64,000 bases of DNA from the NCBI GenBank assembly GCA_963814375.1, contig CAWFCQ010000001.1, forward strand, positions 1-64,000, in the 5' to 3' direction. Position numbers and translations under genes: made by a program. Numbering within the stretch: the stretch's first letter is position 1; each line of letters starts with the position of its first letter. Source of the stretch: an uncultured Chloroflexia bacterium (lineage in GTDB: Bacteria > Chloroflexota > Limnocylindria > QHBO01). The notes beneath the pieces are model-generated. The model saw nothing but the letters and a program-made list of their open reading frames with translations. It did no database searches and was not told where the DNA came from. Below, one piece after another: positions 1-64,000 of this stretch.

Positions 1-946
1 CGACGTTGCCGGTCTTGCGCTCCGACTCGACATAGCGGTTGGCCTCGACCACCTGGTCGAGCGGGTACGTCCTGTCGATGACCGGTCGGAAGGCTCCTGC
101 CTCCATCAGCTCCGCCAGGAAGACGACGTTGGGCTGCGAGAACGCCGGGACCCCGAACAGGACGCGCTGCCCCTTGGATCGGGCGGTGAGCGGCACCATC
201 GCGAAGTTCACGAGGCCGCCGGACGAGGCGAACGCGCCACGCGAGGTCATCGCGCGGCGCATGCGCATGAACGAGAGCTTCCCGACGGCGTCGAAGATCG
301 CGTCGTAGCGGCGGCCCGGCTGGGCCGGGTCGTTGGTGGTGTAGTCGAACGCCTCCCGGGCGCCGAGCGAGCGCACGAGGTCGAGGTTGCGAGCGCCGGC
401 AAAGGCGGTGACATCGGCGCCCAGGTGTCGGGCGAGCTGGACGGCCGCAGAGCCGATCGAGCCGGACGCGCCGTAGATCATGAGCCTTGTGCCGGCGCCC
501 ACCTCGGCCTTGCGGAGGAAGGGCAGGGCCGAGAGCGCGCCGTCACAGGCCGCAGCGGCCTCCTCGAACGAGACGTTCGCCGGTTTCGGCCCGACCGCGG
601 ACGTCTCCCGCGCAGTTAGGTACTCGGCCTGGGCGCCGAATCCCTCGCTCAGGTAGGCCCGGACGCCGAACACCTCGTCGCCGACCGCGAAGCGAGTCAC
701 ATCGGCGCCGACGGCCTCAACCGTGCCGGCGTACTCGTCGCCGAGGATCTTCGCCTTCGGGCGGCGTAATCCACTGAACGCGCGCTGGAAGAACGGGTGG
801 GCGCGACGCCAGTCGCAGTCGTTGCGGTTGACGGTCGCGGCGTGGACCCGGACCAGGATCTCGTCGGCGGCCGGGACCGGACGGTCGACCTCCTCGATGC
901 GCAGGACCTCCGGCGGTCCGTATCGGTCGAGGACGGCTGCGCGCAT
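1..946 (-). CDS. NAD(P)-dependent MDR-family (quinone oxidoreductase/alcohol dehydrogenase-like) oxidoreductase, 3' end outside window
   Basis: Manual translation from ATG at 946: MRAAVLDRYGPPEVLRIEE..., GASGSIG nucleotide-binding motif, ending ...RKTGNV at the window edge; paralog of 38425..39390 and 41268..42308; missing from the ORF track because the stop is outside the window. Confidence 0.85.
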   Translation of the reverse strand, partial: MRAAVLDRYGPPEVLRIEEVDRPVPAADEILVRVHAATVNRNDCDWRRAHPFFQRAFSGLRRPKAKILGDEYAGTVEAVGADVTRFAVGDEVFGVRAYLSEGFGAQAEYLTARETSAVGPKPANVSFEEAAAACDGALSALPFLRKAEVGAGTRLMIYGASGSIGSAAVQLARHLGADVTAFAGARNLDLVRSLGAREAFDYTTNDPAQPGRRYDAIFDAVGKLSFMRMRRAMTSRGAFASSGGLVNFAMVPLTARSKGQRVLFGVPAFSQPNVVFLAELMEAGAFRPVIDRTYPLDQVVEANRYVESERKTGNV

Positions 947-983
947 CAGGTAGGCATTGTCCCGCACGCGCTACTCTCGGGTC

Positions 984-1397
984 ATGACAGAAACGAGATG
1001 GCGGCCGGGTGATCCGGTCGACTGGGAACATCCTGGCGAGCTCTGGACCGGGGGAGGGCTCCACTCCTTCGTGCTCGAGACGATCGGTGCGCAGACCGGG
1101 TTGGTCCGACACGCCGTGCTCGGCTACCTCGAGGAGGGAGACAGTGGCTGGCTCGTCATCGGCTCCAAGGGCGGCGCACCGACAAACCCGGCATGGGTCG
1201 CCAACCTCGCCGCGAAGCCGGATGCGACCGTCGTCCTGGCCGATGGGGAACGCGTCCCGGTCCACGCCGCCCGGCTCGAGGGCGGGGAGTACGAACGGGC
1301 ATGGGATCGCATCGGCCAGGAGGCCCCGGAGTTTCCCGTCTACCGGTCGAAGACGACCCGCGAGATCCCGATCATTCGCCTCGCGCGACGAATCTAG
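984..1397 (+). CDS. Deazaflavin (F420)-dependent nitroreductase family protein (DDN-like)
   Basis: Motifs LETIGAQTG..R, SKGGAPTNPAWVANLAAKP, Y..KT.REIP; TACTCT -10 six nt before the ATG. Confidence 0.85.
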   Translation: MTETRWRPGDPVDWEHPGELWTGGGLHSFVLETIGAQTGLVRHAVLGYLEEGDSGWLVIGSKGGAPTNPAWVANLAAKPDATVVLADGERVPVHAARLEGGEYERAWDRIGQEAPEFPVYRSKTTREIPIIRLARRI

Positions 1398-1660
1398 GCC
1401 GGCTGGCGGATCGCGGCGCTGAGGCCGAAGAGCTGCGGGTCGGCCATGAGGGCGGCTGCGGTTCGCTCGCCGAGGGTGGCGAGGGCGGCGGTCAGCGCGG
1501 CTCGCGGCGTCCCCCCGATGCCGACTTCCGGCTCACCGCCGAACTCGGCTACCGCGAGCCACCGACCGTCGAGCTCACGGAGCCGGACGCCGACCTCGAT
1601 CCCCAGCTCCTGGGAGCCGAGGCGGGCGTTCACGCTGACGAGATGCGGCTGCTGATCCAT
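1394..1660 (-). CDS. Hypothetical protein (88 aa)
   Basis: MDQQPHLVSVNARLG... protein-like composition; stop overlaps the convergent DDN gene. Confidence 0.55.
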   Translation of the reverse strand: MDQQPHLVSVNARLGSQELGIEVGVRLRELDGRWLAVAEFGGEPEVGIGGTPRAALTAALATLGERTAAALMADPQLFGLSAAIRQPA

Positions 1661-1711
1661 GCCGGGATCGTGATCGACCGGACGTGACAGCTCATCGGTC
1701 GCAAGGGCTCT

Positions 1712-1741
1712 TTGACAGGCAAGTGGTGACTTGCCTATCAT
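1712..1741 (+). promoter_or_regulatory. Sigma70-type promoter with ArsR operator palindrome
   Basis: TTGACA 1712-1717, TATCAT 1736-1741; perfect inverted repeat AGGCAAGT-ggtg-ACTTGCCT (1717-1736) spans the spacer. Confidence 0.75.
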
Positions 1742-1748
1742 CGGGCGT

Positions 1749-2036
1749 ATGGGCGACGTGTTCAAAGCGCTCGCGGACCCGACCAGGCGGACGATCCTCG
1801 ACGAGCTGACCGACCGAGACGGACAGACCCTCTTCGAGATCTGCAGCCGCCTCGTGATGAAGCACGGCATCGGCGCATCCAGGCAGGCGGTCTCTCAGCA
1901 CCTGGACGTACTCGAGCAGGCCGGGCTCATCCGAACGAACCGATCCGGCCGCTACAAGTTCCACACGATCGACACGTCGCCGCTCCGCGAGATCGAGGAA
2001 CGCTGGCCGCAACGACCAGGAGAGCAGAACCGATGA
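1749..2036 (+). CDS. ArsR/SmtB family transcriptional regulator
   Basis: VFKALADPTRRTILDEL, SRQAVSQHLDVLEQAGLI. Confidence 0.9.
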   Translation: MGDVFKALADPTRRTILDELTDRDGQTLFEICSRLVMKHGIGASRQAVSQHLDVLEQAGLIRTNRSGRYKFHTIDTSPLREIEERWPQRPGEQNR

Positions 2037-2425
2037 GAATCAACGTCACCAGCGTGTTCGTCGACGACCAGGCGAAGGCGCTGGCCTTCTACAGCGACAA
2101 GCTCGGCTTCGTGAAGAAGACCGATCAGCCGGTCGGGGAATTCCGGTGGCTGACCGTTGTCTCGCCGGAGGCGCCGGACGGAGTCGAGCTTCTGCTCGAG
2201 CCGAACGATCATCCGGCGGCGCAGGCGTATCAGAAGGCGATCGTCGCCGACGGGATCCCGGCCACCTCGTTTGCCGTGGACGACGTACAGGCCGAGTGCG
2301 ATCGACTGGAGGCCGAGGGCGTCAACATCGTGCAGCCTCCGACGGAGATGGGACCCGTGACGACCGCCATCTTCGACGACACCTGCGGGAACCTGATCCA
2401 GATAGCCTCGCCGCCAACTGGCTGA
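2033..2425 (+). CDS. VOC/glyoxalase family protein
   Basis: VFVDDQAKALAFY..KLGF, FDDTCGNLIQI; ATGA overlap with the ArsR gene. Confidence 0.9.
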   Translation: MRINVTSVFVDDQAKALAFYSDKLGFVKKTDQPVGEFRWLTVVSPEAPDGVELLLEPNDHPAAQAYQKAIVADGIPATSFAVDDVQAECDRLEAEGVNIVQPPTEMGPVTTAIFDDTCGNLIQIASPPTG

Positions 2426-2427
2426 GG

Positions 2428-3558
2428 CTAGGCGAGCGCGGAGTCGACGGTTTCCCGACCGCTCGACGAGCGGATCTCCGCGGCCTGGCGCGCCATCTCG
2501 TCGGCGAGGTACTCCGCGTCCCGGCCGACGCCGCCCAACAGCGCCGAGCCACCGCGGTACATGAAGGGCAGGCCGATGAAGAACAGCCCGGGCACATCGG
2601 TCACGGCGCCGCGGGTCTGCCGCGGCCAGCCGTCGTGACCGGTCACCGGGAAGTGGATCCATCGGTGATCCGGGCTGAAGCCAGTAGCCCAGACGACGTT
2701 GGCAGCCTCGATGACCTGCCCGTCGTCCAATAGCGGCATCCCGTCCCTGGCACCGACTACTCGCGCCACGATCCGCTCGACGCCCGCGTCTCGAAGGTCC
2801 GACGGACGGACGCGGTCGAGTGGCAGTCCGTGATTGCGGATGCCGGGCGCCGCCTTGCGGCCGATCGGATTGTCGAGCGTGGCGATGTGGTTGACGAAGA
2901 ACCAGAACACCGTGTCGAACGGGCGCGCCAGCCGATCCTCCGGCCGGAACGGCATCTTGCCGACGTCGCGGCCGACCAGGATCGCTCGGTGCTCCCCCGC
3001 TGCCATCAGGGCGATCTCTGCACCGGAGTTGCTGGCTCCCACGACGAGAACGGCTCCGTCGCGGAGCTGCGAGGTGCTCCGGAACTGGCTCGAGTGCAGC
3101 TGCGTGATGCCCGGATCGAGCTCGGCGGCGAAGTCCGGAACGCGCGGCCGATCGTAGGCTCCGGTGGCGATCACGACCTGTTCGGCCGCGTAGTCACCGT
3201 CGTCGGTTGTGATCCGAAAGCCGCGGCCATCATCGGCCGGCCAGACGTCGGTGACGCGCACGCCCGTCCGGACGGGGAGCTCGAACGTGGTCGCGTACTC
3301 CTCGAGGTAGTCGGCCACCTCGTCCTTCGTCGGGAACCCGTGAGGATCGCCGGGAAACGGCATCCCCGGCAGGCTGTTGAAGCGGCCGGGCGTGAAGAGG
3401 CGCAACCCCTCCCACCGGGTCCGCCACGCATCTCCCACCCTCTCGTGGGCATCCAGGATCGCGAAGCTTCGCTGCTGCCTGGCGAGGTGGTACCCGACCC
3501 CCAGGCCCGCCTGTCCACCGCCGATGACCACCACGTCCAGGTTCCGAGTGTTTCCCAT
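2428..3558 (-). CDS. Flavin-containing monooxygenase-like NAD(P)/FAD oxidoreductase (CzcO/ArsO-like)
   Basis: VVIGGGQAGL FAD motif, GDAWRTRW..LRLFTP, QLHSSQF, VVGASNSG NADPH motif, ATGF. Confidence 0.85.
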   Translation of the reverse strand: MGNTRNLDVVVIGGGQAGLGVGYHLARQQRSFAILDAHERVGDAWRTRWEGLRLFTPGRFNSLPGMPFPGDPHGFPTKDEVADYLEEYATTFELPVRTGVRVTDVWPADDGRGFRITTDDGDYAAEQVVIATGAYDRPRVPDFAAELDPGITQLHSSQFRSTSQLRDGAVLVVGASNSGAEIALMAAGEHRAILVGRDVGKMPFRPEDRLARPFDTVFWFFVNHIATLDNPIGRKAAPGIRNHGLPLDRVRPSDLRDAGVERIVARVVGARDGMPLLDDGQVIEAANVVWATGFSPDHRWIHFPVTGHDGWPRQTRGAVTDVPGLFFIGLPFMYRGGSALLGGVGRDAEYLADEMARQAAEIRSSSGRETVDSALA

Positions 3559-3666
3559 CGAGGTCCAGCCTCCGCTGCTTATTGCTGCCGGCCACGACGA
3601 TCGCGTGGCGGGCGCAGCGGTCGCATCGGCCGAACCATCCATTTCGGCCGCTGGGCGGCGTGGGTA

Positions 3667-5331
3667 TTACTGCGCAGGCGGTGTGACGAGGCCGTGCTCG
3701 TAGGCCCAGGCGGTCGCCGCGGCTCGGGACGACACACCGAGCTTGTCGAAGATGTTGCTCACGTGGCGCCCGACCGTGCGGTCGCTGATGACGAGCTCGT
3801 CGGCAATGACGCGGTTCGTCTTGCCGGCGGCGACGAGCCGCAGCACCTGGACCTCGCGAGCGGTGAGGCCGCCGGCCGAGGGTGCGGCCGGCGCGCCGCG
3901 CAGAGATTCCGCCCGCTCGAGGTCGGGGACAGCACCGAGCCCTCGGAAGGTTTCGGCCGCGGCGTCCAGCTCCAGCGCGGCCGCATCGGTGTCGTCCAGC
4001 GCTCGGCACGCAAGCCCGACGAGGACCCTGGTCCTGGCCGCCTCGTACGGCGCGCCCAGCGCCTGCCAGGCGGTCAAGGACGGTCGCAGGGCGGCCAGGG
4101 CGGCGCGTGGATCGCCTTCAGCGAGCAGGACGGCGCCGTTCGCGCGATCCGCCATGGCCGTCAGCAGAGGCGCGCCGATGTCGCCGGCGACCTGCACCAT
4201 CTCGTCCGCGGCCAGCCTGGCCGCCGATGTCGACCCGTTGGCCAGCATGACTTCGACCAGCGGCTCCAGGAGGCGGGCGCGCGCGAAGATGCCGGTGGCT
4301 TCGTCGGTGGCGCGACCCAGGGTGGCCGCGGCGACGTCGGACTGGCCCTGCGCCAGTCGAAGGAGCCCGATCCCCGGCTCCGGCGCACGGCCCAGGCGGC
4401 TGGCACGACGGTATGCCGCCTCGGCATCGGCGAACTCTCCGCGTAGCCGATGGAGCTCGGCCGCCTGGTACATCGCCTCACCCAGAGAGTAATCGGCCCC
4501 CGGCTGCGCAAGCCGCTCGCTCGCTTCGCGGGCTTCGGCGGCAGCGCCCTCCCACTCGCCGTGGAACTGCCGCAGCTCGGCGCGGTTCAGGAGGCACTGT
4601 CCGCGGAAGTGCACGAGCTGCGGCTGGGACTCGCACCAGCGATCGAGCGCCGAGGTCCACTCCTGCGCCCGGCGCAGATCGAAGACCTGGTGGCACGACG
4701 CGATGACCGAGCAGTACGTGATGCCCACGATCACCGGCGACACCTCGCCCGAGGTGGCTTCGACCATCGCCTCGTCCATCAGCCCAATGCCGCGCTCGAC
4801 CTGGCCCAGCGCGATGCATGCCTCGCCCACGCCGACCTGCGCCAGGACGACCAGGTCCGGATCGGCGTACCTCGTGCCGATCTCGACGGCTCGCTCGTAC
4901 GTGCTAAAGGCCGCCTCCGGGTCGCCAGTGGCGAGGCTCTGCACCGCTTTTGCCACCAGCAGGTACCCCGACTCCACCCGTTCGCCGCCTTCGTCGACGA
5001 GGCGCTGCGCCCGTGCCAGCCAGCCGGCAGCCGGCGCCATCTCGCCCCGGCCGAGATGCTCGACGGCCACCCAGAAGGCGCTGCGCACTGCCCGCCCGAC
5101 GTCCTTCGCACGGATCGACTCCCGGTACGCGCGGCGTGAGATCTCGGTGCTCTGCGCGTACTCGCCGACCAGGTAGGTCGCGATGCCGAGGCGCTCGAGG
5201 TCCTCGAGCGGGAGCGGCGCCTCGCGATCAGCTGCTGAGAGCAGGTCTCGGGCATCCGCCCACGCCTGTCGGTCGAACGACTCCCTGCCGCGCTCCAGGC
5301 TGGTCGACTGCGCAGTCGCGCGCTGAGGCAT
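3667..5331 (-). CDS. LuxR-family regulator (TPR-like helical region + C-terminal HTH)
   Basis: C-terminal LTAREVQVLRLVAAGKTNRVIADELVISDRTVGRHVSNIFDKLG; no Walker A motif. Confidence 0.9.
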   Translation of the reverse strand: MPQRATAQSTSLERGRESFDRQAWADARDLLSAADREAPLPLEDLERLGIATYLVGEYAQSTEISRRAYRESIRAKDVGRAVRSAFWVAVEHLGRGEMAPAAGWLARAQRLVDEGGERVESGYLLVAKAVQSLATGDPEAAFSTYERAVEIGTRYADPDLVVLAQVGVGEACIALGQVERGIGLMDEAMVEATSGEVSPVIVGITYCSVIASCHQVFDLRRAQEWTSALDRWCESQPQLVHFRGQCLLNRAELRQFHGEWEGAAAEAREASERLAQPGADYSLGEAMYQAAELHRLRGEFADAEAAYRRASRLGRAPEPGIGLLRLAQGQSDVAAATLGRATDEATGIFARARLLEPLVEVMLANGSTSAARLAADEMVQVAGDIGAPLLTAMADRANGAVLLAEGDPRAALAALRPSLTAWQALGAPYEAARTRVLVGLACRALDDTDAAALELDAAAETFRGLGAVPDLERAESLRGAPAAPSAGGLTAREVQVLRLVAAGKTNRVIADELVISDRTVGRHVSNIFDKLGVSSRAAATAWAYEHGLVTPPAQ

Positions 5332-5334
5332 CGA

Positions 5335-5772
5335 TTACGGCGCTTCTCGGTATGGCGCTCGCCAGTCGGGCGGTTCGAATTCAGGCGCGAAGTACGAACG
5401 GGAACGTGCGACTTTGCCATCGCGCAGCTCGTAGAGCATCAGCGCGTACCAGCGGCTCCCGTCGGGGTAAAGCACGCGATTGATCGCGGTCCCACGGTCG
5501 CCACTTCCATCGACGGCCACGAGGGTGTACGTCGGCGTCAACGCGTACGTCGTGCCGCCGATGACCTCTTCCACCTGGGTCGTGCCCGGTCCGAGCTTGG
5601 GGTAATTCTCGAATTGGGCACGGACGTTGTGGAGGCCGCGAAAACGTTCGCCCGACTGCGGGTATTCCAGGATGACGTCCTCGCTGATGTAGTCACCCAG
5701 GCGATCCCATTCGTGCTTGGAGACAACGTCCGCAAATCCGCCAATGACCAGCTGGTGATCGGCGTCCGTCAC
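5335..5772 (-). CDS. SnoaL/NTF2-like protein
   Basis: EDVILEYPQSGERFRG, ELRDGKVARSRSYF. Confidence 0.8.
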   Translation of the reverse strand: MTDADHQLVIGGFADVVSKHEWDRLGDYISEDVILEYPQSGERFRGLHNVRAQFENYPKLGPGTTQVEEVIGGTTYALTPTYTLVAVDGSGDRGTAINRVLYPDGSRWYALMLYELRDGKVARSRSYFAPEFEPPDWRAPYREAP

Positions 5773-6269
5773 GGCTTCGTCCTCGCGACCGGCGTGGCCT
5801 GGATCGCCGAGCCTTCATCCTGTGCACTCGTGCTCGAGGGCGCGAGCCTCAGCGGTCGTGAAGCCCGGGCGCGCAGTGTCGCAAGGGCCCGCTCGTGCGC
5901 ATTGATCATGGCCGTCAGGGCACCGCGCCGCACGGCGTCGGGGAGGTCATCGCGCGATGCGAGCTGTCGGTAGCCGGCGTGGGCCATGTACGCGTCGACC
6001 ACCACCTTCAGGTCGGTCGCCGACAGGAGCGTCGCAAGCTCCGGCAGGAGGCGTTCGAACGATGACCGATCCAGGTCGGAGAACAGTCCATGGTCGCGCG
6101 CCACTGAAATCGTCGCCAGGTTGACGTCAAGCTCGAAATACACCGCCTTGGCCGCATTCCGTGCCTGACGATGGAATTGGCGCCGCTGGATGTAAAGCCC
6201 GACGAGCAGCCAGCCCATCACGCCGACGAAGGCGCCGATGATCGCCGGGACGAGCGTGGTCCAGTCCAT
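5769..6269 (-). CDS. Hypothetical membrane-anchored protein
   Basis: N-terminal hydrophobic helix MDWTTLVPAIIGAFVGVMGWLLVGLYI; coupled to the SnoaL gene. Confidence 0.65.
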   Translation of the reverse strand: MDWTTLVPAIIGAFVGVMGWLLVGLYIQRRQFHRQARNAAKAVYFELDVNLATISVARDHGLFSDLDRSSFERLLPELATLLSATDLKVVVDAYMAHAGYRQLASRDDLPDAVRRGALTAMINAHERALATLRARASRPLRLAPSSTSAQDEGSAIQATPVARTKP

Positions 6270-6351
6270 CCTTGATGAAGAATGGCTCGCCGATGAGCCG
6301 AACGCAACGCTCCTCGCCCGCCCGGCCTCGCGGCGTACCATCCGATGGCTG

Positions 6352-6783
6352 ATGTCCGAGCATCGAGTCTCCATTTTCATCGCCGCGTCGCCAGACCGGG
6401 TGTTCTCGGTGTGGATGGATCTCGACCGCATGAAGGAGTGGGTCGGCGGCGTGACACGAGTGACCGACGTCACCGGCCCCGTCGACCGGCCGGGGACGCG
6501 CTACACCGTGTGGTTCGGGCCGATGAAGAGCCCGACCGAGATCATCGAGGTGGAGCGCCCTCGCCACGTCAAGACGAGATTCGGGAACGTGATCCTCAAG
6601 GGCGAATCGGAGGTGTGGCTGGAGCCGGAGGGAGAGGGCACGCGCCTCAGCCAGATCTTCCGGACGCGGGGCATCGTGTCGGCGATCACCGGTCGGTTGT
6701 TCGCCGCCGGCTCGTACAAAGGCAGCTTCCAGGGTGAGCTCGAGGAGTTCCGCAGGATCGTGGAGCGCAAGACGAGCCACTGA
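6352..6783 (+). CDS. SRPBCC (polyketide cyclase/START) family protein
   Basis: SIFIAASPDRVFSVWMDLDRMKEW, LEPEGEGTRL. Confidence 0.8.
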   Translation: MSEHRVSIFIAASPDRVFSVWMDLDRMKEWVGGVTRVTDVTGPVDRPGTRYTVWFGPMKSPTEIIEVERPRHVKTRFGNVILKGESEVWLEPEGEGTRLSQIFRTRGIVSAITGRLFAAGSYKGSFQGELEEFRRIVERKTSH

Positions 6784-6879
6784 CGCCGAGGAAGACGGAG
6801 GATTGCGCGAACCGTCAGCCGTTATATCAAAAGTGATATGGGCGCTGACAGCGCGCGAGCAGGTGTCGCAAGGAGACCC

Positions 6880-7518
6880 TCAGGCGCGGTGCGGCACGAG
6901 CAGTCCGCGCTCGTAGGCCGTGGCCACCGCAGCGGCACGGTCATTCACCCCGAGCTTGGCGTAGATGTGCAGAAGGTGCGTCTTGACGGTCGCCTCTGAG
7001 ATGAAGAGCTGCGCCGCAGCCCCGCGGTTCGTCTCGCCCTGCGAGATCAGCGTCAGGACCTCGAGCTCCCGGTCGCTGAGGGCGTCGGGCGTGGGGGCAC
7101 GGAGCTGGCCCACGAGCCGCGTCGCGACCGACGGCGCCAGCACCGACTCCCCACGGGCCGCGGCCTGGATGGCACGGACGAGCTCATCTCGCGGAGCGTC
7201 CTTGAGCAGGTAGCCGGTCGCGCCGGCCTCGAGCGCCGGGACGACGTCGGAATCGGTGTCGTAGGTCGTGAGGACGAGCACCTTGGCCTCGGAGCCTCGA
7301 TCGGCCATGGCCTTGATCGCGGCCGCGCCGCCGAGGCGGGGCATCCGCAGGTCCATGAGGACGACATCGGGCCGGAGCGACTCGACGATGGCGACCGCCT
7401 CCGCGCCATCCGACGCCTCGCCAACGACGTCGAGATCGGGATCGCCGGCAAGCATGCCGCGGATGCCGTCGCGGACGACGGGATGGTCGTCGACGATCAC
7501 GAGCCGGATCGGGCTCAT
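6880..7518 (-). CDS. NarL/LuxR family response regulator
   Basis: IVDDHPVVR, DVVLMDLRMP receiver domain, LSDRELEVL...TVKTH HTH. Confidence 0.95.
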   Translation of the reverse strand: MSPIRLVIVDDHPVVRDGIRGMLAGDPDLDVVGEASDGAEAVAIVESLRPDVVLMDLRMPRLGGAAAIKAMADRGSEAKVLVLTTYDTDSDVVPALEAGATGYLLKDAPRDELVRAIQAAARGESVLAPSVATRLVGQLRAPTPDALSDRELEVLTLISQGETNRGAAAQLFISEATVKTHLLHIYAKLGVNDRAAAVATAYERGLLVPHRA

Positions 7519-8783
7519 GAAGTCGGAGCCACCGAGGATCCGGCGGCGATCGCGGGCACACGAGCCGAGAGCGCCGTGCCGCCCCCGGGCTCAGACTCGA
7601 TCGCGAGCGATCCCGCGACGCGCGCGATCCGCTGGCGCATGCCACTGAGGCCGAAGCCGGATGAGCCGGCGGCATCGGGCTCTGGCACGGCGAAGCCGAC
7701 ACCATCGTCACGGACGTCGAGGGTGACGACGTCGCCGATGAACGACAGCGTCAGCCCGGCGCGGGTCGCGCCGGCGTGTCGAGCGACATTCGCAAGCGCC
7801 TCCTGCGCGACGCGCAGGAGCGCGACCTCGATCTCCGGGTGGAGCGCGATGACGCTGCCGGTGACGGTCACCTCGGCAGGGATCGCGTTGAGCTTCGACC
7901 ATTCGCGGGCGACATCGGCGAGCGCATCGGGCAGGGTTCCCGCCTCGAGCGCCGCGGGCATCGACGCCTCGACACTGCGGCGCGCCTCGACCAGGCTCTC
8001 TCGCGCAAGGCGCTCCGCGTTCTCCAGATGCCGACCCCGGTCCGTGGGTCGGTCGTGTGCCTGCTCGGCCGCCTCGAGCTGGGTCACGATCCCGATGAGG
8101 CCCTGGGCGATCGTGTCGTGGATCTCGCGAGCCATGCGGGCCCGCTCGTCGAGGATGCCGGCCTCCCGAGCCTGGGTCAGCAGCTGGGCGTGGAGCCCGG
8201 CGTTCTCCACCATCGCGGCCTCGAGCTTGGACAGCGCCTGGCGGCGCTCCTCGTTCTGCTCGGTGACCTTCTCTCCGACGATCGAGCCCGCACCGATGAC
8301 GAGCGTCTGGATCGCGATGATCACGACGTAGAACGTCCACGCCTCCGCGCTCTGCGGGAACCCGGCGATGAGCGTGTTCACCAGGAACGACGTCGCGAAG
8401 ACGCCGACGAAGGCGAGCGGCAGCGGCCGGAGGATCGAGGCGTAGAAGAAGCCGCTGATCATGAAGATGAAGAAGATCGGCGACTGGAGCATGAGGAGCG
8501 AGGCGAGGACGAGCACGCCGACGAAGAAGACGCCCATCCTGAGCCGATGCGCCTGCCGCGGCGGCGGCAGGCGGGTGAACATCACGTAGATCCATCCCGC
8601 CGCCACCGCCGCGATCGCCAGGGTCGTCGCCAGCCATGCCGGGTCGTCGGTGCCCGCGACGACGGCGAAGACGGTGGGCGGCACGAGCAGGGCGTACCCG
8701 CACCAGCCGACCATCGCGTCGCCGAACCGCTCCCAGGCCGGCTTCGCCCGGTCATTCATCGGCGCACTCATGGGCGCGTTCAT
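7515..8783 (-). CDS. Membrane sensor histidine kinase (HisKA_3)
   Basis: Several TM helices, ERARMAREIHDTIAQG, QEALANVARH, DDGVGF, GFGLSGM. Confidence 0.95.
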   Translation of the reverse strand: MNAPMSAPMNDRAKPAWERFGDAMVGWCGYALLVPPTVFAVVAGTDDPAWLATTLAIAAVAAGWIYVMFTRLPPPRQAHRLRMGVFFVGVLVLASLLMLQSPIFFIFMISGFFYASILRPLPLAFVGVFATSFLVNTLIAGFPQSAEAWTFYVVIIAIQTLVIGAGSIVGEKVTEQNEERRQALSKLEAAMVENAGLHAQLLTQAREAGILDERARMAREIHDTIAQGLIGIVTQLEAAEQAHDRPTDRGRHLENAERLARESLVEARRSVEASMPAALEAGTLPDALADVAREWSKLNAIPAEVTVTGSVIALHPEIEVALLRVAQEALANVARHAGATRAGLTLSFIGDVVTLDVRDDGVGFAVPEPDAAGSSGFGLSGMRQRIARVAGSLAIESEPGGGTALSARVPAIAAGSSVAPTS

Positions 8784-8808
8784 GGCCGAACGCTACTCCA
8801 TCGGTCCC

Positions 8809-9543
8809 TTATTCCCACCGGAAGGTCCGGCTGGCGAGCGCCCCGGCGACGAGCGTGATGCCGGCCAGGACGGCGAGCGGGAGCAGCTCCGGCGCCGCGC
8901 CCAGCCACGCGTCCTGGAGGCCCTGGACGCCCGGCGGCGTGAAGTCGCCGATCGTGACGAGCACCTCCGGCATCAGGTACCGAGGCAGGTACACGCCGCC
9001 GAGGAGCATGACCATGAAGAACAGCGGCACCGCGATCGCCGTGGCGACGCCGGCCGACGGGGCAACGGCAGCCAGGAGCAGCCCGATCGCCAGCAGCCCC
9101 GCCATCCCCAGGCCGAAGGCCGCGACGTAGCCGATCGGGTTTGCCGGCAGCGGGATGTCGAACGCGACGCGGCCGACGATGACCAGCAGGACGAGGCCGA
9201 GGATCGCAGTCGCGGTGTAGATCACGAGCTGGGCGATCAGCAGGCTGCTCGGCCGCGCCGGCGTGGTCGAGAAGCGCCGCAGGATGCCCTTCTCGCGGTA
9301 CGTGGCGAGGCGGATCGGCAGCGTCTGGATCGCGAGCGTGGCCGTGGTGATGACGACCAGCGACGGGGCGAACGTGTCGATCCAGCGCAGGCCACCGAGG
9401 GTGGGATCCGGTCGGTGTGGCGCGAAGATGAAGCCGAAGATCAGCAGGATCACCGATGGGAGGGCGATCGCCGCGAGCCAGCTGATCGGGTCGCGGAACA
9501 GCAGCTTCGCCTCGGTGACGATGAGGGCGCGGATCTCGTTCAT
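8809..9543 (-). CDS. ABC-2 type exporter permease
   Basis: About 6 TM helices, YREKGILRRFSTTP motif. Confidence 0.9.
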   Translation of the reverse strand: MNEIRALIVTEAKLLFRDPISWLAAIALPSVILLIFGFIFAPHRPDPTLGGLRWIDTFAPSLVVITTATLAIQTLPIRLATYREKGILRRFSTTPARPSSLLIAQLVIYTATAILGLVLLVIVGRVAFDIPLPANPIGYVAAFGLGMAGLLAIGLLLAAVAPSAGVATAIAVPLFFMVMLLGGVYLPRYLMPEVLVTIGDFTPPGVQGLQDAWLGAAPELLPLAVLAGITLVAGALASRTFRWE

Positions 9544-10454
9544 GACATTTCCTTTGCGGTGCGGGCCGTCAGGGCGAGGTACGCATCGTCCAGGTTGGCC
9601 TGCTCGACCCGAAGGTCATTGGCCACGACCTGGTGCTGCGCCAGGACCGATGTGACGGCGTGGATGACGTTGCCGGTGCCGGTGACGACGAGGAAGGGAC
9701 CCGCCCGCTCGACGTCGTTGACCTCGGGGAGGTCCGCCAGCAGCCGATCCTCGATCGGCGCCGATGGGCGGAATCGAAGCCTCTGCTCGGCGTTGACGCG
9801 CGAGATGATCCCGGCGGGCGTGTCGATCGCGACGATCCGGCCGCCGTCGATGACCGCGACCCGGTCGGCGAGGCGCTCGGCCTCCTCCATCAGGTGGGTG
9901 ACGAGGAGGACGGTCACGCCGCGATCGCGGATCGACTCGATGAGCTGCCACGTCTCGCGGCGAGCCTGCGGGTCGAGACCGGTCGACAGCTCGTCCAGGA
10001 GCGCGACCTTCGGCTTGCCGACGAGGGCGAGGGCGATGGAGAGGCGCTGCTTCTGGCCGCCGGACAGCTTCCGGTACTGCGTGTCGCGCTTCTCGTTCAG
10101 CCCGAGATCCTTGATGAGGGCTGCGGCATCGGCCGGGTCCTCGTAGAACGACGCGAACAGGTCGACGGCCTCGGCGACCGTCATGCGGTCGGGCAGCTCG
10201 CTCTCCTGGAGCTGGACGCCGACGACCGCTCGCAGCCGATCACGATCCTGCTGGGGATCGAGCCCGAGGACGCGGATCGTCCCGCTGTCGGGCTTGCGCA
10301 GGCCGGCGATCGACTCGACGGTCGTCGTCTTGCCGGCGCCGTTCGGGCCGAGGATGCCGAAGATCTCGCCCTCCTCGACGGAGAACGACACGCCGTCGAC
10401 GGCCGCGTGCGTGCCGTAGTGCTTGGTGAGCTCGGTGACTTCGACGATGTTCAT
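9540..10454 (-). CDS. ABC exporter ATP-binding protein
   Basis: GPNGAGKTT, LSGGQKQR, LLDELSTGLD, H-loop. Confidence 0.95.
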   Translation of the reverse strand: MNIVEVTELTKHYGTHAAVDGVSFSVEEGEIFGILGPNGAGKTTTVESIAGLRKPDSGTIRVLGLDPQQDRDRLRAVVGVQLQESELPDRMTVAEAVDLFASFYEDPADAAALIKDLGLNEKRDTQYRKLSGGQKQRLSIALALVGKPKVALLDELSTGLDPQARRETWQLIESIRDRGVTVLLVTHLMEEAERLADRVAVIDGGRIVAIDTPAGIISRVNAEQRLRFRPSAPIEDRLLADLPEVNDVERAGPFLVVTGTGNVIHAVTSVLAQHQVVANDLRVEQANLDDAYLALTARTAKEMS

Positions 10455-10533
10455 GCATCGAGCATCGCCGCCCGCCCTTCAAACCACATCGGCGGGGCGG
10501 CCGGAATCCGCGGCGTGATCGGCTGGTCTCGCG

Positions 10534-10551
10534 ATCCACCGATCGGTTGAT
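10534..10551. promoter_or_regulatory. Palindromic box, candidate NarL-type response regulator site
   Basis: ATCCACCGATCGGTTGAT, 18-bp inverted repeat with one mismatch, about 80 bp upstream of the ABC/two-component operon. Confidence 0.5.
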
Positions 10552-10609
10552 GCCTCGGGGAGGAGCGTGGCTCCTTGACCCTCCCGCAGGCGTTCAATAT
10601 GCTGGGTCC

Positions 10610-11836
10610 ATGTCCAACAATGCGGGACAAGGAGCGGGCACCGACCGCGGGCCATTGTCGGACTTGAGGGTTCTCGAGCTGGGGAACCTCATTGCCGGGC
10701 CGTTCGCCGGACGCCTCCTCGCCGACTTCGGCGCCTCCGTGATCAAGGTCGAGCACCCGGAGCGAGGGGACCCGCTTCGCAAGTGGGGCATGACCTGGGA
10801 CGGCACGGACTCGTTGTGGCACCTCGTTCAGTCGCGCGGCAAACAGTCCGTCGCCGCAGATCTCCACGATCCGGCGGACCAGGCGTTTGTCCGGCAGCTG
10901 GCCCTGGAGAGCGACATCCTGATCGAGAACTTCCGGCCGGGACGCCTCGAGGCCTGGAACCTCGATCCGGAGGACCTGATCGCCGCCAATCCGCGACTCG
11001 TCGTGGTGCGAATATCCGGATACGGCCAGACCGGGCCGATGCGGGACCAGCCCGCCTTCGGAACGATCGCCGAGGCGGCGGGTGGACTGCGCTTCATCAC
11101 CGGAGAGCCGGATCGCCCACCCGGCCGCGTCGGCTTGAGCCTGGGAGACTCGATTGCCTCGCTGCATGCCGTGATCGGCGCCCTCATCGCGCTGCACGAG
11201 CGGGCCGCCTCGGGTCGCGGTCAGGTGGTCGACGTCGCGCTGACCGAGGCACTCTTCTCGATGCTCGAGGGCACGCTTCCGGAGTACGCCTACTTCGGCG
11301 CCGTCCGTCAGCGCACCGGCAACATCGCCCACAACTCGGCACCGACGAATGCATATCTCTGCGCCGATGGAGCGCACGTCTGCATCGCCGCCAACACCAC
11401 GGGGCTGTTCCAGGCGCTCTTCCGGCTCATCGGTAGAGATGGCCTCGCCGATGATCCGGAGCTGGCGACCAATGAGGGACGGGTCGCTCGCGCCTCCGAG
11501 CTGGACGAGGCGATCGCCGAGTGGACGCTCGAGAGAACGGTCGAAGAGGTGGTGGCCACGCTGCGGGCAAACCGCGTGCCGGTCAGCGCGATCAACAGCA
11601 TCGCCGAGATCGCCGCCGACCCCCAGTTCCGCGCACGGGAGATGACGGTGGAGGTGGTCGACCAGAGGCTCGATCGGCCGCTGCTCGTTCCTGGCGTCGT
11701 GCCGAAGCTGTCCCGCACGCCGGGGCGCGTGCCGCCCCTTGCTCAGCCGCTCGGCGCCTCCACCGACGCCGTCCGCGAGGCGCTTGCACGCGAGCCGCAG
11801 CCCGCGTCGCGGCGGCACGGCACCGAAGCCAGGTAG
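10610..11836 (+). CDS. Family III CoA-transferase (CaiB/BaiF)
   Basis: PLSDLRVLELGNLIAGPFAGRLLADFGASVIKVE, ENFRPG, SGYGQTGP; TTGACC-N17-TATGCT then ATG 6 nt later. Confidence 0.92.
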   Translation: MSNNAGQGAGTDRGPLSDLRVLELGNLIAGPFAGRLLADFGASVIKVEHPERGDPLRKWGMTWDGTDSLWHLVQSRGKQSVAADLHDPADQAFVRQLALESDILIENFRPGRLEAWNLDPEDLIAANPRLVVVRISGYGQTGPMRDQPAFGTIAEAAGGLRFITGEPDRPPGRVGLSLGDSIASLHAVIGALIALHERAASGRGQVVDVALTEALFSMLEGTLPEYAYFGAVRQRTGNIAHNSAPTNAYLCADGAHVCIAANTTGLFQALFRLIGRDGLADDPELATNEGRVARASELDEAIAEWTLERTVEEVVATLRANRVPVSAINSIAEIAADPQFRAREMTVEVVDQRLDRPLLVPGVVPKLSRTPGRVPPLAQPLGASTDAVREALAREPQPASRRHGTEAR

Positions 11837-11847
11837 GCACCTACAGC

Positions 11848-12819
11848 GTGGCGCTGGTCAATACCTACCGCGGTCCGGTTGACCCCGATGCGCTCGGCCT
11901 GACACTCATCCACGAGCACATCTTCGTGCGCAACCCCGAGCTCGAGACGAACCTGCCTGATCCGGAGTGGAGCGCCGAGCGGGCGGTCGAGGCGGCCGTC
12001 GAAGGACTCACCGAGCTCCACCGGATCGGGGTGCGGACGATCGTCGACTTGACCGTTCCCGGGCTCGGCCGCGACGTGCGGCTCGTTGCCGAGGTCGCCG
12101 ATCGCGTGCCGATCAACATCGTGGCGGCCACGGGCTGGTATACGCCGAATGTCCTCCCCACCTACTTCGGGTTCCACGGTCCCGGGCGAACCATCGACGA
12201 GCCGGAGCCGCTGGTCGAGCTCTTCGTGCGAGACATCCGGGACGGAATCGCGGGGACCTCGGTGCGGGCGGGCATGCTGAAGGTCATGACCGATGCTGAC
12301 GGCATCACTCCCGACGTGGCGCGCGTCATGGCCGCCGCCGCCCTCGCGCATCGCGAGACCGGCGTTTCGGTCACTACGCACTCGCACCCGGCCTCGCGCA
12401 ACGGGCTGGCCCAGCAGGCGTTCCTCCGGGAGCGCGGCGTACCGCCGGACCGCGTCATCATCGGTCACTCCGGCGACAGCGAGGACCTCGACTATCTGCG
12501 ACAGCTCATGGACAACGGATCGACGATCGGGTTCGATCGCTTCGGCATGGAGCACGTGCTGCCCGATGCGCGACGCGTGCCGACGCTGGTCGCGCTGATC
12601 CGGATGGGCTACGCGGATCGAATCGTGCTGTCGCACGATGCCGCGTTCTACAGCCACGTCACGCCGCCGTCATGGCGGGCACGAAACACGCCACGCTGGC
12701 GCATGGACACCATCGTGCGGCACGTCCTTCCCGCGCTGCGGGCGGCCGGCGTGTCATCCAAGGAGATCGACCAGATGCTCATCGGCAACCCACGCCGACT
12801 CCTGGAGGTGACGTCATGA
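11848..12819 (+). CDS. Phosphotriesterase-like lactonase (amidohydrolase superfamily)
   Basis: LGLTLIHEHI, GLGRD, ATGWY, AGMLK (carbamylated Lys position), TTH, GHSGD, LSHD. Confidence 0.9.
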   Translation: MALVNTYRGPVDPDALGLTLIHEHIFVRNPELETNLPDPEWSAERAVEAAVEGLTELHRIGVRTIVDLTVPGLGRDVRLVAEVADRVPINIVAATGWYTPNVLPTYFGFHGPGRTIDEPEPLVELFVRDIRDGIAGTSVRAGMLKVMTDADGITPDVARVMAAAALAHRETGVSVTTHSHPASRNGLAQQAFLRERGVPPDRVIIGHSGDSEDLDYLRQLMDNGSTIGFDRFGMEHVLPDARRVPTLVALIRMGYADRIVLSHDAAFYSHVTPPSWRARNTPRWRMDTIVRHVLPALRAAGVSSKEIDQMLIGNPRRLLEVTS

Positions 12820-13793
12820 GGGCGGCCCTTCTCGTCAAGCCGGGCGAGATCGTGATCGACGACATCCCCGAGCCGGATGTCGGGCCGGAAGACGTCCTGA
12901 TCGCCGTCGGGGGAGTGGGTCTGTGCGGCTCGGACCTGAGCGTGTTCAGCGGCAAGTGGGCGACGCCGGCCTACCCATGGGTGATGGGGCACGAGGCCTT
13001 CGGCACCATCGCGGCCGTGGGCGAGCGTGTGCCCGCCGAGCGGATCGGCGAGACGGTGGTCGTCGAGCCGAACGTGGCCTGCCTGTCATGCGACCAGTGC
13101 GCTCGGGGCCGAACCTCGGCGTGCGTGGCACGGCAATCGGTCGGCATGAATCGCCAGGGGGCGCTGGCGGAGCGGCTCGTCATTCCGAGCCGCCATGCGT
13201 GGGCATTGAACGGAGTGGCGGCGAGCGACCTCGTGTGCGTCGAGCCGACCGCGGTCGTGCTGGCAGCGCTGCGGCGCCTCGGGGCTCCTCTGCCTCCATC
13301 GGCGCTCATCGTTGGTGTCGGGGCGCAGGGGCTGCTGATGACGCTCGCGCTGATCGAGCGTGGGGTTGAGGTCTACGTCCATGACCTGAACGCGGACCGC
13401 GTGACAACCGCGGTCGGCCTCGGAGCTCGGCCGCCGGCCGCGACCTCGGCCAGCCAGCCGTTCGAGCTCGTGGTCGACACGGTCGGCTCGCCGGCATCGG
13501 TCGAGGCCGCGCTCGATCATATTGAGGTGGGCGGGACGCTGCTGCTCCTGGGGCTCGACGGCCGGCCCTTCGAGCTGACAGCCCAGACGCTCGTGCGGCG
13601 CCAGCTCGTCGTGCGGGGATCGCTCACCTACGACCATCCCGGCGACTTCGGTGCGGCCGTCGAGCTGGTTGCCGCCGGCGCGTTTTCGCCCCGGCGCATC
13701 GTCACCGACGAATATCCGCTCGAGCGCTCTCAGGAGGGCTTCGACCGCTCTCCATCGGCTTCGGGGAAGACCTGGATTCGCATCGGCGGCTGA
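12816..13793 (+). CDS. Zn-dependent dehydrogenase (threonine/sorbitol DH-like MDR)
   Basis: GLCGSD, GHE, CxxCxxC..C structural Zn site, GVGAQG. Confidence 0.9.
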   Translation: MRAALLVKPGEIVIDDIPEPDVGPEDVLIAVGGVGLCGSDLSVFSGKWATPAYPWVMGHEAFGTIAAVGERVPAERIGETVVVEPNVACLSCDQCARGRTSACVARQSVGMNRQGALAERLVIPSRHAWALNGVAASDLVCVEPTAVVLAALRRLGAPLPPSALIVGVGAQGLLMTLALIERGVEVYVHDLNADRVTTAVGLGARPPAATSASQPFELVVDTVGSPASVEAALDHIEVGGTLLLLGLDGRPFELTAQTLVRRQLVVRGSLTYDHPGDFGAAVELVAAGAFSPRRIVTDEYPLERSQEGFDRSPSASGKTWIRIGG

Positions 13794-13805
13794 CGGCGCG
13801 AAGCA

Positions 13806-13860
13806 TTGACCCGCGGTTGCACCGTCCCGTATCATAGGCCAGTGTCCAGATATGCGGAAC
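13806..13860 (+). promoter_or_regulatory. TRAP operon promoter with candidate IclR site
   Basis: TTGACC 13806-13811, TATCAT 13830-13835, followed by GTCC-agatatgc-GGAAC. Confidence 0.5.
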
Positions 13861-13963
13861 GCATGAGCCGCGTCAGTCCAGGAATTCAGGACACTTGGTG
13901 CGCCACCTGCGTCGTGGTGGCTGCGGGCTTGTTTCGTCGGTAACGAGCACTGAGGGAGTGACC

Positions 13964-15026
13964 ATGAGCAGGCGACCCCGGATCTTCGTACCCGCACTCG
14001 GCTTGATACTCGTCCTGGCGGCATGCACCGGTGGAGGCTCGAGCGAGGAGCCATCCGCAAGCGAGCCGGGGAGCGCCGAGCCGTCGTCGGCCGCATCGGA
14101 GCCCGTCGCCCAGGAGTTCGAGCTCACCCTGGCGCATAGCTACCAGGACGGACAGCCACAGGTCGACTGCGGCGCCAACATCATCCGCGACAACGTCGAG
14201 GCGGCCGATGTCGGGGTCAGCGTCGAGATCTTCGGCGCCAGCCAGCTCGGCGGTGACGCCGATCGAATCCAGTCGGTCATCGCCGGCGACATCGACATCG
14301 ACATCCAGGGTGCGTCCGCCCTCAGCGCGGTCTACGAGCCGATGAGCGCCGTCGACGGGGCCTTCGTGTTCGACGACAGCGACCACATGTACCAGTACTT
14401 CTCCGGCGAGGCCTCCGATCCGCTGAAGCAGGGCTTCGAGGAAGAGACCGGCGTGCACATCCTCGGCGGATGGAACACGGGCGCTCGCCAGTTCACCGCC
14501 AATGTGCCGATTCGGTCGCCCGCCGACCTGGAAGGGCTCCGCATGCGCTTCCCGCCATCGCCGCAGTTCCTCATGAACGCAGCGGCCATGGGCGCCGAGC
14601 CGGTCGAGGTCGCGTTCGAGGAGCTCTACCTCGCGCTCGAGCAGGGGACCGTGGACGGCCAGGAGAACCCGATCACGAATATCGACGCCAACAACCTCAT
14701 CGAGGTGCAGGACGTCATCAGCCTCTCAGCGCATCAGCTCAGCTCCAACCTGGTCATCATCGGCGAGGTCTGGAACGAGATGAGCACGGAGCAGCAGGAG
14801 GCCCTGGCAGCCGCCGTCGAGGAGGCGATGGTCCAGGAGCCGGAGCTGCGCCGCCACGGCCGAGGAGGAGATCCTCGCCGGCTGGGAGGCCGACGGTGCG
14901 ATCGAGATCGTGGAGGATGTCGACCGCGACGCCTTCCGCGAGATGGCCGAGCCGTACCTGCGTGAGAACTTCACGCCTGAGCAGGTGGAGGTCCTGGACG
15001 CCATTCGGTCCGTCGTGGACGAGTAA
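13964..15026 (+). CDS. dctP: TRAP transporter substrate-binding lipoprotein, one apparent frameshift near 14848
   Basis: Lipobox LAAC, SQLGG, DLEGLRMR, ELYLALEQGTVDGQENP; C-terminus AATAEEEILAGW...RSVVDE* continues in another frame to 15026. Confidence 0.85.
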
Positions 15027-15036
15027 TCTCAGCGCC

Positions 15037-15063
15037 CGGTGCCCGGATCCTCCACGGGCACCG
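15037..15063 (+). other. Intercistronic stem-loop after dctP
   Basis: CGGTGCCCG-N9-CGGGCACCG perfect 9-bp stem with no U-tract. Confidence 0.55.
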
Positions 15064-15118
15064 CGGCGCCTGACTGCGCCCTGATCTGCGGGGGACGACC
15101 CAGCATGTCTCCGGAGGT

Positions 15119-15712
15119 GTGAGCCAGGTGACGGCCCGCGACGCCGCCGATCGTCCTCCCGCCGAGGCGGAGAGCCTGGGGGGTGAGACGAACCCCGAGC
15201 TCCTGCCTCGGCGCGAGCCGTGGCGCACGATCGTGCATGGAATCGGCATCGGCGAGCAGGTCGTCGGGTCGGTGCTGATGCTCGTCGTCCTGGTGCTGGT
15301 GCTGGCCCAGGTCGCGCAGCGCTATGTTCCCGGGTCGTTCGCGTGGACAGGCGAGGTGGCTCGGCTGGCGATGGTATGGGCCACCTTCGTGATGGCCGGG
15401 TACCTCGCCGCATTCGACCGCCACATCGCCATCCACGTCGTCGACTACGTGCTCGCCGGACGCGCGCTGGCGGCGGTCAAGCTGCTCGCTCACATCGTCG
15501 TTCTGGCGACGAGCGTGGCGATGGTGTACGCGACTTATCAGCTCGTCACCGACGACATCGGCCAGGTGACGGCAGCGGCGCGGCTTCCGCTGCTGTGGGT
15601 CAACGCCGTGCCGATCATCGGCTTCTCGCTGGTCGCGCTCCGCGCCGCCCTCGGAATCGTGCTCGTCGATGTCCCGGGCCTTTCGGGGCGCGACCCCGAG
15701 GCGGCGGCATGA
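15119..15712 (+). CDS. dctQ: TRAP transporter small permease
   Basis: 4 TM helices, QVAQRY...WTGEVAR, HIAIHV. Confidence 0.88.
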   Translation: MSQVTARDAADRPPAEAESLGGETNPELLPRREPWRTIVHGIGIGEQVVGSVLMLVVLVLVLAQVAQRYVPGSFAWTGEVARLAMVWATFVMAGYLAAFDRHIAIHVVDYVLAGRALAAVKLLAHIVVLATSVAMVYATYQLVTDDIGQVTAAARLPLLWVNAVPIIGFSLVALRAALGIVLVDVPGLSGRDPEAAA

Positions 15713-16983
15713 GCCTCCCGCTGCTGCTCATCGCGATCCTCGTGCTGTTCCTGCTTCGCGTGCCGATGGCGTTCGCCATCCTCGGGCCGTCGATGATCTA
15801 TCTGCTGGTGGAGGACTACACCCTGCACCTCGGTGTGCGGGTGATCATGCAGGGGATCAACAGCTGGCCGCTGTTGGCCGTTCCGCTGTTCATCATGGTT
15901 GGGATCGTTGCGACGCGATCGGAGATCGCCGACCGACTCTACGACGCTGCTCTCCTCCTGCTCGGGCCGCTGCGCGCCGGCCTCGCCTACGTGAATATCG
16001 CGGTGAGCCTCGGCTTCTCGTGGATGAGCGGCGCCGCACTGGCGGATGCGGCCGGGATCGGCGCGATCGAGGTCGGCCACATGCGGAAGAAGGGCTATCC
16101 CGCGGAATTCTCCGTGGGGTTGAGCGCAAGCTCCGCGCTGATCAGCCCGATCATGCCGCCCAGCATCCCGGCGGTCGTGTACGCGTCGGTGGCGGCCGTG
16201 TCGACTGGCGCGCTCTTTGCCGCCGCCGTCATCCCGGCGTTTCTCATGACGGCGGCGCTCGTGGCGACCGTCTTCATATGGTCGAGGCGAAGGCCCGACC
16301 TCGTCGGGGACCCCTACAGCTGGGCTGCGACGCGGCGGGCCATCATCCGAGCGATCCCGCCATTGGGTGCACCGATCATCATCCTCGGCGGCATCCTCGG
16401 CGGATTCTTCACGCCGACCGAAGCGGCTGGCATCGGCGCGCTCTACATGCTGCTCCTGGCCCTGTCGTACCGCACGATGCGGATGCGAGACATCGCGCTC
16501 ATCTTCCGCGATACCGCCGTGATCAGCGGTCAGATCATGATCATCATCGGGGCATCCGCGCTGCTCAGCTGGATCCTGGCGCGTGAGCAGGTCCCGCAGA
16601 CCGTCGCGGAGAGCCTCCTGTCACTCACGGACAATCCCGTTGTCTTCCTCATGATCGTGAATGTCCTGCTCCTCGTGTGCGGGATGCTGCTCGAGCCGAC
16701 CTCGGCACTGCTCATCATCACTCCGATTCTCCTTCCGGTGGCTGTTCAGTTCGGCGTCGATCCGGTGCATCTCGGGTCGGTCATCATCTTCAACCTCATG
16801 ATCGGGTTGTTGACTCCTCCGATGGGCGGCGTCGCGTTCGTCCTGAGTTCGGTGACGGGCATTCCCGTCGAGCGGGTGTTCCGGGGCGCCGCGATCTACC
16901 TGCCGGCCATGATCCTGGTGCTCCTGCTCATCACCTACATTCCGGCTCTCACCCTGTGGCTGCCGCAGGCGATCGGGCTATGA
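15709..16983 (+). CDS. dctM: TRAP transporter large permease
   Basis: LLAVPLF, SGAALAD, IMPPSIP, FTPTEA, IGLLTPPMG. Confidence 0.93.
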   Translation: MSLPLLLIAILVLFLLRVPMAFAILGPSMIYLLVEDYTLHLGVRVIMQGINSWPLLAVPLFIMVGIVATRSEIADRLYDAALLLLGPLRAGLAYVNIAVSLGFSWMSGAALADAAGIGAIEVGHMRKKGYPAEFSVGLSASSALISPIMPPSIPAVVYASVAAVSTGALFAAAVIPAFLMTAALVATVFIWSRRRPDLVGDPYSWAATRRAIIRAIPPLGAPIIILGGILGGFFTPTEAAGIGALYMLLLALSYRTMRMRDIALIFRDTAVISGQIMIIIGASALLSWILAREQVPQTVAESLLSLTDNPVVFLMIVNVLLLVCGMLLEPTSALLIITPILLPVAVQFGVDPVHLGSVIIFNLMIGLLTPPMGGVAFVLSSVTGIPVERVFRGAAIYLPAMILVLLLITYIPALTLWLPQAIGL

Positions 16984-17000
16984 CACAGGCGTCCTGAGAG

Positions 17001-17741
17001 ATGTCCGTTCTGGAGAAGGCGAGCGATCTCATCGACTGCCTCGGGCGGGCCGGGGAGCCTGTGACGCTCGGCTACGTGCGCGAGGCGCTGGCCATGCCGA
17101 AGTCGTCGACGCACCGGCTGCTGAGCGAGCTGGCGGCCCTGGGCATCGTTCGTCGCACCGAGGACGGCCGCTACTCGCTCGGGCCGCGCCTGCTGTACTG
17201 GGGCGAAGCCGCGGCCGATACCTTCGACCTGCGCGCGGTCGCCGAGCAGCCGATGCGCCGCCTCCGCGACGACGTCGGCGAGAGCGTCCACCTCTACATT
17301 CGCGAGCACGACACCCGCATCTGCATCGCGGCCGTCGAGGGTCGCCACGAGCTGCGCCCGTTCATTCAGCTCGGCAGGCCCCTTCCGCTGCGCGCCGGGG
17401 CCGCCGGAAAACTGCTGCTGGCGTTCGCGGATCGCGATGTCCAGGAGCTCGAGCTGGCACGCGCGCTGGCGGATGCGAAGACGATGCCCAAGGCGCCAGG
17501 TGCCCGCCTCGCCGAGCAGCTCCGGCAGATCGCCGCGCAGCGCTGGGCGACGTCAGTCGGTGAGCGCGAGGAGGGCGTCTCCGCGGCAGCGACGCCGGTC
17601 GTGGACTCGCGAGACCGCGTGGTGGCCGCCCTGTGCATCTCGGCTCCCACCACCCGCCTCGGCGAAGATGCACTGGGTCGGATGCGCGCCCCGCTGGAGA
17701 CCGGGGCCGCGGAGATCAGTGCGCTGCTGAAGCGCGGCTGA
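17001..17741 (+). CDS. IclR family transcriptional regulator
   Basis: PKSSTHRLL HTH, GESVHL, GKLLLAF, GEREEG. Confidence 0.92.
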   Translation: MSVLEKASDLIDCLGRAGEPVTLGYVREALAMPKSSTHRLLSELAALGIVRRTEDGRYSLGPRLLYWGEAAADTFDLRAVAEQPMRRLRDDVGESVHLYIREHDTRICIAAVEGRHELRPFIQLGRPLPLRAGAAGKLLLAFADRDVQELELARALADAKTMPKAPGARLAEQLRQIAAQRWATSVGEREEGVSAAATPVVDSRDRVVAALCISAPTTRLGEDALGRMRAPLETGAAEISALLKRG

Positions 17742-18501
17742 GCGCCCGCAGTGGCGGCGCAGCGGTCCAGCCCTGCGCGGCGCTGATCTCATCGGCCGCG
17801 GCAGTCAGCTGCGTTCGGAGTCCGTCGAGCCGATCGGCCGTCAGGCGGGCCGTCGGGCCGGAGATCGTGAGCGCGGCGTGGACGACGCCTGCCTGGTCGC
17901 GAATCGGCGCCGCGCCGGCCGCGAGGCCCTCCTCGCGCTCCCCGAACGAGACGGACCACCCCGTCGCGCGAATGTCGGAAAGCTGAGCGGTCAGCTCGTC
18001 CAGCGTCGGCGCCCGGGACGTCAGCGGTTCCTTCGCGACGCGGCGAAGCTCTCCCGCCTGCGTCGCTGGATCGGCAAAGGCGAGAAGGAGCTTGCCGGAC
18101 GCGCCGACCGACAGCGGCAGCGGCTTGCCGATCTCGGTGAAGTGACGGAGCTCGAAGTTCCCGTCGACGGCGGAGACGCACACACGGCGATCGCGCTGAC
18201 GCACGTACAGGTGGACGCTCTCGCCGATTGCGTCCCGCAGGCGCACCATCCCCGGCTTGGCGATCCGCACGATATCGCCGGCGCCGTTGGCAGCCTCGCC
18301 CCACCGCGCCAGCCGCGGCCCCGGGACGTAGTTCGCGGCGCCAACCCGGAACAGCAGGCCGAGCTGCACCAGCTCTGAGAGGAGACGGTGCGTCGATGAG
18401 CGTGGCTGGCCCAGCCGCCCCGCGATCGACGTAAGTGTGGCGGCTTCCGGCGCCTCGGCCACGACGTCGAGGATGAGGGTGGCCTTCTCGAGGACCGACA
18501 T
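17716..18501 (-). CDS. IclR family transcriptional regulator (paralog, convergent)
   Basis: MSVLEKA..., PRSSTHRLL, GESVHL, GKLLLAF; start overlaps the ALDH stop. Confidence 0.92.
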   Translation of the reverse strand: MSVLEKATLILDVVAEAPEAATLTSIAGRLGQPRSSTHRLLSELVQLGLLFRVGAANYVPGPRLARWGEAANGAGDIVRIAKPGMVRLRDAIGESVHLYVRQRDRRVCVSAVDGNFELRHFTEIGKPLPLSVGASGKLLLAFADPATQAGELRRVAKEPLTSRAPTLDELTAQLSDIRATGWSVSFGEREEGLAAGAAPIRDQAGVVHAALTISGPTARLTADRLDGLRTQLTAAADEISAAQGWTAAPPLRALSRASAAH

Positions 18502-19910
18502 CAGTCCGCGAGCGTCCCGTAGAACTCGCCGAAAAGCTCCTCCTCCGAGGGACGGTCCTCGGGGGTCGGCCGGCTCACCCAGGTGACGTTCATGTAGTGC
18601 TTGAGGTGGATGTTCTCCGAGGTGATGTTGCCGCCCCACGTTCCGCATCCGAGGCTCGAGGTCATCGGCATCCCGTTGGTGAACGAGCCCGCGTTCGCTT
18701 TCGACTGTGCCTGACGCACCATGATCCGGCTCACCGGCGCCAGCTGAGCCAGGCGGTCGATGTGATCGTCGTCGAAGGAGTAGATGCCGCACGAGTGGCC
18801 CTTGCCGCCCACCTCGTAGATCGCCGCCACCTTCTCGAGCGCCTCGTCGTAGCCGGAGTAGCGGAACATCGACAGGACGACGCCGAGCTTCTCCGAGCTG
18901 AATGGGTTGTGCACGCCGATCTCGCTCTGCTCGACGAGGAAGAAGCGGCGATCGGGCGCGATCTCGAACCCCGCCTTCTCGGCAAGGGCCTGCGCCGAGA
19001 CCGCGATCGTGTCGGGAGTCCGATGGCCCTCATCGTCCCAGTAAATGGCTCGCAGGCGCTCGGCCTCCTCCGCCGTGGTGAGGTGTCCGCCCTCTTCCAC
19101 CAGGCAGTCGCGCAGGGCGTCGTAGATCGTTGTCTCGACGATGAGATTGCCGTCGGCCGAGCACCCGGATCCGAAGTCGGAGGTCTTGCTGAGGCGCGTG
19201 TTGCGCGCCGCATCGGCGACGTCAGCAGTCTCATCGATGACCATGGTCGAGTTGCCCGCACCGACGCCGTAGGCCGGGGTGCCCGAGCTGTACGCCGCCT
19301 TGACCATGTCTCGGCCGCCGGTCGCCTGGACCATGTCGGCCCGGGTCATCAGGTACTGGGCGGCCGGGATGCTCGGCCGCTCGAGACATTGGATGAGGTC
19401 AACCGGGGCGCCCTCGCGCTCCAGCACGCGGCGCATGATCTCGACCGTCTCGCGGGTCGTGGCCTTGCTCCGCGGATGGGGCGAGAAGATGACCGCGTCG
19501 CGGCACTTGATGGCGAAGAGGCCGACGCCCGGTGGGGTCAGCTCGGGGTTCGTCGTCGGCACAAGCGAGGCGATCAGGCCGACCGGCTTGGCGTACTTGA
19601 CGATGCCCCGCTCGGGTAGCTCCTCGATGACGCCGATGCTCCGCTGGCGCAGGACGTCGCGCAGGATGCCCATCACCTTGAAGCGCTTCGAGACGCGGCT
19701 CTCGGGATCGCCGATACCACTCTCGTCGACGCCCATCTGCGCCAGGCGCTTGAAGGTGGTTTCGTTGGCGACGGCCCACGCCAGCGCCTGGCAGAGCCGA
19801 TCGACCTGCTCCTGTGTCGCGCCCCCGAAGGCGGCCAGCGCGGCGCGCCCACGTTTCACCAGCTCGTCGACATGCTCGGTCTCTTCAGCGGTAATCGGTC
19901 GAGGAGGCAT
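18501..19910 (-). CDS. CoA-acylating aldehyde dehydrogenase (SauS/EutE-like)
   Basis: PTTNP, ATGG..MVKAAYSSG, GVGAGN, catalytic Cys in SGCSA, EKLG, LGCGTWGGNITSENI. Confidence 0.88.
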   Translation of the reverse strand: MPPRPITAEETEHVDELVKRGRAALAAFGGATQEQVDRLCQALAWAVANETTFKRLAQMGVDESGIGDPESRVSKRFKVMGILRDVLRQRSIGVIEELPERGIVKYAKPVGLIASLVPTTNPELTPPGVGLFAIKCRDAVIFSPHPRSKATTRETVEIMRRVLEREGAPVDLIQCLERPSIPAAQYLMTRADMVQATGGRDMVKAAYSSGTPAYGVGAGNSTMVIDETADVADAARNTRLSKTSDFGSGCSADGNLIVETTIYDALRDCLVEEGGHLTTAEEAERLRAIYWDDEGHRTPDTIAVSAQALAEKAGFEIAPDRRFFLVEQSEIGVHNPFSSEKLGVVLSMFRYSGYDEALEKVAAIYEVGGKGHSCGIYSFDDDHIDRLAQLAPVSRIMVRQAQSKANAGSFTNGMPMTSSLGCGTWGGNITSENIHLKHYMNVTWVSRPTPEDRPSEEELFGEFYGTLAD

Positions 19911-19961
19911 GTTTCGTTTCCACTATTGCGAAGTGCCGGCCCACTCTCCGGGAACGCTGCG

Positions 19962-20065
19962 AGCCTATGACCGGCCCCATGGGCTGTCAAGACGCCCCCA
20001 CTTGACACCGCCGAGCGAGGGCGACTAGGTTCCTGATAGCGGACTCGATGGTCCGTTATTCGGAA
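19962..20065. promoter_or_regulatory. Divergent sigma70 promoters with two TCC-N7-GGA candidate IclR operators
   Basis: Minus strand TTGACA (19985-19990) N17 TAGGCT (19962-19967); plus strand TTGACA 20002-20007 N18 TAGGTT; TTCCtgatagcGGAC 20030-20044 and GTCCgttattcGGAA 20051-20065. Confidence 0.6.
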
Positions 20066-20119
20066 TCCGGGTCAGCGACACGCGGGCCCATCGAGGCGCG
20101 TACCCGTCTGGAGGTGGGC

Positions 20120-21826
20120 ATGCAACCCACGGTCGCCGACCACGTCGCCCGGTTCCTCACGGACCGTGGTGTCGAGATCGTCTTCGGCCTGTGCGGTCAC
20201 ACCAACATCTCGGTTCTCGCCGCGCTCGAGCGCGCCGGGAGCCCGCGCTTCGTCACGACCCGTCACGAGCAGGTCGCGGCCCATGCCGCCGACGGCTACG
20301 CGCGCGCCTCCGGACGGCCGGGCGTCGTCCTTCTGCACGTCGGCCCGGGCATGACCAACGCGGCAACCGGTGTCGCGACCGCCTCGTTCGACTCCGTTCC
20401 GCTCCTCGTCATCGCCGGTGATGTCCCCTCGTACTTCGAGGGCCGCGGGCCTCACCAGGAGCTCAACCTGCGCCGTGACGCCGACCAGACCTCGCTGTAC
20501 GAGCCCTTCGTGAAGCGCTCATGGCGGGTTCGGCGCGCCGACCAGGTGCCCCGCGTTCTGGCACGCGCCTGGGATCTCGCCCTGGCGGGCCGGCCCGGGC
20601 CAACCCTCGTGTCGGTGCCGATGGACATCCTCGCCGAGCCGTTCGAGGCCGATGTCGTGCCCGCCTCGCCGCTCGAGCCGCCGACGATCACGGCGGCGGT
20701 CGCGGGCCGCATCGCCCACGAGCTGCGCGCCGCCGAGCGGCCGCTGATCCTCGCCGGCGGCGGCACTCGTCGCGCGGCAGCCGACGTTCGGGCGTTGGCG
20801 GAGCTCAGTGGCGCTCCTGTCGCCCACACCCTGATGGGGACCGGCGTGCTGCCGCCGGATCACCCGCAGCTGCTGGGCATGATCGGCTTCTGGGGATCGC
20901 CCACCGCGAATCGTCTCGCCAGCCAGGCCGATGTGATCCTCGCGATCGGCACCCGCTTCCCGGAGACGGACAGCAGCAGCTGGGAGCACGGCGTGACGTT
21001 CGCTATCCCGCCCACCCGACTGATCCATGTCGACATCGACCCCGGCGAGCCCGGCCGCAGCTATCCGACCGCCATCGCCGCGGCAGCGGACGCCGCCCTG
21101 GCGATGCGCGCGATCGCCGACGCGTACGGGGAGGCGACCCCGGAGCGGGGCCACGACTGGGCGCGACTTCGCGAGGAACGCGAGCAGTTTCTGGCGGCGA
21201 GCCGCGAGAACGCCTCGTCGTCCGAGTTCCCGCTGCTGCCCGAGCGCATCCTGGCCGACGTTCGCCGCGCCATCCCGGACGCCATCCTCGTGACCGACGT
21301 GGGGTGGAACAAGAACGGCGTCGGGCAGCAGTACCCGGTCGACTCGCCGGACTCGTTCCTCACGCCCGGCGGCTTCTCGACAATGGGGTTCGGGCCGGCC
21401 GCCGTCATCGGCGTTGCCGCCGCCAACACCGGACGCCCTGCCGTCGCGCTCATCGGGGACGGTGCGTTCGGCTCGAACCCGAGCGTCGTCGCAACGGCGA
21501 TGGAGATGGGGATCGCGCCGGTGTGGGTCGTGATGAACAACGCCGCGTTCGGCACGATCGCCGGCCTCGAGCGCAAGCACTACGGCACCGGCTTCGGCTG
21601 CGAGTTCGAGGCCGATGGGAGCTCGTACACGCCCGACTTCGCCGCGATCTCCCGCGCCTGCGGCGCGGTTGGCATGACCGTCGAATCTGCCGATGAGCTC
21701 GACTCGGCACTTCGTGATGCCCTGCAAGCCGGGCGCCCGACCGTCATCGACGTCCCGATGCGCAACACGCCGGTTCTGACGCCCGGCGAGTGGGACATCG
21801 AGCGCATCTACCAGGTGGCTCGATGA
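20120..21826 (+). CDS. Thiamine-diphosphate-dependent enzyme (ALS/IolD/CDH superfamily)
   Basis: FGLCGHTN, RHEQ..AHAADGYAR, GPGMTN, GDGAF...NN ThDP motif; GGAGG RBS. Confidence 0.9.
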   Translation: MQPTVADHVARFLTDRGVEIVFGLCGHTNISVLAALERAGSPRFVTTRHEQVAAHAADGYARASGRPGVVLLHVGPGMTNAATGVATASFDSVPLLVIAGDVPSYFEGRGPHQELNLRRDADQTSLYEPFVKRSWRVRRADQVPRVLARAWDLALAGRPGPTLVSVPMDILAEPFEADVVPASPLEPPTITAAVAGRIAHELRAAERPLILAGGGTRRAAADVRALAELSGAPVAHTLMGTGVLPPDHPQLLGMIGFWGSPTANRLASQADVILAIGTRFPETDSSSWEHGVTFAIPPTRLIHVDIDPGEPGRSYPTAIAAAADAALAMRAIADAYGEATPERGHDWARLREEREQFLAASRENASSSEFPLLPERILADVRRAIPDAILVTDVGWNKNGVGQQYPVDSPDSFLTPGGFSTMGFGPAAVIGVAAANTGRPAVALIGDGAFGSNPSVVATAMEMGIAPVWVVMNNAAFGTIAGLERKHYGTGFGCEFEADGSSYTPDFAAISRACGAVGMTVESADELDSALRDALQAGRPTVIDVPMRNTPVLTPGEWDIERIYQVAR

Positions 21827-22659
21827 CGGAACCCTCGCGACCCCGCGCCCACAGCGGATCCGGCGCCGGGCAGGCGCATCGGTCCGGTGCATGGTCGACG
21901 GCGATCACGGCGACCACCGACGATCGAGTCTTCGTCCGCGGCGTCGCCCTCGACGAGGCGATCGGCCGCGACCCGTTCCCTGCCATGCTGCTTCGGCTCT
22001 GGCGCGGCGACGAGGGCACGATTGAGGAGGCGGAGCTGCTCGGCGCCTGCCTGGTGGCGTCGATCGACCACGGTCCGCTGTCGCCATCGGCGCTCGTCAC
22101 GCGGACGATTGCCTCGACCCGTGCGAAGCCGATGAGCGGGCTGGCAGGCGGCATCCTCGCCTTCGGTGACCTCCACGGCGCCGTGGTCAGCCGGGCCATG
22201 CGGATCCTGGCCAGCGCGCCGGCCGAGGGCAGCCTCGACGCGTGGGCCGACGAGACGTTCGAAGCCGAGCGCGCCGCAGGCGGCCGCCTGCCGGGCATCG
22301 GGCATCGCTGGCACGACCACGATCAGCGTGCAGAACGGCTCCTCGAGGTGGCCGCGAGGCTCGCCCCGGATGCACGGCACGAAGCCGCGGTGCGGGCTCT
22401 GGCCGCGCGCGTCGGCGCGCACTCGGGGAAGCGCATTCCGGTCAACATCGACGGAGCGCTCGCCGTCGCCCTCACCGCGCTGCGGCTCGACCCCGCCTAC
22501 GGCGACTTCCTCTTCGCGATCGCGCGGAGCTTCGGGCTCGCCGCCCACTTCGTCGAGGAGCAGGCCCGTGAGCGGCCGATGCGGATGATCGACCCGACGG
22601 CCGCGGAATACGACGGGGCGGCGGTCACGGGCCTCGAGCCACAGGAGGCAGACACATGA
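21823..22659 (+). CDS. Citryl-CoA lyase-like (citrate synthase fold) protein
   Basis: WSTAIT...[37 protein letters not shown]. Confidence 0.8.
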
Positions 22660-23029
22660 AGGTCCGGCTGATCTCGCCCTTCCGGGATGCCGAGCAGATC
22701 TGGATCGGTCTCGACGAACCCGGGATGCGGCGGAAGGTGTTCCGCTTCGTGTCGCCGGAATCGGCTCCGAGGAGTTCATGGCGGGCATCACTGTCTTCGA
22801 GCCGGGCGAGTCGAGCTCCTACCACGTCCACGACGAGTCCGAGGAGATCAATCTCGTGCATCGAGGGCATCCGGGCATCCTCGTCTCCGAGGGTGAGGAG
22901 GCGGAGTTCGAGACCGGCCACGCCATGTGGGTGCCCAAGGGCGTCCATCACCAGCATCGGAACACCGGCACCACCCCGCTCAAGCTGCTCTGGGTGTACA
23001 CGCCGCAGGCTCCACTTCCCCAGACTTAG
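22656..23029 (+). CDS. Cupin domain protein, apparent frameshift near 22762
   Basis: GGAGG RBS + MKVRLISP...FVSPE, then in another frame [22 protein letters not shown]...HQHRN (cupin H-H-E-H). Confidence 0.75.
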
Positions 23030-23063
23030 GAACTCACGGTCGCAACGCGCGGAAGGGGCACTG

Positions 23064-25166
23064 ATGGACTCGCCATACATCGCCTTGGCGCTCGCGGCAT
23101 CGGTCGCCGGCCTGTCGCTGGCGGCCTACTTCGCGCGTCGAGTGGCCGCGGCCCCTCCGGGCAACGAGCGGATGGTCGAGCTCATGGCCGCGATCCGAGA
23201 GGGAGCGATGGCGTTCCTCCGGCGGGAATATGCGGCCCTTGGCGTGTTCGTTGCGATTGTTGCGGCACTGATCTTCGCCATCCCGGAGTACCGGCTCTAC
23301 GGTTCGCTCGCGTACGTCCTTGGCGCGCTCGCTTCTGCCGGCGCGGGATTCATCGGCATGCGCGTCGCAACGGCCGCCAACGCGCGCACCGCGGAGGCCG
23401 CGCGCGTCGGAGGGACGGCGCTCGCATTGCCGCTCGCTTTCCGCGCCGGCGCGGTGATGGGGTTCTGCGTGGCGGGCCTCGGACTGCTCGGCCTGACGGC
23501 GCTTCTTTACCTGTTCGTCACCGTGATCGCGGCGCCGAATTCGACGTCACTGATCGTGGCGTTCGGCCTGGGCGCAAGCAGCATCGCCCTCTTTGCGCGG
23601 GTCGGTGGTGGCATCTACACCAAGGCCGCAGACGTGGGTGCGGACCTGGTCGGCAAGGTGGAGGCGGGAATTCCGGAGGATGACCCTCGCAATCCTGCTG
23701 TGATCGCCGACAACGTGGGCGATAACGTGGGTGACGTCGCCGGCATGGGCGCCGACCTGTTCGAATCGTATGTTGGATCGATCGTGGCACCGGTGGTGCT
23801 CGGGGCCGTGATCTTCGGGGGGACCAGTGATCCGGGCGCGGGGATCGTCTTCCCGCTCGCGATCGCGGCAGCGGGCCTGCTGGCGAGCATCGTCGGCGCC
23901 TTCCTGGTTCGCGTCGAGGACCGCTCGAACCTGGGAGCCGCCCTCCGCCGCGGCACGTGGGTCGCGGCCGCGCTCAGCGCGGTCGGCACGGTCGCACTGT
24001 CAGTGCTCATCCTCGGGCCGGTGGCCCAGGTCGAGCAGCCATTGTTCATCGCGGGCGCGATCATCAGCGGCCTGCTCGCTGGCGTCGCGATCGGATGGCT
24101 CAGCGAGTACTTCACGTCCGACCGATACGGCCCGGTCCGGCACATCGCCGAGCAGGGGAGATCCGGCTCCGCGACGGTCATCCTCGGCGGCCTCGCGACC
24201 GGCATGCGTTCGACCGCCCCGAGCGTCGGGGTCATCGTCGTCGCGATCGCGGTGGCCCACGTGCTCGGAAGCATGGCCATCCCAGGTGCCGACAGCGCCG
24301 GGATCTACGGGATCGCCCTGGCGGCCGTTGGCATGCTGTCCATCACGGCGATCACCGTCAGCGTCGACGCGTACGGCCCGATCGCCGACAACGCCGGGGG
24401 AATCGCGCAGATGGCCGGCCTCCCCGCCGAGGTCCGGCGCGACACCGATGCGCTGGACTCGCTCGGCAACACGACCGCGGCGATTGCCAAGGGTTTCGCC
24501 ATCGGATCGGCCGCCCTCACCGCGCTGGCGCTGTTCCGCAGCTTCACGGAAACGGCGAATGCCGCACTCCGCGAGGCGGGTGAGGGCCTGATCATGCTGG
24601 ACGTCAACGACGTGGCAGTCACGGTGGGACTGCTCATTGGCGCGATGCTCCCGTTCCTGTTCGCGGCGATGACGATCGACTCCGTGGGACGCGCGGCGGC
24701 CGCGATGATCGCCGAGGTGAGACGCCAGTTCGCCGAGATTCCCGGCCTTCGGGATGGCCGGCCAGGAGTCCACCCCGACTACACCCGATGCGTCGACATC
24801 AGCACCGCCGCGGCCCTGCGTGAGATGGTGGCGCCCGGAGCCCTGGCGGTGGTCACGCCCCTCGTGATCGGCTTCGTGAGCCTTCAGGCCCTGGGCGGGT
24901 TCCTCGTTGGCTCGCTGGTCACCGGCTTCCTGCTCGCCATCTTCATGGCCAACGCCGGCGGCGCCTGGGACAACGCGAAGAAGTTCGTCGAGGCGGGCAA
25001 CCTGGGCGGCAAGGGCGGCGAGGCACACCACGCCACGGTCGTCGGCGATACGGTCGGTGACCCGCTGAAGGACACGGCCGGACCGTCCATGAACATCCTG
25101 ATCAAGCTGCTCAGCATCGTGTCGCTCATCGCCGTGCCGGCATTCGTCGGATTTCGCCCGTTCTGA
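23064..25166 (+). CDS. hppA: Membrane-integral ion-translocating pyrophosphatase (K+-dependent type, probably Na+-PPase)
   Basis: [50 protein letters not shown]; the 836-aa ORF in the track is a fusion caused by the cupin frameshift. Confidence 0.93.
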
Positions 25167-25178
25167 CCATCGGCACCC

Positions 25179-25852
25179 TCAGCCGCTGAGGTCGCGGTCC
25201 TCCATCTCCCAGGCGTGGTCCATGACGTGCTGCGCCGTGCGGCGCACCAGGAATTGGACCGGCATGCTCCGGCCGGTGATCCTGCCCTCGGCGTTGTGGT
25301 CGCGGATGGCGTCGAGGAACCGCTGCCGATGCGCCGCGAGCTCGTCCGGGGTGAGCCGAAGGCCATCCTCCTCGCGTATGCCCACCTTGCGCCAATAGTT
25401 GTGGCGCTCGGAGGCGTACACGTGACGGATGATCTCGTCGCGGGATCGGCCGCCACCGCGCGCGCCAAGCCGAAGCTCGTCGGAGACACGGGCGGCGATG
25501 TCGTCGAACTGGTCCCACGACGCCTGCAGCAGGTCAAGACGTCGCTCGAGCTCCTTCGACGAGAGCACTCGGTGCTCGATCTCCGATGGCACGTGCGCGA
25601 TGCCCCACCAGTCGGTTGAGGTATTCCCCGCGTAGCGCTCGACCACCGCCGGCGCCGATTCGCGGGCAAACGCATCCGCGAGGCCTGCGCGCTTGGCGAC
25701 CGGGGCGTATCGGGGCATGTACGACGACAGCTTCGCCAGCGCGTCGTCCTCGTCCGTGCCCCAGCGTTCGAGGCCCGGCCATTCGTGGGCTCCTGCCACC
25801 ATCCGCCGACCCTTCGGGCCGATCTCGATCACGACACTCAACGTTGTGTCAT
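25179..25852 (-). CDS. Conserved hypothetical, DinB-like C-terminus
   Basis: EIGPKG...WPGLER, GGGRSRDEIIRHV, RRTAQHVMDHAWEMEDRDL; start uncertain (ATG at 25852 is off-frame by one base, TTG at 25841 is in frame). Confidence 0.7.
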
Positions 25853-25895
25853 CGGCTTCATGATCGGACCGATACTCGCCGCGAATCGTCAGGAT

Positions 25896-26684
25896 TCACG
25901 ACCCGGACCACCGGGGAGGCTCGCCATCTGCGCGCTCCGTCGGCAACCGCTCCCGGACCATGGCGACGAACGGGGCCATCTCGGTCGCGAGCAGGTCGGC
26001 GTCCTCCGCCGTTGCGCGGCCGTCGTAGGCACGCCCCGCCGCACGGAGTACCGGGTGCCAGCGGTCGGGGAGATGCTCGAGCGCCCATTGGCCGGCCGAT
26101 CGCTTGGAGATGGCGACGTCGCCGGTCTCCAGAGCCCGGAGAATCCGGCTGCCGTTCAGGAACGCGTAGGTGGCCTCGAATGGATCGGTATCTCCTTCTG
26201 CCACGTGGGCCTCGAGATGCTCCACCTCGCGGTCGAGGTCGACCTCGAGCTCGGTCCAGGTTGGCGGCGGGACGACTTCGGCCGGCTCCCGGCCGTGCAG
26301 GTTCGCGTAGCGGCCGGCCAGCCAGTGCGCTCGGTTGATCGCCCACGACGTGTCGCGCCGGTCCTCGCGCCATGCATGGCGAGGTGCCTCAGGTTGGCGT
26401 GCGTCTGCCTCGAGGACGTACCACGCGTCCCACTCCACGCCGGTCTCAGCGGCGATCGCGGCGTGGATCTCCTCGATGGCCTCGGCCGTCTGCTCATCGA
26501 GCGGACGGCGGACGATGACGTAGGTGTCGAGGTCGGCCGATCGAGGCGGTCCTTCGAGCGCGGTCGTCCCGCCAAAGGCCCACATCGCGACGAGGTCGTC
26601 GCCGAGCAGCTCCTCCAGCTTCTCGCGCAGCCGCGTCCAGGCGTTCCTGGCGACGTCCGACAGCTGGTCGAGCGGGACGCTCAC
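25896..26684 (-). CDS. Nucleotidyltransferase with AadA/ANT-like C-terminal (DUF4111-like) domain
   Basis: LGDDLVAMWAFGG...SADLD Pol-beta motif, YAFLNGSRIL, ISKRSAGQWALEHLP.RW; GTG overlaps the upstream TGA. Confidence 0.7.
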   Translation of the reverse strand: MSVPLDQLSDVARNAWTRLREKLEELLGDDLVAMWAFGGTTALEGPPRSADLDTYVIVRRPLDEQTAEAIEEIHAAIAAETGVEWDAWYVLEADARQPEAPRHAWREDRRDTSWAINRAHWLAGRYANLHGREPAEVVPPPTWTELEVDLDREVEHLEAHVAEGDTDPFEATYAFLNGSRILRALETGDVAISKRSAGQWALEHLPDRWHPVLRAAGRAYDGRATAEDADLLATEMAPFVAMVRERLPTERADGEPPRWSGS

Positions 26685-27160
26685 GCCGTCCGCGGCTCGG
26701 GCTCGCGGCTGCGCAGCCGGAGGATCGGGATCTCGCGATCGGTCTTCTCGAGGTACTTCGGGTACTCCGGTGCCTCCTCGGCCAGCCGCTTCCAGGCCGC
26801 GTCCAGTTCGGCTCCGGCGAGCGTCTCGGCTTCGATGTCCTCCCGCCGACCGCCGTGGAACTCGATCGTCGCGTGCGGATCCCCGGCCAGGTTGTGCAGC
26901 CAGTCCGGTTGCCGTGCAGCCCCGGCCAACGATGCGACCACCAGCCAGGCATCCGGCCCGTCCTCGAGAAAGCCGAGGATTGCGTATCGAGTCTTGCCTG
27001 ACCTGGCGCCGCGGGTCTCCAGCAGCAGCGTCGGGATGCCACCGCCGGTCTTGTTCGTGCGCCGCCGGAACATCCCCGGCGTGAATCGGCTCAGGAGGTG
27101 AACGACGAAGCGCGGAAACCGAACGCCGCGAGTTCCATCGGGCGGCACGATCACGGCCAT
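26681..27160 (-). CDS. Deazaflavin-dependent nitroreductase family protein
   Basis: LLLETRGARSGKTR, ASLAGAARQPDWLHNL, Y..KTDREIP. Confidence 0.88.
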   Translation of the reverse strand: MAVIVPPDGTRGVRFPRFVVHLLSRFTPGMFRRRTNKTGGGIPTLLLETRGARSGKTRYAILGFLEDGPDAWLVVASLAGAARQPDWLHNLAGDPHATIEFHGGRREDIEAETLAGAELDAAWKRLAEEAPEYPKYLEKTDREIPILRLRSREPEPRTA

Positions 27161-27200
27161 GAATCAACTGTACGCTTGACCGGAGTGGCACAATTCTCGC

Positions 27201-27455
27201 GTGAGTGACACGTTGGTGGTTTCAGTGGGACCCAAGGGCCGCATCGTCATCCCGGCCGACATTCGGCGGGAGCTCGGGATCCAGGAAGGGAGCGAGCTCG
27301 TGGCCCTCGTCGAGGGCGAGGCCGTCGTTCTCGTGCCGCGGTCCGCGGTGAAGGCCCGCCTTCGCTCGATCTTCGCAGACGTGGCGACGAGCATGCGCGA
27401 AGAGCTCATTGCCGATCGCCGGGGTGCGGCGGAGGTGGAGTCGGCGAAGGAATGA
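27201..27455 (+). CDS. vapB: AbrB/MazE/SpoVT-type antitoxin
   Basis: VGPKGRIVIPADIRRELGI.EG. Confidence 0.88.
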   Translation: MSDTLVVSVGPKGRIVIPADIRRELGIQEGSELVALVEGEAVVLVPRSAVKARLRSIFADVATSMREELIADRRGAAEVESAKE

Positions 27456-27823
27456 CTGTCGTCGACGCATCGGTCGTGCTGGCCTGGCTCCAGGACGAAC
27501 CCGGAGCGGATGAGGCCGAGCCGATGCTCATGGACGGAATCATCGGAGCTGCCAATTGGTCCGAGGTGCTTCAGAAGGCTGGGCAGCACGGCGCACCAGT
27601 CGGGATCGTGGCACGGCTCTTGGCCACTTTCGGACTGCGTGTGGTCGCCGTCACCGCGGAGGACGCGGAGCTCGCCGCGGACGTGTGGCAGCCCGCGGAG
27701 CGCTTCTCCCTCGGAGACCGTCTCTGCCTGGCGCTGGGGCTTCGCACCGGGCTACCAGTTGCCACCGCCGACGCTGCCTGGGCATCGCTTGCAGGTGCCC
27801 CAGAGGTCATCGTCATCCGATAG
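27452..27823 (+). CDS. vapC: PIN-domain toxin
   Basis: VVDASVVLA, NWSEV, SLGDRLCLAL, TAD; ATGA overlap with the antitoxin. Confidence 0.9.
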   Translation: MTVVDASVVLAWLQDEPGADEAEPMLMDGIIGAANWSEVLQKAGQHGAPVGIVARLLATFGLRVVAVTAEDAELAADVWQPAERFSLGDRLCLALGLRTGLPVATADAAWASLAGAPEVIVIR

Positions 27824-27863
27824 GGGTGGCCCCTCGGCGCTCGCCGAGGACTAGCATCGGCGC

Positions 27864-28310
27864 ATGGCACGACGTCCGGCGACTGTCGACGACATCCACG
27901 AGATCGCCCGCGGGCTGCCGGGCGTCAAGCTCGGAGATCCTCGTGGGCGCACGAAGCCGACCGTCTACCAGGTAAGCCGGCGGAGCTTTCTCTTCTTTCG
28001 CAATCCTCGCCCGGACGCGGTCGACCCCGAGACGGGCGAGCGCTACGCGACGTCATCGTCTTCTGGGTCGAGTCGGAGCTCGAGAAGGAGGCCATCCTGG
28101 CCGATGCGTCCCTGCCCTTCTTCACGACGCCCGCACTTCGACGGCCACCCATCGGTCCTCGTGCGTGGCTCGCGGATCGGCGAGATCAGCCGCGACGAGC
28201 TGGCCGGATTCGTCGAGGGCGCGTGGCTGTCGCGCGCCGGTCCCCGCGCGGTGGCGAAATGGACCGACGGAGAAGGGCTACCGGTCGGCGGAATCAGCCG
28301 AACGGTAGGG
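27864..28310 (+). CDS. MmcQ/YjbR-like DNA-binding protein (two compensating frameshifts; 3' end uncertain)
   Basis: FRNPRPDAVDPETGERY, shifted DVIVFWVESELEKEA, FFTTPHFDGHPSVLVR, AWLSRA. Confidence 0.6.
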
Positions 28311-28532
28311 GTCGTGGCGCGTCAGGAAGGCGGCGTCGCTCTCGGCGAGGCGTCGCTGAAGGCGGACCCAATAGACGTCGCGCTCGTCCGGCTCCCGGAT
28401 CGTGCGCCGATCGAATGCGCGCAGGCCCCGCAGCCACGCAAGGACGCCCGAAGATGGGCGTCGTTCGCGAAGGGCGGCAAGCTGGATCTCGAGCTCGGTC
28501 ATGACGGATCGAAATGTGGCGGCAACCGGCAT
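28278..28532 (-). CDS. Small hypothetical protein
   Basis: GAGGTGG upstream of ATG; MPVAATFRSVMTELEIQLAALRE... Confidence 0.4.
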   Translation of the reverse strand: MPVAATFRSVMTELEIQLAALRERRPSSGVLAWLRGLRAFDRRTIREPDERDVYWVRLQRRLAESDAAFLTRHDPYRSADSADR

Positions 28533-28578
28533 CGTCCTGTATCCCACCTCTGCCGATGTTGACCGGTACCTCCGGCGG

Positions 28579-29532
28579 TCAGGCGATCGCCGGGAGGACG
28601 TGGTCGATCAGGATGCGATCGGTCTGCTCGTGCATCCCGGGCGTGCTGTAGTTCGTGCTGGTGATGACGACCACGGCACCGAGATCGGGGAGGATGACGA
28701 CCTTGCTGCCGCCGTTGCCCTGCATCATCGGCGCAGCGAGGGTGCGCGTGCCGATGCGCAGGCGACGAAGCCACCACAGGTAGCCGTACTCGGTGTCTGA
28801 GTCGACGGCCAGGTGCGGATGGAGGGACGTTCGGACCCAATCTTCCGGGACGACCTGGCGGCCGCGGATCGCGCCACCGTCGAGGTAGAGCTGGCCGAGA
28901 GCGAGGAGGTCGCGACTTCGCAGCTCGAGGCCGCCGCCGGTCTGGACCAGCCCCGTCGGCGAGCGGAACCAGGACGCATCGGTGATGCCGAGGGGGGCGA
29001 AGAGATGCTCATCGGCGTATGCGTCGAGCCGCTCGCCGGTCGCACGCTCGAGGACGCCGGCGAGGGTCGTCACTCCGGCGGTGCAGTAGCGGAAGGAGCC
29101 GTCGCCGTCCTCGCGGGCCGGGAGGTCGAGCGCGAAGCGCAGCCAGTCGGGCGACTCGTACATGCCCTCCTCGTTGCCCGGTGACGAGGGGTCGCCGTCG
29201 TCGCAGTCGAGGTCCGAGCTCATGGTCAGGATGTCGTGGAGCGTCACGCCTCGCTTGGCGGCACTGTCGTTCGCCATCGGCTCGAGGTCGCCGAAGAACG
29301 AGAGGAGGGGAGCGTCGACACCGGTGATCGCGCCGCGATCGATCGCCATGCCGATGAGCATCCCGGCCACCGTCTTCGTCACCGATCGCGTGTTTCGACG
29401 GGCCTCCGCCCCGCCGCCGTCGAAGTACCCCTCGTACGTCATGGCGCCGCGCTGCGCGACGACGACGCTCGTTACGCGGTGGAAGCGCTCGTCGCGAATC
29501 GCGGTCTCGAGGGTCGAGAGATCGAGCGGCAT
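28579..29532 (-). CDS. Serine hydrolase (class C beta-lactamase/esterase family)
   Basis: SVTK (SxxK), ILTMSS, FRYC, YGYLWW, QGNGG. Confidence 0.88.
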   Translation of the reverse strand: MPLDLSTLETAIRDERFHRVTSVVVAQRGAMTYEGYFDGGGAEARRNTRSVTKTVAGMLIGMAIDRGAITGVDAPLLSFFGDLEPMANDSAAKRGVTLHDILTMSSDLDCDDGDPSSPGNEEGMYESPDWLRFALDLPAREDGDGSFRYCTAGVTTLAGVLERATGERLDAYADEHLFAPLGITDASWFRSPTGLVQTGGGLELRSRDLLALGQLYLDGGAIRGRQVVPEDWVRTSLHPHLAVDSDTEYGYLWWLRRLRIGTRTLAAPMMQGNGGSKVVILPDLGAVVVITSTNYSTPGMHEQTDRILIDHVLPAIA

Positions 29533-29536
29533 GCGG

Positions 29537-30013
29537 TCAGCCGCGCGGCTCCAGGATCACGACGGCGGTCTCGCGTGAACGCCGAGATGCCCAGCTGTCG
29601 AGGTTCTCGCCGTCGTACTCGGCCCAGCGCGCCCAGAGGCGGGGACGCTCCTCCGGTGTCGCGGCACGCCCGTGGATCGCTCGCGGACCATCGGGCAGCT
29701 CCACGACCGTGTCCGGGTTGGCCTGGAGGTTCAGCCACCACGCTGGCTCGGGATCGCCCCAGCCGTTCATCGCCATGGTGACGATGTTCGGCCCGTCCTC
29801 GTAGAAGCCAAGGATGGCGATCCGCTCCTTCCCGCTGCGCCGCCCGAGCGTGTGGAGACGCATCATGCCCCAGGTGCCGGGCTTCGCCGGGCGCAGCCCG
29901 AGGCGGCCGCCGGTGAGGCGGAAGATGCCACGGTGGACGACCCATGCGGCACGAATGAACCAGCGGGGCGGCAGTGACGCGCGCTTGACGGTGCCGTTGG
30001 TTTCGGTGGTCAT
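29537..30013 (-). CDS. Deazaflavin-dependent nitroreductase family protein
   Basis: LHTLGRRSGKER, MNGWGDPEPAWWLNLQANP, RSRETAVVILEPR. Confidence 0.85.
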   Translation of the reverse strand: MTTETNGTVKRASLPPRWFIRAAWVVHRGIFRLTGGRLGLRPAKPGTWGMMRLHTLGRRSGKERIAILGFYEDGPNIVTMAMNGWGDPEPAWWLNLQANPDTVVELPDGPRAIHGRAATPEERPRLWARWAEYDGENLDSWASRRSRETAVVILEPRG

Positions 30014-30024
30014 GGGTCGCTCCT

Positions 30025-30249
30025 TCAGCTCGGTGTGGTGGGGTATTGGAAGACATCCTCGAGCGGGACGCCGAACGCCTGGGCGATCTGGAATGCCATC
30101 TCGAGCGACGGCGAGTACCGCCCCTGCTCGATGGCGATGATGGTCTGGCGGGTGACGCCGATGCGCTTGGCGAGCTCGGCCTGGGTCATCTCGCCGTGCG
30201 CGAATCGAAGGCCTCGGACCTCGTTCGTGACCCGCGTCGGCTTGCCCAT
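30025..30249 (-). CDS. XRE-family HTH transcriptional regulator
   Basis: MTQAELAKRIGVTRQTIIAIEQGRYSPSLEMA. Confidence 0.92.
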   Translation of the reverse strand: MGKPTRVTNEVRGLRFAHGEMTQAELAKRIGVTRQTIIAIEQGRYSPSLEMAFQIAQAFGVPLEDVFQYPTTPS

Positions 30250-30252
30250 CGG

Positions 30253-30672
30253 CTAGAACCCGCGCCGGTAGGCGAACAGCTTGATCGCCGCGCCGACGAT
30301 GGCCGATAGCGCGAACACGAGGTACATCGCATTGGCGATCCAGAAGTGGTCGACCTCGGTGATGGCCAGGATGAAGGGGACGACCATGCCGATGCCGAGC
30401 AGCGTGCCGGCCACGTACTCGCCGAAGCGGCCGATGTCCCGGTCACGCACGTCGGACGAGTAGTCGTCGCTTGGCCTCGCGACCTCGACCAGGATGCGGC
30501 CCACGATCGCTCCGGCGATGGATGCGCCGATCGTCCACAGCATGATCGGGACGTAGTCGACCTCCGACAGCGGCGTCGCGCCGGCACGTCCGAAGAGCTG
30601 GATGAGGTACGCGCCGTAGCCGACCGCGACGACGACGATGTAGACCCACTGACCCTTCTCTTCGTACGACAT
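30253..30672 (-). CDS. Membrane protein typically paired with an XRE regulator (DUF2178-like)
   Basis: MSYEEKGQW, 4 TM helices, DVRDRDI, C-terminal YRRGF. Confidence 0.75.
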   Translation of the reverse strand: MSYEEKGQWVYIVVVAVGYGAYLIQLFGRAGATPLSEVDYVPIMLWTIGASIAGAIVGRILVEVARPSDDYSSDVRDRDIGRFGEYVAGTLLGIGMVVPFILAITEVDHFWIANAMYLVFALSAIVGAAIKLFAYRRGF

Positions 30673-30687
30673 CGCCGAGCTCCCCGA

Positions 30688-30751
30688 TGTACAGAATGTT
30701 TGACATCGGCAAGGTAAAGCAACGCTGACACCGTGTCAAGCCTGCTTTACA
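30688..30751. promoter_or_regulatory. Three 18-bp XRE operator-like palindromes
   Basis: TGTACAGaatgTTTGACA 30688-30705, GGTAAAGcaacGCTGACA 30713-30730, TGTCAAGcctgCTTTACA 30734-30751. Confidence 0.65.
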
Positions 30752-30787
30752 TCACGCAACCTGGCGACCTGGCTCGGCGGCGTTCCT

Positions 30788-30966
30788 CTCGATTCATCGC
30801 GACATCTTCACCAGAAGGCATCTCGAGGTTGCGTTCTCACGATGGATCGCGAGCTGACACGCCGGGGCTGCACCCCGAGGTGCAGTTCGTGCGCGCAGGG
30901 CCGCGATGGATCGCGGGAACAGCACCCTTATCGGTCTTCAGGTGGATCGGCCGCGACGGATCGCGA
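30788..30966. repeat. Array of four short palindromes (CGCGAT-N2-ATCGCG consensus)
   Basis: Cores at 30790, 30840, 30904 and 30954; an inverted partial copy at 31033-31043. Confidence 0.45.
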
Positions 30967-31044
30967 CACCACAGGCCGGAGGGGTCGGCCGGGAAGTTCG
31001 GCGAAGGACCTGGAGTGATCCTCGTCGGCCGACGCGATCCGTCC

Positions 31045-31410
31045 TCAGCCCTGGCGGGAGTCCACGAAGGGTCGCACCTCGATCGGTGTGCGAATCACGG
31101 CGCTCGTCTTCGCCGCCCATGCCCTTGCCGAGTCGAGATCCTCGGCCTTGATGATGTAGAAGCCTCCGATCGACTCCTTGGCTTCCACATACGGCCCGTC
31201 GGTGGTGAGCACCGAGCCGTTCTGTGCGTCGACGACTGAGGCGCGGTCTGCCCCGGTGAGGCGGCCGCTGAAGACCAGCGCGCCGCTAGACCTCATCTCC
31301 GACTCGAGCTCGGCGATCGCGTTCATCAGGTCCGACACCTGCTCATCGGTCATCGACGACGGTGGCGACGCATCCGCGGCCATGTGTACGGACAACAGGT
31401 ATTGGGCCAT
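31045..31410 (-). CDS. YciI/DGPF family protein
   Basis: TTDGPYVEAKESIGGFYII, IEVRP. Confidence 0.88.
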   Translation of the reverse strand: MAQYLLSVHMAADASPPSSMTDEQVSDLMNAIAELESEMRSSGALVFSGRLTGADRASVVDAQNGSVLTTDGPYVEAKESIGGFYIIKAEDLDSARAWAAKTSAVIRTPIEVRPFVDSRQG

Positions 31411-31494
31411 CACGTTTCCTCCCGGATGTCTCGTTGCTCAGACTAGACGACGAACGAGGGCCGTCCAGATCGACCGGCGCAGTAGGCTCTCCCC

Positions 31495-32701
31495 ATGACC
31501 GGATACTCGGCCGATGTCGCGGCGAGCCGCGCTGGCGCTGACCGCGCCGAGATCGATCGGCTCACCCAGCTTGGCGTCCTGAGCGGCGACGCCGACGGCG
31601 GCTATACCGAAGCGGACATCCGCCGCGTGCAGGTCGTCCAGGAGCTGGAGCGGTCCGGCCTGTTGACGGAGGCGCTGGCCAACCTGCTACGCGACGGAGG
31701 GATCTCCCTTGAGTTCATCGATGAGGCCGGCTTCGGGGTATTCGCGCCTCTCAGCGACGTCACCTTCGCCGAGCTCAGCGAGCGGACCGGCATCCCGGTC
31801 GACCTGCTGACGGTTCTCCGAGACGTCACAGGGGGGAAATCGGCAGCGCCCGGCGACCGGGTGCGCGAGGACGAGCTCGAGATCCTGCCTCTCATGGAGT
31901 ATCAGCTCGAGCTCGGATTCCGACCGCAGGCAGTCGAGCGCGCGCTGCGGGTGTACGGCGACAGCCTGCGGCGGATCGCGGAGAGCGAGGCCGAGTGGTG
32001 GCGGTCGGAGGTCCAGGACCCCTTGCTTGCGAAGGGAGGATCGGCGAACGATATCGGCCAGCGGGCTCGGGAGATCTCGCCGCGTTTGTCGCTGGCGTCC
32101 GATGGGGCGCTGGCCGCGATCTACCACGCGCAGCAGATGCACGTCTGGTCGGTGAACATCGTTGGCGGCTTCGCGCTGGCCCTGGAGCAGGCGGGCATCC
32201 GACGTCGCGAGGAGACGCTTCCCCGCGATGTGCTTCCTCGACCTCAGCGGGTACACCCAGCTGACGCAGGAGCGCGGTGACGCCGCGGCCGCAGAGCTCG
32301 CCGAGCGGCTGAATCGAATCGTGCAGCGCATCTCGGTGCAGCACGGTGGCCGCCCGGTCAAGTGGCTGGGAGACGGGGTGATGTTCCACTTCCCGGAGCC
32401 GGCCGGCGGCGTGGTGGCCGCCATCGAGATGGTCGGCGCCCTCGCCGAAGCCGGCCTGCCGCCGGCCCACGTCGGTCTCCATGCCGGACCGGTCGTCCTC
32501 CAGGAGGGAGACTTCTACGGACAGACCGTCAACCTCGCCTCGCGCATCGGCGAGTACGCTCGCGCCGGCGAGGTCCTCGTCAGCCAATCGGTGGTGGATG
32601 CCGCCAGTGAGTCCGGTGCAACCTTCGAGCCGATCGGCGACGTTGCGCTCAAAGGTGTCGCGCAGCCGATCTCGCTCTATGCCGCACAATCGGATTCCTG
32701 A
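31495..32701 (+). CDS. Class III adenylate cyclase with N-terminal MerR-like/regulatory domain, frameshift near 32221
   Basis: After the shift: AMCFLDLSGYT, VKWLGDGVM, GLHAG, GDFYGQTVNLASR. Confidence 0.8.
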
Positions 32702-32892
32702 ACCGCTCATCCTCGCGCGGTTGCCCTTCAGCGGCACTAATGGCCAAGTTCGCGCTCCAGCGTGGCCGGCTGGACCGATCCGCGGCAACAGACAGCCACC
32801 TTGGGACGGTAATCATCCCCACGTTGGCTGATAGTTCCGCTCCGGAACAACGCCGCGGAATGCCACCGAGGTGAGTCACGACGTCGAACGGA

Positions 32893-33339
32893 TCACTGTC
32901 GCCAGGTGACGTAGCGGGGAACGCGGTCACGGTAGGCCGTGTACGCCGCTCCGAAGCGATCCTCGAGCCGTGACTCCTCGGCCTGGATCTCGCGGTCCAC
33001 GGCGGCGACGGCGACAGCCCAGCCGGCCAGCATCCAGACCGACCGGCTCGCCAGCGCCACGCCGAGCACGCCGGCGGACCACCCGACGTACATCGGGTTC
33101 CGGGTCAGGGCATACGCACCGTGGGTGACGAGCGCCGACTCGCGTTCGACGTCCGCCTCGCCGGCCGAGACGACAGCCCACGCAGCGAGACCGACGCCTC
33201 CGGCGACCAGCGAGGTCGCGAGCGGCCATCGCGCTCCGCCGTCGAGTGGCAGGCGGATCGGGACGAGGTAGTGGAGCCCGGCCCCCGCGATGACGGCGGC
33301 GACGTGTGCTTCCGGGACGGGGACGTTCGACCAGCGCAT
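32893..33339 (-). CDS. Isoprenylcysteine carboxyl methyltransferase/PEMT family membrane protein
   Basis: LVTHGAYALTRNPMY, EESRL..RFG..Y..YRDRVPRY. Confidence 0.85.
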   Translation of the reverse strand: MRWSNVPVPEAHVAAVIAGAGLHYLVPIRLPLDGGARWPLATSLVAGGVGLAAWAVVSAGEADVERESALVTHGAYALTRNPMYVGWSAGVLGVALASRSVWMLAGWAVAVAAVDREIQAEESRLEDRFGAAYTAYRDRVPRYVTWRQ

Positions 33340-33436
33340 GCGATTCGGCGTGCTGACTCCTGCCGCGGAGGCTAGCACCACGATGGCGAGTTCCGGCTCT
33401 TGGCGTCATGGGTCGGGCGGCGTACACTTCGCCAAA

Positions 33437-33646
33437 GTGAACATTCGTTCTATTGTGGCGCCGACGCTGTCGCGCTATCCGACCGAGTACCAGTGGCAGG
33501 AGCTCGAAGACGAGCTGCGCCGGACGCTCAGCAAGATGCCGATGCAGTCGCTGCCGGAGGCGCTCGGCGACGAGCCGGCGAAGACGGTGCTCGAGGACTG
33601 GCGCCATCGCCACTGGCTGGACGAGACGGCGAATCTCCTGCCGTAG
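33437..33646 (+). CDS. Small hypothetical protein
   Basis: GTG start after TACACT; YPTEYQWQELEDELRR...; codon pattern like its neighbours. Confidence 0.45.
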   Translation: MNIRSIVAPTLSRYPTEYQWQELEDELRRTLSKMPMQSLPEALGDEPAKTVLEDWRHRHWLDETANLLP

Positions 33647-33678
33647 CGACGGCGCGTCGCCCTGCGACAATCGCCCTC

Positions 33679-36492
33679 GTGGCACTGATCGACCGCGAGT
33701 CCGAGCGAAGGCAGATCGAGTCGTTCCTCGATGGCGGCGGATCGGGGACGCGCGCCCTCCTGCTCAGCGGCGTGGCCGGCATCGGCAAGACGACGCTGTG
33801 GCAGGCGGCGCTTGAAGGCGCCGGCGAGCGCGGCTACCGCATCATCACCACGCGCCCAACGGAGGCTGAGGCGCGGCTCCCGCTGGCGGGCCTCAACGAC
33901 CTGTTCGGCGAGCTCGTCGAGGTCGCCCAGGGCGTCCTGCCGCCGCCGCAGCAGGCTGCCATAGACGTGGCCCTCATGCGCGCCGATGTCGGGGACGAGC
34001 CGATCCAGCCCCTGGCGCTGTCACTGGCGGTGCTGGAGCTCGTCCGCGTTGCGACGCGGGAGCGGCCGCTCGCCCTGGCGATGGACGATGTCCAGTGGCT
34101 CGACGATTCGACGGCCGGCGTGCTGCGGTTCGCGCTGCGCCGGGTGGACCAGGAGCCGGTGATCGTCATCGCCACCGAGCGAAGCTCGTCCGACGCGACG
34201 CTGCCGGACGCCGTCGCCGACCTCTCCCCTGAGCGCGTCACCCGCCTAGCCGTCTCGCCGCTCGGCCCGGAGGCAACCGATCGGCTGCTGGACGAGTCGC
34301 TCGGCCTGCGCCTCGCGCCGACCGTGCTGCGACGCGTCCACCGGATGTCTGGCGGCAATCCCTTCTATGCCCTCGAGGTCGGCCGGGTCGTCCAGGCGCG
34401 ACGGAGGGAGCAGGCGGCAGACGAGATCGCGCTGCCCGATTCGCTGACCGGCCTCCTGCGGGAGCGCCTCGCATCACTGACGCCCGACGCGCGCGCCGTG
34501 TTGGTCCACGCCGCGGCGCTGTCGCAGCCAACGGCCCCACTGCTCGAGGCGGCGCTCGGAGTCGAGCCCGCCCGCTCCGGGTTGGCCGCCGCCGAGGCCA
34601 CCGCCATGCTGACCGTCGCCGGCGACCACATCCGGTTCACGCACCCGCTCCTGGCGGCGGAGGCCTACGGCGAGCTCGACGAGACCGAGCGACGCGACGT
34701 CCATCGGCGATTGGCGGCGGTCGTCGCCGAGCCGGAGGAGCTGGCCCGCCACCTCGCCCTGGCGACTTCCGGACCGGATCCCGATGTCGCGGCGGCCCTC
34801 GATGCTGCCGCCAGCCACGCGGCAAGCCGCGGCGCCCCGGACGCGGCCGCCGAGCTGGCGGAGCTCGCTGCCCGCCTGACGACGAATACCGATGCCGAGC
34901 GGGCGCGACGGATGGCGGCAGCCGGGCGCCATCGGCTCATGGCCGGCGACGTCGAACGCTCGCGCGAGCTCTTGGAGCGCGCGCTCGAGGAACCCGCCGC
35001 CGCCCGGGGAGTCGCGCGGGCCGAGCTTCTGTTCCGCCTTGCGGGAGTGAGGCAGCTGTTGGACGACTTCGAGGCGTCCGACGCACTGGGTCAAGAGGCC
35101 CTGCGCCATGCCGCTGACGACGTCGCGCTCACCGTCCAGGTCAAGCTGCTCCTCGCCGGGGTCGCGTTCATCACCGGGAGGCGCTGGAAGGCAGGTGCGA
35201 AGCACGCATCAGAGGCAATGCGCCTGGCCGATGCGGCGGGCGATCCCCGGCTCGTGGCGACGGCGATCGGCGCGTACCTCTCCTGGCGCTATGCCACCGG
35301 GCATGGGCTCGACTCGAAGCTGGTCCGGCGGGCCGAGGCGCTCGAGCCCGAGACGCGCCACTTCCGCACGCTCGATCTGCCGGAGTTCGACATAGCGAGC
35401 ATCGAGGCTTCCGAAGGGCTGACGGCCTCGGCCTACGCCCGCCTCGGCAAGCTCGTCGATCGTGCCGAGGACGACGGCGACTACTCCAGCCTGCCATTCC
35501 TGCTGGCCACCGCGGCCCTCGGTGACTTCCTCGACGGCCGGCGCGACGACGCCCGTGAGCGGCTGGGTCGTTCCGAGCGCCTCGCCGTGACGACCGGCCA
35601 GCACACGGCGCGGGTCCACACCCTCGTGGGTGAAGCCCGCATCGAGGCGCGCCTCGGCAATCCCGAACGTGCCATCGCCGCGGGGCGCGAGGCGTTCGAG
35701 CTGATGGAGGACACGAAGTGGCGCGTCGGTGACTGGTGGATGCGGACCGACCTCGCGATGCTCCAGCTGAGCCTCGACGACCCGTCGGCGGCCCTCGAGT
35801 ACGTCGCCCGGTCCGTCACTCCGTCCGAAGCCGACGACGCGGGTCGACGCAGATGGGCCCAACCGGCAGCGGTGGAGGCGCTCGTCGCGCTCGGCCGTCA
35901 CGATGAGGCTGCATTGGCCCTCGACATCATCGAGGCCGAGTCGAGAGCGCGCGATCCTCGCCGCCTCCGGGCCGATCGGCTGCGGGCCAGGGCGCGATTC
36001 CTGGCCTCGACCGGCGACATCGGAGCGGCGGAGGAGCTCATCGGCCAGGCAGAAGCGCTTCACCGCGACATGGGCGACGCTTGGGAGCTGGCTCGGACGA
36101 TGCTCGTGGTGGGGGAGATCCACCGCCGCGCTCGCCGGCGCGCGATGGCCAGGGCGGCGCTGCGCGAGGCGCTCGAGACGTTCGTCTTCCTGGGTGCGCA
36201 GCTGTGGGCCAGGCAAGCTCGAGAGCAGCTGGCACGCATCAGCGGAGCCCGCCCTCCGGGAGAGCTGACGCCGACCCAGCACCGGGTGGCGGAGCTCGCG
36301 GCAGGTGGCCTGACGAACCGGCAGGTCGCCGATCGGCTCTCGATGAGCCCGCACACCGTCGAAGCTCATCTCAGCGCTGCCTACCAGGCGCTCGGGATCC
36401 GCTCGCGCTCCGAGCTGCGTGGCGCGCTCGCGACTGATCCGGCTCCGGTGCGGGATTCAGCCGGCGGAACCCGGGATACAGCACCGTCATAG
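33679..36492 (+). CDS. Large ATP-binding LuxR (STAND/MalT-like) regulator
   Basis: GVAGIGKTT Walker A, DDVQWLD, GGNPFY, FTHPL, C-terminal LTPTQ...TVEAHL HTH. Confidence 0.92.
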   Translation: MALIDRESERRQIESFLDGGGSGTRALLLSGVAGIGKTTLWQAALEGAGERGYRIITTRPTEAEARLPLAGLNDLFGELVEVAQGVLPPPQQAAIDVALMRADVGDEPIQPLALSLAVLELVRVATRERPLALAMDDVQWLDDSTAGVLRFALRRVDQEPVIVIATERSSSDATLPDAVADLSPERVTRLAVSPLGPEATDRLLDESLGLRLAPTVLRRVHRMSGGNPFYALEVGRVVQARRREQAADEIALPDSLTGLLRERLASLTPDARAVLVHAAALSQPTAPLLEAALGVEPARSGLAAAEATAMLTVAGDHIRFTHPLLAAEAYGELDETERRDVHRRLAAVVAEPEELARHLALATSGPDPDVAAALDAAASHAASRGAPDAAAELAELAARLTTNTDAERARRMAAAGRHRLMAGDVERSRELLERALEEPAAARGVARAELLFRLAGVRQLLDDFEASDALGQEALRHAADDVALTVQVKLLLAGVAFITGRRWKAGAKHASEAMRLADAAGDPRLVATAIGAYLSWRYATGHGLDSKLVRRAEALEPETRHFRTLDLPEFDIASIEASEGLTASAYARLGKLVDRAEDDGDYSSLPFLLATAALGDFLDGRRDDARERLGRSERLAVTTGQHTARVHTLVGEARIEARLGNPERAIAAGREAFELMEDTKWRVGDWWMRTDLAMLQLSLDDPSAALEYVARSVTPSEADDAGRRRWAQPAAVEALVALGRHDEAALALDIIEAESRARDPRRLRADRLRARARFLASTGDIGAAEELIGQAEALHRDMGDAWELARTMLVVGEIHRRARRRAMARAALREALETFVFLGAQLWARQAREQLARISGARPPGELTPTQHRVAELAAGGLTNRQVADRLSMSPHTVEAHLSAAYQALGIRSRSELRGALATDPAPVRDSAGGTRDTAPS

Positions 36493-36588
36493 ATCCGAGC
36501 CATTGGGGAATTTCGCTCTTCGCCCGCTGAGCCGATGCTCGACGCAGAGCTCGCCGGGAGGTCCGGCGACAACAGAGGAGCAAGAGCA

Positions 36589-36870
36589 ATGGCTCACGTC
36601 AACCAGGCGGAGCGAAACTTCCCGCAGACCGCCTTCTACGTCTTCGCAACGGCTCTCATGGCCGCGGCAGTCACCGTGATCGTCGCCCTCTCAGCGCTCG
36701 GTCCCATCCGGCTCGGTCCGATCTCGGAACCGATCCAGATCAGCCCCGCGCTGGTGCAGGCCGGCCGCCAGTGGGAGCTCGAGCACAAGCAGCAGAGCGG
36801 CTACGTCGATCCAGTCATCGAGTACGGCCGCGACTGGGAGAAGCAGCGCCGGCAGCAGAGCTCCTTCTGA
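36589..36870 (+). CDS. Small membrane-anchored/secreted protein with duplicated GRxWE..QQS motif
   Basis: GAGGAG RBS; hydrophobic helix; QAGRQWELEHKQQS / EYGRDWEKQRRQQS. Confidence 0.7.
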   Translation: MAHVNQAERNFPQTAFYVFATALMAAAVTVIVALSALGPIRLGPISEPIQISPALVQAGRQWELEHKQQSGYVDPVIEYGRDWEKQRRQQSSF

Positions 36871-36886
36871 CCAGATCCGCCACCCT

Positions 36887-36924
36887 GGCCCGGCCGCGGG
36901 ACGATCCCACGGCCGGGCCCTTTC
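36887..36924 (+). terminator. Rho-independent terminator
   Basis: GGCCCGGCCG...CGGCCGGGCC stem followed by CTTT; a second hairpin GCGGGGATC/GATCCCCGC+TCTTT at 36941-36968. Confidence 0.7.
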
Positions 36925-36965
36925 GTCTTGCCCATACGCCGCGGGGATCGACCAGATCCCCGCTC

Positions 36966-37097
36966 TTTACCGATGCGAGTAATCAACGGAGAAGGAAGCA
37001 CCGGTTCCGTCTCGAATCGGTCACGCGTTTCCCGACTTCGGTAACCGATCGCCAAGGAAGGGCCACTGGGTCTCCGTTGGTTACCGGTGCTGGTAAA
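36966..37097 (+). ncRNA. Candidate rod-shaped structured RNA or inverted-repeat element
   Basis: 27-nt ungapped outer stem 36966-36992/37071-37097 (20 WC, 4 GU, 3 mismatches) plus inner stems ATCGGTCAC/GTAACCGAT and GGTTC/GGGCC. Confidence 0.4.
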
Positions 37098-37203
37098 CCG
37101 TCACTCGTCCACGCAACGTTCACAGTCCGTGCGCAATCGCACGTCAGCCTCTTCGGTGAGCGACCCGACACGCGGGACGCGCCACACACTGAGAGGAATC
37201 ACG

Positions 37204-37506
37204 ATGCATGCAGTCATGAGGACGCAGAATCCAGCCGACTCAGGTCGAGGGATCCGAGGCACGTTCTATCCGAGCGAAGGAGCCGGCGGCGGCGGCGGAT
37301 CGATGGGCGCAGTGCTGCCGAAGGTGATCGGTGTCGTGGTGGCCATGGCGGTCGTGCGCACCGTCATCGCCAGCGCGAAGCACCACGGAGGCTCGTCGCG
37401 GTGGGGCCGTCGGCGCGAGGCGATCGCCGAGCTCCATCGGGAGCTTCACGCCGAAGACGGTGGGAACGAGCCCGCGCCCAAGGGCTCGCGCGGCGCGACC
37501 GCCTGA
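37204..37506 (+). CDS. Small hypothetical membrane protein
   Basis: GAGAGGA RBS; hydrophobic segment; AELHRELH motif. Confidence 0.5.
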   Translation: MHAVMRTQNPADSGRGIRGTFYPSEGAGGGGGSMGAVLPKVIGVVVAMAVVRTVIASAKHHGGSSRWGRRREAIAELHRELHAEDGGNEPAPKGSRGATA

Positions 37507-37565
37507 TCATTGGCCTGTGGCGGGCGCGTGGGGCTGGCATCGGCGTTGCTGAAGAGAGGCGCGTG

Positions 37566-38438
37566 ATGGACGACTTTCCGCTGCCCGGCATGGGTGCCAT
37601 GGCCCTCGCCGCCCCGGCACCTGGCACGGGCGAGGGTTGGTGGGCCGGCTCGTCCAGCGCCGCCCAGGACGAGGACGGCTCGTTCGTTATCGCCTATCGC
37701 GTTCGGACCGGTCACGCCGGCCGCGGCTCGACGGTCGTCGCCCGCTCCCCGGACGGCGAGCACCTCACGACCGTGGCTCACCTCGACCAGGCTCGGTTCA
37801 ATGCCGCCTCCATGGAGCGCCCCGCCATCGTCAGGACCGATGACGGACGCTGGCGGCTCTACGTCTGCTCCGCATCCCGGCCGCCGAGCAAGCACTGGTG
37901 GATCGACCTGCTCGAGGCCGATGATCCGGCCGGCTTCGCCACGGCCGAGGCTCGGACCGTCTTTCCGGGCGACGAGCGGACCGGCGTGAAGGACCCGATC
38001 GTGCGCCGCACCCCGGACGGGGGATGGGAGGCGTGGATCTGCTGCCATCCCCTCGACGTGGCGGACGAGGAGGACCGCATGACGACTGCGTACGCCACAT
38101 CGCCTGACGGCATCGCGTGGCAGGTGCACGGCACCGCTCTCGCACCGCGCGATGGCACGTGGGACCAGCGCGGCGCGCGCCTCACCGTCGTTCTGCCCGA
38201 CGGTCGTGCCGCGTACGACGGCCGCGCCTCGAAGGAGGAGAACTGGTTCGAGCGGACCGGTCTGGCGCGGCTGACGGGGGAGCGGCCGGGCGCCTTCGAG
38301 CAGATCGGCGACGATGCGGTGCGTGACGTTCGCTACCTCGACGTCCTGCCGCTGCCGGGTGGCGGGTATCGGATCTGGTACGAGGCGCGCCTCCCCGACG
38401 AGAGCCACGAGCTACGCACCGAGCTCATCCCAGGGTGA
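37566..38438 (+). CDS. Beta-propeller glycoside-hydrolase-like hypothetical protein
   Basis: SMERPAIV, WRLYV, VKDP, YATSPDGIAW, GTWDQRGAR, RYLD. Confidence 0.65.
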   Translation: MDDFPLPGMGAMALAAPAPGTGEGWWAGSSSAAQDEDGSFVIAYRVRTGHAGRGSTVVARSPDGEHLTTVAHLDQARFNAASMERPAIVRTDDGRWRLYVCSASRPPSKHWWIDLLEADDPAGFATAEARTVFPGDERTGVKDPIVRRTPDGGWEAWICCHPLDVADEEDRMTTAYATSPDGIAWQVHGTALAPRDGTWDQRGARLTVVLPDGRAAYDGRASKEENWFERTGLARLTGERPGAFEQIGDDAVRDVRYLDVLPLPGGGYRIWYEARLPDESHELRTELIPG

Positions 38439-39390
38439 CGACCACCTTGCCCCGCACGCCGCCCGCTTCGACGTAGCGCACCGCCTCCGGGATCTTCTCG
38501 AAGGGAAAGGTGCGGTCGATGACCGGGGTGATCTTGCCCGCCTCGAGGAGCTCCTTGAGGATGAAGAGATCGTCGCGGCTCACATGCGAGAGGAAGGGCA
38601 GGACCTTCTTGCTCGAGAAGCGGGATGACACCGCGGCACGGGCGATCCGGCCCAGGAATCCAACCCACTCGCCCGCCCCCGGAGCGACCATGACGACCGT
38701 GCCGGTGGGGGAGAGCACGCGGCGCAGGGCCGAGAGGGAGTGGTTGCCTCCGACGTCGAGGATCAGGTCGTACCGCTCGCTGCCGCGCGTGAAGTCCTCC
38801 GCCGTGTAGTCGATGACATGATCGGCGCCGATCGACCGCACGATGTCGACGGTCCGGGTGTTGGTTACCCCGGTCACCTCGGCGCCGAGTGCCTTGGCGA
38901 TCTGGACGGCGAAGGTGCCGACGCCACCGCCCGCCCCATTGATGAGAACGCGCTGACCGGCCTCGAGCCGGCCCTTGTCGCGAAGGCCCTGGAGCGCCGT
39001 CTGTCCCGCGACCGAGACCGCGGCGGCCTGCTCGAAGCTGAGCCTCTCGGGCATCGGCACGACGTTCTTGCCGACGATGTACTCCGCGAACGCGCCCGAG
39101 CGCGAGCCGAAGACGCGGTCGCCGGGCTCGAGATCCGTCACCTTCGCGCCGACGGCCTCGACCGTGCCGGCGACGTCGATGCCGAGCACGGAGTTCTTCG
39201 GCCGGCGTAAGCCCTCGTCCATGCGCGTGATGTAGGGCTTGCCTCGGAGCATGTGCCAGTCGTGCGCGTTGATGGAAGTGGCATGGACCCGGACCAGCGC
39301 GGCATCCTCGGCCAGGGCCGGCTTGTCGATCTCGGCGAGGCGCATCACATCCGGTGAGCCGTATCGGTCTCTGACGATCGCTTTCATCAT
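38425..39390 (-). CDS. NAD(P)-dependent MDR-family oxidoreductase
   Basis: MKAIVRDRYGSPDV, INGAGGGVG, PVIDRTF, GKVVV. Confidence 0.9.
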   Translation of the reverse strand: MMKAIVRDRYGSPDVMRLAEIDKPALAEDAALVRVHATSINAHDWHMLRGKPYITRMDEGLRRPKNSVLGIDVAGTVEAVGAKVTDLEPGDRVFGSRSGAFAEYIVGKNVVPMPERLSFEQAAAVSVAGQTALQGLRDKGRLEAGQRVLINGAGGGVGTFAVQIAKALGAEVTGVTNTRTVDIVRSIGADHVIDYTAEDFTRGSERYDLILDVGGNHSLSALRRVLSPTGTVVMVAPGAGEWVGFLGRIARAAVSSRFSSKKVLPFLSHVSRDDLFILKELLEAGKITPVIDRTFPFEKIPEAVRYVEAGGVRGKVVVTLG

Positions 39391-39395
39391 TCTTT

Positions 39396-39451
39396 CGTAC
39401 GCTGTAAGATTGGGTGACGCCAAGTTACGTCTTACAGCGTAAGATTGTCAA
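39396..39451. promoter_or_regulatory. TetR operators and promoter for the MDR gene
   Basis: CGTACgctGTAAG 39396-39408, CTTACagcGTAAG 39431-39443; minus-strand TTGACA (39446-39451) N18 TAACTT. Confidence 0.75.
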
Positions 39452-39477
39452 GCCCCACGTGCAGGAGCCGAAGGAAG

Positions 39478-40146
39478 ATGGCGAACCAGGCCACGACGCT
39501 CGACGAGCCACGCGTGCCGATGAGCCGCGAGCGTGTGCTGCGCACGGCCATCGACCTCGCCGATGCCGGCGGCCTCGAGTCGCTGACGATGCGCCGGCTG
39601 GCGCAGGAGCTCGGGGTGGAGGCGATGACGCTGTACTACTACGTCGCCAACAAGGACGAGATCCTCAAGGGCATTGCCGACCTCGTCGAGGGGGAGATCG
39701 AGCTGCCCGCCCCCGACGACGACTGGAAGTCCGCACTGCGCCGCACGGCGATCTCGGCCTACGAGATCCTCATCCGCCATCCGTGGTCCGCCGGCCTGAT
39801 CCTCTCCGCCGGCGGAGTGGGCACGGCTCGCCTGGCCTACATGGAGGCGATCCTCGGCAGCCTCCGACGAGCCGGCTTCTCGGAGGGCCTGACCGATCAC
39901 GGCTATCACGCGATCGAGAGCCACATCATGGGCTTCACCCTGTGGGAGGTGGCAATGAACATCGGCACCCAGGAGAACCTGGCGGCGGCCGCTTCCGAGT
40001 TCCTCGCGCAGATGCCCCGCGAGGAATATCCCCATATCGCCGAGCACATCGAGTGGCATCTCGCGCCGCGCCCGACGGGCGACGAGGGCGCCTTTGTCTT
40101 CGGCCTCGACCTGATCCTCGACGGTCTAGAACGAATGCGCACCTGA
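39478..40146 (+). CDS. TetR family regulator (TetR_C type)
   Basis: LTMRRLAQELGVEAMTLYYYV, FVFGLDLILDGLE. Confidence 0.92.
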   Translation: MANQATTLDEPRVPMSRERVLRTAIDLADAGGLESLTMRRLAQELGVEAMTLYYYVANKDEILKGIADLVEGEIELPAPDDDWKSALRRTAISAYEILIRHPWSAGLILSAGGVGTARLAYMEAILGSLRRAGFSEGLTDHGYHAIESHIMGFTLWEVAMNIGTQENLAAAASEFLAQMPREEYPHIAEHIEWHLAPRPTGDEGAFVFGLDLILDGLERMRT

Positions 40147-40205
40147 TCTGCCGCTCGATCGCCCGAAGGGCGAGCGTTGGCCCGCTTCCTGCTTGTGCGC
40201 TCGGG

Positions 40206-40724
40206 ATGCGTTACGTGATGTTGGGGGTAGTTCTCCTTCTCTCGACCGCGGCGCCGGTGCGCGCGGACACCGGTCTGACCGGCGCGGTCGCGTCGGCCTT
40301 CTTCGCTCGGACCGCGGACGCCGGGCTGCACGAGATCGCGCATCAGCGCGTCGCCGAGCTCAGCGCCTGCGACTGTCTCGAGCATGACCGCATGCGCGCC
40401 GGGACGGCCGAGGTGCTCGGCTGGAACGATGGGGCGCCGAATCCCGTTGCTTCCGTGGTCGGCCAGTGGATCGGAAGCCCGGGCCACAGCGCGATCCTGG
40501 CGAACCAGACGTACGGGCGAATCGGCTGCGCCGAGCTCGTCGACGGCGGGACTCACTGGTTCGCCTGCGTGCTCGCGCCCGGACCACTGCCAGCGCGACC
40601 CGCGCCTGCCGCACGGGCCGTGCAGGGCGCCGCGCCGGTCGTGGCCCTGCCCGACACCGCCATGCCTGCTGTGGATTCGAGCGATGGCGGATCGACCGTC
40701 CGGGAGCGTCAGCGCCCCCTGTAG
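40206..40724 (+). CDS. Secreted CAP/SCP-like domain protein
   Basis: Signal peptide; AEVLGW, WIGSPGH..IL, IGCA; LPDTA-like motif near the C-terminus. Confidence 0.65.
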   Translation: MRYVMLGVVLLLSTAAPVRADTGLTGAVASAFFARTADAGLHEIAHQRVAELSACDCLEHDRMRAGTAEVLGWNDGAPNPVASVVGQWIGSPGHSAILANQTYGRIGCAELVDGGTHWFACVLAPGPLPARPAPAARAVQGAAPVVALPDTAMPAVDSSDGGSTVRERQRPL

Positions 40725-40727
40725 AGG

Positions 40728-40961
40728 TCAGCCCTCCTCGGTCGACATCGGCGTGTTCGCAATGCGCTCCACGACATCCGGCGCCAGCCCGGTCTCTTCG
40801 GCGAGCATGTCGACCCAGGACCGGCCCGATCGGCGCGCTGCATCCTCGATGTCGGTGGCGCCGGGCGTCTTCTCGAGGATGCGTCCTATTCCCTCGAGGA
40901 CCTGCATCTGGAGATCGAGCTCCTCCTTCTCCTTGATGAGGTCACTCAGGCTCTCTTCCAC
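40728..40961 (-). CDS. Small hypothetical protein
   Basis: GGAGGA RBS before GTG; acidic helical 77 aa. Confidence 0.6.
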   Translation of the reverse strand: MEESLSDLIKEKEELDLQMQVLEGIGRILEKTPGATDIEDAARRSGRSWVDMLAEETGLAPDVVERIANTPMSTEEG

Positions 40962-41089
40962 GGTGTTTCCTCCCCGGGCCTATGGCTTGAGTCGCGCCCC
41001 TGCATCAGGTCCAGTCGGACGGTCGAACCGAGATCGTACGCCGCCGCCCCGGCGAGTTAGCGGCCACCCTGAGGGTCGGACCGAGGGCC

Positions 41090-41176
41090 CTAGTTCGCTT
41101 TGGCCTCGGGCTTTGCCGCGCCCTTCTTCTTTTTCTTCTTTTCCTTGCTCTTCGAGCCGGGGCCCTTGTCACCCAT
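41090..41176 (-). CDS. Lys-rich 28-aa small protein (MGDKGPGSKSKEKKKKKKGAAKPEAKAN)
   Basis: ATG 41176, TAG 41090-41092, AGGTG RBS; below the ORF-track cutoff. Confidence 0.6.
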   Translation of the reverse strand: MGDKGPGSKSKEKKKKKKGAAKPEAKAN

Positions 41177-41267
41177 GTCGCACCTATGCTTCAACGATTG
41201 GACCTTGTCCCGCCCAAGGCAGGCCGTCTCGTAATCGTGCGCCGCCGAGTCAACCCGATGTCCGTGC

Positions 41268-42308
41268 TCAGGCGGCCACGCTCAGCACGACCTTGCCGGC
41301 GACCTGACCCGATTCAAGGTGGCGCATCGCATCGGCCGCTTCGGCCAGCGGGAAGACGCTGTCGATGACCGGCGTGACCTTGCCCGTCTCGATCAGCTCA
41401 TTGAGCGCGGCCAAGTCCTCCCCGCGTTCCGCGGCCGCGAGCATCTTCAGGTTCTGGCGGACGAACGGTGACAGCCCCATCGCCCGGAAGTGGCGGTCGA
41501 AGCCACCCAGCCAGCGGTCGCCGCCCTCGCCACCGATGAGGACGAGCGTCCCGTCCGGCTTCAGCGCCTTGCGGATGCGGCGCAGCGGCCGGCGGCCGGC
41601 GGTGTCGATGATCACGTCCCACTGCCTCCCGAGCCGGGTGAGGTCGTCCCGGCCGGTGTCGATGACATCGACCGCGCCGAGCGATCGGACGAGATCGTGC
41701 TTCGCGGCGCGTGCGGCGCCAGTCACCGTGCCGCCGAATGCGCTGGCGATCTGAACGGCGTACGAGCCGACCCCGCCACCCGCCCCGGTGACGAGCACCG
41801 ACGTGCCCGGGCGGACCTTGCCCGAGTCGCGCACCGCCTGGATGGCGGTCATGCCGGAGATCCCGACGGTGGCCGCCTGCTCGAAGGTGAGCCGCGATGG
41901 CTTCGGCAGGAGGTCGGTCGCGCTGGCCGCCGCGTACTCCGCGAACGCGCTGCGTCCCCAGCCGTACACCTCGTCGCCCGGCTGCAGCGTCGTCACGCCG
42001 GCACCGACAGCCTCGACGGTCCCGGCCAGATCTTGGCCGCGCACCGCGACCTTGGGCCGTCGGAGGCCGTAGCCCATGACCCGCACCAGGTACGGATGCC
42101 CGGTCATGAGGTGCCAGTCCCCCCGGGCGATGCCGGCTGCGTGCACCCGGACCAGGACCTCGTCCTCTGCGATGGACGGACGGGCGACCTCGGCGAGGTG
42201 GAGGACATCCGCCCCGCCGTACTGGTCGTGAACGATGGCCTGCATGGTGGCCTCGCGCACGGTCGTCTTCGCCGCGCTCGAGGTGGTGACGGGTGCCTGG
42301 GCTGACAT
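41268..42308 (-). CDS. NAD(P)-dependent MDR-family oxidoreductase
   Basis: MQAIVHDQYGGADV, TGAGGGVG, PVIDSVF, GKVVL; GAGGA RBS. Confidence 0.9.
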   Translation of the reverse strand: MSAQAPVTTSSAAKTTVREATMQAIVHDQYGGADVLHLAEVARPSIAEDEVLVRVHAAGIARGDWHLMTGHPYLVRVMGYGLRRPKVAVRGQDLAGTVEAVGAGVTTLQPGDEVYGWGRSAFAEYAAASATDLLPKPSRLTFEQAATVGISGMTAIQAVRDSGKVRPGTSVLVTGAGGGVGSYAVQIASAFGGTVTGAARAAKHDLVRSLGAVDVIDTGRDDLTRLGRQWDVIIDTAGRRPLRRIRKALKPDGTLVLIGGEGGDRWLGGFDRHFRAMGLSPFVRQNLKMLAAAERGEDLAALNELIETGKVTPVIDSVFPLAEAADAMRHLESGQVAGKVVLSVAA

Positions 42309-42334
42309 CGGGCTTTCCTCCTGGTGAATCCGGA

Positions 42335-42418
42335 CGTACAATGTAAGCGTACGCCGTAAGCTAGGGCGTACGCCGTAAGTTTGTCAAGTGCTTTCCGAAA
42401 GATGGCTTACCCTGTACG
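42335..42418. promoter_or_regulatory. Four TetR operators and promoter
   Basis: CGTACaatGTAAG 42335, CGTACgccGTAAG 42348 and 42367, CTTACcctGTACG 42406; minus-strand TTGACA (42382-42387) N18 TAGCTT. Confidence 0.8.
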
Positions 42419-42441
42419 TCGGACCGAGCGAGGATGAGTCG

Positions 42442-43119
42442 ATGGCCATCGCAACCACCACCGCGACCGAGGCGCGCCTGCCGCTGACGCGGGAGCGCGT
42501 GCTTCGCGCCGCCGTCGATCTCGCCGACAGGGAGGGGATCGGCGCGGTCAGCATGCGGAAGGTCGCGGCGGAGCTCGGAGTGGAGGCGATGTCCCTCTAC
42601 AACCACGTGGCCAACAAGGAAGACGTCCTCGACGGCATGGTCGACATCGTCGTCGGCGAAATCGATCCGGCTGCCGAGGGCGCGGATTGGAAGACGGCCA
42701 TTCGCGGGCGCATCCTATCGGCGCGTGAGGCCCTGCTGCGCCACCCATGGGCATCGGCGGTGATGGCGTCGCGGGTGAACATGACCGGCACGGTGATGCG
42801 CTACATGGAATCGACGATGGCGCTCCTGCGCCAGGGCGGCTTCTCGGTCGACCTCACCCATCACGCGATCCACGTGCTGGGGAGCCGGATCTTCGGGTTC
42901 GCCCAGGAGCTCTACCCGGACTCCGAGGCGCTCGCCGAGAGTCCCAGCATCGCCATGATCGAGCAGATGGCGGCGGAGTTCCCGACCCTGGCCGAGCTGG
43001 CGGGCCAGGTCACGCACGAGGGAGCCACGGTCGGCATCGGCTGCGACAGCCAGCTCGAGTTCGAGTTCGGGCTCGACATCATGCTCGACGGCCTGGATCG
43101 GATGCGCGCCGGAGCCTAG
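42442..43119 (+). CDS. TetR family regulator (TetR_C type)
   Basis: SMRKVAAELGVEAMSLYNHV, FEFGLDIMLDGLD. Confidence 0.92.
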   Translation: MAIATTTATEARLPLTRERVLRAAVDLADREGIGAVSMRKVAAELGVEAMSLYNHVANKEDVLDGMVDIVVGEIDPAAEGADWKTAIRGRILSAREALLRHPWASAVMASRVNMTGTVMRYMESTMALLRQGGFSVDLTHHAIHVLGSRIFGFAQELYPDSEALAESPSIAMIEQMAAEFPTLAELAGQVTHEGATVGIGCDSQLEFEFGLDIMLDGLDRMRAGA

Positions 43120-43137
43120 CGGTCGCTGGCTACGCCT

Positions 43138-44064
43138 TCAGGCGGCCAGGTCGGACTCACGCACGGGACCGCCCTCCTCCGCGCCTCCGAAGGCGCCGAT
43201 GTAGACGCCGGCCAGCATGATCGCGCCACCGACGAGCAGCGCCGGCGTCAGCTCCTCCCCGGTGAGGATGGCGGAGTAGACGAGCGTCACCAGCGGCTGG
43301 AGGAGCAGGACGTACGAGACCGCGGAGGCGGTCCATCGGCCGAGCAGGAACACGTACAGGCCGAAGACGCCCAGCGAGCCACCGATGACGAGGAAAGCCA
43401 TCGCCACCCAGGTGTCGGACTGGCTCGGCGCCTGCCATGCGTCGCCGGCCAGGGCCGAGAGCACGAGGAGCAGCGCTCCGCCGGTCAGCATGCCCACCGC
43501 GTTGCTCGCGATCGGGTGGGATCGCGGGGTGAGCTTCAGCACCACGCCGGACTCTGCCAGGAAGGCGGCGCCCGCCATCACGGCGAGCAGCGAGGCCAGC
43601 GGGACGTCAGCGTCGATCCGGTCGCTTACCAGGAACACGAGCCCGCCCAACGCGATGACCATGCCGAGGAGGGCGCGAAGGCTGAACCGCTCCAGCCCGT
43701 GAGCGACGGCGAAGAGGAGCGTGAACAGTGGGGCGAGGGCGATGATGACCTGGCCCGTTCCCGGCGGTGTTTCCTGGAACCCCCAGAAGAGGAAGGAGAA
43801 GGCGGCGAAGAAGCCGAGCACGCCATAGATCAGCGATCCGACCAGGGCGCGGCCGTGCGGGATCGGGACACGGAGGACGGCCATGATCAGGGCGAACAGC
43901 GCCCCGGCCGTGATGAAGCGCGCCGCCGCCGCCCATAGCGGGTCGAGGTCGTCCACCGCCACCGCGACCCCCACCGGGTTCCCGCCGCCGATCAGCGCGA
44001 TGAGCACGAAGACGACCGCGTTGATGCGCTGGTCTCCCGAGGCGGCTCGGACTCGATTCACCAC
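43138..44064 (-). CDS. EamA/DMT family transporter
   Basis: About 10 TM helices in two repeats, AAARF, LLQPL...GEEL. Confidence 0.88.
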   Translation of the reverse strand: MVNRVRAASGDQRINAVVFVLIALIGGGNPVGVAVAVDDLDPLWAAAARFITAGALFALIMAVLRVPIPHGRALVGSLIYGVLGFFAAFSFLFWGFQETPPGTGQVIIALAPLFTLLFAVAHGLERFSLRALLGMVIALGGLVFLVSDRIDADVPLASLLAVMAGAAFLAESGVVLKLTPRSHPIASNAVGMLTGGALLLVLSALAGDAWQAPSQSDTWVAMAFLVIGGSLGVFGLYVFLLGRWTASAVSYVLLLQPLVTLVYSAILTGEELTPALLVGGAIMLAGVYIGAFGGAEEGGPVRESDLAA

Positions 44065-44189
44065 GAAGCTACGCTAGACCATCGAGGCGAACGGTCCGAG
44101 CGAGAGGTTGACACTTCCCGCTTCGGGCGCACGATGCTCATGTCCGTGGGTGCCCGGCGGACGATCGTTCAGATTGCTGTGCGGAGGGC

Positions 44190-45773
44190 ATGCGCGTGGC
44201 CACGACATCGGAGGCGACCCGAGCTGAGCTGCCGATCATCCTGATCCGGGGATTCGGTGGGCTGGGGGTGGACGACGAGAAGAAGCTGGCCTATTACGGC
44301 TTCAACGACGGAACCGTGTACCACCAGAAGAAGGGGGAGAACTACATCTACGAGGGCATGGTCCTCCGCTTCATGAAGTCGGCGTTTCGCTACCAGGACG
44401 CCACCAACGTCATCGGCTTCTACAACAAGCCCGGCGAGGAGCGGGCGATCGACCAGGAGTTGCTTGACGCCCAGTTCCCGACCGAGTTCTTCATCGGTGA
44501 CAAGATCGTCGTCGACCCGGCGATGGCGATCGCGCTGCGCAAGAACCCCGAGCCGAACCGCACGCTGTGGGTCTTCCGCTACTACGACCTCGACGACCGC
44601 AACTTCGAGCAGTACGGGTTGGCGCTCAAGCGCCTGATCGAGCTGGTTCGCGCCCTCGTCACCGCGAAGACCGGGGACCCGAGGCCGAAGGTCAACATCA
44701 TCGCCCACTCGATGGGCGGGCTCATCGTCCGCGAGGCGCTCCAGGTGGCCTACGCCCCCGGCGAGGCACCCGAGGCCGTCAACAAGGTCGTGACGCTCGG
44801 CACGCCGCACAAGGGGATCGCGTTCCAGCGGTTGACCAGCCTGAAGTGGCTACCCTTCCTCGAGGCCGGCAGCGAGATCGAGCGCTTCAACCCCGACAAG
44901 CAGGCCGATCCTGCCAATCCCGCGGGCTACCTGAACCTTGCCAAGGCCTTCCCATTGGATCGTCTGCTCACCGTCATCGGCACGAACTACCGGACCTTCG
45001 AGGTGGCGCCGGCCACGTTCCTCAATCGGCTCTTCTCGGTCGACGGCGAGTTCGGGATGAACTACAACCGCAGCGACGGGCTGGTGAAGGTCGATCACGC
45101 CGAGATCCCGGGCGCGCCACGCGCCTTCGTGAACAAATGCCACGGGGGACCCGACTCGCTCATCACTTCGCGCGAGGCATTCGAGATCGCGACCCGCTTC
45201 TTCCACGGCGACATCCACGCCAACCTGCGCCTGGTCGACGCCGAGATCAGCAAGGGCGGCGACTTCCTCGGCAAGAGCGAGTACTTCATCGGCGTCTCGC
45301 TCAAGCCGAGGGGCGTCGACTTCGACCTCTTCCACCAGAGCAAGGAGGCCGAGAACTGCTACGGGCCGTTCCACAGCCACAAGCTCGATGATCCGGAGGT
45401 CCGTTTCGACTGGATCGGGGAGGACCGTAGCCGGCGGATGCTGTGGGAGGGCTGGCTCGACTCGGGGCAGCGGCCGGCCGGCACCGAGGACCTCGTCATG
45501 CGGCTCGAGGTGTACTGCGGCGAGCGCGACCTGTTCGGCATCGGCTTCAGCGACAACCTCATCTATCACGGTCACTGCTTCGTGCAGGCCACGCTCGAGG
45601 GTGGTCTGCGCCTCGCGAAGCACACCACCGAGCGCTTCACCGATGCCGGCCAGGCGCTCGAGCAGACCGATGACCAGACCTGGCTGCTGCCGATCCAGGA
45701 CGAGGGCTTCAAGGCGACCTTCGGCATCCAGCTCAGCTTCGTCCCGGACGAGGGCGCCACGACCCTCGTTTAG
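44190..45773 (+). CDS. Alpha/beta hydrolase (lipase/PGAP1-like) with unknown C-terminal domain
   Basis: IRGFGG, IIAHSMGG nucleophile elbow, TLGTPHKG, SDGLV, CHGG. Confidence 0.75.
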   Translation: MRVATTSEATRAELPIILIRGFGGLGVDDEKKLAYYGFNDGTVYHQKKGENYIYEGMVLRFMKSAFRYQDATNVIGFYNKPGEERAIDQELLDAQFPTEFFIGDKIVVDPAMAIALRKNPEPNRTLWVFRYYDLDDRNFEQYGLALKRLIELVRALVTAKTGDPRPKVNIIAHSMGGLIVREALQVAYAPGEAPEAVNKVVTLGTPHKGIAFQRLTSLKWLPFLEAGSEIERFNPDKQADPANPAGYLNLAKAFPLDRLLTVIGTNYRTFEVAPATFLNRLFSVDGEFGMNYNRSDGLVKVDHAEIPGAPRAFVNKCHGGPDSLITSREAFEIATRFFHGDIHANLRLVDAEISKGGDFLGKSEYFIGVSLKPRGVDFDLFHQSKEAENCYGPFHSHKLDDPEVRFDWIGEDRSRRMLWEGWLDSGQRPAGTEDLVMRLEVYCGERDLFGIGFSDNLIYHGHCFVQATLEGGLRLAKHTTERFTDAGQALEQTDDQTWLLPIQDEGFKATFGIQLSFVPDEGATTLV

Positions 45774-45793
45774 CCGCCGACGCGGGCTCGGCG

Positions 45794-46201
45794 TCAGAAG
45801 TCGCGACGGCCGGCGAAGTGGTCACCGACCTCCGGTCGGCTCAGCTGGTAGATCGCGATTCGATGGCCGCCGGGCGTGGTGAACGAGCAGACTGGACCGT
45901 GCGGGATCTCGAGGCGGTGCCCGCGCTTCCAGCCCCGAGATTCGAGCTCGGTAATCGCGTCCTCGATGTCCGCGACGCGGTAGACGAGCACCGGCTGCTC
46001 GCCTTGGAGGTGCCCGGCCAGCAGGATGCGGGGTGGGGCATCGGTCAGCTCGACCATGGCGACGCGCGTGCCCATGCCGTCGACCGCGAACACGAGCCGC
46101 GCGCCGAGGGTCTCGGTGAAGTAGCGGACGTCCTCCGCGACATCCCGGCTGGGTGTGTAGATGAAGTCGAGCTGCTCGAGCGGTCCCCGGCGGTCGTCCA
46201 T
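45794..46201 (-). CDS. VOC/glyoxalase family protein
   Basis: DFIY.PSRD..EDVRYF..LG, YRVADI, PGGHRIAI. Confidence 0.78.
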   Translation of the reverse strand: MDDRRGPLEQLDFIYTPSRDVAEDVRYFTETLGARLVFAVDGMGTRVAMVELTDAPPRILLAGHLQGEQPVLVYRVADIEDAITELESRGWKRGHRLEIPHGPVCSFTTPGGHRIAIYQLSRPEVGDHFAGRRDF

Positions 46202-46204
46202 CGG

Positions 46205-47389
46205 CTAGGTCCGGCGGGCGGCCTCCATCGCGGATGCGAACCGACCGATGCCGGCGTCGACCATCTCGTCCGAGGCAGTCAGGCTGATCCTGAACCAGCC
46301 GGGGACCTCGACCACGGTGCCGGGCAGGACGAGGACCTTGTGCTCGGCCAGGATCTCGGCGAAGGCGAAGTCATCGGCGATCGGCGAGCGGGCCATGGTG
46401 TAGAAGGTGCCCTCCGGCATCGACGCCTCGTAGCCCATCTCGCGCAGGGCCGGCACCAGGCGATCGCGTCGCCGCTCGAGCGCGCCGACGTCGATGCTCA
46501 GCTTCTCGAGATCGTGGAGCGAGTGCTGGAGCAGCGCGTTCGGGAAGGCGTAGCCGGTGGCGACCTGCTGGATCAGGACCTCTTCGCGGAGCGCCTCGCG
46601 ATCCGGCGCCGTCGGCGGGACGGTCAGGTAGCCGATGCGCTGGCCCGGCGCCAGCAGGGTCTTGCCGTAGGAGTAGGTCACGATCGTGTGCGGGTGGAAC
46701 TCCGCCGGGCTGTGGAACTCGAGACCGTCGAACACGATCCGGTTGTACGGCTCGTCGCTGATGATCCAGATCGGATGACCGATGCGCGCCTCGGCATCGG
46801 CCAGCAGCGTGGCCAGGGCCGCGAGCGCCTCCGCCGGGTAGACGCGGCCGGACGGGTTGTGCGGGCTGTTGACGAGGACCGCCCTGGTGCGCGGTCCGAT
46901 CGCTGCGCCGATGCGGTCGAGATCGAGGTCGAAGGCGGGTGGCTCGAGCTTGACGCGCACCGGCTCGCCGCCGGCTGCCAGGGTCAGCAGCTCGTAGAAG
47001 AACCAGGGCGGCGAGAGGAAGATCAGCTCGTCGCCGGGATCGAGGATCGTCCGCATCGCGACGGCGATCGCCGCGAAGCCGCCGTTCGTCATCGCCACGT
47101 CGCGAGGGTCCCAGTCCATGCCGGTCCGGGCGGTCAGCGTATCGGCCACGATCCGCTGCGACTCCGGCTCGCTGAGCTTGTAGGCGAACCAGTCCTTGTT
47201 CTGCGGCTCGAGGTTGTTGCGCAGCGCCGCAACGTAGTCCGGGAGCGGCATCTCCTGCGGGTTGCCGACCGCGAAGTTGGCGATGCCCGGCTCGGTGTTG
47301 AGGCGGCTGAATGCTCCGGTGAAGAACGACAGGAAGGGCACCATGCTCTGGTGCAGCCGCTCTCGCTGGGTGGCGGCGACGGTTGTCAT
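46205..47389 (-). CDS. Class I/II PLP-dependent aminotransferase
   Basis: NSPHNPSG, SDEPY, SYGKTLLAPGQRIG, FRIS; GAGGAG RBS. Confidence 0.9.
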   Translation of the reverse strand: MTTVAATQRERLHQSMVPFLSFFTGAFSRLNTEPGIANFAVGNPQEMPLPDYVAALRNNLEPQNKDWFAYKLSEPESQRIVADTLTARTGMDWDPRDVAMTNGGFAAIAVAMRTILDPGDELIFLSPPWFFYELLTLAAGGEPVRVKLEPPAFDLDLDRIGAAIGPRTRAVLVNSPHNPSGRVYPAEALAALATLLADAEARIGHPIWIISDEPYNRIVFDGLEFHSPAEFHPHTIVTYSYGKTLLAPGQRIGYLTVPPTAPDREALREEVLIQQVATGYAFPNALLQHSLHDLEKLSIDVGALERRRDRLVPALREMGYEASMPEGTFYTMARSPIADDFAFAEILAEHKVLVLPGTVVEVPGWFRISLTASDEMVDAGIGRFASAMEAARRT

Positions 47390-47516
47390 CTCGGCTCCTC
47401 GGCGGGTTCGGCCAAGCATCGGGCCGAATACGCGCGGCCGCATCGGCCGAATGTCGCACTCCGCCTTGCGCGCGCCCCGGAGAATGGGGATCGGAGTGCG
47501 TGTCGGAGGGCGAGCA

Positions 47517-48568
47517 ATGCGGTACGGGATCATTGCCGAGAGCGCGGTCGAGCGCATCGGGCTGGCGTCCGGCCAGGTGCCGACGCCGATGCTCGAGCCG
47601 TACGGGGCGGGCTTCGGACGAGCGTTGATGGTGGCGACGAAGATCGGCCTCTTCGAGGCGCTGGACAAGGCGCCGCTCACCGCGGAGGAGGTCGCGGGCC
47701 GATGCGACGTCGACGCTCGCGGGGTCGGAGAAGCTGATGAACCTCCTGGTCGGCATGCGTTACCTGCGTCGTGGAAGCGACGCTCGCTACGACCTCACGA
47801 AGCTGTCGCGTCGCTGGATCCTGGGTGACGCCCCGAGCTCGGTGCGCGACATGGTCCTCATGAAGTTCCTCGAGTGGGAGTGGATCGAGGGTCTCGAGGG
47901 ATTCGTCAGGACCGGGGACCCCCTCGACGTCCACGCCGCCATGAGCGCCGAGCAATGGGGCCTCTATCAGCGAGGCATGCGGGCGCAGGCAGGCCTGCTC
48001 GGAAGCTGGCTCGCCCGGCGGCTGCCGATGCCTCCCGACGCTCGGCGCATGCTCGACATCGGCGGATCACACGGATATCTATCCGTCGCGCTCTGTCGTC
48101 GATACCCGGAGCTGTCCGCCGAGGTCCTCGATCTGCCTGAAGCCGTCGAGCAGGCGGCGCCGATTCTGGCCGCGGAGGGGATGGGCGATCGCGTGGTGCA
48201 TCGGGCCGGCGATGCCCTCACCGACGACCTCGGCACGGACTCGGTACGACCTCATCCTCGCCTTCAGCCTGGTTCACCACTTCGACGCCGATGCGAATCG
48301 GGCCTTCACCGCCCGCTGCGCGCGGGCCCTCCGGCCGGGCGGCATCTTCGTGATCGGCGATCAGATGCGTCCGGCTCAGCCGTCGAAGGCCAGCTCCCAG
48401 GACCTCTTCTTCGACCTCTACTTCGCCCTCACGAGTCGGTCCGGGCTGTGGAGCACCGAGGAGATGTCGGCATGGCAGCGCAGCGCGGGGCTTCGCCCAC
48501 GCAAGCCGATGCGGCTGATCCCGGGCGGACAGGGGCCGGTGCTCCAGGTCGGCGAGCGCATCCAATGA
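47517..48568 (+). CDS. O-methyltransferase (dimerisation + SAM domain), frameshifts near 47729 and 48241
   Basis: IGLFEAL winged helix, MLDIGGSHG, LDLP, AGD, LVHHF spread over three frames. Confidence 0.75.
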
Positions 48569-48921
48569 GCTCGGACGTCGACGCCTACCTCGCGAAGCTG
48601 CCGGCAGACCAGCGCGAGCTCCTCCAGCGAATGCGCGAGCGGATCGCCCGCCTCGTGCCCGATGCGGAGCAGGCCATCAGCTACGGCATGCCCGCCTTCA
48701 AGCTGGGCGGCCGCTTCCTCGTCTCGTACGCGGGGTGGAAGAAGCACTGCAGCATCTATCCGCTGACCGATGCGTTCCACGCCGCCCATGCCGATGAGCT
48801 GACGGGCTTCGACAAGACGAAGGGCAGCCTGCACTTCACGCCGGCATCGCCGATTCCGGACGCGCTGCTCGACCGTCTCATCCTGGACCTCGTCGCGGAT
48901 CGCGAGGCCAGCGGTCGATAG
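48565..48921 (+). CDS. DUF1801/YdhG-like protein
   Basis: VDAYLAKLP, ISYGMPAFK, TKGSLHF. Confidence 0.85.
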   Translation: MSSDVDAYLAKLPADQRELLQRMRERIARLVPDAEQAISYGMPAFKLGGRFLVSYAGWKKHCSIYPLTDAFHAAHADELTGFDKTKGSLHFTPASPIPDALLDRLILDLVADREASGR

Positions 48922-48936
48922 GCGAGGATAGCCTCA

Positions 48937-49050
48937 GGCGTTACCGAGGCGAGTGCTCAAGGTGAGAGGCAAGTTCGAGCATGGCGCCGAATCCGTCGCG
49001 GATTCATCGGTTCGGAAGGGACGAACCCCGGCGCGGCCCTGCTGCTCAGT
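48937..49050 (+). repeat. Degenerate direct copy of 49557-49655 (3' end of the VOC gene)
   Basis: gcgttaccgaggcgagtgctcaaggtgagaggcaagttcga...gggacgaaccccggc vs gcgtcaccgaggcgatgctcaaggtgaagggcaagttcga...gggacgaaccccggc. Confidence 0.7.
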
Positions 49051-49157
49051 TGATTGCCCATGCTGGTAAATCGGGCGCCACGCTGTGATGCGCCGCGATG
49101 AAGCCGTGGCAGTTCCTGAAGAGTCCTCAGGCGCCGCGATTGCCGAGAGCGACTCCC

Positions 49158-49654
49158 ATGAAGACCTTGGCGTCCGATGCTGTGGTTCGACGACCAGGAC
49201 GATGCAGCCGCGCTGGCTACGTATCGATCTTCCCATCGCCGAGCTCGGCGAGACGACGTGTACGGCCCGGAGGACCCCTGACGCCGGCGAAGGTCATGAC
49301 CGTCGACGTGCGCCATCGACGGGCAGCGGTTCGTCGCGCTGAACGGCGGGTCGGACTCCACGTTCCACGAGCTCCGTCTCGATCGTGGTGCCGGCGAGTC
49401 GCAGGACGAGGCCGACCGCTACTGGGATGCGCTCGTCGATGGCGGCGAGGAGTCCTACTGCGGCTGGCTGAAGGACCGATACGGCCTGCAGCTGGCAGCT
49501 TGCCCCGGATCGCGCTCGACCGGATGATGGCCGATCCCGACCGGTGAAGTCGCGGCGCGTCACCGAGGCGATGCTCAAGGTGAAGGGCAAGTTCGACATC
49601 GCCGAGCTTCGCGACGCGTTCGAGGGACGAACCCCGGCCGGCACCCGCAGCTAG
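49158..49654 (+). pseudogene. PhnB/3-demethylubiquinone-MT-like VOC gene, heavily frameshifted (probably sequence error)
   Basis: Fragments MLWFDDQ, GQRFVALNGG, QDEADRYWDAL, CGWLKDRYG, AMLKVKGKFDIAEL in different frames. Confidence 0.65.
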
Positions 49655-49662
49655 TCAGACCG

Positions 49663-51283
49663 CTGAACGCCGATCTCGCCTTTCTCGGCGCGAGCGTCGA
49701 GCCGATCGTGCCGCGCACCGCATCGGCCAGGGCGGTCGCGGTGCGGGACGGGCGCATCACCGCGGTCGGGACCGCTCAGCAGGTGCGTGACCAGATCGGC
49801 TCCGGCACGCGCGTCGTCGAGCTCGACGGTCAGACGCTGCTCCCGGGATTCCAGGATGCCCACGTCCACCCGATCGACGGCGGGCTGCTGGGGGACCTGG
49901 TCGACCTCCATCCGCTGCCCGGGGTCACTGCCTACATCGCGGTGATCGCGCGTTACGCCGCCGTGCAGCTCGGACCGTGCATGGATCGTGGGCGGTGGCT
50001 GGTCGCTTCCCGCCTTCCCGCGCGGCGAGCCCAGCCGCGAGCTGCTCGATCGAGTTGGTGCCCGATCGGCCGGCGATCCTCGACAGCGACGACGGCCACG
50101 TCGCCTGGGTCAACTCGCGCGCCCTCGAGATCGCGGGTATCACCGCCGCAACGGATGACCCGCCCGGCGGCCGGATCGCGCGCGACGCGAACGGCGAGCC
50201 GGCCGGCGCGCTCGTCGATCAGGCGATCGGCCTCGTGGCCGGCCACGTCCCGCAGCCGACCCACGATGATCTGGTCACGGGTCTGCGGCGGGGGCAGGCG
50301 GAGCTGCATCGGCTCGGGATCACCGCCTGGCAGGACGCGAACGTCGGACCCGAGCGGCTGGCCGTCTATCACGAAGCGGCATCGGCCGGATGGCTGACCG
50401 CGCGGGTCGTTGCCGCGCTGTGGTGGCGGCGCGATGCTGAGCTCGAGCAGATCGACTGAGTTCGAGGAGCAGCGAGCGTCGGTCCAGGAGCACGACGGAA
50501 GGCTGCGAGCGTCCAGCGTCAAGCTCATGCTCGACGGGATCCTCGAAGCGCGCACGGCGTTCATGACCAGCCCGTACGCCGCCGGAGGCGGCGGAATTGG
50601 CGAACCGTTCATCGATCCCGAGCTCCTGGTCGAGGCGGTGACCGAGCTCGACCGGCGAGGCTTCCAGGCGCACTTTCACGCCATCGGCGACGGCGCGATG
50701 TCGCCTCGCGCTCGATGCTGTCGCGGCGGCACGCGACCGCAATGGGCCCTCCGACGCGCGCCACCACATCGCCCATCTCGAGGTGGTCAACCCGGCCGAC
50801 ATCGGACGCTTCGGCGAGCTCGGCGTGACGGCCAACATCCAGCCGTTCTGGGCGTCGGATGACGTCCAGATGCGGGAGCTTCGCCTCCCGGTGCTCGGAC
50901 CGGAACGGGCGGGCTGGCAGTACCCATTCGCGAGCCTGCGACGGGCGGGCGCGCGTCTGGCGGGCGGCAGCGACTGGACGGTCTCGACCGCGAACCCGCT
51001 GCTCGAGATCGAGGTGGCGACGCGGCGGGTGGCGCCGGAGACGCGCGACGTCGATCCATTCCTCCCGGACGAGCGTCTGACGCTCGACGAGGCGCTCGAG
51101 GCGTTCACGCTCGGCAGCGCCTTCGTCAACCACCTGGACTCGGTGACCGGGTCGATCGAGGTCGGGAAGCAGGCAGATCTCGTCGCGCTCGATCGCGATC
51201 TCCGGGCTCCGGATGCCGGGCCGATCGGTGACGCGGCAGTCAGGGCGACCTGGGTGGCCGGCGAGCAGGTATTCGGCGACTGA
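49663..51283 (+). CDS. YtcJ-like amidohydrolase (Amidohydro_3), several frameshifts; start uncertain
   Basis: LLPGFQDAHVH, GHVAWVNSRAL, KLMLDG, HAIGD, IAHLE, GSDW, GSIEVGKQADLV. Confidence 0.75.
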
Positions 51284-51306
51284 GCCTCACCGGCCGTTCG
51301 CGGGCC

Positions 51307-51657
51307 TCAGGCCGTGAGCTTGTCGAGTCGCTGGAGAAGGTCGTGTGCCGCGAGCTCGATCTCCTTGTGGCGCCACTCCGCGGCTCGGTACTGGCAGGCG
51401 ATGAGCCCGGTGCGATGGATCCGCCGGAAGTCGCCATACACGAACGCGTGGCGGGCCTTCGTCTCATCCGACGCACCGTCCGTCAGGCCGAGGTGCCACT
51501 CGGCGTACTCGTCCCACGAATGTCCGTCGAGGTAGGCGTTCTCCTCATCGGCTCCCGGCTGTGCTTCGCCCCAGTCGCTGTCGAGGACGTACTGCCGCCC
51601 GTCGATGAGCTTGCGTGCCCGTGCGACCGCCTTGGCGTTGACCTTGTAGGAGGGCAT
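51307..51657 (-). CDS. Hypothetical protein
   Basis: MPSYKVN...YVLDSDW...WHLG...YGDFRRIHR...CQYRAAEWRH. Confidence 0.7.
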   Translation of the reverse strand: MPSYKVNAKAVARARKLIDGRQYVLDSDWGEAQPGADEENAYLDGHSWDEYAEWHLGLTDGASDETKARHAFVYGDFRRIHRTGLIACQYRAAEWRHKEIELAAHDLLQRLDKLTA

Positions 51658-51697
51658 GCCCGACATGCCCGCCAGATGCGTGCCAACCTCTGCGCTG

Positions 51698-52276
51698 ATG
51701 AAGCCCGGCCGCGCCTCGCACATCACCGACCTCGGGGATGGGACCATCCTGCGCCGGGGCGGACGTCCGGTGGCGGAGGCGCGAATGATGGAGCTGGCGC
51801 GATCGAGCGGCCTCGCCGTTCCCGTGGTTCACGCCGTACGCGAGGATGGCCTCGTCCTGGAGCTGATCGAGGGCCCCACGCTCGGGCAGCGCCTCACGCG
51901 CCGGCCGTGGGAGCTCTCGCGCGGAATCCGGATCCTTGCCGACATCCACCGGCGTCTGCACGAGATCCCGTTCGAGGGCGATCGCCTCGTGCACTTCGAC
52001 CTCCACCCCGACAACGTGCTGCTCGGATCCCGCGGGCCGGTGCTGATCGACTGGACGAACGCCCATGGGGGAGACCCGGCCGGCGACCTTGCCATGACGT
52101 GGCTGATCCTCGAGACCAGCTCGGGGCTCCCCGGGCGGCTCGCGGCTCGGCTGTTCCTCGCCGCCGTCGGTCGGGACGAGGTTCGTCGTGGCCTGGCCGA
52201 TGCGGCCGGCTTCCGGCTCGCCGACCCTCATGTCACCGACGACGAGCGGGAGCGCGTCCGGCGAGCCACGCCGTGA
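51698..52276 (+). CDS. APH/choline-kinase-like phosphotransferase
   Basis: LVHFDLHPDNV, LIDW, GDPAGDLA. Confidence 0.8.
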   Translation: MKPGRASHITDLGDGTILRRGGRPVAEARMMELARSSGLAVPVVHAVREDGLVLELIEGPTLGQRLTRRPWELSRGIRILADIHRRLHEIPFEGDRLVHFDLHPDNVLLGSRGPVLIDWTNAHGGDPAGDLAMTWLILETSSGLPGRLAARLFLAAVGRDEVRRGLADAAGFRLADPHVTDDERERVRRATP

Positions 52277-52282
52277 CTGGCG

Positions 52283-53465
52283 CTATGGCGCGCTGATCTC
52301 GTCCGCAGCCGCGTTCCGGAGGGGCCTCGATCCGGACGGTCCCCGCACGGCGAGCCACATCGCCGGAATGGCGGCGACGCCCGCCACCAGCGACAGGACG
52401 AAGATCGACTGGGGGCCCCCGATCGCCGCGGCCGTCGAGCCGGCCCATGGCCCGAGGACGAGCGCCAGGCTGTAGATCGCCGCCGAGAGGACCCCCTGGG
52501 CGGTTGCCGCCGTGGCCGGTGGGGCGTGACGCGCCACGAACGTGACGCTGCCGACCAGAACGAGCCCGAAGCCCATGCCGTGCAGCGCCATCGTCGCGGC
52601 CGCGAGCACCGGGTCGGTGACCACGAGGAGGACCAGCGCCCGGAGCGCGAAGAAGGCGGCGCCGATGATGATCAGTCGCTCGCCACCGATGCGCGCCGCG
52701 AGCAGCGGGAAGGCCCACATGATCGGTACCTCCACCAGGGCGCCGATGGCCCATGCCGATCCCACCAGCTCGCCGGGCGCCCCGAGCTCCAGCAGGTGGA
52801 TGGAGAAGTACCAGTTGATCGCCATCGACGCCGACCAGACCAGCACCGTCGCGGCGAGGAAGCGGGCGATGAGCGGATCACGCAGCACGCGCCCGATCCC
52901 GCGGAGACGCGGCAGCGGCGAGGCGCTGGAGTGCCCGCGCAGGAGAAGCGCGATCAGCGCCAGGCTCACCAGTGCGCCGATGTAGACCGCGAAGAGGCTG
53001 GCCACCGAGGTGCGCTCGATCAGCGCTCCGGTGAGGAGCACGACGACGATGAACGACGCCGAGCCCCATGCGCGCAGCCCGCCCCATCGGTCGCGATCAC
53101 CCCGGACGATCTCCAGCGAGCGCGCGTCGAGGGTCGGGCCGAGGCCCGCGAATGCCAGCGCCATGACCGCCACCGACAGTGTCATGAGGACGACGCTGTC
53201 CGACGCCGCCAGGGCGACCGCTCCCAGCGCACGAGATCAGCGCAGCGGCGGGTATCACCACGCGGGAGCCGGGGAAGCGATCGGCCAGGGCGCCCCACAG
53301 CGGAGCGGCCACGAGCCCGGCGGCTGCCGCCAGACCGGTCAGCAGACCGATCGTCCCGAGGTCGAGGCCGCGTGACGCGTAGAAGACGCCGAGGTAGGGG
53401 AAGTAGGCGCCAACTGCCCCGAACAGGGCGATGTAGCCGAGGCGGCTGAGGGAGATGGGGGACAT
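52283..53465 (-). CDS. MFS transporter (nucleoside:H+/MFS_1-like), frameshift near 53225
   Basis: YFPYL...IGLL...PLWGALADR N-terminal part; WGGLRAWGS, EVPIM, LHG C-terminal part. Confidence 0.75.
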
Positions 53466-53656
53466 CGGCAGTGCGAAGTCTGACAGACCGCTCGCCCTTC
53501 GGAGTGTTTCGCGCCGGCTGGAATCGGCCAGGTTCTTGCACATCGCAGACCGGTAAGCCGGACTGCACACTGTCCCTCTCCGGCAACCCTCTGGCTTCGG
53601 GCCGCTCACCGTCCCTTGGCGGTGGCCGGTGCCCACATTCACACACGAGGAGACCC

Positions 53657-54512
53657 ATGCGTCGAACCCTCATTGCTCCCTTCCTGGCCGCAGCGATCGC
53701 GCTGACGGTGATGGTGGCGCCGGTCGCGGCGATCACCGGCGGCCAGCCCGATGGCGACGGCCATCCCCAGACTGCGCTGCTCCTGGCGCCAGGCCTGACC
53801 TTCTGCTCGGGCACCCTGATCGATGAGCAGACGATCCTGACGGCCGGTCACTGCACCGATTTCTGGACCGAGCTCGCCGCCGATCCCGAGGTCGAGCTCG
53901 AAGAGATCCTGGTCAGCTTCGACGCGCAGGCCGCCGTCGACGAGGACTGGCTCCCCGTGGACGAGACCGAGTGGTTCACGGCGTCGGAGTGGATGACCCA
54001 TCCCGACTACGTGTCCGCCGATTGGCCGTTCACGTTCGACTACGGATTGCTCTTCCTGGACGAGGATCCCGGCATCACGCCGGCCGACGCTGGCCCCTCT
54101 CGGCACGCTCGGGCCGATCCTCGGAGGCAGCGGCGCCAGCAAGCAGCTGTTCGACGACGTCGGCTACGGCGTCCAGGGCAACATCCGGGGCGGCGGCCCG
54201 CCGCAGCAGGCGATCACCTGGACGCGCAAGATCGCGGTCCAGCGCTACGCGCCGGGCAACGGCTCGTCGACCGGGATCTTCCACGAGTCGTGGTTCATCC
54301 TGAAGAACAGCCCGTCGGCCCAGCACGGTGGCGCCTGCGGTGGCGACTCCGGCTCGCCGATCTTCCTGCACGACACGACGACCGTCGCGGCGGTCCACAC
54401 CGGCGGCTACCGGATGGGCCTGGATGGCGTCCTGTGCGGGCGCAAGTCGTCCCTGAACCATCGCGTCGACATCGAGGGCGTCCACGACTGGATCCTCGCC
54501 AACGCGATCTAG
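53657..54512 (+). CDS. Secreted trypsin-like serine protease, frameshift near 54090
   Basis: Signal peptide, mature ITGG, CSGTLI, LTAGHC, DYGL, and after the shift ACGGDSGSP; GAGGAG RBS. Confidence 0.8.
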
Positions 54513-54528
54513 CCGACGCTCGACCTTG

Positions 54529-54566
54529 AGGCCCGCTCCGGGGTTCCCCGGGGCGGGCCTCTTTTC
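54529..54566 (+). terminator. Rho-independent terminator
   Basis: AGGCCCGCTCCGGGG/CCCCGGGGCGGGCCT stem followed by CTTTT. Confidence 0.8.
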
Positions 54567-54578
54567 TATGCTTGGCGC

Positions 54579-55340
54579 ATGGATCTCGGTCTCAGCGATC
54601 GCGTCGTGCTCATCACCGGCGCCGGCGGCGGAGTCGGCCCGACGCTCGCGCACGCCTTCGCCGCCGAGGGTGCGCTGGTGGCGCTGCACGTCCGGGACGC
54701 GGCCAAGCCCGGTCGCGGCCACGAGACGGCCGATGCGATCCGGTCCGCCGGCGGGCGCGCCGCCGTCGTCGGCGCCGACCTCCGCTCGACCGACGCGATC
54801 GAGGCGATGGTCTCCCGGACGCGCGAGGAGCTCGGCGCGGTCGCGGTCCTGGTGAACGCGACATCGGCCTATCGCGCCGAGACGCTGGCGGAGATCACGG
54901 ACGACAGCTGGAGCTCGATGATCGACGACATGCTCGGCGCCACGCTGCGCGTCACGCGCGCCGTCGCGCCCGGGATGCGGGCCGATGGCTGGGGCAGGAT
55001 CGTCTCGTTCGCCTCGCGCTCAGCTCTCGCCGGAGTTGCCAAGGCGTCCCACTACGCCGCCGCCAAGGCGGGCGTCATCGGCCTCACCGCGTCGTTGGCC
55101 AAGGAGCTCGGCCCGGATGGCATCCTCGTCAACGCGCTGGCGCCGACGCAGATCCTGACCGTCAAGGACGGCGAGCCGTCCATTCCCGCTGAACGGGCGG
55201 AGAAGATGGCGAAGTCGATTCCGCTGCGCCGCCTTGCCACTCCGGACGACGTCGCCGGCCTCGTGCTGTGGTTGGCATCGGCGGCCAACACCTACGTCAC
55301 CGGCGAGACGATCGGCTTCACCGGCGGCGCCAAGACCTGA
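54579..55340 (+). CDS. Short-chain dehydrogenase/reductase
   Basis: TGAGGGVG, LVNA, YAAAK, VNALAP. Confidence 0.92.
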   Translation: MDLGLSDRVVLITGAGGGVGPTLAHAFAAEGALVALHVRDAAKPGRGHETADAIRSAGGRAAVVGADLRSTDAIEAMVSRTREELGAVAVLVNATSAYRAETLAEITDDSWSSMIDDMLGATLRVTRAVAPGMRADGWGRIVSFASRSALAGVAKASHYAAAKAGVIGLTASLAKELGPDGILVNALAPTQILTVKDGEPSIPAERAEKMAKSIPLRRLATPDDVAGLVLWLASAANTYVTGETIGFTGGAKT

Positions 55341-55450
55341 CCGGCGCCCGCGCCACCGCTCCACCGCGCATTCACAGTTCGCGCGCATTCGGCGGCCACG
55401 CTCTCCGCATCGGCCCGATCGGAGGTCGATCCTCAAGGGAGAACAGACAG

Positions 55451-55864
55451 ATGGGAACGATCTTCCGCATATTCGCGGTGCTGCTCCTGGTCGCCGTCGC
55501 CGTCGGCATCGGCGCAGCGGTCTACAACGCCGGCGTGACGGCCGGCCTGAACGAGGCGGCGATCCAGGCGGCGGCCAACGGTGATCCGGTGCCCGTGGCT
55601 CCGTACGCGTACGGCTACGGACCCTACTGGCAGGGGCCGTTCGGGTCGGGCTGGGGCATCTTCGGGATCTTCTTCTGGATCCTGGGCATCTTCCTGGTCA
55701 TTGGCATCGTGCGAGCCGCGTTCGGGTTCGGCCGGGGCTGGGGTGGCCCCGGACCGCGCGGCCCGGGCGGATGGGGCGGCCGCTACGAGCGGATGGACGA
55801 GCTGCATCGTGAGCTGCATCGGCGCGAGGGCGGCGAGGGCGAGCAGCGCCCGGCGGCAACCTGA
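55451..55864 (+). CDS. Two-TM Gly-rich membrane protein upstream of a two-component system
   Basis: Two hydrophobic helices; C-terminal DELHRELH. Confidence 0.7.
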   Translation: MGTIFRIFAVLLLVAVAVGIGAAVYNAGVTAGLNEAAIQAAANGDPVPVAPYAYGYGPYWQGPFGSGWGIFGIFFWILGIFLVIGIVRAAFGFGRGWGGPGPRGPGGWGGRYERMDELHRELHRREGGEGEQRPAAT

Positions 55865-55886
55865 CCCGCCCTACCATGCCGGCACC

Positions 55887-56562
55887 ATGCCGCAGATCCT
55901 GATCGTGGATGACGAGCCGGAGATCGTCCGGCTCGTCCACGACTTTCTGACCGCCGCCGGCTTCGCGCGTGACCACGGCCGGCTCGGGTGACGAGGCGCT
56001 GATGCGCGTGCGGACCGAGTCGCCGGACCTCGTCGTGCTCGATCTCGGCCTCCCCGGGTTGGACGGACTGGACGTGACGCGCGCGATCCGACACACCGGC
56101 AACCTGCCGATCATCATGCTCACCGCGCGCGACGACGAGACCGACAAGCTGATCGGCCTCGAGCTCGGCGCCGACGACTACGTGACGAAGCCATTCAGCC
56201 CGCGCGAGCTTGTGGCACGCGTGCGCGCCGTGCTGCGGCGTCACGCCGCCGGCGGCGAGCGTCAGCTGCTGCGGGCCGGCGATCTGGCCCTCGACCTGCC
56301 GCGCATGCGCGCCACCCGAGACGGTGAGCCGATCGAGCTGACCGCGACCGAGTTCGCGTTGCTCTCCGCCATGGCTCGCGAGCCCGGCAGGGTCTTCACG
56401 CGGGCGCAGCTGCTCGACGCGATCCACGGCGTCGCCTTCGAGTCGTACGAGCGGGCGATCGACGCCCACGTCAAGAACATCAGGCGCAAGCTGGAGCCGA
56501 GTCCGCACGCTCCGCGCTACCTGCTGACGGTCTACGGCGTCGGATACCGGCTGGCGGAATGA
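55887..56562 (+). CDS. OmpR family response regulator, frameshift near 55968
   Basis: MPQILIVDDEPEI, LDLGLP, GADDYVTKPF, IDAHVKNIRRK, TVYGVGY. Confidence 0.85.
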
Positions 56563-57713
56563 CGGAGCCGAAGGAGCCGACGCAGCCCGCGGACGACCAC
56601 GGGGCATCTCACCGGCGGGCGCGCGGTCGACACGGCTGGCGGCTGCCGGACGAGCGGCCGCAGTGGTGGCCGGATGACGAGGCGTGGCCGCCGGCGCGAC
56701 CGGAGGCGTGGCGCGCCCTGCGCCGTCGATTCGCGCGACGGGCCGCCGCCTTCGGCTGCATGGTCGTGCTCACCCTGGTGGTCCTGACCGCGGTTGCCTC
56801 GTGGGTGCTCGGCCAGCTCTTCGGCGGCGGGTGGATCACGGTCGTCCTCATCGTCGTGCTCTTCCTCGTCCTCGCATCGGTCGTGCGCGCCGTCGTCCGC
56901 GGCATGCGCCTGGCCTTCACGCCGATGAGCGATCTCGTCGAGGCCTCGGCACGCGTCGAAGCCGGAGAGGTCGGGACCCAGGTGGAGGTGCGCGGCCCGA
57001 GCGAGGTCCGCACGCTGGCGCGCGCCTTCAACTCGATGAGCACGCGGCTGGCGGAGGACGATGCCGCGCGCCGTCGCCTGCTGGCGGACATCAGCCACGA
57101 GCTGCGCACGCCGCTGACCGTGATCAAGGGCAACGTCGAGGGCATGCTGGACGGCATGTACGCGCCGGATCGCGAGGTCCTCGAGCGCATTCTCGCCGAG
57201 ACCCATCAGCTCGAGCGCCTGATCGACGACCTGCGCACCCTCTCGCTCGCCGATGCGGGCATGCTCGCCCTTCAGCGCGAGCCGACCGACCTCGGCGCGC
57301 TGGCGGCCGAGGCCCTTGCCGCGTTCGAGCCGCAGGCCGCTGCGTCCTCGGTCACGCTCGTCGCGCAGCCGACGCCGGCGATGCCCGAGATCGAGATCGA
57401 CCCCCGACGCGTCCGCCAGGCGATCGCCAACCTGGTCGCCAACGCAATCCGCCATACACCGCCGGGAGGTCGCGTGACCGTCGCGGTGGCGCCCGACGGC
57501 GGTGGCCAGCAGCTGTCGGTGACCGATACGGGCTCCGGGATGGACGCCGAAGCAGCCGCGCACGCCTTCGATCGCTTCTGGCGCACGCCCGACTCGCCCG
57601 GCGCCGGCCTCGGCCTCGCGATCGTCCGGGACCTGGTCGCAGCCCACGGCGGCACCGTCGAGCTCGAGACGGTGGAAGGCGCCGGCACCGTCGTCCGCTG
57701 CCGCTTCCCGTAG
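56559..57713 (+). CDS. HAMP-domain sensor histidine kinase (BaeS-like intramembrane sensor)
   Basis: 2 TM helices with a short loop, SHELRTPL, NAIRH, DTGSG, GLGLAIV. Confidence 0.92.
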   Translation: MTEPKEPTQPADDHGASHRRARGRHGWRLPDERPQWWPDDEAWPPARPEAWRALRRRFARRAAAFGCMVVLTLVVLTAVASWVLGQLFGGGWITVVLIVVLFLVLASVVRAVVRGMRLAFTPMSDLVEASARVEAGEVGTQVEVRGPSEVRTLARAFNSMSTRLAEDDAARRRLLADISHELRTPLTVIKGNVEGMLDGMYAPDREVLERILAETHQLERLIDDLRTLSLADAGMLALQREPTDLGALAAEALAAFEPQAAASSVTLVAQPTPAMPEIEIDPRRVRQAIANLVANAIRHTPPGGRVTVAVAPDGGGQQLSVTDTGSGMDAEAAAHAFDRFWRTPDSPGAGLGLAIVRDLVAAHGGTVELETVEGAGTVVRCRFP

Positions 57714-57723
57714 AGTGGCGACG

Positions 57724-58389
57724 ATGACCGGCTGGATCAGGACGGCGTGGCAGCATCCGGCGGCATTGCTGCTCGGCGCGCAGCTCCTGGCCGTCGTGCT
57801 CTACCCGTACATGGACGAGTCGTCGACCGGCCGCGCCCTCCTGTCGCTCTCGACGCTCGTGATCCTGGTCATCGCGGTCTGGGCCATTCGCACCACACCG
57901 GCGCTCACCTGGGTCGCGATCCTCATCGGCCTGCCAGTCGTCGCCTTTACGCTGTGGGAGGCCGCCGATCCGTCGAATCGGACGGTTGCGCTGTGGTCGG
58001 CACTGCTCCACGCGACCTTCTATTTCTACATGAGCTACGGCCTGATCCGGTACATGTTCAAGGACCGATCGATCACGCCCGACGAGCTCTTCGCGACCGG
58101 TGCCACCTTCACGGTGGTGGCATGGGCCTTCGCCTACCTCTACGCCGCGAACCAGATCATCTGGCCGGGGTCGTTCACCGCGGCGGTCGATCCCGACGCG
58201 CCGAGAACGTGGATGGAGCTGCTCTTCCTGTCCTTCACCACGCTCACCTCCACCGGGCTCTCGGACGTCGTGCCGATTCGGCCCCAGGCGCGCGCGTGGG
58301 TGATGATCGAGCAGCTGGCCGGGCTGATGTACGTGGCGATCGTGATCAGCCGGGTCGTGGGCCTGACGCTCTATCGCCCGCGGGCTTAG
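57724..58389 (+). CDS. Ion channel (Ion_trans_2) family membrane protein
   Basis: Pore-like LSFTTLTSTGLSDVVP, several TM helices. Confidence 0.75.
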   Translation: MTGWIRTAWQHPAALLLGAQLLAVVLYPYMDESSTGRALLSLSTLVILVIAVWAIRTTPALTWVAILIGLPVVAFTLWEAADPSNRTVALWSALLHATFYFYMSYGLIRYMFKDRSITPDELFATGATFTVVAWAFAYLYAANQIIWPGSFTAAVDPDAPRTWMELLFLSFTTLTSTGLSDVVPIRPQARAWVMIEQLAGLMYVAIVISRVVGLTLYRPRA

Positions 58390-58393
58390 AGGC

Positions 58394-59868
58394 CTAGAGG
58401 CCGGGTCGGAGCAGCGCCTGGCCGGTCAGCAGGACCCCGCTGGCCAGGATCACCACCGCCGTTCCCCACGGCAGGATCGCGCCGAACGTCGACAGCCGAG
58501 GTGCGCGGACCATCAGCCGGCCGATACGGTCGCGTCCGTGCACGAGCGCCAGGCCGATGCCCGCCAGGACGCCGGCCATCCCGGCGCCGAAGGCGAGGGC
58601 CAGCGCGAGCCCATAGGCCGGCTGCCCGGCAGCGATCGCGCCGAGCAGCAGCACCAGCGCGGAGGTCGACGGGATCATTCCGCCGGCGACGCCGATGGCG
58701 GCGAGCCCGCGCCACCCGGGCATCCCGCGATCCTGGTGGGGGTGCGAATGGTCGTGGTCATGTCCGTGGGCGTGCGGATGACCGTGCGCATGCGCCTCAT
58801 CGTGCGCGCGCACGGTGAGCCATCGCTGAACGCATCGGGCGAGCATGACGCCACCCACGACGATCACCGTCAGGCCCGCGATCGCCGAGAGGACCGGATA
58901 GAGGCGCTCCGGTGGAATCACGCCGCCGGCGAAGAGGACGACCCCGGCCAGCGCGAGCACCCCGATGGTGTGCGACGCCGTGATGACGCCCCCGAGCATC
59001 ACCGCGTCCCGCCGGCGACCGCGGGTGCCGATGAGATAGGCCGCCATGATCGTCTTGCCGTGGCCCGGGCTGAGCGCATGGCCCGCTCCGGCCGCCGCAG
59101 CCAGCACGATGCCGAGTGCGGCGAGCGCCGGCGTCAGGTTGGTGAGATCGGTCCCGCCGGCGACCGCCGGAGTGCCGATCGGTTCCGCCGAGCGGGTTCC
59201 GCCGACGGCGGTCGCGTCGATCGGCGCGTTCTCGGCGAGTGCGGGTCCACCGGGCCTGACCACCACCGACACGGAACGCTCGTCGAGCGGCCGGGCCAGC
59301 AGATCCTCGGGGTAGGCGGTCAGACGGTTGGCAATGTCGACGCCGGCCTCCGGGTCGTCGATCGTGACACCGTCGCCGCGCACCACGACCTCGCGCCACC
59401 CGATCCGCTCGAGGGACGAGCTGTCCGAGAAGGTGACCACCGAACCGGCACGCAGGGGTGTCGACAGCGGGGCGGTCAGCTCGCACACCAGGCGCAACGT
59501 GTCGAGGCCGCCGCTTCCCGGGCGCAGATGGAGCCCCGCCGCGGTGAGCCCCAGCCGAAGCGGTGCATCGTCGATCGCTGAGCCGCCAGGTCCGGGATCA
59601 GGGCTTCGCAGCGCGTTTCCCTCGACGCCTCAAGCTCGTCGCCGGAAACGCGGCCGTCCCCATCGGTGTCGAGCAGGGCGATCTCGGTCAGCGTGGGAAT
59701 CTCTGCCATGTCGATGACGACGTCCAGGTCGACAGCGCCGGGCCGTACGACCAGGGCCGCGTAGTGATTGATCGAGAAGTTCCCGAGCGGATGAGCCGAT
59801 GCCGTCGCCGGCAGGACCACGAGAAGCGCAACCGCCGCAGCGACGGCCACGCGAACTCGGCGCTTCAC
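58394..59868 (-). CDS. Ni/Co transporter-like (NicO/RcnA) protein with N-terminal extracytoplasmic domain, frameshifts near 59520-59580
   Basis: Signal peptide + AHPLGNFSINHY, GWREVV, HALSPGHGKT, SHTIG, His-rich HDEAHAHGHPHAHGHDHDHSHPH, GGMIPS. Confidence 0.8.
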
Positions 59869-61246
59869 GGCCGTGCCTCCAGCTCGGCGAGCGCCTCAGC
59901 GGCGCGCACCGATTGAAGGGGATCGAAGCCCGGATTGCGCTCGAGCGCGCTCCGCAGCAGGTCCCGCGCCTCCTCGTCGCGGCCGAGCGCGGCGGCGATC
60001 ATGCCGGCGTGATAGTCGAGCAGCGCATCCTCGGTGCCATGGGAGCGAGCGATGCGCATCGCGGCGTCCGCTTCCTGCGGCATGCCATTGGCGAGGAGCG
60101 CCCAGGCGAGCGTGTCGTGCGCATAGGCGTCGTGTCGCGATTGCAGGTCCCGGCGGGCGAGCCCGACGGCGCGATCCGGATCCACTCCGTGATCCGCCAG
60201 GTACTTCGCGAGCTGCCGATCAGGCGCAAGGCCACCGACCGCCAGCGCCATCGCGCGCTGCTCCTCGGCCTCGGTCGTGTCGCCGGTCAGCTCGAGAAGG
60301 TCGCCGAGCGCCGCGAGCGTCTCCGGCCTGGGCACGATGGCGATGGCTCGCTCATAGAGCGGGATGGCGCCCGCTGAGGTCGCCCGCGGCGGCGGTGGCA
60401 CGCGCGAGGCCGACGAGCCCGGCGGCCGAGCCCGGCCAGGCCTCGAGCGCCGATGCGTAGGCGTCCGACGAGCCGGCCACGTCACCCGCCTGGAACGCCA
60501 GCGCCCCGGATAGCGTGTGGTACCAGGCCAGCGTCTCGGATGCCGTATCCGGATCCGCGGTTTGCGGCGGCCAGGGCCGCGTCGGCGAGCCGGCGCGCGC
60601 CTGCGAGGTCGCCGGTGGCCGCCGCGAGCCGAGCGAGCCGCGCCTGGACCGCCGGACCGGCGGCGGCATCGGCGAGGGCGTCGTACGCGCGCCTCGCGGC
60701 GTCGTACTCACCCAGCTCCAGGGTGGCGTCGCCCAGGGCGGCGAGGGCCAAAGGAGCGCCGGGCTGGCCGGCGAGGACGGCCTCGGCGTCGGTGACCGCG
60801 GCGGCGAAGTCATGGTTGGCGAGGTGCGCATGAGCGCGGAGCAGGCGCGCGGCCGGCAGGTCCGGCGCGGCGACCAGCGCGGCGTCGGCGGCGGCGAGCG
60901 CCCGCGCGACATCGGCCGGGTCGGAAGTCAGGCGCGTTCGTGCCAGGTACAGCTCGCCGAGCTGGACGGCCGCGATGAAGTCGCCGTCGTCGCGCGCGAG
61001 GTTGCCGCTCCATGTCGCGATGGCGGTGTCGATCCTGGCGAGCGACCCGTCGGCCGGCCCAGGGGCGTCCGCCGGGAGGCTGACCTCGACTGGGGCCGGT
61101 GGAACCGCCGTCTCCTCGGGCGGTCGGGCGATCGAGGTTGCCAGGTAGCTGACGCCGACGATCAGCGCTGCGGCCGCGACGATCAGCCATGGGCGGGGTC
61201 GCCGGATCGGGCGCCGGGGTCGTGGTCGGGAGATGGTGGTGTGCAT
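59865..61246 (-). CDS. Membrane-anchored TPR protein, frameshifts near 60375 and 60560
   Basis: N-terminal TM helix; LGDATLELGEY, DTLAWAL, YHAGMIAAALG, ALERNPGF. Confidence 0.75.
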
Positions 61247-61264
61247 CGGTCTGCTGGTTCGACC

Positions 61265-61291
61265 CCGGAGCGGCCGTGGCGGCCGCTCCGG
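61265..61291 (-). other. Intercistronic stem-loop after the DUF4331 gene
   Basis: CCGGAGCGGCCG-N3-CGGCCGCTCCGG perfect 12-bp stem. Confidence 0.6.
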
Positions 61292-61301
61292 AATCGGTCC
61301 G

Positions 61302-62402
61302 TCAGTGGGCCGGGCCCAGGTACGGGAAGCCCGAGAGCAGGTCCCCGTGGGCTCCGACGCCGTCGGAGGCGACCGCGCCATTGGTCGTGAGCGACAGCTC
61401 GAGGTCGATCACGTCGTCGTCGAGGTCGCGCCCGTTGAGGAAGCTCGCGTCCGTCCCCACCTTGTAGGTGAGCACGTCCGGCAGCAGGATGTCGGCGATG
61501 CCGGCCGCCTGCTCAGCCGTGTACGGGCTTCCGAGCGCGGTCGAGAGGCCGACCAGCGTGTTGATCACGTTGGTGCGGAACTTCCCGCCCATCGCCGTTC
61601 GCTGCAGCCTGGGTGGGGTGGCGTTGAAGGCGTCCTTGTCCGCGCCGGTGGCGTTGAAGACGGTGTTGATCGCCGGCCGGCCCATCCGGTCGGCCACCAT
61701 CCCGTTCTTGCCGGTTGCGCCCCACACGCCGATGTCGGTGCCGTTGCCGCCAAGCGCGCTGTTCGGCACCTCGAGGACGATGGCCAGGGTGTTGAGGCCG
61801 GCGAAGAAGTCGGTCGGCGTGACGCCGAGCCGATCAGTCCCCTGGCCGCGAACCGAGCCGAGGAAGCCGATCAGGTCGAAGAAGAAGGGATCCGACCGCG
61901 TGCCCGCGAAGGCGCGCACTCCCTGGCGGCTCTGGGACTTGCCCTTCGCATCGTCGGTGAAGCCCGATGCGACCGCCTGGACGCCGTTGCGCTTGACGGT
62001 GTAGTGCTGGATCCCGCGCGCATCCGGGTCACCGAAGGTCACGCTGTACCAGAGGTCGCGGCGCGCATCACCGGTCTTGTCGACGTTGATCCGGTATCGC
62101 GCGTCGGGATCGAAGGTGGTCGGTCCGAGGACGTTGACGGCCGGGTTGACGGTCATCGCCAGCACGGTTCGCCCGCCCGCCGCATCGAAGACGTAGACGT
62201 CGTTGATGTCGAGCTGACCGCGCACCTTGTTGACGCTGAGGTTGTCCATCGCGTCGACCGATGCGCTGCCCAGGCTGGGGGCGTCGAGGTGGTCGGCGCC
62301 GGAGGTGAGGAGCGGCGAGATCCCGAGTGTCAGGATCAGCGCCGCGATGGCGATTGCGACGCCCGCGCGTGCCGCGGGGCGCGCAGAGATACGGGTGGCC
62401 AT
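61302..62402 (-). CDS. Secreted DUF4331 family protein
   Basis: AAGGAGG RBS; signal peptide then ADHLDAP, DINDVYVF, RSDPFFFD, DRMGRPAINT, NGR.L.DDVID, FPYL. Confidence 0.82.
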   Translation of the reverse strand: MATRISARPAARAGVAIAIAALILTLGISPLLTSGADHLDAPSLGSASVDAMDNLSVNKVRGQLDINDVYVFDAAGGRTVLAMTVNPAVNVLGPTTFDPDARYRINVDKTGDARRDLWYSVTFGDPDARGIQHYTVKRNGVQAVASGFTDDAKGKSQSRQGVRAFAGTRSDPFFFDLIGFLGSVRGQGTDRLGVTPTDFFAGLNTLAIVLEVPNSALGGNGTDIGVWGATGKNGMVADRMGRPAINTVFNATGADKDAFNATPPRLQRTAMGGKFRTNVINTLVGLSTALGSPYTAEQAAGIADILLPDVLTYKVGTDASFLNGRDLDDDVIDLELSLTTNGAVASDGVGAHGDLLSGFPYLGPAH

Positions 62403-62622
62403 GGGTGGCCTCCTTGAGGATGCTCCCCGAGACTTGTGCCGCAGGCGGTCCGCTCGGGGGCGCGTTGCCGGACCACCTGCTCCCCCCGCAGATCGGTGGC
62501 GACGGTTGTGTCGGTGCCGATCGCCAGTGGTACGGGAGCGGCCCGGACCTGTATCAGCGCTCGGCGCGCGCACGGTGGAGCTCGCCTCGGCGCTCGTTGA
62601 TCGGAGGGGCTACCATCGGCCC

Positions 62623-63090
62623 ATGACGCACGGTGCTTCCTCCACCGACGCGCGGGTTCTCGCCGGGGAGGCGGAGGCATGGCATCGCCTCCACGCCGCC
62701 ATCGACCGCATCACCCCCGAGATCGCCGAGCAGCCCGGCTACTTCGAGGAGGGCTGGACGGCCAAGGATGCGGTGGCGCACCTCGGGACGTGGATGGCAC
62801 GCGGCGCCACGATGCTGCGGCAGATCGCGGCGGGGACCTACCGCGAGGGCGAGATCGACGTCGATGCCGAGAACGCCAGATTCCTGGAGGCGATGCGCGA
62901 CGTGCCGCTCGAGACCGTGCATCTCCAGGCTGCTGCCGCCCATGGCGAGCTGCTCAGCGCGTGGACGCAGCTGCCCGAGGTGACGCCCGAGGCCGCCTAC
63001 TGGGTCAACAAGGCCGGACCGGAGCACTACGCCGAGCACCTGCCGCGCCTCGAGGCGTGGCTCGCGGAGCTGGCATCCCGCCCAGCCTGA
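62623..63090 (+). CDS. DinB/MDMPI-N-like four-helix protein
   Basis: GWTAKDAVAHL, EHYAEH; TACCAT six nt before the ATG. Confidence 0.78.
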   Translation: MTHGASSTDARVLAGEAEAWHRLHAAIDRITPEIAEQPGYFEEGWTAKDAVAHLGTWMARGATMLRQIAAGTYREGEIDVDAENARFLEAMRDVPLETVHLQAAAAHGELLSAWTQLPEVTPEAAYWVNKAGPEHYAEHLPRLEAWLAELASRPA

Positions 63091-63237
63091 GTCTCCCGGA
63101 GAGCAGATCATGGCCCGCGCGGCCCGGCTCGCGCTCGCCCCTGGGGCTGGCGATCCCGGCGCCGGCCTCTGTGTTGAAACTTCGGCGGTTCCCGACGGCT
63201 CGTAACTGGATGGGGATCCGATCGTGAGGTAGCTTCG

Positions 63238-63996
63238 ATGAGCAGTCGATCCGCATCCATGTTGATCGCGCTATGCCTGGTGGCATGCACCGCACCGAGC
63301 GGGACGGCGTCGCCGACCGATTCGACGGGTGCCGCCGCCATTCCTGCCGCGGTCGCGAGCGGCGTGCCGTATACGCCGGCGATCGAGCCCGCGCAGTTCG
63401 TTGCGACGGTCGACAATCCCTACTTTCCGCTGGCTCCGGGGACACGGTGGGTGTACGAGGGACTCGGCGATGTCGAGGGAGAGGTCGACACGGTGGAGGT
63501 CCTGACCGCTACTCGTACGGTGATGGGAGTGGAGTGCACCGTCGTGCGCGATGTGGTCTCGCTCGACGGCGAGCCGGTGGAGGTCACCGAGGATTGGTAC
63601 GCACAGGATGCCGCGGGCAACGTCTGGTACTTCGGCGAGGAGACCGCGGAGTACGAGGACGGCGAGATCGTCAGCACGGCGGGCGCCTGGGAGGCAGGCG
63701 TCGATGGTGCGCAGCCGGGGATCATCATGCCGGCGACGCCCGCGATCGGGGTGACGTACCGCCAGGAGTTCTATGCGGGGGAGGCGGAGGATGTGGCGGT
63801 CGCCGTCGAGGTCGATCAATCGGTCGACGTTCCCGCCGGCTCGTTCGACGCGGTGCTCATGACGGAGGATTGGACGCCGTTGGAGCCCGATAGCCGCGAG
63901 CGCAAGTCGTACGCGCCCGGCGTCGGCCTCGTGATGGAGGAGATCATCGAGGGCGGGACCGGCGGGTTCCAGCTCGTCGAGCACACCGGGCCGTAG
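63238..63996 (+). CDS. Conserved hypothetical lipoprotein
   Basis: Lipobox LVAC; DNPYFPL.PG..W.Y, DWYAQD..GNVWYFGE, WEAGVDGA.PG, YAPGVG. Confidence 0.75.
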   Translation: MSSRSASMLIALCLVACTAPSGTASPTDSTGAAAIPAAVASGVPYTPAIEPAQFVATVDNPYFPLAPGTRWVYEGLGDVEGEVDTVEVLTATRTVMGVECTVVRDVVSLDGEPVEVTEDWYAQDAAGNVWYFGEETAEYEDGEIVSTAGAWEAGVDGAQPGIIMPATPAIGVTYRQEFYAGEAEDVAVAVEVDQSVDVPAGSFDAVLMTEDWTPLEPDSRERKSYAPGVGLVMEEIIEGGTGGFQLVEHTGP

Positions 63997-64000
63997 TCCC

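Follow-up and report, generated by a model that had tools for sequence, protein, structure and literature searches.

We propose that the gene cluster at 10610-23029 is under IclR control and serves the O2-independent breakdown of quinate or of a closely related hydroaromatic compound, a reading to which we assign a probability of roughly 0.58. The cluster lies in the window, by which we mean the whole 64,000-nt stretch of DNA analysed, and comprises 12 closely packed genes, from a CoA-transferase III to a cupin, recognized by Pfam and NCBIfam profile matches. The genes, the operator-like boxes and the adjoining H+-PPase gene are:

10610-11836, + strand: family III CoA-transferase (CoAT), CoA_transf_3 family, 408 aa; Pfam CoA_transf_3, 396 bits
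11848-12819, + strand: putative phosphotriesterase-like lactonase (PLL), PTE family, 323 aa; Pfam PTE, 260 bits
12816-13793, + strand: Zn-dependent dehydrogenase (Zn-ADH), polyol type, 325 aa; Pfam ADH_N and ADH_zinc_N
13844-13859, + strand: operator-like box GTCCAGATATGCGGAA, upstream of dctP
13964-14965, + strand: DctP, TRAP solute-binding protein; Pfam DctP
15128-15712, + strand: DctQ, TRAP small membrane subunit; Pfam DctQ
15709-16983, + strand: DctM, TRAP large membrane subunit; Pfam DctM, 344 bits; 4-nt overlap with dctQ
17001-17741, + strand: IclR-family regulator 1; Pfam HTH_IclR and IclR_C
17716-18501, - strand: IclR-family regulator 2 (IclR2); Pfam HTH_IclR and IclR_C; coupled to ALDH
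18501-19910, - strand: acylating aldehyde dehydrogenase (ALDH), 469 aa; NCBIfam SauS, 477.5 bits
20030-20065: two operator-like boxes, GTCCGCTATCAGGAA (- strand) and GTCCGTTATTCGGAA (+ strand), in the ALDH/ThDP divergent promoter
20120-21826, + strand: AHAS-like ThDP enzyme, 568 aa; Pfam TPP_enzyme_N, M and C
21823-22659, + strand: citryl-CoA-lyase-like (CCL-like) protein, Citrate_synt C-domain, 278 aa; PDB 6hxp
22656-23029, + strand: small metal cupin, frameshifted; Cupin_2 relatives of about 123 aa
23064-25166, + strand: H+-PPase HppA, neighbour gene

Every family named in the initial annotation was found in place with Pfam and NCBIfam, and the translational coupling it described is visible as 4-nt ATGA overlaps at the PTE/ADH, DctQ/DctM, ThDP/CCL and CCL/cupin junctions and as a 1-nt overlap of the IclR2 start, at 18501, with the ALDH stop. 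It had also listed HppA and a cupin among the genes of the locus. HppA is not a member: none of the 80 genome loci seeded with the ThDP enzyme has it beside the ThDP gene, and neither does any of the 22 metagenome loci that were seeded with the PLL and span at least 5 kb. In this assembly the cupin has lost one nucleotide between 22759 and 22760, judged against three related loci (L001, L002, L005), and the resulting frameshift gives a single 836-aa ORF that reaches into HppA; intact Cupin_2 orthologues are present in L001 and L006. Apart from these two genes, the scheme of import, alcohol oxidation, ThDP-dependent C-C cleavage of a cyclic hydroxy-acid, conversion of aldehyde to acyl-CoA and release of acetyl-CoA fits the comparative evidence in general form.

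The co-occurrence in other genomes on which that scheme depended is found: the full 12-gene set, without HppA, recurs in 8 of the 80 genome loci (L001-3, L005-8 and L037, with rearranged gene order in L006-L008 and L037) and in 12 of those 22 metagenome loci. Strains with the core include Aneurinibacillus terranovensis DSM 18919 and Shouchella oshimensis DSM 18940. Across the wider family, individual steps are carried by alternative genes. An acylating ALDH is present in 62/80 genome loci and a non-acylating ALDH plus CoA-transferase III in 9/80, both only in L031, and one of the two routes occurs in 52 of the 53 ‘full’ loci, defined as those flanked by 6 kb or more on each side. Similarly, a CCL-like gene (52/80) and an HMG-CoA-lyase-family gene (8/80; the three of these eight that were tested score 296-326 bits, above the cut-off of 246) are never found together, nor are a cupin (13/80) and an AP_endonuc_2 TIM barrel (30/80) in any of the 80 loci. 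These three non-homologous swaps, of ALDH route, lyase and cupin or TIM barrel, define the chemistry of the steps.

The CCL-like protein, ThDP enzyme, ALDH, PLL and Zn-ADH all retain their catalytic motifs, and no curated NCBIfam equivalog covers the first three of these proteins. The ThDP enzyme carries the RHEQ Glu and GDG-X24-NN motifs, scores 356 bits against TIGR00118 (cut-off 538), has the length of most homologues listed (568 aa) and is only 41% identical to a paralogue in the same genome; we propose that it is the ring opener, acting on 3-dehydroquinate or an isomer thereof. The ALDH, which has the GSGC cysteine motif, scores below the SauS cut-off of 600, with AdhE (359 bits), EutE-type (327) and the SucD structure PDB 8cei (281) behind, and copies 61-72% identical to it adjoin the ThDP gene across phyla; its proposed role is to turn the ring-opened aldehyde into a CoA thioester. 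For the CCL-like protein, a short protein of the citrate-synthase fold that matches PDB 6hxp (‘Citryl-CoA lyase’) with 121 bits and shares the aligned His (LHG), His (GHR) and Asp (NID) motifs with the chains compared, we propose a lyase function on 3-hydroxy-3-carboxyacyl-CoA, and for the cupin a role as ketol isomerase or dehydratase that readies the ring for cleavage. The Zn-ADH, with both catalytic and structural Zn motifs and RspB and sorbitol dehydrogenases as its best solved relatives, is proposed to be a quinate 3-dehydrogenase, the analogue of the shikimate/quinate dehydrogenase (SDH) family enzyme. The nearest NCBIfam models of the CoA-transferase are dicarboxylate CoA-transferases, none reaching its cut-off, and a CoA-transferase III adjoins the non-acylating ALDH in eight loci that lack the acylating one; the proposed role of the enzyme is probably to re-activate a free tricarboxylic (homocitrate-like) acid to its CoA thioester. 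The putative PLL lactonase, with HxH, K, H, H and D metal-ligand motifs and PDB 4if2 (‘phosphotriesterase homology protein’, 290 bits) as best solved relative, would belong to the upper, substrate-supplying section of the pathway.

From gene context we infer a pathway of six steps. The acid would be imported by DctPQM (step 1) and oxidized by the Zn-dehydrogenase to 3-dehydroquinate (DHQ; step 2), and the ketol would be readied by the cupin, as an IolI-like ketol isomerase or IolE-like dehydratase, a part that the AP_endonuc_2 TIM barrel would take in other lineages (step 3). The AHAS-like ThDP enzyme would break the C3-C4 bond beside the carbonyl and open the ring, leaving an aldehyde that retains the quinate C1(OH)(COO-) centre (step 4). 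The acylating ALDH would convert the -CH2-CHO end to a CoA thioester, which, as a tertiary hydroxy-carboxylate, would be a citryl-CoA analogue (step 5), and the citryl-CoA-lyase-like enzyme would split it into acetyl-CoA and a 2-oxoacid (step 6). DHQ and ‘homocitrate semialdehyde’ are, by our own arithmetic, isomers (C7H10O6), so that the product would be homocitryl-CoA, yielding acetyl-CoA and 2-oxoglutarate; this is the most economical version, and its net reaction would take quinate, 2 NAD+ and CoA to acetyl-CoA, 2-oxoglutarate and 2 NADH. In a conceivable variant, direct alpha-ketol cleavage would yield a dialdehyde, and the end product would be 4-hydroxy-2-oxoglutarate or the corresponding semialdehyde in place of 2-oxoglutarate. 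The model has no O2-requiring step, and among the records with the core are ones titled Thermoanaerobacterium sp., Clostridiales bacterium and Bacterium UASB270 (L066, L074, L078).

The choice of substrate comes from the company these genes keep. A type I or II 3-dehydroquinase (DHQase) occurs in 31 of the 80 ThDP-seeded loci, in 24 of them in-operon (no more than 300 nt from a core gene, on the same strand), and an SDH-family gene in 19; the two genes that were checked score above the NCBIfam cut-offs (aroD 209 vs 139, aroE 285 vs 200). The operon of a Bacillus sp. (L038), for example, reads CCL-ALDH-DHQase I-ThDP-cupin-CoAT-MFS-IclR, and that of L050 ALDH-CCL-ThDP-TIM-DHQase II-DctPQM. Relatives of the window's upper module are found in eight metagenome loci with DctQM, an SDH-family dehydrogenase, DctP, PTE and TetR, seven of which encode a QsuB/QuiC1-type two-domain dehydroshikimate dehydratase (DSD) and one of which (L102) also has a DHQase II; such DSD-type loci contain the SDH-family gene and no Zn-ADH match. 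The window DctP is 61-68% identical to its counterparts in DSD-SDH-PTE quinate clusters (including L102 and L113) and the window PLL 56-61% identical to PTE proteins of eight classical, DSD-type quinate/shikimate clusters (56-69% for the two jointly), which ties the upper module to quinate, and we propose quinate or a close derivative as the DctP ligand. Dehydroquinase, SDH and upper-module context thus point to quinate or 3-dehydroquinate.

The same chemical logic might be applied to another alicyclic or branched hydroxy-acid or lactone, with the dehydroquinate link limited to the proteobacterial and Bacillota versions, and this we consider unlikely. The window cluster has neither a dehydroquinase nor an SDH-family gene, as is true of its closest relatives except L006, and the 89%-complete genome shows neither DHQase I nor DHQase II and a single AroE-like gene, which lies on a different contig. 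The L006 dehydroquinase, the only adjacent one in the window's ThDP clade, lies 3.6 kb off and is encoded on the opposite strand, and the far end of that locus has aroG/aroB-like genes; it may therefore be biosynthetic. The lactonase is superfluous in the quinate model, DctP is weakly similar to solved TRAP binding proteins (best 113 bits), and proteobacterial TRAP proteins adjoining the core are only 26-32% identical to the window's DctP, which speaks against quinate for the window. The window's ThDP clade (10 sequences) is separate, and in the family tree it is sister to the clades with most dehydroquinase links. Against a different substrate stand the identical core gene set, the DctP and PTE relatives within quinate clusters, and four loci (L061, L106, L088, L121) whose TRAP, IclR and CCL proteins are 64-83% identical to those of the window while the ThDP enzyme is only 50-52% identical. 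In L061 that enzyme falls in the other clade, and L061 and L106 have the TIM barrel; modules are thus interchangeable, window-like TRAP, IclR and CCL genes occurring with a distant ThDP enzyme. L061 also has an in-operon DHQase II, but a DHQ-synthase gene then follows. Elsewhere in the family, neither a cupin nor a TIM barrel is present in 20 of the 53 full loci (mostly Acidobacteriota), and 28 of the 53 lack both dehydroquinase and SDH, so that such loci may have a different step 3 or even another substrate.

It is less plausible still that the ThDP enzyme is a 2-oxoacid decarboxylase acting on a 4-hydroxy-4-carboxy-2-oxoacid, in a module downstream of aromatisation. For example, 4-carboxy-4-hydroxy-2-oxoadipate from protocatechuate meta-cleavage would give citrate semialdehyde, the ALDH citryl-CoA, and the CCL-like protein acetyl-CoA and oxaloacetate. 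Among NCBIfam models, a 2-oxoacid decarboxylase subfamily ranks second for the ThDP enzyme (347 bits, short of the cut-off of 500), the minimal Acidobacteriota sets of ThDP enzyme, ALDH and CCL-like or HMG-CoA-lyase-like protein would be complete for a substrate of this kind (an MFS transporter is present in the annotated ones, L011, L017 and L049), some betaproteobacterial loci include a dehydroshikimate dehydratase, and the ADH and lactonase pair presumably resembles LigC/LigI. Yet no ring-cleavage dioxygenase was seen among the annotated loci, the core occurs in the Thermoanaerobacterium, Clostridiales and UASB270 records named above, the 24 in-operon dehydroquinases beside the ThDP gene argue against this route, and the swap of cupin and TIM barrel would be left without explanation.

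That CoAT-PLL-ADH-TRAP and ALDH-ThDP-CCL-cupin are unrelated operons, neighbours by chance, appears very improbable. Upper and lower genes are on different promoters and gene order varies among relatives, but the two sets remain neighbours in at least four different gene arrangements and with ThDP enzymes of either clade, and relatives have the same operator-like box ahead of CoAT, dctP, CCL and the ALDH/ThDP pair. The pattern GTCC-N7-8-GGAA occurs six times in the whole window against 5.97 expected, and is thus not enriched window-wide, but three of the six copies (13844-13859, 20030-20044 on the - strand and 20051-20065) fall within the 379 nt of two cluster promoters, with a chance of about 4e-6 by our own arithmetic. 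The boxes that the initial annotation had noted at the TRAP and ALDH/ThDP divergent promoters are real, and orthologous promoters have the same box in L001, L002, L003, L005, L006, L037 and L061: the one upstream of dctP is conserved in L001 and L002, and those of the divergent promoter occupy the same place in L001, L002, L003, L005 and L006. A degenerate box with two mismatches lies directly upstream of the window's CoA-transferase gene. A sulfoacetate/sulfoacetaldehyde route, in which the ALDH would resemble SauS and the ThDP enzyme Xsc, is hardly credible, since, although SauS is the best NCBIfam model of the ALDH, the ThDP enzyme scores 266 bits against the Xsc subfamily model and TauE-family genes occur in 4/80 loci, the SauS and Xsc (620) cut-offs are both missed and the CCL-like or HMG-CoA-lyase step and the dehydroquinase, SDH and DSD context are unaccounted for.

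As the initial annotation had surmised, this gene set matches no pathway for which we found a description, and the literature searched describes no O2-free, ThDP-dependent ring-opening route for quinate. If our reading of the locus as one for quinate is true, a soil bacterium imports this plant acid and uses a vitamin-B1 enzyme, and not oxygen, to open the six-carbon ring.

The gene set described in the initial annotation is present in the window (69% G+C), with two corrections: the cupin gene is frameshifted, and the H+-pyrophosphatase gene falls outside the cluster. Open reading frames were picked by third-position G+C and family matches; four of the junctions within the cluster are ATGA overlaps, and a fifth is a 1-nt overlap.

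Genes of the cluster and the gene that follows it (coordinates, strand, assignment)
10610–11836, + strand, CoA-transferase III (family match)
11848–12819, + strand, PTE-family lactonase, PLL (Pfam PTE)
12816–13793, + strand, Zn-dehydrogenase (family match)
13964–14965, + strand, DctP (Pfam DctP)
15128–15712, + strand, DctQ (Pfam DctQ)
15709–16983, + strand, DctM (Pfam DctM)
17001–17741, + strand, first IclR (family match)
17716–18501, − strand, second IclR (family match)
18501–19910, − strand, acylating aldehyde dehydrogenase, ALDH (family match)
20120–21826, + strand, ThDP enzyme (three ThDP domains)
21823–22659, + strand, short citrate-synthase-fold, citryl-CoA-lyase-like (CCL-like) protein (family match)
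22656–23029, + strand, cupin (frameshifted)
23064–25166, + strand, H+-pyrophosphatase HppA (34 nt past the cupin)

HppA, initially counted as a member, is a neighbour that lies outside the cluster, and we dropped it because no relative of it sits beside the ThDP gene in any of the 80 genome loci seeded with the ThDP enzyme or the 22 lactonase-seeded metagenome loci that are 5 kb or longer. The cupin gene, initially read as intact, has its start at 22656, preceded by a good ribosome-binding site, but compared with three orthologues it lacks 1 nt between 22759 and 22760, which throws it out of frame; an 836-aa ORF that would fuse it to HppA was discarded as a frameshift artefact of reading. Sequencing runs, none of RNA among those listed, covered at most 0.12 of the stretch, in contigs that were short or came from relatives; one relative's contig, from a soil run, shows a C after 22759, and a 151-nt contig that is otherwise identical carries an additional C after 23042. 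Several other genes of the window look fragmented or truncated (49977–51283, 51656–52276, 52283–53185 and 55969–56562), among them an Amidohydro_3 gene in two ORFs, a partial APH gene, an MFS gene matching the last three quarters of its model and a response regulator without the first 26 model positions. These fragmented genes, together with the additional C in the otherwise identical short-read contig, suggest indel errors in the assembly, and given the C differences between contigs an assembly indel is no less likely than a real pseudogene to account for the cupin deletion.

The TCC-Nx-GGA boxes noted initially can be refined to GTCC-N7-8-GGAA, the centre being rich in A/T. Across the window six such boxes occur where 5.97 are expected, so there is no overall enrichment; three of the six fall within the 379 nt that make up the promoter of dctP and the divergent promoter between the ALDH and ThDP genes, for which our own arithmetic gives a chance of about 4 × 10^-6. 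The same box occurs upstream of the ThDP gene, dctP, the CoA-transferase gene or the CCL-like gene in seven of the genome loci (L001, L002, L003, L005, L006, L037 and L061), and such conservation is the footprint that would be expected of a shared IclR-type operator.

Beyond the cluster, the window holds some further arrangements of its own. An ABC-2 exporter cassette (6880–10454, − strand; ATPase 9540–10454, permease 8809–9543, then a HisKA_3 kinase and a LuxR-type response regulator) lies immediately upstream of, and divergent to, the cluster. Two similar divergent pairs about 3 kb apart (38425–40146 and 41268–43119), each a Zn-dehydrogenase of the ADH_zinc_N_2 type (− strand) with a TetR gene (TetR_C_1, + strand), look like a tandem duplication, and two genes of the F420H2-dependent quinone reductase/deazaflavin-dependent nitroreductase family (26681–27160 and 29537–30013, both − strand) stand on either side of a beta-lactamase-family gene (28579–29532).

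Seeding neighbourhoods with the ThDP enzyme, one genome per species, bore out the association of these genes: the whole window set recurs in eight of the 80 loci, in at least four gene orders, seven of them in Chloroflexota MAGs and one in Acidimicrobiales. The loci were searched by targeted tblastn with the window proteins and with proteins from the loci themselves, and 17 of the 80 were annotated with Pfam; single-linkage ORF clustering, which this search replaced, was uninformative because antisense ORFs in high-GC DNA fused everything into one component. An acylating ALDH 61–72% identical to that of the window accompanies the ThDP gene in 62 of the 80 loci and a CCL-like gene does so in 52, an association that spans Acidobacteriota, Pseudomonadota, Gemmatimonadota, Bacillota, Planctomycetota and others.

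Three swaps between non-homologous genes in these loci speak to the nature of the pathway steps. First, the acylating ALDH gives way to a non-acylating ALDH plus CoA-transferase III in nine of the 80 loci, the two arrangements meeting only in L031, and 52 of the 53 loci that extend 6 kb or more to both sides carry one CoA-thioester route, which suggests a step from an aldehyde to a CoA thioester. Second, the CCL-like gene is exchanged for an HMG-CoA-lyase-family gene (eight of 80 loci, never both; the three tested score 296–326 bits, above the NCBIfam cut-off of 246), which points to a retro-Claisen cleavage of a 3-hydroxy-3-substituted acyl-CoA to acetyl-CoA and a keto compound. Third, a cupin (13 of 80) alternates with an AP_endonuc_2 TIM barrel (30 of 80), again never together, so that a metal-dependent isomerase or dehydratase probably accompanies the ThDP step. 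The nearest solved relatives include small sugar isomerases and KdgF for the cupin and IolI (35 bits) for the TIM barrel, weak matches that do not distinguish isomerase from dehydratase. CoA-transferase III accompanies the ThDP route only; where the ALDH is non-acylating it would clearly supply the thioester, and in the window, alongside an acylating ALDH, it may rescue hydrolysed thioester.

The ThDP enzyme itself may also be exchanged. In four loci (L061, L106, L088 and L121) the TRAP, IclR and CCL-like proteins are 64–83% identical to those of the window but the ThDP enzyme is only 50–52% identical, and this mixing of window-like modules with a divergent enzyme suggests that two ThDP clades are used interchangeably. 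The L061 enzyme belongs to another clade in the tree; both L061 and L106 have the TIM barrel, and in L061 a type II 3-dehydroquinase gene overlaps it.

The window ThDP enzyme has the activating Glu (Glu50, in RHEQ) and the GDG-X(24–27)-NN cofactor motif (here GDG-X24-NN, residues 446–476) of AHAS in its three ThDP domains. These are features of the whole superfamily and no proof of AHAS function, and the enzyme scores 356.2 bits against the TIGR00118 trusted cut-off of 538. No curated NCBIfam model of the June 2026 release claims it, and no equivalog of that release claims the ALDH or the CCL-like protein. Among solved structures the ThDP enzyme comes closest to AHAS (254 bits) and BbmA (245 bits), with cyclohexanedione hydrolase at 138 bits, and the sole other ThDP family member of the same genome is 41% identical and far outside the family in the tree. 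All 120 homologue clusters listed are at least 79% identical to the window enzyme and are mostly annotated as ‘acetolactate synthase’ or not at all, which suggests a large and very conserved family. In one Rhodospirillales MAG (L034:8612–11761) the acylating ALDH and the ThDP enzyme share a single 1049-aa open frame, which a fusion or a missed stop might explain.

The window ALDH is of the CoA-acylating AdhE/EutE/SucD type; its closest curated model is SauS, at 477.5 bits against the NF047625 cut-off of 600. The CCL-like protein is nearest to the Hydrogenobacter citryl-CoA lyase (6hxp, 121 bits) and lies below every NCBIfam citryl-CoA-lyase cut-off (at best 154.2 bits against 212, for NF004869). 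Its H118 (LHG), H161 (GHR) and D210 (NID) line up with both 6hxp and citrate synthase chains, at the positions of the LHG His, GHR His and xxD Asp that we take to be the catalytic residues of the citrate synthase fold.

Gene context points to quinate as the substrate along two independent lines. Among the 80 genome loci, 31 contain a type I or II 3-dehydroquinase, 24 of these within 300 nt of a core gene and on the same strand, and 19 contain a dehydrogenase of the shikimate/quinate (SDH) family. Three operons illustrate the arrangement.

Operons combining core genes with dehydroquinase (DHQase), in gene order
L038 (Bacillus sp.): CCL, ALDH, DHQase I, ThDP, cupin, CoA-transferase, MFS, IclR
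L050 (betaproteobacterial locus): ALDH, CCL, ThDP, TIM, DHQase II, DctPQM
L066 (Thermoanaerobacterium sp.): DHQase I, ThDP, cupin, TctCBA, SDH, SDH

Some betaproteobacterial loci also have a QuiC1-type dehydroshikimate dehydratase. Separately, a second AP_endonuc_2 TIM gene (14 of 80 loci) and an HPPD-like (Glyoxalase_5) gene (13 of 80) adjoin in L041, L042, L050, L053–L056, L064, L072, L080 and other betaproteobacterial loci, a pair that looks like a split two-domain dehydroshikimate dehydratase.

The second line comes from the metagenome loci seeded with the window lactonase, of which, at 5 kb or more, 12 of 22 are of the window type and eight are classical quinate/shikimate clusters (L102, L107, L108, L112, L113, L116, L119 and L124). 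The order in the latter is DctQ, DctM, SDH-family dehydrogenase, DctP, PTE, TetR; a two-domain dehydroshikimate dehydratase is encoded in seven of them, the remaining locus being too short to judge, and L102 (664–8531) has DHQase II in addition. Their DctP proteins are 61–68% identical to that of the window (blastp) and their PTE proteins 56–61%, and since such close relatives sit in classical clusters, the transporter and lactonase of the window appear to belong to an ‘upper’ module for quinate/shikimate. Where the classical clusters have the SDH-family enzyme, the window has the Zn-dehydrogenase, a polyol/RspB-type protein in which both zinc motifs are present.

DctP, DctQ and DctM are matched by Pfam on adjacent genes, as in a complete TRAP system, and DctP scores at best 113 bits against solved TRAP binding proteins, too low to infer a ligand. 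The lactonase (Pfam PTE, 259.9 bits; 290 bits to PDB 4if2) has the motifs IHEHIF, MLKVM, THSH, IGHSG and SHDA, which presumably supply the binuclear-metal ligands of the family (HxH, carboxylated Lys, His, His, Asp). As it is linked to both the aromatising and the ThDP versions we place it upstream, where it is predicted to hydrolyse a lactone or ester to the acid that is transported or oxidised; quinide, chlorogenate-type esters and homocitrate lactone are guesses at its substrate. The lactonase is a fixed member of the eight classical clusters, and we know of no lactonase step in quinate catabolism.

Neither type of dehydroquinase is found in the window cluster or in the 89%-complete genome, which fits quinate over shikimate as the substrate, yet weakens the direct link; in the tree, moreover, the window ThDP clade is sister to the clades that hold most of the dehydroquinase links. 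In two relatives of the window type the cluster sits among genes of shikimate biosynthesis: DAHP synthase, an AroK/AroB-like gene and DHQase II in L006 (88–3012 and 16524–17126), and DHQase II and DHQ synthase in L061 (8602–11174). Taken together, the first reading of a TRAP-fed catabolic locus, possibly with ThDP-dependent ring opening, stands in part and can now be made specific, with context naming quinate/dehydroquinate as the probable substrate; HppA and an intact cupin are what it loses. We put the probability of a ThDP ring opening of this substrate at roughly 0.58.

How the ring might be opened can be sketched from the structure of the substrate. ThDP enzymes cleave beside carbonyls, and because C1 of quinate bears both a hydroxyl and a carboxylate, a cut between C3 and C4 of 3-dehydroquinate (DHQ) would leave C3-C2-C1 as OHC-CH2-C(OH)(COO−)-R. 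Oxidised to the thioester, this fragment would be an analogue of citryl-CoA, which is what a citryl-CoA-lyase-like or HMG-CoA-lyase-like enzyme would split. The closest precedent for the ring-opening steps is the use of IolE or IolI followed by IolD on inositol. The 5-hydroxyl could be lost in either of two ways: an IolE-like dehydration could precede hydrolysis of the dione, or a ketol shift could come first, with the ThDP intermediate then losing water as in phosphoketolase. Both would yield ‘homocitrate semialdehyde’, an isomer of DHQ (C7H10O6), which the acylating ALDH would convert to homocitryl-CoA; the citryl-CoA-lyase-like enzyme (elsewhere the HMG-CoA-lyase-like one) would then release acetyl-CoA and 2-oxoglutarate with no further enzymes. 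This end of the route matches the small conserved gene set. We offer the complete scheme, an O2-independent, non-aromatising route for quinate and shikimate by way of homocitryl-CoA, as a tentative proposal, perhaps one chance in three of being right.

A direct cut of DHQ by the ThDP enzyme is a possible variant. It would give a dialdehyde, with 4-hydroxy-2-oxoglutarate or its semialdehyde as the 2-oxoacid, and would need more enzymes; 20 of the 53 full loci have neither cupin nor TIM barrel, which favours either this variant or a distant gene.

Among known systems, the homocitryl-CoA scheme most resembles myo-inositol catabolism, in which the dehydrogenase IolG, the AP_endonuc_2 dehydratase IolE or isomerase IolI, the ThDP hydrolase IolD and the cupin isomerase IolB take part. 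Both would convert a cyclitol to a ketone, rearrange it with a metal TIM barrel or cupin and open it to an aldehyde-acid with an AHAS-superfamily ThDP enzyme without O2. The likeness would be one of mechanism only: IolD is not among the best 25 of 52 NCBIfam hits of the window ThDP enzyme, where AHAS and decarboxylase models score best, and the set of IolD with IolG, IolE, IolB, IolC and IolJ does not match the cluster, which contains no kinase or aldolase. The proposed substrate also differs in its tertiary hydroxy-carboxylate, and an acylating ALDH and citryl-CoA-lyase-like cleavage would replace the kinase and aldolase.

Classical quinate/shikimate catabolism runs through the QuiA/QsuD dehydrogenase, the dehydroquinase QsuC and the dehydroshikimate dehydratase QsuB/QuiC to ring cleavage of protocatechuate. 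It shares the proposed substrate and first oxidation with our scheme, DctP and PLL relatives lie inside such clusters, and many loci with the ThDP core also have dehydroquinase and an SDH-family dehydrogenase. In contrast, no dehydroquinase, dehydroshikimate dehydratase or SDH-family/PQQ quinate dehydrogenase Pfam was found among the window genes tested, and the model opens the ring at the level of dehydroquinate, with neither aromatisation nor an oxygenase.

The H. thermophilus citryl-CoA lyase and the citrate synthase/ATP-citrate lyase fold offer a parallel for the final step, where acetyl-CoA would be released by retro-Claisen cleavage of a 3-hydroxy-3-carboxyacyl-CoA; the CCL-like protein differs in being catabolic and ThDP-linked, whereas that lyase serves the reductive TCA cycle, and in its proposed product, 2-oxoglutarate rather than oxaloacetate. 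Azoarcus cyclohexane-1,2-dione hydrolase (2pgn) likewise belongs to the ThDP enzymes of the AHAS superfamily and cleaves an alicyclic ring anaerobically, giving an aldehyde-acid, but it is a much weaker match than AHAS and differs in substrate and operon context. In sulfoacetate metabolism SauS and Xsc form a comparable pair, an acylating ALDH acting on an anionic X-CH2-CHO aldehyde and an AHAS-like ThDP enzyme, although scores fall under the cut-offs and no sulfonate context was found. Oxalyl-CoA or 2-hydroxyacyl-CoA-lyase chemistry was set aside, as HACL/OXC chains reach 156–166 bits against 254 for AHAS and such chemistry leaves the swap between ALDH and ALDH plus CoA-transferase unexplained.

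In the literature searched, to which most subscription journals do not belong, we found no description of ThDP-dependent dehydroquinate cleavage, of the window gene set or of homocitryl-CoA. The cluster is assembled from known families and would work by an inositol-like ring opening, with a new downstream logic and on a different, ecologically major substrate class. Few plant-derived acids enter soil in greater abundance than quinate and shikimate, whether free or in the form of chlorogenic acids. To our knowledge, textbooks give a single bacterial route for them, by aromatisation to protocatechuate and subsequent O2-dependent opening of its ring. The quinate reading lends itself to direct testing, as substrates are commercially available and cultured strains carry the core. 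If true, it would provide a redox-simple route of three to four enzymes from dehydroquinate to acetyl-CoA and a TCA-cycle 2-oxoacid, a new reaction type for ThDP ring-opening enzymes beside IolD and cyclohexanedione hydrolase, and biocatalysis parts for making homocitrate-type building blocks from quinate. It would also assign a function to a ThDP family now annotated as ‘acetolactate synthase’ and to orphan short citrate-synthase-like proteins. Fermentation of hydroaromatic plant acids was reportedly described in the early 1990s, its pathway then unknown; the route proposed here, if true, would occur widely, in soil Chloroflexota, Acidobacteriota, Betaproteobacteria, Bacillota and anaerobes, would give quinate and shikimate an anaerobic fate, and would explain how fermenters use such acids without aromatic intermediates.
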